Source: Stegostoma tigrinum (taxonomy: Eukaryota). Taken from it: a DNA stretch of 64,000 nucleotides. Under the pieces are notes generated by a model. It saw only the letters and a list, made by a program, of their open reading frames with translations, was not told the origin of the DNA and did no database searches. A program made the position numbers and the translations under genes. Positions 1 to 64,000 of the stretch are shown here, piece by piece. Location: contig NC_081366.1 of assembly GCF_030684315.1 (NCBI RefSeq), positions 18,605,410 to 18,669,409 of the forward strand, in the 5' to 3' direction. How positions within the stretch are numbered: position 1 is the stretch's first letter; every line of letters starts with the position of its first letter.

Positions 1-35
1 ATCTGATTCTGAACTCAAACTATTTCTGGCCGCTG

Positions 36-128
36 TCCGAGATAACAAAGTGTGGAGCTGGATGAATACAAAAGCACAAGTAGCATCTTAGGAGCACAAA
101 AGCTGACATTTCAGGCCTCAACCCTTCT
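36..128 (-). mobile_element. Solo PLE pLTR 3'-end fragment (short-end type), decayed
   Basis: Reverse complement matches 60487-60578 (gaagggt.aggcc.gaaa.gtcagcttttgtgctcct.agatgct...ttcatccagc...ttatct); stops at the hammerhead core. Confidence 0.8.
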
Positions 129-269
129 CTCTGGATGTCTGAACCCAGCATTGTACACAAACAATCAATTAACTCCACAGAGAGTTGGCCAGGCACTTAA
201 CAGAAGTCACATACATTGTTGGAAATTGTGTATTTAATTCAGAGTTCCAAATGACTTTCTGACCTCTTT

Positions 270-1050
270 TAAAAAATTACCTTCATAGAACTATGTCCAA
301 AAACCTATTTGTCTCTACCTTCAAATCTACATTTTAAATGAAATACCATAGTATTCACCATTATCACAACATATATCCAAAAACATCTCTGGTTTCAACC
401 TTGTAAATTTTCTTTGCACACTTTCCTTATACTTCATGTAATATGACTAACGGAATTGCACTCTAAATGTGATCAAACTATTGTTCAGTATAGACATAGA
501 AGAAAGTTTTTATTTTTCAATTCTATCCCTCTAGAGTCAAAACCTAATGCTTGGATTATACCAAGATAATAAAATGTGAGGCTGGATGAACACAGCAGGC
601 CAAGCAGCATCTCAGGAGCACAAAAACTGACGTTTCGGGCCTAGACCCTTATACCTTTTCTTTTGGACTGTCTAATTTGTGGTGCAACAATTTGTTGTAT
701 TTGTATTTTTAGATTGTTCTGTTCTTTTATCCTGATCTCCCTCCCTGCAATTGCACACTGAATAAGTCACCTCACTATCCTTCCTACTAAAATGATTGCC
801 TCATTTTATGAGTGCTGAATTTTAGTTGTCAATTATTTGCCCATTTTGCTAATTTATTAATGTCTATCTTGTAGTTCTTCTGGTTCTCTTAGGTAATAAC
901 TGTACTGGCAAATTTCATATCATCTTCAAATTTAGAAATTGTGTTTTTGATTCCAAACTTCAAGTCAATTTTTAAATGCCAACTGTGAGTAATAGCCATC
1001 TCAGCAATGGAACTGCACTTCCTACCTTCTGACACATTTACCTATTATTC
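270..1050 (-). mobile_element. Highly decayed CR1-type LINE RT/3' fragment, interrupted by a PLE fragment
   Basis: Minus strand aaatttgaagatgat (KF.DD-like) near 920-933; resembles other CR1 fragments in the window. Confidence 0.45.
563..648 (-). mobile_element. Solo PLE pLTR 3'-end insertion with 7-bp TSD
   Basis: Near-identical to 62249-62336; flanked by ttatacc at 556-562 and 649-655. Confidence 0.9.
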
Positions 1051-1084
1051 TGTTGCTGAACGTAACAATAATGTCAACCGTGTC

Positions 1085-1415
1085 AGCACCTTTTCCTCTG
1101 AGATGTTGATTGTGGGTTCAAATCCCATTCCAGAGGTTTGAGGACAAATCTGGGCTGACTCTCCAGAACAATACTGAGGGAGAGTTGAATGGATGAACAT
1201 GCTAATTTTCTCAGGAAATATTTAATCAGATCTTACTTGCTCTCACAGATGACTAAAATGTCCAGGCTACCTTTTCAAAGGAGGGCATTTATCCCTCAAT
1301 GAATGCCTTAAAAGAAATGGTTGCTGGCTATGATGTCATTCTAATTTATGGTAGTATCTGTATGCAATTTTATTACTGTATTTGCTATATTCTGATTGTA
1401 ACTACAAAGCAAAAC
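1085..1415 (+). mobile_element. SacSINE1/DeuSINE-like tRNA-derived SINE, 5' and central part
   Basis: agcacc...cctctgag...gtgggttcaaatcccattccagag (B box)...ggctgactctccag...atactgagggag...atttatccctcaa matches the recalled shark DeuSINE consensus. Confidence 0.65.
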
Positions 1416-1701
1416 ATTAACTTTTGTGTTATGATCTCATTCTAGATGAACCCTAAGTTTGTTTTGATCAGATCCTGGAGATAATTTCAAAAGCTTTTGT
1501 GGTTCCAAACATGATACCCCAGATTGCCAAGTTCCCGGGTAAGGTGAGATGAACTGGCCCCTCTTACCTATTTCCCCACATCTTGCTTTGTCACAACAAG
1601 TTTAATTTTCAAAGGATTTCCCTCCCTTGTGCATATTTTCCTCTAAAAACAAACAATATTTAAGATTTACAGGGAAACAATTTAACAAGCCTTTCTTGAA
1701 T

Positions 1702-2327
1702 TGTGATAAAGCCGTGGCTTTCAGAGGTCTTTTTTTTACCCCTTTAGAGGAGAGAGATATTAGAGGAAGATCCAAGAAGTCTATAAGAAGATAAACTACT
1801 TGTGAAGCCTTGGTTTTTTTTTAAATGTTGGAACAATAAAAGCAGCCTGAGTGGGTATAGTCAAGCTCTCATAAATCCAAGATTTTAGTGAGCTTTTGGC
1901 AGTTATTGATGGGGTCTCAACAAGGTTGAAAGGCAGTGAATGTCTCCCAGCTGGTACACTCTCTGTCTTCGAATTGTATTTTGATGTTCTTTCCTCCTGG
2001 ATTGGATGTGAGACAACCTGTTTCTGAACTTGTCTTTTCGCTAAGACTGTATTTATAGCATGTTAAAATGTTAGAACTGTTAATTAGTAACAGTTACTGT
2101 ATCTATTTTTCTGTTCAGTTTTCCAGTAGAATTATTCCAAATTCTTTCTTTTGTTGAATTTTAATACAGTGATTGAATAAATTGTGTTTTTGTTAATGTT
2201 AAGTAGTTTGACCAATCAAATTGCATCAGAAATATAGCACCTGACATTAACATTGAAAGTAAGAGAACATTAAGTTCTAGCCGACCTTCTTCATATATTT
2301 TGAGGGGGTCTGGTCTGGTCCAGAACA
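1702..2327 (+). mobile_element. Solo LTR (Gypsy-like) with 4-bp TSD
   Basis: Begins TGTGA, ends AACA; GAAT at 1698-1701 and 2328-2331; AATAAA at 2176. Confidence 0.7.
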
Positions 2328-3084
2328 GAATTGAGAAAGAAGTGAGTTTATTAGTTGACAAATGTGAGAAGAAATAATAATGCAACACATATACACACAC
2401 ACATTATAATTTAGAAATGAGCCGAAAAGAAGCTGAAAGTTAAAAGATATACAGATCAGTCTCTACAGGCCATTCATGTGAAATACATGGTGGAGCGTTG
2501 ATTAGTTCGCCAGTTGATTTCATAATTCTCTCCTTTGCAGGTATTCGTAACTCTTTTGTCGTATTTTATTTTGACTGGCTTTCTGACTCGATGGATTCTC
2601 ACACTCAGAAAGAGAGAAAAGGAGAGGGAGAGAACACTTGCAATGCTGAGCTGACTAGTGTTCCTTCAAGTGTGATATCTGCAGCACACCAGTGCTGGAA
2701 TCCAGGCCAGTACAGATGTGTACCTTACCTTTTTAACACACCTTCTTCCTCTAGCGCACATGGATCATATTTAAATTGGCTTTTAAACATGGTTCTTGTG
2801 TTATTTTGAAAGGAAAAAGATTCGAGACATGTTTCACAACCACTCTGCAGTCTTTTCTCCCTACATGTTCACAGACTGAGATAGTTCCCATGAGTTTGCT
2901 GGTCAGTGGATAATGGATGGTTTCTTTTTAAGCAATCTTGTTTAAGTTTCCTCAATATTTCACCAGTTTTGATGTTGCATGCTTAGTCTCTTTCTCCCTC
3001 CAGACAACTACTGAATTTATGTCTGCTATCATTTTGACTGCATCAGCCATGTTAAAAAATCTATATTTGAATTAGAGTTCAATA

Positions 3085-6000
3085 TTGAAATAGCTCCACA
3101 GAGGCTGGTATCAAGCCACAAAGTCATTCTTTATTTACACATGGAGAGTTGTTGACGCTGATCCACCTCCCTCAGAACCAGATCTTGGAGAGAAAAGGAT
3201 GTCTGACGCTCCTGTTTCTATCTGCCAGACAGGGCTCCCACCAATGCTACTATGTCTGCATCCAATGCTGGCCACCAGATATAACTTCTCACCAACATCA
3301 TCATTTTGGGAGTGCCTGGATGACCGTGGTGAAGTTCAGCCAGTATCTGACAGCGACATTTACTTGGAGCAATCACTCTTGCTGCCCATATTAATATGCT
3401 GTCTTCTACCACGATCTGGTTTCTCCCTGACCCAAAAGGTTTTGGTTTTGGCTTTGGTCGTGATGATCCTTTGGGTTCCCCTGTCACCAGCAGCTGTTTC
3501 AGATCTTTCTACATCCAAAGTCTAATATTGTCAGCTGTGTTTGGGAGTGCATCCAGAAAATTTAAAACCATTATGACCACTTCCAGTGGCTGCCCCACTG
3601 GTGGTGTGTCTGGCTCAATGGATCTGAATTTGCTTCTTGTGTCCCTCCAAACAGTATTCCAAATTGTAACCACTAAATTTGGCACAAAGCTACGGGGGGC
3701 ACTGCCTTATCTTCTTTAAGTAGACTTAGTGGGGGTTTGTGGTCACTCGTTCTTACAAATTTATGTCTGTTAAAGTATCGGTGGATCTTCCTGACTCCAG
3801 ATATGATTGTCAAACCTTCCTTCTCTATCTGGGTGCATTAATGCTCTGTATTAGCCAAAGTCCTGGATGTACATGCTATTGGACGTTCCTCTCCATTGGG
3901 CCACCTAACAGCTAATACTACCTTGATGCTACATGGGGGCGCATCACATGTCAATACCAGATCTTGCCAACACCTTAGAAGATGACAGCTGTTGCTTCAC
4001 TTCCCTGAAAGCTATGGCTTGGCTATGTGACCTTTTCCAAGTCTGACCCTTTTTTAAGAGTTGATTGAATGATGCCATGATGGAGGCCAATTTATATCTG
4101 AGCTTTCTGTAATAATTCCTCAGCCAAGGAAAGGTTTAAGTTCCAATACAGACATGGGAGCGAAGGCACATTGAATCACACTCACCTTGGCCTTCCCACG
4201 CTAGAAGCCGTGAAGTAGGCAGTGCCAAAACTCTTGAAGCAGGATTGCATCCATGCTCCCTGCTTCCCTGCTTTCCTTTCTTCTTTCCACATTTTTTTCT
4301 TCTTTTCCCATTTTTTAAAAATGCTTTTAGTGCTTTTTATGTATCTTTTGGAGGCCGTGGAAGCAGAAGCAGTGATGGAAAATGGCAGCAGCTGGGCCTG
4401 GCACAAGCCCGATGGCAGTAGCAGTAAGGAGGTGTATGTTACCTGGTGGTAATGCATGGCAGCGGCAGAGATATGGCAGTCAGGGCCAAAGCTTTGCGAG
4501 CAACGGTAAAGCCTGGCGTGCATGGGTGAGTCTTAGGCCAGCAAAGCTGAAAGCCTGCTCAGTGCAGAGGACATTATCCATCCTGGGGAGCAGCAATGTG
4601 GAGCATCTGTAACCCCGTGGCTCAAGAAAGGACTGTAATGTTGGATATTTTAATTTATTTCTTTATTCTCCTACCTCTGCAATTAAGCATTTGGACTGAG
4701 GTACTTTGTACCTAAGATTGCACCATGAGTGGCAACATTGTACACACTATACCTTTGTACCCTGTACTGGGGTACACGTGACAATAAAATCCAAATCTAA
4801 ATTTTTCTTCCAACAGGTAGCTCTGCCTCATCAATTCTGCAGACAAGAAGGGTCACTTGGAGTACCTGGAACACAGATTGTTCCCTTCTATGGTATACAC
4901 CTGTCTTAGAGAAATGTCTAACGACTATGTCCAAGATCTCTAAGTGCTCCTTATTGGTCTTTCCTGTCATTAGCACATCATCTAGGTTAATGCTGGCCTA
5001 GGGTAGACCTTATAAAATGTTCTCCATTGTCCGCTGAGAAATTGCATAATCTGATGATACCTCAAAATGCCAGTTTCATATATTGGTACAAGTTAATATT
5101 AATTGTAGCATGCTCCTGGGAATTGTCATCTAACTACAAGTGTAAGTACACATGGCTCATGTCCAGCTTCGTAAAGGACAACTTCCCTGCCAGCTTTGTA
5201 CATTAGCCTTCTTTGTGAGGTATTGGATATTTATCTGACTGTAAAAAGTGGTTTATCATTTGTTTAAATTCCTCACAAGGGCTGACCTAGAATCCCTTAG
5301 TTCAGGATATGTCCTGAGTGAGGCTATGTGAATGCCTTCACTCAAGTGGTATTCACCCAAGCTCAGTTGGCCTGGCAAAGGTGTCCACTCCCATCGGAAT
5401 ACCTTGCAGCTCATTTTCTCCACTTGCTGCATTTTCCAATGATAAAGCCAGTTGTAGTGCCTGTTTGAAATCCTGTTGGGCTTCATTTTGTAGGCTGTTT
5501 TAGATGATTACATCATCAATCCTACACATCAAATGGTCTCTGAGCATCTCATTAAGGGTTAAACTAAAATAACATGCCTCTGCCAGTTTTATTAACCTTA
5601 TCAAAGCTTCTACATATGGATTCTCGAAGTGCCGAGTAAAACTGATAATGTTTCAGAATTAGAGGAGTCTTTGGGTCATCATATTCCTTAACTAAATCCA
5701 TCAATTTTTTGAAAAGTTTTGGTATCTCATGCCTCAGGGAAAATAAAGCTCCTAATAACCAAAAAAGCTGCAGATCCACAAACTATCAGAATTATTCATT
5801 GTTCTCTATCTGCTCCAGTGTCATTTGCATCGAGAAAATAACATATTCTTTCCACATACTGGGCACGGTCTTCAATGGCAGTATCAAATGAGTCAACTTT
5901 TCCAAACAATAGCATGATCCCAGAAATGCCTACTCCAACTCAAAGTGAATTTCTTCACCTGAAATAACTCCACAAAGGCTGGTATCCTGTCATCATCTCA

Positions 6001-6192
6001 TCCTTTATTTACACATGGAGAGTCCTGAACGAAGTTTCACCTCCCTCAGAGTCAGCTCTCAGAGTGAAAACGATGTTTGACATGCGTGTTCTTATCAGTC
6101 GGCCAACGCTCCCTGATTGGACCAGATTAACAGTCCAATCAGAGCTCCATTTTCTATGATAGCCGCCTGGTTGTCCTTGATACAATCACCGC
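3085..6192 (-). mobile_element. Decayed, internally deleted Gypsy LTR retrotransposon with two LTR copies
   Basis: Direct repeats ~3088-3240 and ~5963-6190 (ctccaca.aggctggtatc...ctttatttacacatggagag...cacctccctcaga); minus-strand integrase zinc-binding-like LHHGHPGTPKMMMLVRSYIWWPALDADI (3240-3330), RNase H CDA motif ~3940, RT .LDDVL ~4975. Confidence 0.8.
4205..4802 (+). mobile_element. Non-autonomous non-LTR element, 'gtacacgtgacaataaa' tail family, nested in the Gypsy element
   Basis: 5' part aligns with 57265-57320; shares ttgtacctaagat and gtacacgtgacaataaa plus a repeat tail with 57255-57934. Confidence 0.6.
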
Positions 6193-6231
6193 AAATATGG
6201 CCGTAAGCAGTCCAGAATTATGATCTGTCAT

Positions 6232-6296
6232 CATGATAGCCATAAAATGCTTTCAGGTTGTAAAAGGTGATATATGAATGCAAGTGTTTTATTTTC
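6232..6296 (+). mobile_element. 3' end of SacSINE1-like SINE
   Basis: ataaaatgcttt..aggttgtaaaaggtgatatatgaatgcaagt resembles the reverse complement of 58201-58270 and the recalled SINE tail. Confidence 0.55.
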
Positions 6297-7831
6297 CTCT
6301 TAAAAGCAATGATGTCAGAGTAAGTGTGGAATAGGGCCTGGGAACACAAGGATCTGTACAGATAGTAAGTAAGTAGCAACTTGTGGGCACTTTTTGAGTG
6401 AAGAAGGATATTCAGAGAAAATGAGTTTACTTTTTCTAAAGGAAATAGCCTCAGCTCACCCTGATTATTTTGACATCCAAAAGTGCTAATTAAAACCAGC
6501 TACTCTACCTATACCCCGATTCTCACGGCATTTCACCAAACACACGGAAAATGTAATTAGTTTGAGAAGAACCAATAATTATTGCGGAGTTCTCGCTGAC
6601 TTTCTAAAAAAGTCAATACAGCTAGGCATCTACGAACTAAGAATATATAAACACCAACTAGAATGGAGGATTGATTCTTGGCAGCAGAAAATGATGCAAT
6701 GGAGTCACTTAAACAACTGGAATACTGATCTTTAAAAGTGGAAAAGAATTGTTCCTTCAGGAAAATGAATATGAAATTATTCCAGCAAATTGCTTTGGTG
6801 TCCAATTAATAACTTATTCAGAGAACACCTAATACATTTAAAAATTACATTCACAGCTTTTATTATTCAGATCACAGGCCAACACGTTATTCACAAGCTG
6901 TTATCTTACTCCTATCTCCTTTTAGTATTCTCTTTCCACATCTGCTGTTTGATTGCATTAAATCAATTCGTGTCCAGGCACAGAGTGACCCTTTCAGCAC
7001 AGAATGTGCTTCAGAGATTAAAATTGTCCACACTGAAGTGGTGAGCAGTATCATGTGGTAAAGCTCTAAAGGCCATTTTCTAACAGTGATTGAAGAATGA
7101 CACTCACATGATCCTTTGTCATTGTCCCTGCTTCATATTATTATCACTGGTCCTGTGATGCTCCTTTCCTCGTAATTCTGCTAGAGACTGATCTTCAGGC
7201 AGAAGCCTGATTGGACAATATAGCTGTGTGTTGCACAATGCCTCTCAGGGTCATGAGGGAAATAGAAGGTTTTTTTCACAACTGACCCAACGTTAAGACA
7301 CAGGACCCATGGAGCTGTGAGGACTCCAGAAAACACTTCCTTTATATTTGTAACTGATCCCCATGATTGGAATATCATAGTTCCTCTATCAAAGGTGTTG
7401 AAACGATTGGGTGCATTTTAAATTGTGCAGCACTGCCGGTGTTGATTTATCTCACCTCAGCTATTGATACCACAATGGGCTCAGTACTGACTGCAGAGAG
7501 AGGCAGAGAGGGAGAATATGTTAGAGAGTACGTTCGTGAGTGGAAGATCCATTCAGTGGAAGGAGCAGACCAGTAGTTCAGCAATGAAAATTGGGGTTTT
7601 GCAGTAGACACGAATATAGGAAGCTACAATGGTCACATTGGCCACGGTTGCAAATAATTTGTCTAAGCTGGCCCGTTCCACTTTCCAGCAAAATTCATTT
7701 TCATTTCTGACATCTTAGCTGCAGTTTGAAAACCTGAGGTTTGGGAATTTCAAACACAATCCCCAGTTGTGCCATTTTGCAGCCTGGTATATTGGTAAAA
7801 TCAATAGGCTCAGGTGCATGCTTTTTTTAAA

Positions 7832-8168
7832 TATAGAATAATAGAATCCCTGCAGTGTGGAAGCAGGCCATTTGGTCCATTGAGTCCACACCGACCCTTT
7901 GAAGAATGTCTCACTCAGAGCCACACCCTGCTACTACATTGTGTAACTGCACATTTCCCATGGCTAACCTACCTAGCCTACACATCCATTGGCACTACGG
8001 GCAATTTAACATGGCTGATCGATCTAACTTGCACATCTTTGGACCACAGGAGGAAACCACAGCACCCAGAGGAAACTCATGCAGACACAGGGAGAATGTG
8101 TAAGCTCCACACAGACAGTTGCTTGAGGGTGGAATTGAAGCAGCGCTAACCACTGAGCCACCATGCTG
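7832..8168 (-). mobile_element. HE1/V-SINE-like shark SINE with a deletion between the A and B boxes
   Basis: Minus strand gcatggtggctcagtggttagc; V-domain tgtgtggag.tt.cacattctccc; CR1-derived tail ccacactgcagggattcta. Confidence 0.85.
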
Positions 8169-9283
8169 ACAATGATGCCAATATTTCCTAGGCTATAAAA
8201 GATAACAAGCTTTTTATTTCAAGATTTAAAATAACTAAAGGATTTTAGAACATAGATCGACCAAAAACTGCTTCTTCTGTTGGGGTTTTCTAGGCAGCGT
8301 AATTTTACAATTAGAACTAGGCCATTCAAGAAATAGTGAAGAAAATGAAAGGCACTGGCAGTATCTGACTGGGGTTTGGAAAAGTTACATTCGATCAAAA
8401 TCTTAGCTTTGTTTCTATCTCCGCAGATGCTGCCAGACCTATTGAGTTTCTCCAGCATGAACAGTATTTTGCTTTCATTCAGTTTTGATGCGGGAAAACA
8501 TATTATCACATAATGGAACTCTCTCCCTCAGAAAAAGAGTTTAGAGGTACAATCAATTGAAATCTTCAAAAAGGAGATTGGTAGGTGGAGACATTAAGGG
8601 ATACAAGGTAAATGGATTCGTGATACAGATCAACCATGATTTAGTTGAATGGAACAAGCTGGAGGGATTAAATCATTTAGTGTTGTATCTATCTTTCAAA
8701 TAGCCTACACCTGTAAATTGTTGCACAGACAATGTTTATAAATTCATACTTTATAATCTCAGTTTTTTTGAATAATATTACCACATTGTGAAATTGGAAT
8801 TTATTACTTAGCACATTAATTTTATGAGGTCACCTCTGAGACATGGATTCAAACAAAATCCAATTCAATTCAGACTGAAAGTACTTGCTTGCTGACGCTT
8901 TTAATGGTGTCAAGTGAAGTGTGTTCAGACATTCTCAATTTAAATCTTTAGACTTATCAGTGAGATAACTTTGCTGATGGTAAAAATCGGGTCTGTTTGT
9001 CAGTGAAGTAAATCCCAAATTCCAAAAGGTACATGAATGAAAGCATGAATCTGACTTGCTTAGTTAACACCATCGTCAAAATCTCAGAGGTTTAAATTTT
9101 GCTTCTGCTATACCACAAGAAGATTCCTAATAATAAAAGTAAATCTTTATTGAGGGAGCTAGTGTATTGTCCTCATTTTTCTGGCTTCCATAACTGCAGA
9201 GCATGACAAAATCCTTTTCCTTTTGAGGTGCGAGCCTCACCCTGTATGGATAATTTTTTTGACTAACACCTTTACTCCATAAA

Positions 9284-9503
9284 AGAGGGTATCAAGTTGT
9301 AGAGCTGGATGAACACAGCAGGCCAAGCAGCATCATCGGAGCAGGAAAGCCGATGCTTCAGGCCTAGACCCTTCTTCAGAAAGGGTCTAGGCCAAAAACA
9401 TCAGTTTTCCTGCTCCTCTTATGCTGGTTGGCCTGCTGTGTTCATCCAGCTCTACACCTTGTTATCTCAATTTCTCCAGCATCTGCAGTTCCTACTATCT
9501 CTG
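9284..9503. mobile_element. Fold-back PLE pLTR derivative (older subfamily) with ~18-bp TSD
   Basis: Inverted arms meeting at cccttcttcaga/aagggtctagg (9369-9391); acacctttactccataaa 9266-9283 vs acacctttgttccataaa 9504-9521. Confidence 0.85.
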
Positions 9504-9594
9504 ACACCTTTGTTCCATAAATTTATTTGTGTCTGCTAAAAACTTTTGTGTGTATATGTGTGTTTACTTAAAAAAGTAGTCATTGTTCAATATT

Positions 9595-9715
9595 AAGTCC
9601 CAAGATTGTTGATTTACATCCAATTGCAGAGAGTTGAGTGCATAGTCCAGTCTGACTTCAGTGAGTATTTAGGAAGAATTACCATGTTGAAGGTGCCATT
9701 TGTCTGGGGAAATGC
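9595..9715 (+). mobile_element. Decayed SacSINE1-like fragment
   Basis: Similar to 1100-1220 (agagagttgagtgcatagtccagtctgac...gaaggtgcc). Confidence 0.4.
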
Positions 9716-11000
9716 AGTTGTATATAGTGTACTAGCTGGCTTTCCAGTCATGTAATTTCTGGCTCTGCTGTAACTTGCTTTCAGAATGATTTGTGGAACA
9801 TATTATTTCAAACATGGGTGAAATCTTACAGATGTGGGTTTTGGTGAGAATAATGGCAGAATCGTAATGAGAATTCTGGCGAGAATTGAAAAACCCACTG
9901 CATCTTTAAAGCAAGTTCTGGGTATCTTACGTGAGATTCTTATTAGGTAATAGTGAATTCTCTATTAGGGTTGATTATTGCTTGATAAAGACCTTATTAA
10001 CTTTGCATCTCAATTCATCAATGTGTAGTTTCCTACCCTATCAATTTCAACGAGCAAACAATGTGCTGAGAATTCTCAGCATGGAAGTCAGAATGCGTAC
10101 CTGGCAGTAATAGTTCTTCACTTGCTCCAAAGGACCTCCCTACTGGATATCAGACACCGGCATCCTGGGGCATGCTCAATGAGCTTTGACCATACATAAA
10201 CACTCACACGCATACACACTTCACATCCAAAGATAATGGAACCGGAAGTTCAAGGACATAACACCCAGCTCATGGAGTGAACCAGGCTACGTTACCCTTC
10301 TAACAGCTTGTTGTCATAGTGCTCACTGGCTCCGTGCCTACAGAAATGCTCACAGCATCCTTGCCTTGTATTGCCTTGCCACCCACCAGAGTTATCGAAT
10401 TCACAGAACTGCTGTCTTGTCGTACATTTAATCCAGGCACAAAGGAGGATGCCCTGGTTTTAAATTCTCACTCAAGCCTTTGGTCAAGGGTCCCAGTTCA
10501 GTAAGTCAATGGCAACCTCCAAAACCAGTGTAGAGCTTTGGTGTGGTAAGTCAACAAATCAGTTTGGTCCATTTCAGAATGCTATTCTCATAAACAGCGA
10601 GGAGCTGAAAGTTGGGCAGGCCACAAACCATCTTGACTCTTTCTGTTCTAATTTGGGCTATTGAAATGAGTAAGAGGCATGTATTAAGGGAGATGAAGTG
10701 AGTGGCACAACTATCTCTTCTGGGGCAAGGTATTCTGAGCAAGGGAGTAGGCAGTGCAGAAATCCTGCAGGATTAGTGCTGTCAGGAGTTGGGAGGGCTG
10801 ACACTGACCTCGGGAGGTGCTGCACGCAATAGTGAGAGTGACAGAACATGGGCCTTTTTGGAAGTTGAGCCCAGTATTAGAGATAAAGTGAGTGTGAAAT
10901 ATCAGTGAAAAAATTATGGCACTTACATTGATGTCATTGACCTCCTTTCGATATTGGTCAGCCTATTCCATCGCCTGAGGCATACTGACCTTCAGGTTAA

Positions 11001-11047
11001 ACCTCTCTCTCTCTCTCTATCTCTCTATCTCTCTCTCTCTCTCTCTA
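11001..11047 (+). repeat. (CT)n microsatellite with ctat interruptions
   Basis: Seen directly. Confidence 0.9.
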
Positions 11048-12401
11048 TTGAGAGAGCAGGCCTATGGTCCTCTGGTGCTGTACTCATCCCGAGCAAGTGG
11101 AGAACATTCAATCACATTTAACACTTGTACACTGTGGAAGATGGACAGGTTTTGGGGAGCCAAGAGCTGAAATAAATGTTATAGACTTCTACCCTCTGAC
11201 TTGTTTTTTGTATCACAGTAGACAACCAGCTGCTGGAAAACATGCTTAGTCATTTTAAAATTGGAAACACAATCTTTCGAGTAAGAAATATGTAAGTCAA
11301 ACTGGAGATCCGATCATAAAAGATAGTTGAACTCATGAGGTGGCAGCTGACTTTAAAACAATATGAATGGCTTAATTTACATGACTAAGGGGAAGAAAAA
11401 GATGATATACATCAGTAGCCATTGGAAAGACTCAAAAGTCACAAATGATATTTTCTTTCGTTAAAATTTCATTTAAAACCTCAGCTAATGCCACTTTATT
11501 GATCCATTACAATCACTGAATGAGCAATGAGTGTGCAGTGTAATGTAGGAAGTAGAAAATGAATTCCAATTAAGTAATTCGTTGTGGCTTTGGTGCTGTC
11601 ATGGAGGACACCTGATCACAAACTCAGTGGAAAGAAGAATTTGAAGGATTTGAAGTTATCTGGTAGCATCACATTGTACAAAATGAATGCAGCCCAGTGC
11701 TTATGCTTATTGCACTGCTCTCGAGACAAAAACCATAGTATAGACAAACTTTCTGCTTATATGCAAGAGCCCAAAACAGCACTTGCACGATTTTATGCAA
11801 GGTGATTGTGGTTAATCCATCACAGATAATTGAATCCTATGTGCATTATATTTAGTGAAGCTGGAAGATGCCTTTCAATCTAATGGTTTTTAAGGATTCC
11901 AGGTAAAATTAATCTTGGATGGTCCCAGTCCAGTGTGTGCAAGTCCATAGCATACAACAATAAATCAGAATAAATTGGCAGTAAACTGACAGTCTCATTC
12001 AATGAGGTCATAAAAAGGGCTGGTGTAGGTCATACAAAAAAGACCAAAATATTGTTATAAAACGTGCTTTTTGGAGTCCAGGGCCTCAGGCCTTTTGCTG
12101 GGGCAAAAGTGCAGCAAACTGAAGCATGAATTCTGCCTTTTTTAAAAGCCCGGATCATGGACAACTTAATGCAGACACGATGAAAGAAAACAAGATTGAG
12201 ACTGGGATTGATTATTTTACCATCTCTGATATAATTCGCCTTTATTAGATCAGAGTAATCAATAAAGATAATCTGAGTAAAATTCAGAAGTATATGCACC
12301 CTCACTCAAAAGTAAATATTCTATGCAAAATCTGACATTATTGGAAAATAGACAGTTTTATCTTGAATGTCTGGATTTTTTCAACAGCTTACTAACAAAG
12401 A

Positions 12402-12759
12402 AATATTTATGGGAAGTGAGCATTACTAGCAAGGCCAGTATTTGTCGTCCACCCTTAACTGCCCTTGGCAGGCCATTTCAGAAACATCCACCATACTGTG
12501 GGGTCCAGAGTAACAAATAGGCCAGACTGGTTGGGGATGGCAGATTTTGTTCTCGAAAGGACATTTACTGAAACAGACGTACCTTTTCCTGAAAATCAAT
12601 TTCATAGTTACCATTACAGACACTAGCATTTTTAAAAATTGTAGGTTTATTAATCAGTTTAAACTCTGCCAGATGCCATACAGGGATTTGAATCCATCTA
12701 CCCATAGAGTGGACTTTAAAATTACTTGTCCAGTAATATTGCCACTCAGCCACTGCCTC
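12402..12759 (-). mobile_element. Bipartite tRNA-headed SINE sharing head and tail with the LINE at 52638-55520
   Basis: 12405-12467 aligns with 52650-52712; 12468-12759 aligns with 55222-55519. Confidence 0.7.
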
Positions 12760-14439
12760 TCATGTGAGTTGCTTTTCTCTTCTGTGTTGAAATGGAATTT
12801 TATTTCCTGTCCTCTTACAATTCCATGACAAGTAACTAATTTATAAAATTTTCAAATGGGCTCTTTACCGTTCATGGGTCCCTTAGAGCTGTGAATTGAA
12901 CTGTCAAAGTGACCCAGCAGCATTTAATCACATAATCTGATGGTGTGTAACTTTGAAATGACAGACTGCAAATGTTCTTTTATGGTGAGGACTTCATAGA
13001 CCTTGTCAGAAAATGATTTTTTTAAAATTCAGATTCAGTTTCAATTAAGTTTTTTTTCTTTCTGCAGGCCTGCTGGATCTTTCAGTTCTGCCTATTAACC
13101 CTAGCTGTCTGCACCAAGATACATTTACTGCTGTCAATAGTGAAGAGGAAGCAATTGTTTTTATTTTAGCTGGTGAAGTGTAAAGGAGCATTGATGGTTA
13201 GGGTAACATCATTTACCGAATAATTTTAATTTTTGTTATCAAAGAGAAAGTTTTTTTTGGCCAACAGGAAAACATTAATGGAAAAATATGATACCTATGC
13301 TCTGCCTGTGTACAGTAAATTGACTTGAACCTTGCTGACCCAGCCATTAGATGCTGGCAGTGTTGGGAGAAGATAAATTGCAACAGCAGGAAGAATGATT
13401 TTTTAAACAATTTTTATAATTGATTAATGTTGATATTTTACAATGAATGTGGCTTATAGAACAGTGCCTTCTCTTTTTTAGTCCTTCCACAACACCAATT
13501 TCAATTAATGCAAGCAACGCTGAGTATTTCACATTGCAGTTATCATTTTACTGGAGATATTCGGTTGGGAATTGAATGAATGAATTGCTAAAGACAGCCA
13601 TCCAATTAGAAATGCTAATACGTATTTATGAAAATGTTAAGATGGTGGGATGCCAATAATACCACATCCATGTACATTATTTGAAAGAAATATATGTATT
13701 TTAAATGAATTTGTGCTTAAAAAAACTGGACACTTATCAGCCATGCAACAGAAAAGGCCTAACATGAACAATAAGCTTTGATCTGCACTTGTGTACAGAC
13801 CCTGTAATGTCCACAAACCACATCCAACTGATTTCCAATTGACCATAAGAGTGTCATTAGAAATGGAGACAAGAAAAAAAAAACCTGCACAACTCTTTTG
13901 GCAAAAACCTTGGATCAGATTATTGCTTGGCTTGAGAAATGTGAAATGTTACTTTGGTATCTAACATAATATCATCTTATTATACACGTCTGTAACCAAT
14001 CTGGCCAAACAACAAGAGACTTCAATTCAGCACTGGGGCTCATCCTTCAGTCACAACATTGTTAACCTTTTGTGTTCTTTTCCCAAACCACTCTGCCTCA
14101 CCGCTTCCCTCTTCTTTCAAAATATTAACAAAAACCTATCTCTTGAACCATTTTCCAAAAGCACTCAAATTCCTTTAATGCGTTCTGTGCTCTCCTCAGA
14201 AAGTTTCATAATGAATAAGGTCTACATTTTTATGAGTGATTTTAAATAAGTATTGTTTTTGATAAATTCTGTTGTGGTTCAAACATTGGCATTCACAACA
14301 TCTTTTATAGAAGAAGTATCAACAGCGATTTTGCAAAGGGAATGATTTGTCTTTTGTTGTCCACTTTAGTAGCAAAGAAACAGAAATGCTGATTACTATT
14401 AATAGATTGGGAAAGGGTGAAATGCAACAGGACTTGGGT

Positions 14440-15075
14440 GCTTTTGTTCACCATTGCTGAAAGTACGCGTGCAGGTACAGCAGGAGGTGAAGAGGTAGAT
14501 GGTGTGCTGACTTTCATAGCAATAGGATTCGCCTACAGAAGTAGAGATGTCTTGCTGTCATTGTACAGGGTCATAGTGAGACCACACCTTGAGTATTGTG
14601 TGCATTTTTGGTCTCCTTATCTGAGGAAGGATAGTCTGGTATGTAACAAAACTGTACCATTTTGATTCCTTGGATGACACAGCATTAATATATGAAGAAT
14701 GTCTGTTTAGTAAGGACTATATTCACTGGAGTTGAGAAGAATGAGGGGGTGATCTCATAGAAATATATAAAATTTGAACAGGAATAGACAGGGCATTGCA
14801 GGAAGGATGTTCCCTTGACTGGGGAGTCAAATACTATTGTTTAAGGATATGGGTAGGCCATTTAAGACAGATGAGGAGAAATTTCTTCAAAGAAAGTAAT
14901 TAACGCCAAAGCGTAGAATGTTTTCAAGAAGGAGAAAGATATATTTCTTCAGGCTAAAGGGATCAAATGATATGGGGAAAATGTGGGAACAAGTTACTGA
15001 ATTGGAAGATCAACTATGATCATATTGAAAGTTTCAGCAAGGTCAAAGGACTGAATAGCTTACTCCTGTTCCAAG
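14440..15075 (+). mobile_element. CR1-type LINE 3' fragment
   Basis: YRSRDVLLSLYRVIVRPHLEYCVHFWSPYLRKD, the typical CR1 ORF2 C-terminal motif, followed by a CR1-like 3' UTR. Confidence 0.85.
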
Positions 15076-15096
15076 TTTCTTTAATTCTATTGTCTC

Positions 15097-15605
15097 CGGC
15101 TTGCTACAGTGTTCCAATGAAGCCCAGTGCAAACTGGAGGAATAACACCTCATCTTCCACTTGGGGACCCTCTAGCCCTCCAGACTCAATATTGAGTTCA
15201 ATAATTTTAGGGCTTAAACTTCCCCATGTCCCAGGCTCCCACCCCGCACACCAGGCCTGGTTACCAGATAGCCTGCTACAACACACCCCCCGTTATTAGT
15301 CACTAACAGTCCCCATTAACAGCTATTCAACCTCCCAGCATGATCATTAGCAACTCCTTTGTCTCCCCAACTGTCTTTCTCTCTCTTTGGTCTCTATCCT
15401 ATCGTTTACTCCCTACCCCATCCACCTCCCTACTTTCTGCATATAAACTGACGTTTTCCCAGCCACCGTCAGATCTGAGGAAGGGTCACCGGACCCGAAA
15501 CATTAACTCTGTTTTCTCATTCGCAGATGCTGCCAGACCTTCTGAGCTTTTCCAGCAACTTTGTTTTTGTTCCTGATTTACAGCATTTGCAGTTCTTTTG
15601 GTTTT
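15097..15605 (+). mobile_element. PLE 3' fragment of a distinct family (GIY-YIG C-terminus plus pLTR)
   Basis: Reads LLQCSNEAQCKLEE*HLIFHLGTL*PSRLNIEFNNF, homologous to LLQCHNDATRRLQEQQLIFRLGTLQPNGINVDF; hammerhead core downstream. Confidence 0.85.
15471..15508 (+). ncRNA. Minimal hammerhead ribozyme motif, slightly decayed
   Basis: CTGAGGA-A-GGGTC accg GACCC-GAAA-CATT; perfect 5-bp stem II; short flanking stem I ag.t/a.ct. Confidence 0.65.
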
Positions 15606-17719
15606 TCTTTAATTCTGTGTTCTCCTTCAGCTTAGTTTTCCACACATGGTACAAAATGAACGGGAAAATGTAATCTCATCATCAAACTATTCATTACAAC
15701 TAACTAGGAAATTACAGACTGAAGGGTTTTAATAGAGAGGAACTGACAAACCATGCTAGAAAATGACAGTTTTGAAATCAACAATTCTGTGATAAATTCT
15801 GTTTTTACTATCATTTCTTACTTTAGATGCATACAATTTTCTCTTGTTTGCACTTTGACTCTAACATGCTGATGAATAATATTAAATGTATAAAAGGCAT
15901 TCAAAATAAAAATGTTTTCACACTAAATAGGTGTCTCCGGCAAAGGAGCATGGTAGTATTTTTGCAGATAAGAGCAAGATTGTTCTGAAAGTAGGGATGT
16001 GAGCAGCAGAACATATCAGGCACTGTTATGTGGTAGAACTTGCAGCAGAACAGATCAGTGAATAATTGTTGGTTACTATTAGCTATGAATAGCTTGGAAT
16101 AGAGTGTCAGTACTACAGAGCTTCAGGTTGTCAAGAGATCATTTCCAAGTATGCTGATGTACAAAAACCCATCTCCATTATCATCCCCTGCTTGCTCCAC
16201 TGCCTGTACCCATTTATGGATTGAATGTGCATTATGTGTTGTTGAAATTATATGAAATACATGGAACACTTAGGGATGTATGCCATTTTCATCCGGTTCT
16301 GTGAACTTTTGGAAGCTCATTAAAAGCACATCAGGTTTGAGAGTTTGTGAAGAAAAAGGAAAGCCTGCTGAGGAGCCAGGGACATTTCAATAGGTAAGTG
16401 TAAAATGTTTTCACACTTCCAAATGTCACTATTAGGTGTTACAATATGACATAGATGAAGCAGTGTATTAAAAATACATCATAGGGATCTGTCCATTAAG
16501 TTGACCCTTACATTTATCAGCATTGTGCAATTGTTCACATTCCTCATAGTACCAAGGTGACAAGTTCCATAATATATTTAAAAATCTTTTATTTTAGAGA
16601 AGATGTCTCTGACAGTCATGTTTTTGTGCTTTGATTAGACTGAACAGGCAGATCTAGCTAAGTCAAATAAATCCTGCTTCTGAATTGTAATAAAGTGATT
16701 TGCACCTGTGTCCCTCCCCATTTATTGATAGACATTTTGAAATATTAATGGTTATTTGCTCTCTAAGTTGAGCTGAACATTTTGTTATAACAGCAAATCA
16801 TAATGAATGTTTGGCTTAGATTCAAAAGCTTCAACTTGTTCAACAATCATTGAAACCTTTACAAGCTGAGAATAACAGAAAATGTCTTTGATAAATTTTC
16901 TTAAATGCTGCCAAAGCTAACAGGCACTTCAAGTGTGAAAAGTTTTTTTTCACTTGTGTTTTCTGGTCCTGTATCAATCATGATAAGCTTGCAGTAGAGG
17001 TTTCTTCCATAGTTAGTGGTTTAATTAGTTTTCCAAGATTGTAAATTGTTATGGTGGAACTCCAAGTTACAATGTCTTTAGTACCTGACTAGCTATGCAT
17101 TTTCTTCTTCACAGTAGCTAAAGTCTTCTTATAGTCTTTCTTTAATCAATCTTCACACTTTCTATGGTGAACTTCATCTGCTACAATCTTACCCATTTGT
17201 TTATTCTGTTGAGATCCCTTTAAAACACTCCCTTCAGAATTGCCATGTTGTCAACTGCAACTTTGAATGAACAGATCTCTTTTTTTTCGCCGGAGTTAGC
17301 GATTTTATATATCTATAATGATAAGCATATAACCTGAAACAGATCACATAGGAACACTTCCTTGTCACATCCTGCTAACAAGAACATGGTACATTACCAT
17401 GGTCCCTATTGTCTATCTGCTACCTTACCCAATACCAACAACTTTTCAAAGCTACCTCTAATTCTATGCACTTTCTTTTATTTCTGACAGTCATTAGTGT
17501 GGAATTATAACAAACCTTTTTGGAAGTTCATGCACAATCTCCGTAGCCTCAACCCTGGCAAACATTTTGATGATCTTCTCAAAGATTCAATAAGATCAGC
17601 AAAGCGAGACCTCCCATTATGTACACAGCCTAACATCAAGTAGCCTATATTTTTCCAAGTATTCAGCCACCCTTTCCCTCATAGCTTCTAATAACTACTC
17701 CACAATTGATACTAGTAGA

Positions 17720-17815
17720 AAGTAAAACAGAAATTTGTGAATATAGGCCATTCGAAGTCAGCTTCTGTAAAGAAAAAAGATTTAATGTTTGAGGATAAAG
17801 CCTTCTTTCAGAACT
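17720..17815 (-). mobile_element. Old PLE pLTR remnant
   Basis: Minus strand agttctgaaagaaggc...tcaaacattaaatct...ttctgtttt resembles 15471-15570. Confidence 0.4.
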
Positions 17816-18696
17816 CAAGGAAATAAAACAGACATTTTATTTGTGAAAAAAAGCAGAGAAAAGAATGGCCCATTGAGATTGGAGTATTTGTTATCTTTCT
17901 GCTTCCAATCCTTTTACTTTTTCAAACTGAAAATATGGAACTGGCAAAATACTTAGCATGTTAATTCATTGAAAGAAAAGATGCCTGGTGGTTAGTGTTA
18001 AGGACATTAAAACTCATTCAATCACATTTCTTAGTGTTTTTATTTCATTGTCAATTGCCTTAGTAAGAAGTTTGAAATGAACGCCACAGCTGATATATTA
18101 AATGTTTGCATCAGGTCTGTTAGACAAAAGTATATAATACCTCTGTTTTGGGCATAGCATATATCAATGACAAATTTAAATTGATTTATTCATCAACATT
18201 GCTACAAAACTGATTGATTCATGAGTCATAAGAGGCACATATACGAACTGTCAAAAATCCAATTCTATTTCAGTGAAATCACCTTTGAAATAGCCTCAAT
18301 ACTGTTTGAAATGTTTCATACATCTGATTTTCTACACTTTTTTCTGGATTGCTACAATTATGAGCTTTTCGATTAGTTGGCCCCAAAGAAAATCTTTTTT
18401 TGAAGAAATATCTTCTTTTAATTTGTTCTTGTATTCAAAATGATTTGAACAGCAATGCTAAGAACGATAAATTTCATTTTTAAAGAAAAGCATTGCAGTA
18501 TGCTTGTCTGATGATATATTTTTGGCTCTATACAATTCTACTCATAATAAATTTGATTTTAATGGTTTAGCCTGAGTAACCTAATCATTTGGCATGGTTC
18601 TCTTCATCCATTAGGTATGACCTCAAGGACGTTCCAATCGGGTTAAGAGTGGAGAGAATGGATTGACGCAATTTTGTAAACTTAAAGCAAAATCAA

Positions 18697-18783
18697 AGTC
18701 AGAAATCGCACAACACCAAGTTATAGCCCAGCAGGTTTATTTAAAAAGAAAAGCTTCCAGAGCATAGCCCCTTCATCAGGTGA
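18697..18783 (-). mobile_element. Short hammerhead-bearing pLTR fragment of another PLE family
   Basis: Minus strand cacCTGATGAAggggctatgctctGGAAgct...aataaacctgctgggctataacttggtgttgtg. Confidence 0.6.
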
Positions 18784-20274
18784 AAATTTGATCAGAAAAA
18801 TCATACACTCACTTTTGGAATTTCTGTCCTGGGCATGCGGACGCAGTAGTAGAGTGTGGCACAAACTATACTTTGGTGGAAATATGTAAATATACAATTA
18901 AAGAATGCTTGCAGTGCAAAAAAAGGAGGCCGTTAAGTATATGCTGCCTTACTGGCCGAATAATTCAGCTGACCCACTTCCCTGTCTTTTCCCAGTCACA
19001 CTGCACTTTCAAAACAAATCTACAGATGCTTATCTAATCCACTGTTAAAAGCTCCAAATGGATTAGCCGTGTATTTCAGGTGGTGCTTCCCAGATCCTAC
19101 ACACTCCACACATAGTTTTTAAAAAAAGTTTTTTCATGTCAACTTTGCATTTTTTTTTACAAATTATCTTAAACCTTTATCCTTGGGTTTTGATTCTGTC
19201 CATCAGAGGAAATGGTTTCTCTCTGTCTAAATTTGTCCAGAAACCTTATGACTTTGAAGACCAGTAACAATCCTCAGTTTTCTCTCTGTCCCTTTTCTTT
19301 TCTATTTCACTTTCTAGCTGTTGCCTTCCCATGCTCATATGTATTATGTATTATTATTTATCTGGTTTATTATTCCTATGTCTTTCAAAAACATACAGAA
19401 TGTAGAAATTAACTACCTAAGCACCCATGTAAACCCTGTTTATATTTCACTCCAGCTCAACCATTATAATTGGATTGGCAAAAAAAATGATGTTTAATTT
19501 TAAAGTCAGCCTCACAAAACCACTTTCATATTATCAATTTTTGCATTGTTTGGGCTTCTCCACTAGTTGGATTTACTGTGTGGACAGGTTGATTTATTGT
19601 ATAGACAAGTCAAGTTTATTATGTAAAATGCTTTGTTTGCATGAGTTACAATACAAGACATAGATATTCATCTTCTTTCTCTAGATACTGACAGTTTTCA
19701 GAGCATTTCTCCAAGTGATCATCCAAATGCATGGTTATATGTTACTGCCAGCTCAGATCTGCTCGCTCTGCATTTCATTCTGTAATGGCACATCAACATC
19801 TCAACACTCATGAGCTTTGGTTTACGTCTGATCTTGTGTTTAAATAAATTAAACCATTGAAATCAGCCTTACTCTAAAGAATAATCTAGCCAGCAGTATA
19901 AATTGTTTTACCTTCTCCTTGCAGTTTAAATAAAAAGACATGTTTGTGCGCAGAAATCCACTTAGAAGTTTGGAATTGAGAAGAGCTCGGTCATGCAAGA
20001 CTATGATGAACTGAGATTAGCTGAGACTTTGTCGGATTTTAAGACTTAGATATTAAAGGAGTGCCAGCTTCATGGCAAACTATTTGATAAGTCTTTTCTA
20101 TTGTTGAGTAGGAAAAGCCAGAATTTCACTTTCTTTACAATTGTCATCTTTAAATGGTGAGATAGTGGTGTGATGTGCCTAATTACTATTTTCCTCATTC
20201 ATTTACATTGTGCACAGTGTTTGTAAACACAATCAGCTCCTTTTCATGAAAGTTGTGATTCACTTAGGAAGAAT

Positions 20275-21890
20275 AGCATGATCAGACTCATCAAGGTAGT
20301 TTCACAAAAGAAAAATCCTGTTTGGTAAATTCATTAGAGATTTTTTGAGTATGTAATTAATAGGCCGGTTAAAAGGAGAACATGCTAATCTAACTGTTGG
20401 ATTTCTAAAAGACATTCAAGCAAGTTGGGGCTAATATACTTACATGAATAAAGACTTGTTTTAGATTAGATTAGATTCCTTACAGCGTGGAAACAGGCCC
20501 TTCGGCCCAACAAGTCCACACCGCCCATTGGAGCATCCCACCCAGACCCATCCCCCTATAACACACACACCCCAGAACACTACAGGCAATTTAGCTTGGC
20601 CGAGCCACCTAGCCTGCACATCTTTGGACTGTGGGAAGAAACCGGAGCACCCGGAGCAAACCCACGCAGACACGGGGAGAATGTGCAAACTCTGCACGGA
20701 CTGGAATCGAAACTGAGGCTGGAATCGAACCTGGGTCCTTGGTGCTGTGTGGCGGCGGTGCTAACCACTGAGCCACCATGCCGCCCCTAAATGTTTATGG
20801 GTAAGAAGCAGAGAGTGGGCGTAAGCAAGACATTTTCAAGTTAGTAGGTTATGACTGGTAAAGCACCATCAGGCTGGGGTCTCAGCTAATTACAATCTAC
20901 CTGAACAACGTAGATGAAGAGACAGAGAAAAAATGGTCTACCTTTGTTGTTCATGATATAAAGCTGGATGAAAAGGTAAATTGTGAGGACGATGCAAAGA
21001 TGGAGCAGAATTTCTTCTCTCAGTGGGTTGAAAATTTATGGAATTCTTTACTACAGAGGGACGTTGACGCTGGGTCGACATCAATATATTCACGGTTGAA
21101 ATAGATTTTTAATCAGTAAGGGAATCAAGAGTTATAGGGAAAAGGCTGTAGAGTTGAGTTGAAGATTATCAGATCAGCTGTGATCTCACTGAGGGAGCAG
21201 AGTAGTTGGGTTGAATTGTTTACTTCTGCCCCTACACGGCCTGATTTACAGACACAAAGGGGCTGAAAAGAAAAGAGTGGCTTAAATGAGTAAGCAACAA
21301 GATATTAGATGGAATATTGTATGGGCCAGTGTAAAGATATTAATTTTAATTGAAGGAATAGTGAAGTACAATATTTGCTAAAATATATGAAATATGTAAA
21401 TATCGCTGTAAAGAGACTATTGCTCAGACATGGAATGCAGAAAGTTAGCATGTGCATAAAACAACTAGAAAGACAATTAACATGTTGGACTTACTTGCAA
21501 CGGGATTGGCATGTAAGAATAAAGAAACCTTGCAGGAATGTTCAAATGTTCGGAATATAATGTGCAGTTTTGGCCTCCACATTTAAAGAATGATACAACT
21601 GGATTGGAGGTATTACAGAGAAGTTTACAGGGATTGATCACTGGGATGAGTGTTTTGTCCTATGATGATAGGATGAGTAAATTGGGCCAATAATCTCTGG
21701 AGTTTAGATGAACGAAACATGATCTTACTGACACATAGAAGATGTCCCTACTGGTTTGAATTTGTAGATGCCAACAGAATATTTCTGCTGGTTGCAAAAT
21801 CTAAGATTCAGAGATGTAGTATTAAGATAAGGAACAGATTATTTAGGATTGAGCTGAGAAGAATTTTTGGAATCCTTTAACACAGAATGC
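20275..21890 (+). mobile_element. Decayed CR1 RT fragments, interrupted by a SINE and another CR1 3' end
   Basis: Remnants of GF.K.KSCL.N.LEFFE and LDF.K.F (20295-20425); tgtgcagttttggcctccac (VQFW.P) at 21561. Confidence 0.65.
20461..20787 (-). mobile_element. HE1/V-SINE-like SINE, full length
   Basis: Head ggggcggcatggtggctcagtggttagc; B box ggttcgattcc; (aatct)n tail. Confidence 0.92.
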
Positions 21891-22509
21891 GCAATTAATA
21901 AATGCATCCTCTCCCTTCACTACCCATCCTTGCTATTCTGGCCAAATATTATTAGACTTGATGACCCCAGCCTTCAACCTGATGGATATACATAACTCTC
22001 AACTTGACCCAATTACTCCTGACCAACTACACCCTGACTCAACATTACTTCAGTCCCTCCTGAACCAGCCAACGCCCAATCTGAAATCCAATGCACAGAG
22101 CATGAATGCTCACCTAAAGCTTTAGGGCATAATCTCATGCCTTAATTATTAGCAGACTGATAAGCAATTTTCCCACTAAATATCTTTAAATCCTATTTCA
22201 GTCTGAGCAAAATAAATAAGCCATTCTCCAGAGTTGTTTTGGGATATCGTTCTCAGTATTGAGTGGTACTGATGTGGTGACACAGTGTTGTAGTTAAAGC
22301 AGCAAAAATTGTTTCATTTAACTGTGAACTCTGGCACATTTAAAGAGGTTTAAACATCACATATTTATTTCTGCTACCATATCTCATAACAGTAGGGTTA
22401 ACTAGAATAGCCACTGGCTGAAGAATAATGGAAGGGTTCATCTCTGGAGTAATGGGACCCGAGCTTTCAAAATGTCATCTGTTTTATTCAATGGTGCTTT
22501 CTCTTCTTT

Positions 22510-22539
22510 CCCCCGCCCCCCCCCCCCCCCCCCCACCCC
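22510..22539 (+). repeat. Poly-C tract
   Basis: Seen directly. Confidence 0.85.
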
Positions 22540-22894
22540 AGTTCAGCCAGTAATGTGATTACAGATACAGCCAAAGGATATGGCAGTGAAGACTTAGCAC
22601 CAATTTTTGGATGGTAGTTGGAGAACAGAAAGTTTAGCTAGTGTTTTTTATTACCTAAGGCAATTCGCCAAGTGATTATTATTTCTGTCCTTGAATTTGT
22701 ACAAACAAAGTAAAGCATTTAAAACAGTTCTGTAAGGGAGAAAGTTCATAAGTAAAATGATAAGAAGCTTCATCACTTGCATCAGTTCAACATTTTGAAT
22801 TTATGCAGAATAATGGCAGACATTTGTAGCAGTCGTTTTTCCCCTATAATGAATTAAGTGCAGCTATTCTTGAAATCAATACACAAAGATAAAA

Positions 22895-23990
22895 AAAAAA
22901 GCAACAGGAGTAGACCAATCATCTTCTGTAGTCAGCTGTGCTGCTCACTTGAATCATGGTTGATTTATACATCAAATCCATTTATCATTTTTAACTCTAT
23001 GTCCTTTGATATCTTCACCTCACAAAATCTACCCATCTCAATCTTGGAAGCCCAAGTAATCCCAGTATCCATAGCCTTTTTCAGGAGAGAGCTTCAGATT
23101 TCTACTATATATTTTGTGTGAAAATGTGCTTACTCGATAGTCTAGCTCCAATTAGAAGATTATGCCCCTTCAATCTCAATTTTGCTACCAGGAGAAATAG
23201 TTTCTCTGCATCTACCCTATTGAATCCTGTTAGCATTTTAAACACGTCTATCACCTTGGATACAAGGTGTTCAGGAAAGATAGTGAAAGTAAGAGAGGAG
23301 AAGGGATGGCAATTTTGATTAAGGAGAATATTACTGTGCTGAAGACAGAGTATGTCCTGGAGGGGTCAAGGACAGAATCTGTCAGGTTAGAGTTAAGAAT
23401 CAATGTAAGTGGCATTATACAACTGAGTGTTTTCTACTGAGCACTGAATAACGTGACAAATAGAGAAGAATTTGCCTGGGAATTACAGCATAGTACAAGA
23501 ACTATACTGCAATGATAATGGGGGATTAATTTGTGCTAATATAGATTGGGATAGGCATTTAAAAATGGAAAAGAGGGAAGAGAGATTCTGAACTTTGCTA
23601 AGGAGACCTTTCTTGAACAATATGGGTGGCATGGTGGCTCAGTGGTTAGCCCTGCTGCCTCACAGCTCCAGGGACCTGGGTTCAATTCCAGCCATGGGCA
23701 TCTGTCTGTGTGGAATTTGCACATTCTCCTTGTGTCTGTGTGGGTTTCCTCCAGGTTTTCCGGTTTCCTGCTGCAGTCCAAATTTGTGCAGGTTAGGTGG
23801 ATTGGCCATGCTAGATAGCCCATAGTATTTAGGGATGTGTTGATTAGGTGGGTTATAAAGGGATGGGTCAGGGTGGGATGCTCTGAGGTTTGGTGTGGAC
23901 TTGTTGGGCTGAAAGGCCAGTTTCCACACTGTAGGGATTTGATGATGAATACATGCCCAGCTCAATGAAGGAGAAGAATTTGCTGGCTCA
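22895..23990. mobile_element. Adjacent CR1 fragments: 3' end on minus (~22895-23245), endonuclease region on plus (~23255-23990)
   Basis: ataatgggggattaat (MGD.N) at 23515; ttcttgaacaatat (FL.QY) split by the SINE. Confidence 0.55.
23624..23947 (+). mobile_element. HE1/V-SINE-like SINE
   Basis: A box tggctcagtgg, B box ggttcaattcc, V-domain, tail ccacactgtagggatt. Confidence 0.92.
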
Positions 23991-24028
23991 AAGTGTGCTT
24001 AGTTGAAAGTAGTCACACCTCTGAACCA

Positions 24029-25376
24029 AGATAATAAAATGTGAGGTTGGATGAACACAGCAGGCCAAGCAGCATCTCAGGAGCACAAAAGCTGACGTTT
24101 TGGGCCTAGACCCTTCATCAGAGAGGGGGATGGGGTGAGAGTTCTGGAATAAATAGGGAGAGGGGGAGGCGGACCGAAGATGGAGAGAAAAGAAGATAGG
24201 TGGAGAGAGTATAGGTGGGGAGGTAGGGAGGGGATAGGTCAGTCCAGGGAAGATGGACAGGTCAAGGAGATAGGATGAGGTTAGTAGGTAGATGGGGGTG
24301 CGGCTTGGGGTGGGAGGAAGGGATGGGTGAGAGGAAGAACAGGTTAGGGAGGCAGAGACAGGTTGGACTGGTTTTGGGATGCAGTGGGTGGAGGGGAAGA
24401 GCTGGGCTGGTTGTGTGGTGCAGTGGGGGGAGGGGACGAACTGGGCTGGTTTAGGGATGCAGTAGGGGAAGGGGAGATTTTGAAACTGGTGAAGTCCACA
24501 TTGATACCATTAGGCTGCAGGGTTCCCAAGCGGAATATGAGTCGCTGTTCCTGCAACCTTCGGGTGGCATCATTGTGGCACTGCAGGAGGCCCATGATGG
24601 ACATGTCATCTAGAGAATGGGAGGGGGAGTGGAAATGGTTTGCGACTGGGAGGTGCAGTTGTTTGATGCGAACTGAGCAGAGGTGTCAGTTCGCAACAAA
24701 CAACTGCACCTCCCAGTCGCAAACCATTTCCACTCCCCCTCCCATTCTTTAGATGACATGTCCATCATGGGCCTCCTGCAGTGCCACAATGATGCCACCC
24801 GTAGGTTGCAGGAACAGCGACTCATATTCCGCTTGGGAACCCTGCAGCCCAATGGTATCAATGTGGACTTCACCAGTTTCAAAATCTCCCCTTCCCCAAC
24901 TGCATCCCTAAGCCAGCCCAGTTTGTCCCCTCCCCCCACTGCACCACACAACCAGCCCAGCTCTTCCCCTCCACCCACTGCATCCCAAAACCAGTCCAAT
25001 CTGTCTCTGCCTCCCTAACCTGTTCTTCCTCTCACCCATTCCTTCCTCCCACCCCAAGCCGCACCCCCATCTACCTACTAACCTCATCCCACCTCCTTGA
25101 CCTGTCCATCTTCCCTGGGCTGACCTATCCCCTCCCTACCTCCCCACCTATACTCTCTCCACCTATCTTCTTTTCTCTCCATCTTCGGTCCGCCTCCCCC
25201 TCTCTCCCTATTTATTCCAGAACCCTCACCCCATCCCCCTCTCGGATGAAGGGTCTAGGCCTGAAACGTCAGCTTTTGTGCTCCTGAGATGCTGCTGGGC
25301 CTGCTGTGTTCATCCAGCCTCACACTTTATTATCTTCGATTCTCCAGCATCTGCAGTTCCTATTATCTCTGATAGT
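24029..25376. mobile_element. 1.35-kb fold-back PLE insertion (two inverted EN C-terminus plus pLTR arms) with 14-bp TSD
   Basis: Arms 24029-24676 and 24686-~25335 are near-perfect inverted copies around a 9-nt spacer; acacctctgaacca at 24015-24028 and 25377-25390. Confidence 0.95.
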
Positions 25377-25674
25377 ACACCTCTGAACCACATGGTCCCA
25401 GGTTCAAATTACACTTGGGGACAAAGGCAAAGCCTTTTGGGTGTCATTCTACAGCAGAGAAACTTAGCAACAGTGACATCACAGAAAAGTCAGGGCTTGC
25501 TGGTAGGGACTGCAAATTACTCCATTTTAAATTAGCCCAGGGAAAGTAAGATCTTAAAGAAACAGGAGAGGAATCTGATTTGTGGCAATGGCGAGGAATT
25601 TCTACTAATTGTCAGTTGACAGTAAACCATGCAAAGTTTAGGTTAATGTCAGTTAAATGTAAGCTTACGTTATG

Positions 25675-25900
25675 GCAGGGAGTTCAGCCAAACAAAGTGT
25701 CCTTCTTGTGACATATGTGCAGTCATGTACACGTCATGTGAACTCAATAAGCCCATGTGCAGAAAGTATCACCAGCTGCAGATGCTTGAATTCTGCGATT
25801 CAGAGTTGAAGCTGAAGTCAGCGAGGTGCACCTGTGTGGATAGCATGTTTGAAGAGATTGTCACACTACAAGCTCGGGACATGCAGGCAGATGGGGAAAT
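25675..25900 (+). mobile_element. CR1 ORF1 N-terminal remnant
   Basis: C.SC...CRKY.QLQML-like translation typical of CR1 ORF1. Confidence 0.45.
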
Positions 25901-25947
25901 GGGCAACTAGCAAGCAGCTTAAGCAAAACAGACAGGCAATACAGTAG

Positions 25948-26040
25948 ATAGTGATAATGGGAACTGCAGATGCTGGAGAATCCAAAATAATAAAATGTGA
26001 GGCTGGATGAACACAGCAGGCCCAGCAGCATCTCAGGAGC
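25948..26040 (-). mobile_element. Solo PLE pLTR 3'-end insertion (long-end type) with 7-bp TSD
   Basis: Matches the reverse complement of 60519-60612; acagtag at 25941-25947 and 26041-26047. Confidence 0.9.
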
Positions 26041-27572
26041 ACAGTAGCCCCAGAGGTCTATACTAATTAGGAATAGGAGCAGGTCGTCCAGTTCCTTGAG
26101 ACTGCTCTGCAACTCAATACAATTATAGCTGATCCATTATCCACTTCCCTTTACTCCTACTCTTGTTACCCTTATTGATCAGGACTCTGTCTATCTTAGC
26201 CTTAAATGATCCACTCACTAACTGGCTTCTCATTCTGGATATTGGTAAGAATCAGCATCTGCGGTTCTCATGGAAAGCCAAGGCCAAAAGAATATCCATT
26301 GGCTGCTGGAGATGCATGCAAAACCTTCACTCCATTGCTTCAGCCACCAGGGTTCAACAGTAACAGTAAGGCAAGTGGGGGGGGGGGGGGGGGGCAGCAA
26401 GGGACCTTGACCTTACTCCAGATGCCCCTTCCTCACAAGGAGCTGAGGGGGTGCCAGCAATACCCAGGCGAAGGAGGAACTGAATGCAGGCCTGCTGGAA
26501 ATCTTGCTTCAGAAAACTCCAGAGGTGAACAGGCCCTCTTCTCCACCTCCAGCTACCACCCTTAATCCTGTGGAAAGTTCATGCTGAGGAGGGTGAACAT
26601 ACATTTGTCAAGACACTCACAGCATGTCTGGGCCATCGAGCATCATATGGTTTGGGATCATCCACCCAAAACTTCAAAGCCAACAATGCCCATTCTAGGA
26701 CAACCTCCCCTGACCCAGCTGCAGAACCTGGGAGTGCAGCCAGATACAGTGTGAGGGGAAGGCGAAAGAAAGTCTCATGTGGGAACTTAGGTGGTCAAGG
26801 TGATACTTCATGGCAAATAGAATATCAAATTTGTAAATACATGTTTACTTTAAATTGTCACCGATCTGCTTGACTGTTATCTTGACTGCAGCTACAAGAA
26901 TGAAGTTAGAAGCAGCACCCATCATTAGAGTCACACAATGTTTGTGCCCTCTCTAAAGGATTGTTGTTCTTAGTACCTACACCAGCATGAAGGTTTATCA
27001 TGTTTGTATAAGGGTGCATCAGATCTTGTGAACCCTTCCAGTGGTTAGAAAGGTTAGCTTTTATTAAATAATAAGAAAAATGAAGAAACAACAAACCAAT
27101 AAGCTACGTTCGCAGTTGGGAGTCAACCAGGAGTTGTTTGTCTTCCCAACGTCAGTACAATTCCATCAATGAATGATGAATTCATCCAACTCTGTTCCAT
27201 TAAATCTGATTCAGAAATAAATCACGTGTGACTTGTTGGGCCAATGCCTCTGCATTCTGTCATGCTGAAAGTGATGTTTCTCCAGATCAACATCCTCATC
27301 TTCCTCCTTGGCAAAATTCTAACATTGCCACAGCTCCTCATCACCCATCAGATCCCCTCGTCCTGCTACCATTAACTCGAGCTTGGCATGCAAGGTTTAT
27401 GTGATAGGCTCTGTCAGTAGTATACTGCATCAAATCCTCACACCGGTGTGAGCATAGGGATACCATATTGGTAAGATTTGTATAATCCTTGATGGCCCCA
27501 GTGGAAATGGTTAATGCATCGTATATACTCTTAGCCTTAGTCAGAGGGCTGTGTGATAAATTCATCTTCGAC

Positions 27573-27900
27573 TTGTTTGATTTTAGTTTGATTTTATTGA
27601 CATGTGTATCCAAGTACAAGAATATAGTAAAAAGTGTTCAGTGCTGCCACACAAGGTGCCATCTTAAGTACTAACATCTTGGTACAGAACCTTAAGAATA
27701 AGGTAGAAAGGAAAAAAAAACAAAGTTAAAAGTTAAACATTGCAGTGATAATAGCATGGTGTAAAACATGTGAAATAAGATTAAAAGTTACGCATCTTAG
27801 TTTTAAATAGAAAAAAGAAATAAAGCTGAAAGTACAAACATTACAGCCTTTCTTATGTGCTCAGCTATAGTGGGCCACACTTCGAGGAATCACCTCAAGA
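27573..27900 (-). mobile_element. 3' part of the 'gtacacgtgacaataaa' tail family
   Basis: Minus strand aagatggcacc...atacacatgtcaataaaatcaaactaaaatcaaac. Confidence 0.55.
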
Positions 27901-30819
27901 CTGAAAGTTTCGACTATCTACATGGTTGTACTGGAGATGCCTTGCCTCCCAGCAGCCAGACTTGTACGACAGGTGGCCCCTGGAATAAAGGAGGAACCTA
28001 AGAATTATCAAAGATATAGGCATCATGAAAGCTTCAAGGGCTCCTGGTGCAGACTTAGAAGATGTCATTGTGATAATAACAAGACAAGTTGGATTTTGGG
28101 TCAATGAAGCTCTTTCCTATTAATGAGGCTAATAGAGTTATGGTTTGGTGATCTTATCACCACCTGTGTATAATCTATAGCATCTAGAATCTTTAATGCT
28201 CTACTGATAATACAGCTCTGTTATGGTTTGTCCCAGGACATATTCAGTTGACAGTAGCACTCATATGGAGGACATACCTCCAAAGGCAAAAGACAGTGGG
28301 CATCCAGCACTTTCCCTGCATCATGAGTGGGCATTTTTTCTGAAATCACTGTGCTTAGAGGGTGCTCCACACCCACAGGAAGTTGTTCCTGTTCCTAGTC
28401 TTCCAACATGTTATGCTTATCAATTTCTGTGGCTACTCATGGTGCTTTTCTTGGATCAATTGGTGGTAGTTCTGTTGAGGCATTTTGGCGTACATTAGAA
28501 ACAAAGCAACTTGTTAATATTGTGATGATTCAGCAACCACAGTGCACAGAAATGTTCATTTGCCTTTTTCCTCATTATACTCTGATATAAGCTGTGTATA
28601 AATATCATTAATTCTTGAATTCTTGTAGCTTTGATTTTGAACTGAAGACACATTTTGTTCTGTGTGTATGAGTGAGTTTAATAATATATCATATTTGTCA
28701 GACTTTCTGGAGCCTATTTTTTTAAGCCACTGTGAATTAGATAGGGCTCCTGGAGGGAAAAAAAGGAATTTGTTTGCATTGAGAGAGCTTTACAATCAGA
28801 CAGACCAAACATTGAAAAACAAAAGCTCGCTTTCAATTTAAAAGAATTAGAATTTCTTTTTTGCTTAAGGGTTGAACACATCATTTAGGAAGATTTTGGT
28901 GGAAGTTCGTAGAATGTGCAGCTGTAGTTGGATATAAGAACACATTTCCTCCTAGACAAAGGAGGTATTTCAAAACAGTTAACTAACAGGTTAACACATT
29001 AAGAGTTTTAGTTCGAAATTCCAGACTAGAAATATGTGGACAGAACTCTGAAATGTGTTATTTATGGTTAAGACCATTCAAACAGATTTTTGTGTCTTTT
29101 CAAGGAAAATTGCTATCAAACTTTTAAGACTGGATATTGAAAGAAACAGATATGTCAAACGTACTGATATGAGAAAGACAGGAGTTGTCTCTGGTATCTA
29201 AGTACTGTAAAGTGATGATGTTGTGATAGATGGGATTTTATTTTTATCATGTGTTTTAAAATCTAGCAAGTTGTGATATGTAAGCATCTGGGTTTATTAA
29301 TTATATATTTTTTCCTTTATGTAATAAACTTCTGCTTTATTCCTGAAACCAAAACTGCAGCATTGCATGCTTGTGTTTCAGTGAAAGGTCACCTCATTAA
29401 ATAAAAACTAATATGGCACATATAATCAGATTGCAGTCTGCTCTCTGACTTCTCCAGTAATAACTTTAGCTGTGAATATAACAGCTGCGACATGGAGGCT
29501 TCTGAAAAGGATGGCAATGGGATGTCTCGATGATTAGCTTGAACATTGAAGACATTATTCAGGTGTATACTGTGCAAGACATGCCATGTATTTAAAGCAG
29601 GAGATTGTAAGTGTGGTAGAAATAATAATATTTCCTCCCACTAACTTGGCTCACCGCAAAGCAGCACAGTGTATAAAAGATTGGTGTGAAAATATTACTG
29701 TTCACTGTTTGAAGCAAGTAGCTCCAGGAACTTGTGCAACCTGTGACATTTGGGTTTGTGAATTGTGGGACATGTAGCACTTTATAGATGACCGGAGGTT
29801 ACTTTTGTTTCACAGACATTACCAGGATTAATTTCCAATGATCAGTCACATGGTCAATATTGTTTGAGGCCAGGATGGTAACCCCAAATAGTTGAATACT
29901 ACATGAGTTACACATGTAGAATTTTGTACTTACAGGCAACTTTAACTTGTACACTGCACAGACTGGGTTAAAGCAATTGCACTTTAAAGGGCCTGACGTA
30001 ATTCACAAGTGGAACCTACACCTTCGGAAAAAGTGAACACATGTATGTCACCTACTCCAGGTGTGGTGGCAGTCATTTTGTTTTCATTTTTATTGTGCAT
30101 TTGTGATTCAGATCGGGAGGGCAGGTAACACAGCCTGTGCTTCAGAAAATGAGTTGCAACCTATTAATTGAGGTGACCACCCCAAATCTTTGTGTTTTCA
30201 CTTTGTACTTCTTCACATTTCTGCTTTGTACTGCATGCCACTCCTGTTAGATTGGAGACTTCTGATGTTCCTGCTTAACCCTTTAACTCTTTACAACCCA
30301 GCTTTACCCTCTGATCCCCAGGCCTAAAACTTAGTTATGCTAAACATCATTACTTACTGACCTGAACAGAAAACAGGGTGACAGGGACTGAACCCCCATA
30401 CCACTATACCCTCGGATGCTCTATCATTTACCATTGTCATACACTGAGTTCACAGTTATTGTCACGACTGCAAACCACATGCTGCTTCCAATGTCCACAA
30501 CTGACTTCTGAATTTTCCCACAGAGTGGAAGGTTCTTAATAACCTTCTTGACTTTCAGTGCACGAACCAACTGGACTAACCATTGCCTTACCTCCCTGAC
30601 TGGCTCGGAAAGATGGGCCCTGTTTGATGATTAACAAGGCACATGCAGAATCAGTTTGGATTGAAACAGGAACTGGGAGAGGTAGGAAAATGCTTGTAGA
30701 AGCATACAATATTGCCTCTAAAGTTAGTTTTATTCCAGAACAGAGAAAAAAAGAAGGAATGAATAGAGAATGTATGAAAAGGGCCAGAATAATTATGCAG
30801 ATTGGATGAATGGAATTGT

Positions 30820-31660
30820 CAAAGGACATCTCTGCAGGACTTCCTCAGAGGAATGTCTGAAGTGAAGTGTACCCTGAACAAAACCATTGGCAGCTGCATC
30901 ATCAATATCTTTCCCTCCATCATAAGGCCAGAAAAGGAAATGTTCTTTGAGAACTGCACAATGTTTCGCACTGCTCAGGTACTGAAACAGCTTATGTCCA
31001 AATGCGATACCATCAGAACATTATCCAGATTTTGACTGACAATTGACAGTAACATTCCTGCCACACAATTGTCATGCAATGGCCATCTCCAGCAAGAAAA
31101 TCAAACCATCTGTCCTTGACATTCAATGGCATTACAATCGCTGAACCACCCCACTATCAACATCCCGGGGTAGTTGTATGGAGGCAGTTGGAAATTGAAC
31201 TGGGCTACCATATGAAATCAGTCAATAAAGCACCTCTGGACTCACTAAAACCTGCCCATTGTCTACAAGACATAGTCAGTAGTATGATGGTAAACTCTCC
31301 CCAAGCCTGGATGAGTATAGTTCGAAAACACTCAGGAGGTCTGATTCCATTTAGGACAAAGACATTTGTTTGATAGGTACCACATTCAAAATCATTTACT
31401 CCCTCCACCGATACCACCCGGTAGCAGAAATGTGTACTCCTATTACAAGATGCACTGTGAAAATTCACCAAGGTTACGTTGACAGAACCTTCTATCACCC
31501 ATACACTGCCAACTAAAAGTGCAGAGATGGTAGATATACAGGAATACCATCATCTGCAGGTTTCTTCTCAAGATCCTGACTTGGAAATACATCACCCTTT
31601 GTTCTGTGTAGCTATGTCAAATACCTGGTCCTTCGTGTCTTACAGCATTGTGAAACTATA
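30820..31660 (+). mobile_element. 3' fragment of the LINE family seen at 52638-55520
   Basis: ggacatctctgcagga..., catcaat.atct.tccctcca.cataagg and tacaagatgcactg are shared with the minus strand of 52800-53270. Confidence 0.7.
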
Positions 31661-31767
31661 GTGGGAATGAATAAAATAAAGATAGAACTTCACATTCAGT
31701 TTGAACATGCGAAGTGTGGGCCGAAGACATGTTGCATTTTTGTATTAAACTACGAGGATTGATGTCA

Positions 31768-33445
31768 AGCCGAACTCGTCCTCACGATCAACAACTTCTC
31801 TTTCGATTCCTCCCATTCCTACTGACAAACGGGGTGGCCATCAGTACCCGCATGGGCCCAAGCTCTGCCTGCGTCGTTGTAGGTTATGTGGCACAATCCG
31901 TCTTCCGTACCTACGCTGGCCCTAAAGCCCACCTCTTCCCCCGTTACATTGATGACTGTATTGGCACCACCTCATGCTCCCAAGAAGAGCTTGAACAGTT
32001 CATCCATTTCACCAACACCTTCCACCCCAACCTCAAGTTCACCTGGACCATCTCCAACGCATCCCTCACCTTCCTGGGCCTCTCTGTTTCCATCTCAAGC
32101 AACCACCTAGAAAGCAATATCCATTTCAAGCCCACAGACTCCCACAGCTACCTAGAATACACCTCCTCGCACCCAACTTCTTGCAAAAATTCCATCCCTT
32201 ATTCCCAATTCCTTAGACTCCGCCGCATCTGCTCCCAGGATGAGGAATTCCACTCCTGGGCATCTCAGATGCCCTCGCTCTTCAAGGACCACAACTTCAC
32301 CCCCGCAGTGGTCAAGGATGCCCTCGACCGTGCCTCCCGCATTTCCCACAATTCATCTCACACACCCCATCCCCGCAATAACCGCCAAAAGAGAATCCTC
32401 CTTGTCCTCACATACCAGCTCACCAACCTCCGCATCATCCTCCGACACTTCCGTCATCTACAATCCAACCCCACCACCAAAGACATTTTTCCAACCCCAC
32501 ACTTGTCTGCTTTCCGGAGGGACCACCCTCTCCACGATTCCCTTGTCCGCTCCGCACTCCTCTCCAACCCCACCATACCCGGCACTTTCTCCTGTGACCG
32601 CAGGAAGTGCTACACTTGCTCCCACATTTCATTCCTCACCCCCATCCCAGGCCCCAAGATGGCTTTCCACATCAAGCAGATGTTCACCTGCACATCTGCC
32701 AATGTTGTGTACTGCATCTGCTGTACCTGTTGTGGCTTCCTCTATGTCGTGGAAACAAAGCGGAGGCTTGGGGACAGTTTTGCAGAACACCTACGCCTGT
32801 TTCGCAATACACAACTGTACCCCCCAGTCGAGACCCATTTCAACTCCCCCTCCCATTCCTTAGACGACATGTCCATCCTGGGCCTCCTGCTGTGACACAA
32901 TGATGCCACCCGAAGGTTGCAGGAACAGCAACTCATATTCCGCTTGAGAACCCTGCAGCCCAATGGCATCAATGTGGATTTCACAAGCTTCAAAATCTCC
33001 TCTTGCCCCCACTGCATTCCAAAACCAGCCCAGCTCGTCCCCTAACCTGTTCTTCCTCTCACCTATCCCCTCCTCCCACCTCAAGCCACACCCCCATTTC
33101 CTACCTTCTAATCTCATCCCACCCCCTTGACCAGTCCATCCTCCCTGGACTGACCTATTCCATCTCTACCTCCCCACCCATACTCACCTCTCCTGGCTCC
33201 ATCCTCGCCCCTTTAACTTATCTATCTCCTCTCCACCTATCTTCTCCTCTCTCCATCTTCGACCCACTTCCCCCTCTCTCCCTATTTATTTCAGAACCCC
33301 CTCCCCATCCCCCTTTTCTGATGAAGGGTCTAGGCCTGAAATGTCAGCTTTTGTGCTCCTGAGATGCTGCTTGGCCTGCTGTGTTCATCCAGCTTCACAA
33401 TTTGTTATCTTGGATCCTCCAGCGTCTGCAGTTCCCATTATCTCT
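31768..33445 (+). mobile_element. 5'-truncated Neptune-type Penelope-like element
   Basis: RT motifs GVAI.TRMGPS and RYIDD; linker CDRRKCYTC; GIY-YIG VVYCI.CT.CGFLYV.ET.RRLGD.FAEH; pLTR with decayed hammerhead at 33318-33345; ends cccattatctct. Confidence 0.95.
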
Positions 33446-34435
33446 CAAACACAAAGGGTCTGGTTTGGATCAAATGCCATGGTAAGCAACGGCACAACTG
33501 CTGAGATCCAGGCTGCTGGCTGCATAGCAACACTGAAGGGCAGGACAATAAACAGCTTAGTAGCATTTTAGGGGAGGATTGTGGATGTGAAGCCATGGAG
33601 ATTGGAGTATCGAGAATTCGGAGTCTAGGCCTGGGAGCCACACTGTAACCCCTATGCATGATCCCAGTCATCCCAAGATTGGACAGATCAAGGACCCCAG
33701 TCCTGACTCTGCCAACTCAGCAAGCAGATCTCTGCATTTTAGCTGACTGAAAGCCTGCCAGCATGAAATGCCATTAATCAAAGCCATGAGTGAAAAGGCC
33801 CTTAAGCAGCCATTAATCATTCGGTGTTTACTGGCCTTTGAAATACAATCTAAAAACTTTCCAACACATTGAATTTCTTCAACAAGTTCTCAATAAAATC
33901 CATTGATGCCCATCAGGTACGTCTGGAAGCTCTCATTATCTTGGTATCTTGTCTGGGGATCTGAGAGTTTCCTTCATATTCAATCTTGATAGCCTACAAT
34001 TTGCTGCACAGCACACTTTCCTTTGGAACTAATTTAAAACCTAACCTGTTCTGAGACAGTCATACCAACCCTCGCCCTAATCCTAAATCAAACTGCAATA
34101 ATAAAGCATCAACTTAGTGCAATTCTGTTTACAATTTGATGATGTGATTCATATGTTTGCGATATACTGATGGAACAAGATGTGTGTAGTAGTCCTATAT
34201 TGATATAATGTTATTTTCTAAATGTAAGTGCAAACTTCTCCAAGTTTAGATGCATTGGAATGCTTCAGAAACTAACTGAGATGTCCAGGATGAAGAGATG
34301 CTTAGAAAAATTGGCCATAAATTCTATTTTTCAAAGGATTTAGGCTAATAGATTTACAAGCATTGGAACAATGTTCCTGTTTCCCAAAGTTAAAGCAAGA
34401 TTTCTCCTTTTTTTTATCCATCATTAATAACAAGT

Positions 34436-34469
34436 CGATGCTCCAATCTCCATGGCTTCACATCTAAAA
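34436..34469 (-). repeat. Inverted copy of 33584-33613 flanked by an 11-bp direct repeat
   Basis: 29/30 inverted match over 34435-34464; taataacaagt at 34425-34435 and 34470-34480. Confidence 0.85.
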
Positions 34470-37400
34470 TAATAACAAGTGGTGTCTCTTACTTTACTTT
34501 TGGACTGGACGGGAGTTGTTGGTTGAGTCTGGATTAATACCAGGTTTGGAGGATCACATAAAATCTCTCCCTTTCTTAAATCTTGGCCCCATTGCCATTT
34601 GTTTCATTATGTGTTGACAAAACATATGTTCAGAACCTGGTACTTACCAGTTTTTATATTCACCAATCACCAAACTCTCAAAGTGGCATCATCACTGAGT
34701 CGTTCTGTCCTCTCAGCATGGGGTCCACAGTTTTGATTGTGCACTTTCACGATACTTTCAGTTACTGATCTGGGTCTTAATTGCTGGTTTTATCAACCAT
34801 TATTTCTCCCTTATCTGCTGCTACCCATATCTTATTGTCTTACTTCTTCATGGTCTGGGAATTCTTCATCCTCTCCAATGACAGAATGGTGTTGTTTCCA
34901 ATTAAGACCATCAAGCAATGTCACACAGTAGAAACATAAGGAAGACTACAGAGACAACAACTATTCTTGTCATTAAAAGTAATGAATTAGTAAATACAAT
35001 TATTCCCTTGTAATTAGGTAATTAGCCACAAAGCTGATTTAATTCAGAAAGGGTCAGATCCCAATTTACTTCTTTATCATATACTGTTTGAGCCTAGAAG
35101 TCTTTTATCCTTCATATGAGTTTGGTAATTATGGAATGATAATTAACAGTCTTGATCACGCCTCCACTTTTATCTGGTTTCCTTTCCTCCTCCATTAGTT
35201 CTCTCCCATGCCAAGTGATAGAGAAGGTAGAAGAATCATTTGCTTATACCAATTTATGTTATCATGTTTCTTCTACTGTGGCACTCAACCTTTCCCCAGA
35301 AACTATAATTTGAGGGTGTCACTCAGCAGCAAACATAGCTTCCCTTGAGACTCCCTGCTCCGTCATCAATCATAGACATTTTGGAGGGATTTACTGATTC
35401 GCAATTGACATTAATGAATGCACATTCCATGACAATTCAGTCCTGAAGTTGAACTCAAACCTGGCTCAAATGCAGGGACATTGCCCATTGTACCACAAGA
35501 CGTTTGTCACCAGTTTTAGACTGGCAGAATCTGAAATATTCCTTCCATTTCCAATGAAACTGGAAGTATCACTGCTGGGCACCAGAATTCTCCACTTTGA
35601 CTCAATCAGCATAATTTCAGTCAGGAGAATAGGATCAGCTTCAACATTGTGCACTTGTTCCTTCAGAAATCCAGAGTAGTCTCATCTACAGGCTGAATGG
35701 AACATCTGTTGAATGGTTGGAGCCAGAATACAACACCTTATACAACATCCCATTCTTAACCAACTTTCCTCTCTCTACCACCTCACTGACTCATTGTTCT
35801 TATTCTTCTGTGATAAACTTCACAGTTCTAAATACACAACTTTGTTATTCCCCGTGTTTTAATAAATGCTTCTGAGGATCACTGCAGCTGGATGGGATGT
35901 TTGACTTAACTATTCCTTGGTGCTTTCCCAAATCGAGTGACTGCTTATCCATGTTTTGCTGATAAGGCACAAAATAACTTCCCCCCCCCCCCTCCTCCGC
36001 CAATCTCTCCAATCCTGTCAATCTAAGCCTGGCTACTCTGTTCATTGTAATTCACATCCAAACTGTTTTTTATTTGCATAATTGCCATTATGCAGTTGTT
36101 TATTTTTTGTTTTCTTAAATCTTTGGTTTCAGGTAGTTCTCCTTTGACAGTAAAATCCAGCCAATTATAACTGCTCCTTTTTTTTATCTGCTGTGATTCT
36201 GAAGTAGATTCCTGTCAATTAAACAAAGAACCATTGAAACATGATGAGAAATATCACTCTATATCTCTCCCTTTTTCTTGTTTTTATAAGGCTGCAAAAT
36301 ATTTTTTACCTTGTTAAAAAAAACTACTGTAAAAATATTATTTGTGTTGGAGCCTGATAATTTAATCTGATTTATTTATAAAGGGTAAGCTTCGCAAACT
36401 GCAGCTCACCGACAACATTTTGTTCGAGGGATTGTGCTGTAAGCATTGCCCTTTGTGCATTGCTATGCAATTGTTCTCTCCATGTCCTCCTGAAGGCTGT
36501 CCTTTAATCTTGTCACTTTTTGCTACCAGTTCATCCTATAAAGCATCTTTTTTTCCCCCCTGTTGGCTTATTCTCTGTTGAAAGAAATAAATTGAGGGCA
36601 TTTAGGTTCAGATGAATACCGATGTGGGATTCAAGCTCTGGGTCTTGGACTGAGAATCAGGCATCTGCTTTGCAAATGTTCTTTTGTTTTCAACAAAATT
36701 CACTGGTAAACTTTTCACAAAATAAGTGCGCAAGCAATTTTTCATGTCTATTTGCAGTTTTAGAAATGAATTGCTTTGCTTCTGAAAGATCCAGGTCCCA
36801 CTTGTTTGTGAATTTATGAAATTCATCTCAATGAGGGAAACCCTGATAAAAGTAAGAATAATGGAAGTTTGAAATAATAATTAAATTACATTTCCCAGTG
36901 ATCGGATTTACCTCATAAACTACAGGAGGAACATATATCCTCTGCTCCTAAGTAAATTATACAAATAAGAACTCCAGTGTATTACAGGGCAACTGTGCGT
37001 TGTTGTGGTTTAATGAGTTTTCCATTCATTCTTAGTGTTCCACTGAGATTTTAATTTTCATTAATTGAGTCATATGCTTTTGATTTTTAAAAGTTATTTG
37101 TACAGGGATTACTGGACAAAAACCTAGCTGATGCGTGTGACATTCCATTATATAGATTGCACTGTTAATATGTTTATTTTAACTGGTTTAACACCAGTTT
37201 AATTAGAGTTATGGCAGTCTCCCACAAATATAGCTTCTAATATTATTGACAGTAATTTCCAAAGGTCAGCAGCTTAGAATTATTTATCTTAAAATCATTT
37301 TGATATTGAATAGTTTTTGGATCCTTGTCAGCAAGTTGTCTTTCAAGGTGTGCTCTTAACAATGGAGTTCAGACTTTTAGCAGACTTGCGATGGAGTGTC

Positions 37401-37768
37401 CCAGCAAATCAACAAATAATTCATGGTTGCTTAAAAGTGCATCAGTGATAGAAGAGCTCATTCATAATCGTCTTGACAACCAGAAGAATTGCTGAAAATA
37501 CAAACTATCTGGAAGCCGGATCTTGCAACATTGAACCATCAAATTCACACAAACTGATCACTGGACATGCTGCTATCACGGTTTATCTGGGTGTGTGCTC
37601 TAATAATGCAAGTGCACTTTCATGGTAGTTCCCAGAGTATGCTTCCAGTACGAACTACAGCCCCAGTTATGTTCCAGGCCGTTTAAAAGAAAACCATGTT
37701 TTTTGTATGAAGTACAAGCGGACACCGACAAAGGAAAACATGCTTTCGGCAACATAACTGATAGAAAT

Positions 37769-38065
37769 GATTAGATTAGATTCCCTACAGTGTGGAAACG
37801 GGCCCTTTGGCCCAACAAGTCCATACCACCCCTTGGACCATCCCACTCAATCCCATTCCCCATAAGCCACACACCCCTGAACACGACGGGCAATTTAGCA
37901 TAGCCGATCCACCTAGCCTGCACATCTTTGGGCTGTGGGAGGAAACCGGAGCACCCGAAGGAAACCCACGCATACACGGGGAGAATGTGCAAACTCCTCA
38001 CAGATAGTCACCCAAGGCTGGAATCGAACCCGGGTTCCTGGCGCTGTGAGGCTGCAGTGCTAACC
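37769..38065 (-). mobile_element. HE1/V-SINE-like SINE, slightly 5'-truncated
   Basis: Same body and (aatct)n tail as 20461-20787. Confidence 0.92.
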
Positions 38066-38298
38066 TCAGATAAAATAGGATTTTTTGAAAATTAATTTCA
38101 GTGGGTTTACAATGTCACTTCCTGAATGCCATTTGCTTCAATGTGAATGCTCTTAATTAGAACCTTCTATACTGTAAATATCCAATGGATGAGTATGCAA
38201 GAAATGATGTATTTGTATGAACTGAATCAGAGTGATTCACATATCCACTCCTTACTAATGTTAAAAATGTGAACCAATCATGCTAGGTATATCATAAT

Positions 38299-38944
38299 GA
38301 GATAACATAGTGTGGAGCTGGAGGAGATAATGGGAACTGCAGATGCTGGAGAATCCGAGATACCAAAGTGTGGGGCTAGATGAACATAGTAGGCCCAGCA
38401 GCATCTTAGGAGCACAAAAGCTGATGTTTCAGGCCTAGACCCTTCATCAGAGAGGGTGATGGGGAGAGGGTTCTGAAATAAATAGGGAGAGAGGGGGAAG
38501 CAGACCGAAGATGGATAGAGGAGAAGATAAGTGGAGAGGAGACAGACAAGTTAAAGAGGAGGATGGGGGAGGACAGACAGGTCAATGGGGTGGGATGAGG
38601 TTAGTAGGTAGGAAATGGGGGTGCAGCTTGAGGTGGGAGGAGTGGGTGAGTGAGAGGAAGAACAGGTTCGGGAGGTGGGCGAGCTGGGCTGGTTTTGGGA
38701 TGCAGCACAGGGAGGGGAGATTTTGAAGTTGGAGGAACATAGCAAGCCAGGCAGCATCAGAGGTGCAGGAAAGTTGAAGTTTCAGGTTGGGACCGTTCTT
38801 CAGAAAGAACCGTTTCTAAAGAAGGGTCCCAACCTGAAACATTAACTTTCCTGCACTGTTGATGTTGCCTAGCCTGCTGTGTTTCTCCAGCTCCATACTG
38901 TGTTATCTCTGACTCCAGCGTCGGCAGTTTTTACTATCTTTGAA
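38299..38944. mobile_element. Older fold-back pLTR element containing a nested younger PLE pLTR
   Basis: Outer arms 38299-38325 plus 38737-38805 vs 38813-38944; degenerate TSD gtatatcataat/gtgtatcattat. Confidence 0.8.
38326..38726 (-). mobile_element. Nested PLE pLTR (young family)
   Basis: Reverse complement of 32988-33442-like sequence; agctggagga 38316-38325 and agttggagga 38727-38736. Confidence 0.85.
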
Positions 38945-41074
38945 GTGTATCATTATCCTCCTTTTCATATTTACAACTGGTATATACCCAAGAGTCCTCA
39001 GATGGACTCAAATTATTAGATCTATTTCAAAATGTTACTCAAGGCATATTAATTTAGACTGCAAATCTGGCTGAGGATTCAGGAGAACATCAGTCTTCTG
39101 GATCTGCCAAGTAGTTTAATGTTTAATTGCTAGACGAAACCTTGAACTGGAGCTAATTAAAGCTTACAAAATCCCAGAAAACAGACTGTAAACTTTACAG
39201 TAAATCTTTTATGGATTCAGAAAATTAATTCAGCTGGCAGAATATTGGTGATTTGAAGTGTCAAATGCATTTTGAATCTAAATTAGCATTCAAATTCTAA
39301 TTTAGGGTTTAGCGAGTAAGTTGGTTTATTAATTTTAATTTGTGCAGAGCCGCATCATTTACCAGCTTTGACAATTTTTAATTTGTTCCTCCCCAAAGAA
39401 TACCTTTGTCTTTGTAATGGCATTGGGGTACTGTACACAGGTGCCTTGAAGTTTGGCATGGTTTGCACAAAGCTATAGAGTTTTCTAAACAAGATCACAA
39501 ATGTGGCCAGCTTATTTGATCACGGATCTCTTCACAGCAGAGGCAAACTATTACCTTTACTTATGCTGTGAGTAAAGGCTGGAGAAGAAGATACTGTTTA
39601 AATAAAAGTATTTGACGCTGTATTGTGAATGTTTTTGATAGAGCAAATGAGGAGAAAAAAGTGTTCGAGGGCGAAGGCTGGCAATCAGAAGACGCACATG
39701 TGTGGTAGCTGGCAGCAACAGCTGGAGGGAGGATGAAGTAAAATTCATGTATAGTTGACAAAGAAAAACAATTAAATCTAAGAATTAAAAATAGAAAACA
39801 AGGCTGGCTGTATCATTCCTCCAAAGAGATTACACAAATAGATTGGGCTGAATCACCTCCTTTGGCACAGCATCATTCTATGGATCCAATGAATATGCAC
39901 CCCTATATGCTCCAGTTACAATCCCTTTAGATAATTAGGCTGGGTTTTATTTCCAGAACTGCCATCCAGGCTACAAGCTAATTCCTCATAGATTGGAGAA
40001 TCTACTTAGGAGCTCCTGGCTGTTGTGGTGAGTACCAAACCAAGCCATATCTAACAATTTCAGAGGCTTATTTATTTAAAATTGGGAGTAGTTTTAAATT
40101 TTCATTGCCTCATTGACTTTTGATGTTAGGAATTAATTTCACTATCACCATTTAGCATTGCCTCCAGTGAAATATTCTATACTGATGCTTCAACTAGTTT
40201 ATTACTCATGAAACACACTTAACCAAGTTTTCTTAACTGTGTGAGATAAATGAAGGACTGCAGTTAAAACTTTGTTTTATTAAAACACTCACAGGTTAAA
40301 GAAAACAGCTCTTACTCAGATTGACTTTTCTCAAACTGGGCTGACTACCTGACAAATACATGTACTCCCTGCTCTGGTGAACTTGATTGGGCTGCGAGAT
40401 TCAATTGCACTCAGGGTCTTCTTGGTACAAGGGTGGTTCTCACACAGAGTCTTCACCTGCTGAGTATTCACTGAGGCAATGGCAGCCATATGTCCCTTCT
40501 TATCCCCAGCATTCTGCACCATTCTGGAATGTCTCTGACTTCAGCCTATGGGGTCACAGGACAGGGGTGACAATCCCCAATGAGATTATGTCAAGTCAGC
40601 TAACACCCTTTTCCAAAGTATGATTACTCTATGTGCTAAGGGGTCTGGTTAAAACTGGAAAATACACAATGTCATAATGTCTCCCCCTATTGTCCTAGCT
40701 GAATACCTCTTAATGAGTTCCAGGTAACAACTCTCCCATTGTTCAATAAGCAACACAGGTCTGGGTGATCCCTGTTTGCTTTTGACCTGTGGTAACCCTG
40801 TCCTCTTTGCATTCCATCAGGCTTTGCCTGTAAAAACTATTTAGCCAACTTCATAATGAGTCTCGTTGCTTAGGCTGTTGACCACTTGACCACAGCATTA
40901 CTGCGCAAGGTAAAATTCACCAAATGTGATGTAATGCCATTGGCCACAGCTCACTGTTGTGATTACTTTGTAAACCAGTCCGAAGAAACTGGATAAAGAA
41001 GAACAGTAGGATAGGTCAATAGGATTAAATGATGATCTTACAGGAGAAAGAGGTGATAGACAACCTTGAAGAGT

Positions 41075-41600
41075 TATAGAATTATATAGTACGGAAACAA
41101 ACCTGTTGGCCCAACCCGTTCATGCCAACTAGATTTACTAAACTAAACTAATGCCATTTGCTTCCATTTGACCCATATCCCCCTAAACCTTTCCTATTCA
41201 TGTACCTACCCAAATGACTTTTAAATGTTGTAATTACACCTGCCTCTACCACTTCTTGTGGTAGCTCAGTCCATAAATGGACCACACTATGTGTGAAAAA
41301 GTTGCCCCTCAGATCCCTCTTAATCCCTTCCCCTCCCAACTTAGACCTATGCTATCTGGTTTTGGACTCCCTTACACTGGGAAGTAAGACTTTGGCTGTT
41401 TTCCTTATTTATGTCCTAATGATTTTCTTGACGTCTGCAAGGTCACATCTCAGCCTCCTACACTCCAGGGAAAGGAGTTCCAGCTTATCCAGCCTCTCCA
41501 TGTTACTCAAACTCCCCCAGTCTTGTTAACATCCTTGTAAACCTCTTCTGTGCCCTTTCCAGTTTAATAACAACCTTCCTATAGCAGGGTGACCAGAATC
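41075..41600 (-). mobile_element. CR1-type LINE 3' fragment
   Basis: RGNFFTHSVVHLWTELPQEVVEAGVITTFKSHLGRYM, the canonical CR1 ORF2 C-terminus. Confidence 0.88.
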
Positions 41601-42449
41601 TTATTCATTGTTGGGCATCATTGACGGGATTGGTGCTCTGTAGTGCATTCCTTGAGAATGCAGTGGCAATTTGATTCAGCCAAATGGCTTGTCGTCATTC
41701 AGTTAGATAGTGTAATATTGCAAATGAAAAAAAAATCTCCGAAGAGAATCTGTCAGTAGGCTCAAAACAACTACTGTCGACAGTATTCAAGTCTCAATGA
41801 CGTATTTTATGACTGGAATAAACAGTTGAGGTCGTGACAGACCTCCCGTCTTTGATCAGATAAATAAGGGAGTTTAAAGTTGGTGTAAATATAATTTGGA
41901 GCAGTGAAGCAGGAGTATTAATCAGGTCATAAAAAATACTTATTTTAGAACACAGCAAGCAGCCAAGATTAATGTGTTCTTGGATAATTCTAAGCATTAT
42001 AAAATTCATAGTCTGTTTAATAGTTTAGAAGCAAAGATTCAATTTGGGATGAAATAATTGGACAAAACATTAGTGCCAAGTTCTTTATACATCACCTGGG
42101 AGGCAGCTGTGGGATGTTGATGCTCTTTCCTCAATTTGAAAAGTTGCGCTGTTTTCTTCAGTATATGCATGGTGAAAATACCTTCCCCGTACAAGGTATC
42201 AGACGTGAATTCTTCTTCATATGCAAGACAAGTTTGTTGTAAGCAATATCTGGAAGAACTTGATGGAGGACTGCAGCAGACTTGGGCAAAGAATAACAAA
42301 GTAATTTTGGCAGAGATGTTAGGAATAAAAGTGGCCAATTAAAGAACAGCTGGATCTCTGCTGCTTTTGTACTGATACTGATTCTTCAGGCAAACCAACG
42401 TACTCTAGACTTATTTTAAATATGCAAACTGGAGCTATTGTTATGAAAC

Positions 42450-42570
42450 AAAGAACTGTTGGAAATCTAAAACAAAAACAGAAGTTGCTGGAGAAACTCA
42501 GCAGGCCTGGCAGTATCTGAGTAGAGGAAGCAGACTTAACGTTTCAAGTCCAATGACCATTTGTCAGAAC
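42450..42570 (-). mobile_element. Solo pLTR end of the 15097-15605 PLE family
   Basis: Minus strand gttctgacaaatggtcattggacttgaaacgttaagtctg...cagatactgccaggcctgctgagtttctccagc. Confidence 0.75.
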
Positions 42571-43284
42571 ATTACCTTAGGCTAGTGTTCTTCACTACTC
42601 ACTGCATGTGCCTTAAATGAAATCCTGACAATGCAAACTCATTATCTGTGTAGGTTCAGAACATTTAAAGAAGCCAAGTGCTCGCCAGCATGAGTCTCCT
42701 CCAACAACTGGCAAAATAGTATTTTAGCATTGGTTCAGAAATACCAATGAGAATATCGTCAGTATAAAAAATTACTTCCAGCATACTGGAGAGAAAAAAA
42801 GATGAAAAGTTTCTTCAATGTCTTGACCTTCTTGGTTGCTTTACAGATCCCTGAACGACCCACTTTCAACATCAGGCACCTACCCTTAAGGCTTCCTTCT
42901 CAGGCTTTTCATCAAGACCCTAAACTCCTACCCCCATTCTGGACCTAACTTCTACTCCCAACATTTAGACCTATACACATACCCGATTCTGAAGTCCAGG
43001 ACCTAGCACCTGACGGTGCCCACACAGTCTAGGGCACAGCTGCCCCCTTACTATTGACACCACATGGCTGCTGACCATTAGACTGACTGACAGCTGAGAC
43101 AGGATGTCTATCTGAGTGAGGGTCAGAAATCCTTTCTGCAGTCACTTAATGCTCCTTAGAGCATCAAATGACTGTAGGACCACAATGGTTGGTGAGGACG
43201 TATTCTCAAACTCACTTTGGTCCATGAATGGTAAATCTTAGCATCTATAAAAACCTGACCTATACGTTCTGTCCCATAAATTTT

Positions 43285-43785
43285 CAAATAGAAACAGAAA
43301 ATGCTTGAAAAAGCCAACAGGTTAGACAACATCTGTGGATGGAAAAATGTTAATGTTCCAGATCAATGGCCTTTCATCAGAACTTAAACAACTCTGTTTC
43401 TATCTTCTCAGACTTGGCCTGAGCATTATAAAATTAGGATGAGGAGCAGGAGTAGGCAATTCAACTTGTTGAACTTACTCCACTATTTGATACGATCATG
43501 GCTGATCCCACCTTGACCTTGATTCCAATTTCCTGCCCACTCCCCATAACACATTCAACATATTACTGATTAAAAATATGTCAGTCTCTTCCTTATTTTA
43601 CTCAGCTCCAGGTATTCACCGCACTCTTGGGCAATGAATTCCACATATTTATGACTCTTTAAGAGGCATAGCTTCTCCTCATCTGTTTTAAATCTGTTCA
43701 CCCTTACTCTAAAGCTCTGAGCTGCTGCATATTTCCAGCATTTTCCACTTATATTTCAGATGTCCAGCACCAACAGTATTTTATT
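43285..43785. mobile_element. Old fold-back pLTR element split by a CR1 3' fragment (~43425-43715)
   Basis: Left arm ends cctttcatcagaact (43384); right arm aactctgtttct... resumes ctgctgcatatttccagcattttc at 43722. Confidence 0.55.
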
Positions 43786-44634
43786 TGTCTACATGTTTCG
43801 ATATTGCCTGAAGTATTGATTCAAAGCTGCTCACTCTTTTGAATTTTTTCACTTGAGATCTCTGTTTTTTGCAACTCTTCACAACATTCTTTTTTGCTTT
43901 CTGTTGCTGAAAATTCAAAGAAAGCACTTATTTGAAATAAGGTGCAGGAGAAATGTGAGAAATAGTCTATGATTAGTATAGGTTAGGAGGAACTTGGGAG
44001 ACACTGTGGTCCTATGATTCTCAAATAATTTTAAAACTAAGGTTTTGCTTGAGTCATGTCTGTGCCTGACCAATAGAGGTTTATCATTCTGGAAAGTTAA
44101 CACTGCATTATTATTAATTATCATTTGGTTATGCAGCGAAGTTTAAAAAAATAGAACTGCTGAGAAAAAGAAACATTTTTTCAAAGATAACTGTCAGTTG
44201 ACATTAACTTGTGCATTCTCCTTAAGAATGTCTCTATCAGTCAGATTCCGTTTGAATCAACCCAGCACGTGCCTGTCATACAGCATATCTGTTGCTTCCC
44301 TGTAAGACCATAAGAAATAGAAACAAGAGTTGGACGTTTAGCCACTCAAGCCTGCTCCACTATTGAAATGAATCATTACTGAACCGACCTTTGCACTTAA
44401 GCCTTGATTCACCTCCCAATCAAGATTCTGTTTCAGCTTTAAATATACACAAAAATTCTGCGTCCTCAGGTCTCCATGGCAAGGAATTCTTTAAATTGGT
44501 ACCACTTTATTCTGAGACTATGCCCTCTGGTCCTATACTGTCCCATGAGGGAAGCCATCATCTCATCATTTACCCTGTCAACCTCCTTTTGAACCCTATA
44601 TGTTTTAATGAGATCACCTCTCACTCTTCTAAAT

Positions 44635-44687
44635 CCCAGATAACAAAGTGTGGGGCTGGATGAACACAGCAGGCCAAGCAGCAATCT
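44635..44687 (-). mobile_element. PLE pLTR short-end fragment fused to a SINE tail
   Basis: agataacaaagtgtggggctggatgaacacagcaggccaagcagca directly abuts (agatt)n. Confidence 0.85.
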
Positions 44688-45007
44688 AGATTAGATTAGA
44701 TTCCCTACAGCGTGGAAACAGGCCCTTCGGCCCAACAAGTTCACACTGCCCCTTGGAGCATCCCACCCAGACCCATCCCCCTATAACCCACACACCCCTG
44801 AACTCTAGCGGCAATTTAGCATGGCCAATCCACCGAGCCTGCACATCTTTGGACTGTGGGAGGAAACTGGAGCACCCGGAGGAAACCCATGCAGACACGA
44901 GTAGAATTTGCAAACTCCACATGGACAGTCGCCCGAGGCTGAAATTGAACCCGGGTCCCTGGTGCTGTGAGGCTGCAGTGTTAATCACTGAGCCACTGTG
45001 CTGCCCC
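44688..45007 (-). mobile_element. HE1/V-SINE-like SINE, full length
   Basis: Head ggggcagcacagtggctcagtg, B box ggttcaatttc, (aatct)n tail. Confidence 0.92.
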
Positions 45008-46305
45008 AAGTAAATCACAACCTGTTTTGCTTTCACTCATAAGACAACCTTTCCATACCGAGGATCATCCCAGTAAACTTTTTCTGAACTGCCACATGAT
45101 ATCCTTCCTTCAATTAAGGTGAACACCACTGTTTTACCTTGGTATTCCTTGCAAATTGTCCCAGATGAGTACAAGACAAATGGCTCCAATAAAATGGGTC
45201 TTATTTTCAGCAGAAATTACATACTGCGAGAATATTGATATATTATCATGTGACTATTAGGATGGCAGAAAATGAAATAGATGGGCATTGCCATTTTCAT
45301 TTGTCACATCATATGTTCCAAATAATTAAGTGCTTGGTCCTGCTCATTGCTTGTACTGAAGATATGCTGTCAAACCTTTCCCATTGCCACTTTCCCACTG
45401 TGCAATGTAGTTTTTAAAAAGCTAAGAACTGAAAATAGAACAAAGTAGAAGCAACAATAGAATTCAGAAGTATGGAAAAATACAGGACAAAAAATTTGAA
45501 AATAACACGTTACATCTAAATATTGTTGCTACTTCCGCGATGTACAGATACCTGTCATGCTAAAGATGTACAGTGTAGAACCTATGCATGTGATTAAGCT
45601 GCCTTTTATTTGGTGCTCAGTTGGGAGCCTTTTGGTTCAATTGTAACTTATCTAATCATGTGTGAAAATTGAAATTACCTAATCAGCTATTGAAATACAC
45701 CAGTCTTGACTGGTTTGCAGAGTGCATTACAGAATGTGAACATTAGCAAGAAAGATTTTAAAAACTATCCTTACTAATTGAATGATACAACAGTTCATAA
45801 AATCAAACAAGTTACTGAGCAGGAGCTCAGGTTAGGGGTCTGAGAATAGTGCACAATGAAACTCAGAGTCCCAATAAACAGAATGCATGTAACATTGAAA
45901 ACCTACACTGTATCATTGACCTGCTTGAAGACAGTGAACAGCTCCACACATGTTTGCATAATGTGACCACATTCTTGACCAGCAGAACATTAGAGATCAC
46001 ATAAATTGCAACTGGTTTCAAGGCCGTGGATCATATCACTGTTGGATACCAGTTTGTGCAGTTGACAACCACTAATGCCTCTTTCTGAACGCTGAGTCAC
46101 ACAAACTCATTGTAGGGCAGAATTCAGAACAGATCACATTCTCCCTTCACTCCTTCATTTCACCTTAAATTAAATGGATAATGGTATAAATTTTATACTT
46201 GCAACAGCAACCAGAAACAACAATTCATCCCAAAAATTCCCCTCGACTCCATGTGTGTATTCTGCTTTATAACTGCCTTGGAAAATATTCTGAAGCTTCT
46301 CCTAA

Positions 46306-46425
46306 TTGTTCCGATGATATGTCATCAACAGAAATGTTGAGTCTGTTTGTCTCCACAGAACTGCCTGAGCTACTGAACTTTTAGTTTATAATTCCAGATT
46401 TCAGCAATCACAGTATTTTGGTTCT
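46306..46425 (+). mobile_element. Old solo pLTR end beginning at a decayed hammerhead
   Basis: gttccgatgatatgtcatcaacagaaatgttgagtctgttt.tctccacaga...ttccagatttcagca. Confidence 0.55.
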
Positions 46426-47237
46426 ATATTTTAGTCTCTGTCACAGCTAACTGGGTACAACGCTAGAAATTAAGGCTCAATATTTCCACCATGTCCACAA
46501 ATGTGAAAAATTAATGAAATAATCAAATATCCCAAATTGTCTCTGGCTAACTGCTACCCAGCGCAAAACCAAACCGCAGCAGGTTAGTTTATTGTTTATT
46601 GTAACACATTTAACAAGAACAGTAAAAGAAAGGGATTTTTAATTTATATTAATTAAACTTCATCCCATTAAAATTACTACACTCGCACAAAAATAAACAG
46701 GCGAAAGACAAATATTATACGCAGAGGAAAAGGTATATTCAGCAGAGCACCATTATATACACCAGTCCAAATTGCAAAACTAGATGAGTTGGTTTCACTC
46801 TTCTTTCGATTATTGATCAGACCACAATGTTTTCAGTAGAGCAATAATTAATCTTTTGTTCACTGCTTGGATCAAGAATCTTTTCTTTTGGATTTTAGAG
46901 TTATTTCTTTAGTGCTTCTGAATGGAGCTTTTTAGTTTCCTTTGTGTCTTAGTATTTTCTTTTTTAGTATATAAATGGAGTTTTTCCTGTTCTTTTGACT
47001 GAAAATTGGACAGAGCAAGTTTACAAGGAAAGGGAAGAGATAGACAATATGAACAGATAGCTGTTTGTGTTGGTGGTGGTAGGGGAAAGGTGCTGTGGTG
47101 TTATTGTAACAGAGGGAATACTGGTTTAAGGGTGTCAGGGGTTGAGGTCAGTGAAAGTGAGTGGGGAAGGTGTTGCAGGCAGTAGTGAGTGTGTTAGTGC
47201 ATGAGCCTGAGTGGGAAGTAAGTACAGTAGTAGAGAC

Positions 47238-47395
47238 TGAAAGAACAGCAGATGCTGTAAATCAGCAACAAAAGCAAAGTTTCTGCAAAAGTGCAACAAG
47301 CCTGGCAGCATCTGTGAAGGAAGAAAAACAGAGTTAATAGAGTCACCATACCCAAAATGTTAACTCTGTTTTTACCTTGACAGCTGCTGCCAAAC
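47238..47395. mobile_element. Old fold-back pLTR element of the 15097-15605 family
   Basis: ggcagcatctgtgaagg...aaaacagagttaa vs ttaactctgtttt.accttgacagctgctgcc. Confidence 0.7.
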
Positions 47396-49299
47396 AATGG
47401 GAGAGACAGTGTGTGAGAGTTTGGAGAGGAAATGGTGGATCTTACATTGACAGAATGAAGGGTATCATTGATGTTCTTCCTACAATGCTGAGCATTCCTC
47501 CAGATTGCTGAGACTACACCGGATTGGGTGGCAATATTGGACAAGGTTGGCATGGTTTGGTCATATGGCCTCCTCTACAGATTCTCAAGGAATGGGACAT
47601 TACGCTTCGCAGCACCATGTTCAGCAAGACCATCATGCCCCTGCCCACACAGCAGGCTGCCAATATCCTCTCGTCCAGGACAAATGTGAAGAACCATGCA
47701 GTGCAGTTTCAGATTGACAGTATCTGCCTAGATGCACAACTTGCTTTTCAAGATGCCAGTCTTTCAGCAGGTATCCATTGAGTGGTGATTGTTCTGAGAG
47801 CAGTATGTGGTAATATGGGTGAAGAATCAGTGAGAAATATGTAGGTAGGTCGTTAATAAGATAGATTTGGTAAGATATGACAAGAAGCCCTCCAAATCTA
47901 TCTCAATCCACTGCATCTCGCACTTAGTCAAAAATTACAAGTTGCTTCTTACACTTCCTAATTGTCTCTTGCCAAGATGAACTCAGTTAAATGTTATAAC
48001 ATTTAAACAAGCTTACATCTTGATTTGCCTCCTACATTATTTGTCTTGACTAGTTGCTTTCCTGAACATAACTTCTTTTTGGGACAAAACAATGCAGCAG
48101 TAACTTTCATATCCCAGGCAATGTGTCACTATATATAGATTAAAATAACACCAGCTATTTGATTAACATAAGCTATTAAACCCTCATAGATAGGTAGCCC
48201 AATGAAGGTAACAGTGGGTAGTGAGAAGCAGGTTATCTGAATAAATCCTTTCATGGAAAGTTGCAATGCTGGCGTTGGTCATGTTTCAGACAAGTACAGA
48301 AGCAGAGATTGTTTTCACTATTAGCAAAGTGATAGGTGGGAAGGCATTAATCAGATGTAAGAATCTGTATTACATACTGACAGCCAACAGATGAGCCTAG
48401 ATAACATACACAAATCCTTGGAGCTTAAGAATAGTCAGATATGGTAAGATTTAATTGCTAGTTTTAGGAAATGAAAAGTTTGTTTAGATAGAAAAGGTTG
48501 TCAGCTACAATGTTTAATCAGAGGAAGAAAGGTCCAATTTGAATTAAGCAATGTGATTTTGACAGGTAGTCTATTGCTGATGTTGAAATATCTGATCAAA
48601 TTTATGCTTTTTTTCATTGTCAAGGATATAAAAATTGCAAAGGGAGATTTATACAGCAGTTTGAATGAAATATTATGTTTATAATCACTGCATTGTGTGT
48701 AATGCTTCAAAATATTTGCATTGTAAAGTATTTAAATTAAATTTCTTGAAATGTTTCAATTTGCCTATCGCAGGTTGTCATGCCCATGGTTATCTTTAAA
48801 GTGATACGGTTTGTTTCTGATTAAATGGATAAGTTTCAAACCGGTGAACAATACCAGTGATGTTCATCAACTGTTTCTGAAATTAGTTCTCACTGAAGAA
48901 GGTATGGCTCTACCTCACAGAGCCTTTCCATTGTGATATAGTTTAGATTTGATGGTTATGGTACAGGAAGGGGGAGCTATGAAGTATGACATGTGATGCT
49001 GAAGTCGTTAACATTAATAACCCTTAAAAGCATTTTAATGAAGAAGGTCCTAGTTTCAGACTTTCTTTGGGAGGAACAGTACAATCTTGAGCTGGCCTTC
49101 CCATCAGGAAACTGACAGGATCAGATGAAATGTTCTGATAATACTGGGTGGAATGTGAAGCAAGTATTCAATCTGATCCTGTAAGTTCATGTCCATGGAG
49201 TTATCTTGAAGTAATTCATGATGACTCATCAGGCATTTGTGTGGGCTTTGTGATATTCTACACAAATGTGTTCATCCATGCTGCAGCAAAACTGTTATC

Positions 49300-49530
49300 A
49301 GTAAGATAGAGTCTAAGTGCCAACATGGCTTGGGTTGGAAGACCGCTGTTCTGGATTTTTATTTCCTCAATGCTGGGCATTTTACTTCTCTATTTTCTAA
49401 GATCTTGTAATTAATGAAGCTATATCTAAGTGCCTATGTGCCTAAGGATGGCGCTTTAAGTGGTGACAAATAACCTTTTCATTGCATTCATTTGAGTACG
49501 TGTGACAATAAAACTAATTCAATTTAATTT
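49300..49530 (+). mobile_element. 3' part of the 'gtacacgtgacaataaa' tail family
   Basis: gtgcctaaggatggcgc...gagtacgtgtgacaataaaactaattcaatt. Confidence 0.55.
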
Positions 49531-51014
49531 GGCAAGGCTGAGAATAATTAGCTTGTATGAGACTTTTACATTTTTGTTAACCAATCATGGTTAAAACCTA
49601 CCGGGCTGAACTCTCCCCGTCATTTCACTCTTGCTTCTTATCCCACATTTCTAAGAAATAATAATACAGGTACAGTTTGCAACGTTTATCAAAACACTCG
49701 TCTGCAAAAGAGCTGCCTCAACAATCTCTCAATGAGTTAGGAAATGTGAAAGAATCTTCTGCAGCAATATGATGAGCACCTGCCGAATGTTTCAGAGATT
49801 TAACTTGCTTATAACTTGAAATAACAGCTGCTATATTTACTTTTCATTGCGGGCAAAGTATTGTATGTATAAAACCATAAATTCTGAATGACAGGCTGTA
49901 TTTATTTATATGAAGGAATCACATAATATCCAAAGTTTTGTCGCAAATTCATGTCATGATTTACAACGGCCCATCATTTCCTTGATAATTTTCACGTGTC
50001 AGTTCTCTCTCCTTCTGCTGTGTAGGCTTTGATTGCAAACTGACACAACATGAACCAGTGCACTTAATGTTTTGTCATTCAAATGGCCATGATTCAGGCA
50101 ATTCTGATATAAGAGGCTAACTAACTAACTACAAAACAGATATCATCCTGTAAATTACTGACCATGTACTTTAGGAAGAGGGCACATAATAGCAATTTGG
50201 AATGGTGACTTGGACAGGTTTTTTTTAATTAATGAGCACTAATCAAGCACTCCGAATGCAGACCCACCTTTTCTGATCGTCAAAGGCTCTGCTACACACA
50301 GAGAAAAACTTGCTGAGATATTAATAATTACTGGTGAAGCCAATATTATTGTTGCAGTATTCAATAGAAGAACAACAAGCTAATATTGTCCCTAGGCACA
50401 CAGAAAAAATCCTTTCTAGCATGGTATGAACCCTGCTGCGCTTTAAGTAATTTATTTAAACTATCAAGAAAAGCTTTCCTCCAATGCATTATGTCACTGC
50501 ATAATTCCATTAAAATCTAAAGCTGTTTTGCTTTTTGTGCTACATTAATAAAATTAGTTAAGCGAATATTTAATTTTCTGGGAAGACATAGCTTAAAGGA
50601 TTATACTTAATCAAGACACAAGAATTTGAGCATCTTAAAATTTAAATGAATAGCGAGTGTTTATTGCAAGAAGGAAGTAAAACCACTTATATAAATAAAA
50701 ATTAATCCTATTTAGCTTCTGGTTTATTTTTCTCCTACATCAAATAATGAAATGTAATTAAAAATCATTTAGAATGCTCAACGGTTTCCTTATAAACATT
50801 GATAAGTAGGCAACATTTCTTCTTGCCAATCCAGATAGTTGCTCCTTTTGTCAAATACGTTTCACATCCACACAAGCTCACAGCCATTTCTGATGGTTGT
50901 AGACAAGATGAGAGTAAAATCTAGTGTGCAGAGTGAGCAAGTGGAGGACACAGCATTGTGGCCATGGAGAGAAGTAGGGAACTAAAGTAATTAAACAGCT
51001 TGTGATTATATTAG

Positions 51015-51161
51015 ATAATAAAGTGTGAAGCTGGATGAACACAGCAGGCCAAGCAGCATCTCAGGTGCTCCTGAGATGCTGCTTGGCCTGCTGTGTTCAT
51101 CCAACTTCACACTTTATTATCTTGGATTCTCCAGCATCTGCAGTTCCCATTATCTCTTATC
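51015..51161. mobile_element. 147-bp fold-back pLTR element lacking the hammerhead, 14-bp TSD
   Basis: Arms 51015-51065 and 51070-51120; tgtgattatattag at 51001-51014 and 51162-51175. Confidence 0.95.
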
Positions 51162-51239
51162 TGTGATTATATTAGTATTGGTTTCAGTAGTCAACTGTGA
51201 GGAGAAATGTCATTGTTCTCTGAACAGAACTAACGACTA

Positions 51240-52490
51240 GGGGCTGAAATTGTCTCATCTGTTGGGAGACTAATGGAACTCCTGAGAAAACAAGACAGAA
51301 CCAATTGATGTACCATTTCTGGAAGGTTTCTCGCATTTTCTTCAAATCTTTCTAGGGCCTCACTCTTCTGTACAACTGAAATGTCCTTTAGTTCCAAAAA
51401 ATCTTCCAAGATCTCTGTGTTCCTCAATGTGGTAAGATGCACATATGTATACAGGCAACAGGTGAAATTTTACAGGGGCCTGACAATATGGGCCATGATG
51501 AGCAATGTGACGGAGCTGCACAAGAAAGTGTTTCGTAGTTGTCAGCCAAGTCAAGGAAGATAGCCTTCAGTAAAGGGGTCTCCGCACAGTAAGTCAAGGG
51601 CAGCCTCTGATAACAGTCAAAGGGCCTGAACATGTTTCATCAGTTGTTCAGAGTGGTCAATGTCAGGATTCTGTCCTCATAAAGCATGCCGAGCTGAATG
51701 TCAAGCAGTTCAACACCCAGGATGACTCTTTCTGCTCTATTGTTGGCTACTTTCCCCCAGAAAGAATAAGAGGCAGGTATTAAGGAAGAAGAGAGTGTAG
51801 TACAATTGTTACTTGTTGGCACAGGTGGGAAGATGCCCTCAGCAAGTGAATAGGCTGTGCAAGGATATAGCTGCTGGGGATGAAAGCGAGTGAGCGAAGG
51901 GTAGAGCAGGTGCCTTGATAGGAGGTGGATATAGCAGCATAGGTACAGTGAGTATGAGTTATCAGAGAGAAAATTGTGGCATGTACCCTGAAAGAGTGGA
52001 GAAGGTCATTGATCTTTTTCCTATGAGGCTGGGCATTCGTCCACACAGCTGAGATGGCACTGGCTTAGTTGCAATGACCAAGCTGATGTGGTCTGGTGTC
52101 ATGACCTCCTCTGCTTCTCCTGAGGGAAGAGGAGTTCTCATCTCTGGAGGACTCTGTCCAATAACACTTTACTCACAAAGTCCAGCACAAATACCTCCTT
52201 CTCCACCATGTCAGGGTCAAATGTCAACAAACTGGTAGGGCAGCTTTGAGTGCGTAATGATCTTTTAAAGATTCCACTGGTCAATTTTGGCATAAACCAG
52301 TTGTTCTACATCCAGCAAGAGGTAAAATACAGAACAAATGAGTTGAAAGTGATGCCATAGGATCAGTGTTGGCCATTAATGAGGCAAATTTAGTAAGATA
52401 CAGCCAGAGATCTCATTCAACCTAGTGGTGAGAAATCCTCCATGAAACTGAACAAAACTGATTCTGAGCCAAAAAAAGTAGGATTTGGTC
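51240..52490 (-). mobile_element. PIF/Harbinger transposon remnant (Myb/SANT-like gene relic)
   Basis: Minus strand 52170-52005 reads LLDRVLQR*ELLFP...SAW...NAQPHRKKINDL, resembling the Harbinger-associated Myb/SANT domain; boundaries approximate. Confidence 0.5.
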
Positions 52491-52637
52491 TAAAAGCTTA
52501 GGAATGATGCAGAGGGTAGGATTCTACTTGAGTAGCTAGATTAAAAACCTCTCACTTGTAATCTAACAGATTAGATTACAATGGAGAGACTCTGAAGAGA
52601 GAAACAACAGTGTAGAATTTATACTAAGCCGAAGTGA

Positions 52638-55520
52638 TTTTTTTTATTCATTTGTGTGAAGTGGATATCGCTATCTGGCCAGCATTTCTTGCCCATCCCT
52701 AGTTGCCCATTGAGAAAATGGTGGTGAGCTGCTTTTTTGAACTGCTGTAGTCCCCTAGCTGTGGGTTGATCCACAATGCCATTAGAGAGGGAATTCCAGG
52801 ATTTTGACCCAGCGGCAATGAATGAAGAGCGAGAGATTTCAAAGTCAGGATAGTGAGTCACTTGGAGGGGAACTTGAAGGCACTGGTGTTCCCTTATGTC
52901 TGCTGCCCTTATCCTTCCAGATGGAAGTGGTCGTGGGTTTGGAAGGTGCTGTCTGAAGACCTTTGCTGAATTTCTGCAGTGCATCTTGTAGATAGTACTC
53001 ACTGCTGCTCTTATTGGTGGTAGCCTGGCAATTGTGAGAGGCGATTGTCACTTGGCATTTGTCAGCCCAAGCCTGGATATTCTCCAGATCCTGGTACATT
53101 TGAATACTGATTGCTTCACCATCTGAGGAGTCACGAACAGTGTGGAAAATTATTCAATCATCGGCAAACATCCCCACTTCTGACCTTATGGTGGAGGGAA
53201 GATCATTGATGAAGCATCTGAAGATAGTTGGGCCGAGGAGACTACTCTGGGGAACACCTGCAGAGATGTCCTACATCTGAGATGATTGACCTCCAACAGC
53301 CTTGTATCAGGATCAGGCTTCCTATGTGTCAGGCAAGTCTCTAACCAGCAGACAGTTTGCCCCCAATACCCATTGATTCCAGTTTTGCTTGGACTCCTTA
53401 ATGCCACACTTGGTTGAATGCAGATTTGATGTCAAGGGCTGTCACTATCATCTCACCTCTGGGATTCAGCTCTTTTGTCCAAGTTTGAACCAAGGCTGTA
53501 ATGAAGTTAGGAACTGAATGACCCTGACAGAACCCAAACTGGGCATCACTGACCAAGTTATTCTGAGCAGGTGCTGCTTGAAAGCACTGTTGATGACACC
53601 TTCCATCACTTTACTGGTGATTGAGAGGAGGCGAATGGGGTGGTAATTGGCCAGGTTGGATTTGTTATGCTTTTTGTATCCAGGACATGCTTGGGCAATT
53701 TTCCATAATGTTGGCCAGATGCCAACGTTGTAACTGTACTGGAACAGCTTGGATAGGGAAGTGGCAAGTTCAGGAGCAAGTTCAAGTTTTCAGTGCTATT
53801 GCCAGAATGTTGTCAGGGCCCATAGCCTCTGTAGCATCCAGTGTCTCCAACTATTTCTTAACATCATATGGAGTGAATCAAACTAGCTGAACACTGTAAT
53901 GTTGGGACCTACCGGAGGAGGCCAAGAAGGATAATCCACTCAGCATTTCTGGCTAAAAAGATTACTACAAATGCTTTAACCTTGTCATTTACACTGATGT
54001 GCTGGGCTCTTCCATCTTTGAAGATGGACATATTTGCGGAGGCTCTTCCTCCAGTGAGTTGTTTAATTGCCCATCACCATTCACGACTGGATGTGGCAGG
54101 AGTGCAGAGCTTAGATCTGATCTGTTAGTTGTGGGATCACTTAGCTCTGTATATATCTTGCTGGTTTTGCTGTTTGGTGTGCAAGTAGTCCGGTTTGGTG
54201 ACTTCACCAGGTTGACACCTCATCTTCAGGTACAGCTGGTGCTGCTCCTGGCAAACCCTCCTGCACTCTCCATTGAATCAGGATTGATCCCCTGACTTGA
54301 TGGTAGTGGTTAAGTGGGGAATATGCTGGGCCATGAGGTTACAGATTGCGCTGGAGTACTATTCTGCTGCTGCTGGTGGTTCACGGTGCCTCATTGTTGC
54401 CCAGTCTTGAGTTGCTAGATCTATGTGAAGTCTGTTCCATTTAGTATGGAGATAATGCCACACAACACAATGGAAGTTATTTTCAATGAGAAGGCAGAGC
54501 TTCGTCTTCACAGGGACTGTGCAATGGTCAGTCTTACTGATACTGTCAGAAACAGATGCATCTGCACCCGGCAGATTGGTAAGATTTTCCCTCTTGTTGG
54601 TTCCCTCACCACCTGCTGCAGTCTCAGTCTAGCAACAACCAGCTTGATCAGTAGTACAACTGCCGAGAAGCTTGGTGAAGGACATTGAAATTCCCCACAC
54701 AGAGCACATTTTGTGCTCTTGCCATCCTCTGTGCTGCCTCCAAGTGTTATTCAACATAGAGGAGAACCAATTCACCAGCTGAGGGAGGACTGTATGTGGT
54801 AATCAGCAGGAGGTTTCCTTGCCTGTGTTTAACCTGATGCCCTGAGGCTTCATGGGGTCTGAAGTCAATATTGAGGACTTCCAAAGCAGCTCCCTCCTAA
54901 CTGTATTACCACTGTGCCACCACCTCTGCTGGGTCTGTCCTACCAGTGAGACAGGACATATCCAGGGACAGAGATGGTGGCAACATTGTCTGTAAGATAT
55001 GATTCTGTGAGTATGACAATGTCAGGCTGTTGCTTGAGTAGTCTATGAGACAGTTCTCCCAATTTTGGCACTAGCCTCCAGATATTAGTGAGGAGGACTT
55101 TGCATGGTTGACAGGTCTGTTTCTGCCTTTGGTTTTTGCCAACGCCTAGGTCAATGCCAGGTGATCAGTATGGTTTCATTTCTTTGAGACTTTGTAGCAA
55201 TTGGTACAAGTCAATGGCATGCTAGACCATTTCAGAGAAAAAATGGGAGTCAACCACATTGCTGTGAGTTTGAAGTCACATGTAGGCCAGTCTAGGTGAG
55301 GATTGTAGATTTAATTCTCTAAAGGGCATTAGTGAAACAGATGGGTTTTTCTGACAATCGGCACTGATTTTATGATAATCAGTGGATTCTTAATTCTAGA
55401 CTTGTCTTATTGAATTCCAATTCCATCATTTGCCGTGGTGGGATTCGAACCCAGGTCCCCAGAACATTAGCTGGATTACTGGACTAATAGTCCAACGATA
55501 ATACCACCAGGCCATTGCCT
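52638..55520 (-). mobile_element. Decayed APE-RT LINE (CR1/L2/Jockey group) with a tRNA-like 5' head
   Basis: Minus strand: G.FNV (54690), ALDIKSAFNQVWH (53440-53402), GVPQSSLLGP (53260-53230), FADD (53168-53157); head with A box tggcctggtgg and B box ggttcgaatcc. Confidence 0.85.
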
Positions 55521-55659
55521 ACCTTCATACAGGTAAACATGAACAGGCCGTTGCCTCAACAGACTTTAGATTCCAGAAACCACCATAATGTGCACAAACC
55601 TCCAAGACTAACCCAACAACAAAGTCTAATTCTTGCCAATTGCAGATCCTCAATTTTAT

Positions 55660-55900
55660 TATTTCATTATCGGTAGCTATGCCTTCAATTGCCTCGTACC
55701 TACATCCTAGAATTCTGTTCCAAAACCTCTCCAATCTTCAAGCTCACTTTCATGTTTTTAAGACAATTCTTAAAACCTACCTCCACAAGCTTTCAGCCAC
55801 CTGTGCTAGTATCTCTTCAGTGTCAAATTTTGTTTGTTATCACTCCCATATAACAACAACAGCATTTTACCACAATAAAGATGCAAGATTTCATTGCAAA
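55660..55900 (+). mobile_element. L2-type LINE 3' end remnant
   Basis: gccttcaattgc...tagaattct.ttcc...tttaagaca.ttcttaaaacctacctc (AF...WN.LP...FK..LKTYL). Confidence 0.55.
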
Positions 55901-56666
55901 GCCATACCTCAGTCACATATATGGGCGGTTCAATACATGTGTGAGTTGAGGCATACCAATTTTCATTATGCAAACCCCACCTATTCTTTGCCTAAGACAT
56001 GGAAAATATCATGATCTGAGTTCTCCATGCCCTCAATAAACTACCTCTCAATAGACATCGGCCTTGAGGAAGTGAGTTCCAGAGTTTCTGGATAACATGG
56101 ATCGATAGACCAAGAAAGTGCCTAAAGTGGACTTTATATCTTCCATGCTATTGAGGTGTCATCCTATTAACATTGCAAGCCGAGGTCAACAGGAAGTAGA
56201 AGAGCTGTGGAAACCCAGCATGGCAACTCTAAGTGTAAGTCAATTGGAATTTGAACACAGTCCACATCTATCAATTGTTCATTTGATGATTCATACATGA
56301 CACAAGTCAAATATGCTCCAAAGTATAGTGCAGTGTTGCCCATGAGACTCCATAAGTTGAAGATGAATCTCCTGGAGAGCTGCTGCAAATAACACATGGA
56401 AACAAAATTACAGGGGCATGTTTATTCAATTTCTTTGAGTGACACAACTATTTGAAATGGGAAAAAGGCTGTTTTACTGATTGGAGAACTTGAAGACAGG
56501 AAATCATATGGTGAAATCTCCCAGATGGCATTTACCTGGAATTTGTAACATGTGCATTTTATTGTGATGCATAAAACTATTTCCGGATACACAATGATAC
56601 GCTGTCAGGGCAGGTGGAACTTGAATCCAGACTCCCTGGCCCAGAAGTGGGAATGCTGCCTCTGTG

Positions 56667-56856
56667 AGGTAGTAAGAACGGCTGATGCTGGAGTCAAAGA
56701 TAACACAGTGTGGAGTTGGAGGAACACAGCAGGCCAGGCAGTATCAGAGGAGCAGGAAAGGTGATGTTTGGGTTGGGACCCTTTTTCAGAAATGCCAGCT
56801 TTTCTGTCCCTCTGATGCTGCCTGGCCTGCTGTGTTCCTCCTGCTCCACGCTGTAT
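56667..56856. mobile_element. Fold-back pLTR element (older subfamily), 14-bp TSD
   Basis: Inverted arms; atgctgcctctgtg at 56653-56666 and 56857-56870. Confidence 0.9.
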
Positions 56857-57254
56857 ATGCTGCCTCTGTGCCTTTTTAAAAAAAAATGGTTGAATTCAAT
56901 TGCTATTAGTTGCCCTGGTGGGATTTGAACACTTGTCTCAGAGAATTAGCCTGGGTCATGACACTGTCAGCCCAGTTACATCACCACTATGCCACAATTT
57001 TCGTCCAAATTGTAACCTGTGCATGGTGGCTTCACGAGAAGCATTGTGTCTGGAAAGATCCCCATCAAATGCTGCAGTACTGGATTTCCAGCACAAGAGT
57101 CCCTCAGTGAGCTACAGGAAGTGCAGTTCTTCCAGTGGCAGAAAGCTGGTACTGCGTGGTTCAACAAATGACATAGCTCCACAGTTTTACATTGTTACAT
57201 TGCTTGAACCAAGTTTCTCTATTCTGGCCAGAAAGATTAACCTTGTCATTTTAA

Positions 57255-57934
57255 AAGATGGCGACAGTGGAGTAGGCACTGTCTAGACTCTGAGCCTGGA
57301 GCTCATCCACACTCCCCTTTTTTTTCTTTTCATTCTTCTTTTCTCAAATTTTGTTTTAGTTTTGCTTATTTACCTTTATTACTTACTTTCTGGAGAGAGC
57401 TTGGCGTGGAGTTGCCAGCATCTGGCTCTGGAGCGTTACATTGGCGTGGGGCCCAGAGTGGGACTTTGGCACTCGGCAGTATGGCGGCTGGTGAACCGGG
57501 TGGAACTCTAGCGGTTAACGGCATTGTGACATTGTTCAGGTGCAGAGTGGTCATCTGTGAGGCAGCTGGCGAGCCTGGGCAGTACTCTGGCTGCCTGCGG
57601 TGATACAGCAATGTGGAGGAGATCGAGCCCAGTGCCAGGGACAGAATGTGCCCAGTGTGGTGGAAAGATTGAGCCCCGGGAGGTGGAAAGATTGAGTCCT
57701 CGGGGAGAACGAGCCCTTGTGGGGAAAGCCTGGCATTGAGTGTCTGCAGACCCTTGGCTAAAGAAGGACTGCAATGCTGAACTTTTAACTTTATTTCTCT
57801 ACTTTGTACCTAAGATTTTATACCAAGGCAATTTTGTACCTAAGATATGCCAGAAATGGCGACTTCATACATATTTCACTGCGCTCCTGCAGTCCTGCAC
57901 TTCAGTACACATGACAAATAAATCTAATTCTAAT
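57255..57934 (+). mobile_element. Apparently complete ~680-bp non-autonomous non-LTR element
   Basis: Starts aagatggcg (YY1-type motif); GC-rich core; ends gtacacatgacaaataaatctaattctaat. Confidence 0.65.
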
Positions 57935-58200
57935 TTTGAGACAATGATGTTTGCAGGGAAGCACAGACTTTTACATTGTTACAGAATAAAAGCAGCAGCA
58001 ACTTAGTTGATTGCAAATTTCATTGTTGTTTTGAGATTGAGGTTGAGGTTTCATTAAGTGTTTCCCTTGAGTTGTCCACCTCTCCTTTGGTGAACGAGTA
58101 TAGATATCGTATGCTCCAATCTTTTCCCTATGATCTCACCAGAGCGATGGCTGAATTTCACATCCCCATAAAAAACAGTGTCCCCTTGTTATTTTTTGTA

Positions 58201-58306
58201 AAAAGAAAGAATTTGCATTTATATAATTCCTTTTACAACCTCAGGGTATTCCAATGTGCTTTATAGCCAATTAAGTACCTTTGAAATGTAGTCACTCTTG
58301 TAATAT
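58201..58306 (-). mobile_element. SacSINE1-like SINE 3' end
   Basis: Minus strand gtgactacatttcaaaggtacttaattggctataaagc...gaggttgtaaaagg..ttatataaatgcaaattctttctttt. Confidence 0.75.
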
Positions 58307-60481
58307 ACTATAAATGAAACTTGCTAAATTGCTCGTAAAATAACTTGTAATTCCAAGTTAATAAATTGCCTCCTTCCTTAAATTGACTTGTTCTGTGAAT
58401 TAAAAAAAAACAGCTGTGATATTGGTTAAATGCAATCATAGAAATCCTGAATCCAAGTCTGAAAACTGTATCTGACTTCAAACATTAGAATTAGACCAAC
58501 ATTTTGCAGTCAGCATTGGGGTTGAATCTGCAGCATACATGAGTTGATATCTAGCTGACCAACATAACTACGGTAGAAAGTTATGATTTATGGTATTGAG
58601 TTTGCCTCCAGCATAAAATAAACTGATTCACCTGAACAAGCTGAATTCAGGGAATGTAGTCTTGTGAAATTCAGCAGGTTGGATAGTGAGCCTTTTGGCA
58701 GTTCTTAATTTGAGTCTTCTTGCTACAGACTGAATCTGCCTTAGCCTAGGCCATTTTGGGAAAATTGCAGGGACAAATGGTCTCAGAATTACATGCAGTT
58801 GTGTGTTACATGGGATTGGGTTCAGAGATATTCCACAAAGTACTTTAGTTTGGCTGCTCAGTTTATTTTTCAAATATATTGTAGGGTCAGGTGAGAAGAA
58901 CTGTCCCAACTTGCCTTTTTGAGAAACTGCAGGAACTTTCAGCATTCACTGATAAAAGGCCATTTAGTCCCCTGCAGAGTGTCACAAAGCCCTGACTGTG
59001 CTCTTAGTTCACTGCCTTCGATGGGGAGGTTCTGACTACTTTGCTTTCTACTGCAATTTACTTTGACTTTTGGAGCACTCCAAAGGTGCATTATTTACAA
59101 TACAGCAAAGCACTTTCCCTTGCTTGATTTTGAATTAATTGGAGCAGCAAACCTGAAGTTTAGAACTCCTTAATTAGGCTTCTAGTGGATAATACCACTG
59201 AATCAAAATATTATACTCTTAGTGATGGATTCAAGAAATATTCATTCCAAAATAAAAAAAAGAAATTTGCTTTTACTCATTTATTATTATTGAATCTTCT
59301 CCACTTGAATTTATTCCTCCTTTTAAACAAAATTTCATTCTCCAGTACAGCCTAGTCTTATTCTCAAAATATTAGGTCCCTGAAGACTTATCACTTTAAT
59401 CCAATGTTTTAACCAGGGATATATCCCACTTTTGGGAAAAGGGACCCAGGTTTTAGCCCAAGTTAAAACACAGGTTATTGGTCGTAAGATTAGAATGGAC
59501 AAAGATTTTAAAATACTAAATTACTTCCAAACCCAGCCAACAGAGACATACAACGCATCATCCTCTGACACTTCCGCCATCTACAATCTGACCCCACCAC
59601 CCAAGACATTTTTCCATCCCCACCCCTGTCTGCTTTCCGGAGAGACCACTCTCTCCGTGACTCCCTTGTTCGCTCCTCACTGCCCTCCAACCCCACCACA
59701 CCCGGCACCTTCCCCTGCAACCGCAGGAAATGCTACACTTGCCCCCACACCTCCTCCCTCACCCCTATCCCAGGCCCCAAGATGACTTTCCACATTAAGC
59801 AGAGGTTCACCTGCACATCTGCCAATGTGGTATACTGCATCCATTGTACCTGGTGTGGCTTCCTCTACATTGGGGAAACCAAGTGGAGGCTTGCGGACCA
59901 CTTTGCAGAACACCTCCGCTCGGTTCGCAATAAACAACTGCACCTCCCAGTCGCAAACCATTTCCACTCCCCCTCCCATTCTTTAAATGACATGTCCATC
60001 ATGGGCTCCTGCAGTGCCACAATGATGCCACCCGAAGGTTGCAGGAACAGCAACTCATATTCCGCTTGGGAACCCTGCAGCCCAATGGTATCAATGTGGA
60101 CTTCACCAGCTTCAAAATCTCCCCTTCCCCTACCGCATTCCAAAACCAGCCCAGATCGTCCCCTCCCCCCACTGCACCACGCAACCAGCCCAGCTCTTCC
60201 CCTCCACCCACTGCATCCCAAAACCAGTCCAACCTGTCTCTGCCTCCCTAACCGGTTCTTCCTCTCACCCATCTCTTCCTCCCACCCCAAGCCACACCTC
60301 CATCTCCTACCTACTAACCTCATCCCACCTCCTTGACCTGTCCGTCTTCCCTGGACTGACCTATCCCCTCCCTACCTCCGCACCTATACTCTCCTCTCCA
60401 CCTATCTTCTTTTCTCTCCATCTTCGGTCTGCCTCCCCCTCTCTCCCTATTTGTTCCAGAACCCTCACCCCATCCCCCTCT

Positions 60482-60509
60482 CTGATGAAGGGTCTAGGCC
60501 CGAAACGTC
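60482..60509 (+). ncRNA. Minimal type I hammerhead ribozyme core, intact
   Basis: CTGATGA-A-GGGTCTAGGCCC-GAAA-CGTC; predicted cut after C60509; palindromic ACGT in place of stem III, as known for PLE hammerheads; stem I is weak (2 bp visible). Confidence 0.75.
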
Positions 60510-62217
60510 AGCTTTTGTGCTCCTGAGATGCTGCTTGGCCTGCTGTGTTCATCCAGCCTCACATTTCATTATCTTGGATTCTCCAGCATCTGCAGTTCCT
60601 ATTATCACTGATACAATTTTAACCTCACTGCGAAGCCTCTTCCAGGGATACCTAACCTGAAGAAGTTACCCTCCTCCCTCCGGACCAACCTCAGGGAATC
60701 TCTCTCTCATTGCAACTCTCTTGTAATCTCTTCGGCCTTGAAACTGCTCGACCATGTCCTGAAGCAAACCAGGTACCACGGCCACATCACCTTCCTCAGC
60801 ACCTGCCTACAGAACCGGATCATCCCCAATGGACTACAGTCTACATTTCAGCCTTCCCAATTTGGCACCAACCGTGACCACCTCTACACCCAGAATATTC
60901 AGACCCTTCAGAAGCGTTTCTCCCTGCGAGCCCTGAAACAGACACTCGCAGCCATGCGCCGGCACCTCCACACACTGCAATCCAGACTGCCCCAGCTCAG
61001 AGCCTCCCTCTCCCAGACCTGCAAAGGACCCCTGCTGTTTTTTATCCTCCGCAGGATCCACAGACTGATCACCCAGTTTCACTCAGCTTTACTGGACACC
61101 AAAAATCGTAAGTACAACAAACTCACTGGCCCCTGCCACCCACAAGAGGATTCCTGCGCCTCCCAAATCCCGAGTCTGTCCCTGCCCCTCCCCGACCATG
61201 CACCCGCCGCCATTGACCATGAGGACACAGCCGGAGACCCCACCGATGACGTCACATCCGCCTCCCCCGGCCACACCACTTCCGGGACCACTGCTGCAGT
61301 CACTACCTCCACTTCCAGGTACAACACCTCACACACCACCCTCACCGCAGCTGCTGCCGCCCACCCCGATACTCCAACCGCCGACGCAACCCCGCCCACA
61401 GCCGAAGCCGACGGAACCCCGCCCATGGCCGACAACCTCATCGCTCCGCCCACAACCTCCACAGCCAGCAACCCCAGAGAAGACAGCCACACTGAACCCT
61501 GCCGCATCTTCACCATCCCCCCAGACCTCTCACTGACTGAGGACGAACGGTCAGTCCTTAGTAAGGGGCTCACCTTTGCCCCCCATAACCACACATCAAT
61601 GAATACCAGTCACGTTTGGACATAGAACGGTTTTTCCGCCGCCTTCACCTCCACGCCTACTTTTTCAACCGGGAGCCTAACTGTCCCTCCACTGACCCCT
61701 TCACCCACTTCCAACACAAGTCCTCCTCCTGGACACCACCCCCAGGCCTCCTACCTTCCCTCGACCTCTTCATCTCTAACTGCCATCGAGACATTAACCG
61801 CCTCAACCTCTCCACCCCTCTCACCCACTCCAACCTCTCCCCCGCAGAACGGGCAGCCCTCCGCTCCCTCCGCTCCAACCCCAACCTCACCATCAAACCC
61901 GCAGACAAGGGTGGCGCAGTGGTAGTATGGCGCACTGACCTCTACATCGCCGAGGCCAAGCGCCAACTCTCCGACACCACCTCCTACCGCCCCCTCGATC
62001 ATGACCCCACACACGAGCACCAAACCATCATCTCCAACACCATTCATGACCTCATCACCTCAGGGGACCTCCCACCCACAACCTCCAACCTCATTGGTCC
62101 CCAACACCGCACGGCCCATTTCTATCTCCTTCCCAAAATCCACAAACCTGCCTGCCCTGGTTGACCCATCATCTCAGCCTGCTCCTGCACCACCGAACTC
62201 ATCTCCACCTAACAGGA

Positions 62218-62429
62218 GATAATGGGAACTGCAGATGCTGGAGATTCCAAGATAATAAAATGTGAGGCTGGATGAACACAGCAGGCCAAGCAGCATCTCA
62301 GGAGCACAAAAGCTGACGTTTCGGGCCTAGACCCTTCATCTGATGAAGGGTCTAGGCCCGAAACGTCAGCTTTTGTGCTCCTGAGATGCTGCTTGGCCTG
62401 CTGTGTTCATCCAGCCTCACATTTTATTA
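62218..62429. mobile_element. Very young fold-back pLTR element inserted in the PLE RT, 14-bp TSD
   Basis: Perfect 89-bp arms 62252-62340 and 62342-62430; tccacctaacagga at 62204-62217 and 62430-62443. Confidence 0.97.
62340..62367 (+). ncRNA. Intact hammerhead core at the apex of the fold-back
   Basis: ctgatgaagggtctaggcccgaaacgtc, identical to 60482-60509. Confidence 0.65.
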
Positions 62430-64000
62430 TCCACCTAACAGGACTCCATTTTCTCCCCTTTGGTCCAGGAACTCCCTACCTATGTCAGTGACACCACCGA
62501 TGCCCTCCAACTCCTCCAGGGCTTCCAATTCTCTGGCCCCCAACACCTCATTTTCACCATGGACGTCCAGTCCCTATACACCTGTATTCCGCATGCAGAT
62601 GGCCTCAAGGCCCTCCGCTTTTTTCTGTCCCGCAGGCCCGACCAGACCCCTCAACCGACACCCTCATCCGCCTAGCCGAACTCGTCCTCACCCTCAACAA
62701 CTTCACTTTCAATTCCTCCCACTTCCTACAGACTAAGGGGGTGGCCATGGGCACCCGCATGGGCCCCAGCTATGCCTGGCTCTTTGTAGGTTACATGGAA
62801 CAGTCCCTCTTCCGCACCTACACAGGCCCCAAACACCACCTCTTCCTCCGTTACATTGATGACTGTATTGGCGCCGCCTCTTGCTCCCCAGAGGAGCTTG
62901 AACAGTTCATCCACTTCACCAACACCTTCCACCCCAACCTTCAGTTCACCTGGGCCATCTCCAGCACATCCCTCACCTTCCTGGACCTCTCAGTCTCCAT
63001 CTCAGGCAACCAGCTTGTAACTGATGTCCATTTCAAGCCCACCGACTCCCATAGCTACCTAGAATACACCTCCTCCCACCCACCCTCCTGCAAAAATTCC
63101 ATCACCTATACCCAATTCCTCCACCTCTGCCGCATCTGCTTCTACGATGAGGCATTCCACTCCCGCACATCCCAGATGTCCAAGTTCTTCAAGGACCGCA
63201 ACTTTCCCCCCACAGTGATCGAGAATGCCCTTGACTGCGCCTCCCGCATTTCCCGCAACACATCCCTCACACCCCGCCCCCGCCACAACCGCCCAAAGAG
63301 GATCCCCCTCGTTCTCACACACCACCCGACCAACCTCCGGATACAACACATCATCCTCCGACACTTCCGCCATCTACAATCCAACACCACCACCCGAGAC
63401 ATTTTTCCATCCCCACCCCTGTCTGCTTTCCGGAGAGACCACTCTCTCCGTGACTCCCTTGTTCGCTCCACACTGCCCTCCAACCCCACCACACCCGGCA
63501 CCTTCCCCTGCAACCGCAGGAAATGCTACAATTGCCCCCACACCTCCTCCCTCACCCCTATCGCAGGCCCCAAGATGACTTTCCACATTAAGCAGAGGTT
63601 CACCTGCACATCTGCCAATGTGGTATACTGCATCCACTGTACCCGCTGTGGCTTCCTCTACATTGGGGAAACCAAGCGGAGGCTTGGGGACCGCTTTGCA
63701 GAACACCTCCGCTTGGTTCACAATAAACAACTGCACCTCCCAGTCGCAAATCATTTCCACTCCCTCTCCGATTCTTTAGATGACATGTCCATCATGGGCC
63801 TCCTGTAGTGCCACAATGATGCCACCCGAAGGTTGCAGGAACAGCAACTCATATTCCGCTTGGGAACCCTGCAGCCCAATGGTATCAATTTGGACTTCAC
63901 CAGCTTCAAAATCTCTCCTGCCCCACCGCATTCCAAAACCAGCCCATTTCGTCCCCGCCCCCCACCGCACCACACAACCAGCCCAGCTCTTCCCCTCCAC

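Follow-up and report, generated by a model that had tools for sequence, protein, structure and literature searches.

The 64,000-nucleotide stretch of Stegostoma tigrinum DNA analyzed here (the window) contains a Penelope-like element (PLE) and a series of inverted-repeat insertions built from PLE 3' ends. MITEs are short, have inverted arms and target-site duplications (TSDs), and reach high copy number. The question raised by this locus is whether the insertions are MITEs, descended from a master copy, or separate products of the PLE itself.

The source element

Positions within the arms are counted relative to 60612 (= 0), negative values lying on the upstream (5') side. The PLE features are as follows:

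59550..64000, plus strand: partial-tandem PLE, a 5'-truncated copy up to 60612 followed by a whole but broken copy
60571..60612, plus strand: tail, bounded by the starts of short arms (~-37 to -41) and of long arms (~-1 to -6)
31705..33451, plus strand: an older PLE copy, truncated at its 5' end and of the same lineage (80-85% identity)

The second copy of the partial tandem runs ~400 bp beyond the window edge, and a 13-bp TSD (left copy 59537-59549) encloses both copies. Pieces of the ORF contain DKG, YIDD, a Cys-x4-Cys-x2-Cys linker and a GIY-YIG domain. A Pfam search of the ORF gave no match at E<=0.001, RVT_1 (E=0.0011) and GIY-YIG (E=0.011) both being weak and below curated cut-offs, and a PDB sequence search returned no match. 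The RT is followed by a C-terminal GIY-YIG domain in one ORF, though the ORF is broken and the Pfam matches are weak; a pLTR results from the partial tandem (59550-60612 ahead of the whole copy), and a tail of 30-40 bp lies at one end of the inverted insertions. These are the characters of an EN+ Penelope-like element. The Neptune clade is recognized by a zinc finger-like linker (PMC8557442) together with RT phylogeny, and the Cys-rich linker of the predicted protein suggests that the window PLE may belong to it.

Fold-backs in the window

Eight inverted structures (no strand assigned) were analyzed:

9284..9503: E1, older fold-back with the short arm (minus) on the left and the long arm (plus), which carries the tail, on the right; flanked by a degenerate 18-bp direct repeat, 16/18 matching (9266-9283 / 9504-9521)
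24029..25376: E2, long fold-back, arms -35 to -702 and -692 to +1, junction near 24686; exact 14-bp TSD (24015-24028 / 25377-25390)
38299..38944: E3, composite, whose older fold-back comprises 38299-38323 and ~38724-38944; flanked by a 10/12 repeat (38287 / 38945)
51015..51161: E4, young fold-back, arms -38 to -93 and -95 to 0; exact 14-bp TSD (51001-51014 / 51162-51175)
56667..56856: E5, older fold-back whose long arm is on the left; exact 14-bp TSD (56653-56666 / 56857-56870)
62218..62429: E6, young fold-back inside the PLE ORF, arms -6 to -131 and -131 to -39; exact 14-bp TSD (62204-62217 / 62430-62443)
43285..43785: O1, old arm from a PLE end, whose inverted partner is only partial (41 bp, 73% inverted match)
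47238..47395: O2, fold-back whose PLE ends belong to an older related family (72% inverted match over 47303-47392)

E1-E6 are all present, and each is built from the PLE 3' end: two 5'-truncated copies stand head to head between target duplications of ~14 bp. Five of these six are as the preliminary description had them; E3 is instead an older fold-back interrupted by a nested younger single minus-strand arm (38324-~38730). Reading the flanks confirmed the four exact and two degenerate duplications reported there. By comparison, exact repeats of >=11 bp were found in 3 of 300 random site pairs and repeats of >=13 bp in none. The 14-bp target of E6 is present once in all three other PLE copies that cover the site. 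Two older fold-backs had been assigned to another family, which holds for O2, although the family is a related one; no TSD was found in its flanks. O1 has ~330 bp of unrelated interior between its inverted segments and no TSD, and its membership is doubtful. Rfam matches to miRNAs in the window were generic hairpins below threshold, E5 being one element that scores against a miRNA model.

Anatomy and formation of the fold-backs

A census of 560 kb yielded 120 units, of which 38 were fold-backs and 82 single arms. Given this excess of single arms, either double priming is not obligatory or many partner arms are too short or too old for detection. Most units are ORF-less and 100-280 bp long, with arms ranging from ~30 to >1000 bp, and they are very abundant: extrapolation from the 38 in 560 kb gives roughly 2x10^5 fold-backs in the genome. 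An exact TSD of 13-17 bp is kept in only 16 of the 34 non-edge census fold-backs. Among 87 young fold-backs, a set chosen largely through junction searches, the TSD was >=11 bp in 72 and 13-16 bp in 61, with a mode of 14. The TSDs (11-21 bp) showed no clear motif in base composition (64% A+T, orientation being handled roughly).

In each of the 72 young elements whose TSD is clear, a long arm is paired with a short one, the long ending at ~-4 and the short at ~-38 to -41; none has two short arms. Across the young fold-backs, outer ends spread over -10 to +11 and -62 to -34. The one-long/one-short rule matches the two RT start sites known in vitro from the anole Poseidon element PAc, where both strands are nicked and extended, two RT starts bound the tail and a dimer is predicted (PMC11167929). 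Arms of the same element have 80 non-consensus variants in common, compared with a mean of 24.6 and a maximum of 37 in 1000 permutations. Later hairpin repair could also contribute to the kinship of two arms.

A single priming event followed by snap-back or self-priming, in which the first cDNA or an antisense template is copied into the second arm, would explain both palindromic centres and arm kinship, and a route of this kind has been proposed for rotifer PLEs (PMC3846280). A copied arm must nest in the first, however. In 30 census fold-backs the short, tail-less arm reached further 5' in 10 (for example, -41 versus -119 and -824 versus -1052), the long arm in 3, and the two ended within 10 nt of each other in 17; the excess of short arms is not itself significant (p=0.09). 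These counts show that the arms are not nested copies. Moreover, the tail could not be copied from a tail-less arm, and both outer ends lie at fixed start sites beside the TSD. Snap-back was rejected as a general route and is considered improbable.

The reading that we regard as highly probable is that two target-primed cDNAs, begun at a ~14-nt staggered cut, are joined by microhomology. Each element would be a one-off insertion by the PLE RT-endonuclease. Both target strands would be nicked ~14 nt apart, a stagger presumably made by the GIY-YIG domain, and each 3'-OH would prime a separate cDNA, with PLE RNA of a single source as template; one cDNA would begin at the outer start (~-3, which would yield the tail) and the other at the inner start (~-38). 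The cDNAs would extend toward the RNA 5' end and stop mostly at -131 to -135, the proposed transcript start in the pLTR, with less frequent stops at -102, where the hammerhead is proposed to cut, or at random positions. The 3' ends of the two cDNAs would anneal through 0-5 nt of microhomology, followed by fill-in and ligation, to give the order TSD-short arm-long arm-TSD. Short elements would result whenever the 5' set of start signals, which lies ~130 nt from the RNA start, is used for priming. Two units (L085 and L009) start in ORF sequence past 0 and finish at -131; therefore, their template spanned the pLTR-ORF junction. The anatomy, TSD length, one-long/one-short rule, arm kinship and end peaks are observed directly; we infer the nick geometry (from the TSD), the order of priming and the nature of the two stops. 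The proposal that had been put forward for this locus, de novo origin through a pair of priming events staggered by ~14 nt, is supported by the TSD mode, the constant pairing of long with short arms, and arms that are kin and not nested. In L1 twin priming, too, both target strands prime RT and the cDNAs are joined by microhomology, producing an inversion with a TSD; L1 arms derive from non-overlapping RNA segments, whereas both shark arms copy the same segment.

Recurrent junctions

The preliminary description held that each element has a different centre and is thus not a copy of one MITE, and that shared centres would be a sign of MITE amplification. Different centres are indeed seen inside the window. 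Genome-wide, however, the E6 junction was found 735 times and the E4 junction 169 times, and symmetric junctions at the predicted hammerhead cut 531 times. The elements are independent events all the same; it is the argument from unique centres that fails, the centres being hot spots.

Recurrence of this kind, together with inverted arms and TSDs, is what amplification of a few master hairpins, as true MITEs or by a DNA transposon, would give. In 31 elements with the E6 junction, the tail lay left of the unpaired central base in 18, right in 12 and was missing in 1; for the asymmetric E4 junction the tail lay left in 5 and right in 6 (n=11). A single junction is shared by members of at least three subfamilies, whose variants are found in mirror image in the two arms. 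Given that the asymmetry falls either way relative to the tail, that several subfamilies are involved and that the arms of one element share variants, the elements are not MITE copies, and a shared junction was rejected as a mark of a MITE. The outer ends shift by 10-25 bp among elements, TSD length scatters around 14 and arm lengths differ widely. Unlike MITEs, the shark fold-backs have no precise termini and no single master, and their source is a retroelement; MITE amplification is extremely improbable.

A further possibility is that the commonest junctions are transcribed fold-backs re-inserted as non-autonomous PLE passengers. Some junctions are very frequent, a transcribed fold-back has sense start signals on either strand, and PLEs can move pLTR-bounded sequence in trans (PMC3846280). 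Passengers should nevertheless include both-short products from the inner start, for which the count is 0/72, and should show a fixed centre-to-tail orientation per master, against the 18:12 and 5:6 observed; the E6 junction alone would appear to need at least six masters. This route is very improbable. The fold-backs are short, dead, truncated insertion products and not a self-propagating family.

Two sites of arm 5' ends

The arm 5' ends cluster at two sites, ~-134 and the predicted hammerhead cut (-102), a pile-up that is new here:

60477..60481, plus strand: major 5' stop of arms (-135 to -131), just upstream of the hammerhead core
60482..60509, plus strand: minimal hammerhead (core, bulged base, 4-bp stem II, GAAA, CG, GUC)

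At the first site, 23 of 87 census arms finish at -128 to -136, which corresponds to 2.6 per position compared with 0.05 just upstream. This stop is likely the RNA 5' end. A G, counted by eye, precedes 14 of 28 non-symmetric ends, which is no more than suggestive of a cap-derived extra G. The strong G bias at these ends is confounded by a G-rich partner arm.

The hammerhead has features described previously (PMC4209133), namely the core boxes, the bulged base after position 9, G10.1-C11.1 and the palindromic 15.2-16.2 of the minimal type I ribozyme. A descriptor gave 45 matches in 560 kb, compared with 0-1 in five shuffles; CG or its CpG decay products occur in 42 of the 45. An Rfam search gave no hammerhead match at E<=1. 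The predicted cut lies between 60509 and 60510 (-103/-102), and stem I is only 2 bp. A stable helix I of this ribozyme type would have 4-5 bp. Helix I is likewise 2 bp in 27 of the 45 matches and 4-5 bp in older families; a 2-bp helix I has been reported for a D. virilis element (PMC4209133).

The 531 symmetric junctions at the cut compare with 20 and 14 at control palindromes of equal length located 5 nt upstream and 28 nt downstream, respectively. Non-symmetric ends fall at -102 in 19 of 100 rows, compared with 3, 6, 6 and 7 at -101 to -98 (p=1e-4); the four upstream positions have 1136 matches in total. Tandem 100-bp units begin at -102/-103. These observations argue against the idea that this one peak comes from structured RNA pausing the RT or from a preference for annealing at the AGCT palindrome. 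In favor of a pause or annealing, one hairpin of the predicted fold closes at -101 (z=1.22, without significance), the symmetric junction can equally be read as a blunt -100/-100 join, and so can 6 of the 19 non-symmetric rows, which share one 7-mer. Stem I is short, and RNA-seq reads at the cut site were not found for the anole element (PMC11167929). The stability of the folded arm was not unusual. Taken together, ribozyme cleavage in vivo has about an even chance of being the cause of the -102 peak, and pausing or annealing is plausible if somewhat short of that.

We suggest tentatively that the fold-backs record PLE reaction intermediates across the genome. Cleavage of germline RNA by the hammerhead would account for ~2-3% of arms, in most cases for the two arms of an element at once, as a single shared RNA or a ribozyme dimer would lead one to expect. 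The more frequent cDNA, which extends ~130 nt to the RNA start, would resemble a strong-stop product; if transferred to the 3' pLTR, it could rebuild pLTRs and partial tandems.

Comparison with known systems

An inverted PLE copy with a 30-40 bp tail is an architecture already described (PMC3846280, PMC8557442, PMC2377424). In the relevant passages, inverted pLTR insertions of EN+ PLEs show the same head-to-head 5'-truncated copy with the tail on one side only, the same TSD around the whole unit, partial tandems and palindromic junctions. The rotifer examples given there have TSDs of 8-10 bp, compared with the mode of 14 in the shark, and the mostly ORF-less, short and very abundant shark units differ from the insertions described; junction hot spots and a strict one-long/one-short rule do not figure in those passages.

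Opposed pairs of dispersed minimal hammerheads, of the same type and arrangement, have been reported 100-700 bp apart, with neither TSD nor formation mechanism given, unlike in the present analysis (PMC4209133). Anole PAc likewise has a hammerhead near the pLTR-ORF junction and two internal RT starts bounding the tail; fold-back products and TSD length are not described in that study, and cleavage was unnecessary for insertion in vitro (PMC11167929). PAc is a Poseidon element, whereas the linker of the shark protein may point to Neptune.

Non-LTR retrozymes are likewise short, non-coding, PLE-pLTR-related and hammerhead-bearing (PMC7761336; bioRxiv 10.64898/2026.07.22.740005). They form head-to-tail arrays with a hammerhead per unit, whereas the shark elements are head-to-head and their 100-bp tandem units (as in L151 and L159) begin downstream of the hammerhead core and so lack it.

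Implications

The literature lists as open both the way in which PLEs generate inverted and tandem structures and the question of in vivo cleavage by their minimal hammerheads (PMC8557442, PMC7761336, PMC11167929), the in vivo activity having been called unknown (PMC4209133, PMC7761336). Both RT starts, the spacing of the nicks and the 5' ends of the template can be read to the base from the fold-back ends of this genome, which makes these questions accessible to sequence counts and simple RNA assays. Repeat annotation may file fold-backs as MITEs or miRNA-like hairpins, and shared junctions are no proof of a master copy. The clustering of centres at the predicted hammerhead cut may be a genomic record of a ribozyme working in living cells.

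Source Element and Predicted Hammerhead

The source Penelope-like element (PLE) runs from 59550 to a point slightly beyond the window edge; it is a partial tandem flanked by a 13-bp target duplication (TSD). DKG, YIDD, a Cys-rich linker, and GIY-YIG are visible in its broken ORF; Pfam matches to this ORF were weak, with none at E ≤ 0.001, and a PDB sequence search with the element returned no match. Position 0 is window 60612, where the upstream copy of the tandem has its 3' end; negative values lie upstream. A descriptor search placed the following feature in this element:

60482-60509, predicted minimal hammerhead

The predicted cut lies between -103 and -102. The descriptor gave 45 matches in 560 kb versus 0-1 in shuffled sequence, with stem II and stem I sequences varying among families; an Rfam search did not detect the hammerhead at 60482-60509. 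A separate hammerhead family (L040:35, L050:2508 and 8322 (minus), and L056:5270, all sampled loci elsewhere in the genome) has a stem II of 4-6 bp and a different stem I. An older PLE-end family (window 15475, 42454-42568, and 47238-47395), ∼65% like the young family and common in random loci, has a stem II of 5 bp and a cut site of the GUU type.

Fold-backs in the Window

Window self-comparison confirmed that the six inverted structures of the preliminary description (E1, 9284-9503; E2, 24029-25376; E3, 38299-38944; E4, 51015-51161; E5, 56667-56856; E6, 62218-62429) each consist of two opposed PLE 3'-end copies. The exact 14-bp TSDs claimed for four were borne out at E2, E4, E5, and E6, as were the degenerate repeats at E1 (16/18) and E3 (10/12). 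By chance, direct repeats of at least 11 bp were obtained in 3/300 random site pairs, and 13 bp was never reached. E6 lies inside a PLE ORF, and its target is single in 3/3 other PLE copies from the sampled loci that cover the site; the duplication therefore arose on insertion. E3, described as one fold-back, proved to be composite, a younger single arm being nested in an older fold-back. Of two candidates assigned to an older family, O2 (47238-47395) was upheld and O1 (43285-43785) is doubtful; the O1 interior (43400-43715) bears no relation to the arms and may have been inserted later or represent captured DNA.

Single PLE-end arms with no inverted partner detected lie at window 36-127, 561-650, 25950-26043, and 44632-44683. 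Just right of the window, a long fold-back (L132:1627-3305) has arms to -720 and -994 and a 9-bp exact repeat. A dispersed ∼310-bp repeat family, 77-87% alike (window 20462-20787, 23634-23937, and 37769-38065), shows no relation to the fold-backs and is probably, at a guess, a SINE.

Genome Census and Independence of Insertions

The census covered 560 kb, as 56 intervals of 10 kb each placed at arbitrary round coordinates, and counted 38 fold-backs and 82 single arms (120 units), which extrapolates to ∼2 × 10^5 fold-backs in the 3.2-Gb genome; an exact young-arm 23-mer occurs 157,251 times. An exact TSD of 13-17 bp is kept in 16/34 non-edge census fold-backs. In the pool of all loci, most of which came from junction searches, a TSD of at least 11 bp (mode 14) was present in 72 of 87 young fold-backs. 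Each of these 72 combines a long arm, which carries the tail between the two arm starts, with a short arm lacking it; outer ends fall mostly at -1 to -6 in long arms and at -37 to -41 in short arms.

The centers, each said to be unique, recur: the 39-nt center of E6 has 735 genomic occurrences and that of E4 has 169. Shared centers had been taken as a mark of MITE amplification, yet the events are independent. Across 30 of the 735 E6-junction loci plus E6, the tail lies left of the unpaired central base in 18, right in 12, and is absent in 1, and the tail-side split is 5 to 6 in 10 of the 169 E4-junction loci plus E4; the same junction is shared by three or more subfamilies. With a single master, orientation and subfamily would be fixed. 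Both vary, so the fold-backs represent independent events, and MITE amplification is extremely improbable; re-mobilization of fold-back RNAs is considered very unlikely.

Non-consensus variants common to both arms numbered 80 in the 87 elements, versus 24.6 (maximum 37) with permuted partners, and arm-to-arm mismatch was 2.8% versus 5.6%. Arm ends could be classified in 30/38 census fold-backs: 10 have a tail-less arm extending >10 nt further 5', 3 have a tailed arm that does so, and in 17 the two arms are level, a bias that is not significant (p = 0.09). Either arm may thus reach further, and therefore neither was generally copied from the other; snap-back copying is unlikely given the 10 cases with a further-reaching tail-less arm. 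In three fold-backs, the tailed arm barely exceeds the tail (it ends at -37, -41, and -51), which would fit one RNA for both primers, the outer being blocked by the inner hybrid.

The proposed de novo origin by two priming events ∼14 nt apart is supported by the TSD mode, the invariant long/short pairing, the non-nested arms, and the shared variants. Probably, two nicks ∼14 nt apart would each prime a cDNA, one beginning at each of two reverse transcriptase starts. The cDNAs, whether copied from a single RNA or from two of the same source, would extend until they met the RNA 5' end or the cut site, or dropped off at random, and their ends would join via microhomology.

Two Preferred Arm Ends

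At a first stop, 23/87 census arms end at -128 to -136 (2.6 per position versus 0.05 upstream), and a filtered pattern built for such ends matches the genome 18,666 times. Tandem jumps likewise end here: successive segments at L036:5242-5501 and L009:1297-1632 both end at -131 to -134, one L009 segment starting 72 bp into the ORF region. L085 and L009 start within ORF sequence and end at -131. We read the first stop as the RNA start in the pLTR, the repeat formed by the partial tandem; the site resembles a TCT-type pyrimidine initiator. A copied cap is weakly suggested by 14/28 ends tallied by eye. A pyrimidine tract ending in AG (window 60430-60458), situated ∼25 bp 5' of the -134 stop, resembles a splice acceptor; a 5' intron is present in Penelope. 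Transcription of Penelope is from its pLTR (PMC2377424).

For the second stop, the ribozyme was used beforehand to predict that cut templates would yield a junction in the four bases directly following the hammerhead cut; a search then found this junction at 531 loci. Among the first 100 of 5192 matches to an end pattern sampling -103 to -98, tallied by eye, 31 were symmetric -102 ends, 19 other -102 ends, and 19 at -103, with 3, 6, 6, and 7 at -101 to -98 and 9 indel background. Four upstream positions gave 1136 matches in total, some being -102 ends via microhomology. By estimate, ∼2-3% of arms end at the cut site, and in >1/3 of these the partner ends at the same place, well above independence. 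Two loci carry 100-bp tandem units beginning at -102/-103. These fold-backs (L151/L152 and L159/L160; G000:C1 near 4383900 and 6335900) have head-to-tail units that span -102/-103 to -6 and apparently record template jumps in which synthesis, on reaching the cut end, resumed at the outer start.

In vivo hammerhead cleavage has an even chance of lying behind the second stop; the alternative readings are blunt -100 joins or a structure-linked stop. Against cleavage, a blunt -100 join would also account for the symmetric junction and for 6/19 of the other -102 rows, at least 2 of the 19 are background (L138 and L160), a hairpin is predicted to close at -101, stem I is only 2 bp, and no reads were found at the cut in the anole element (PMC11167929). 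In favor of cleavage, the 531 cut-site junctions compare with 20 at a CpG-containing control palindrome of 4 bp lying 5 nt upstream and 14 at one 28 nt downstream, which is partly subfamily-restricted.

Relation to Known Systems

The inverted copy, tail, and TSD of PLE insertions have already been described (PMC3846280, PMC8557442, and PMC2377424). For the anole element, both strands have been shown to be extended, reverse transcription to begin at two starts, and a dimer is predicted (PMC11167929). Opposed minimal hammerheads 100-700 bp apart are on record (PMC4209133), and hammerhead function in vivo is termed unknown in PMC7761336. A retrozyme preprint (bioRxiv 10.64898/2026.07.22.740005) treats, in the parts consulted, tandem units and not fold-backs; passages of PMC5753468, PMC11722881, and PMC12910113 added nothing further. 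None of the publications surveyed, which covered part of the key literature, describes insertions ending at the cut site. The fold-backs are real and belong to an already known class of PLE insertion products rather than to a new mobile family; their value lies in the end statistics, chiefly the peak at the hammerhead cut site.
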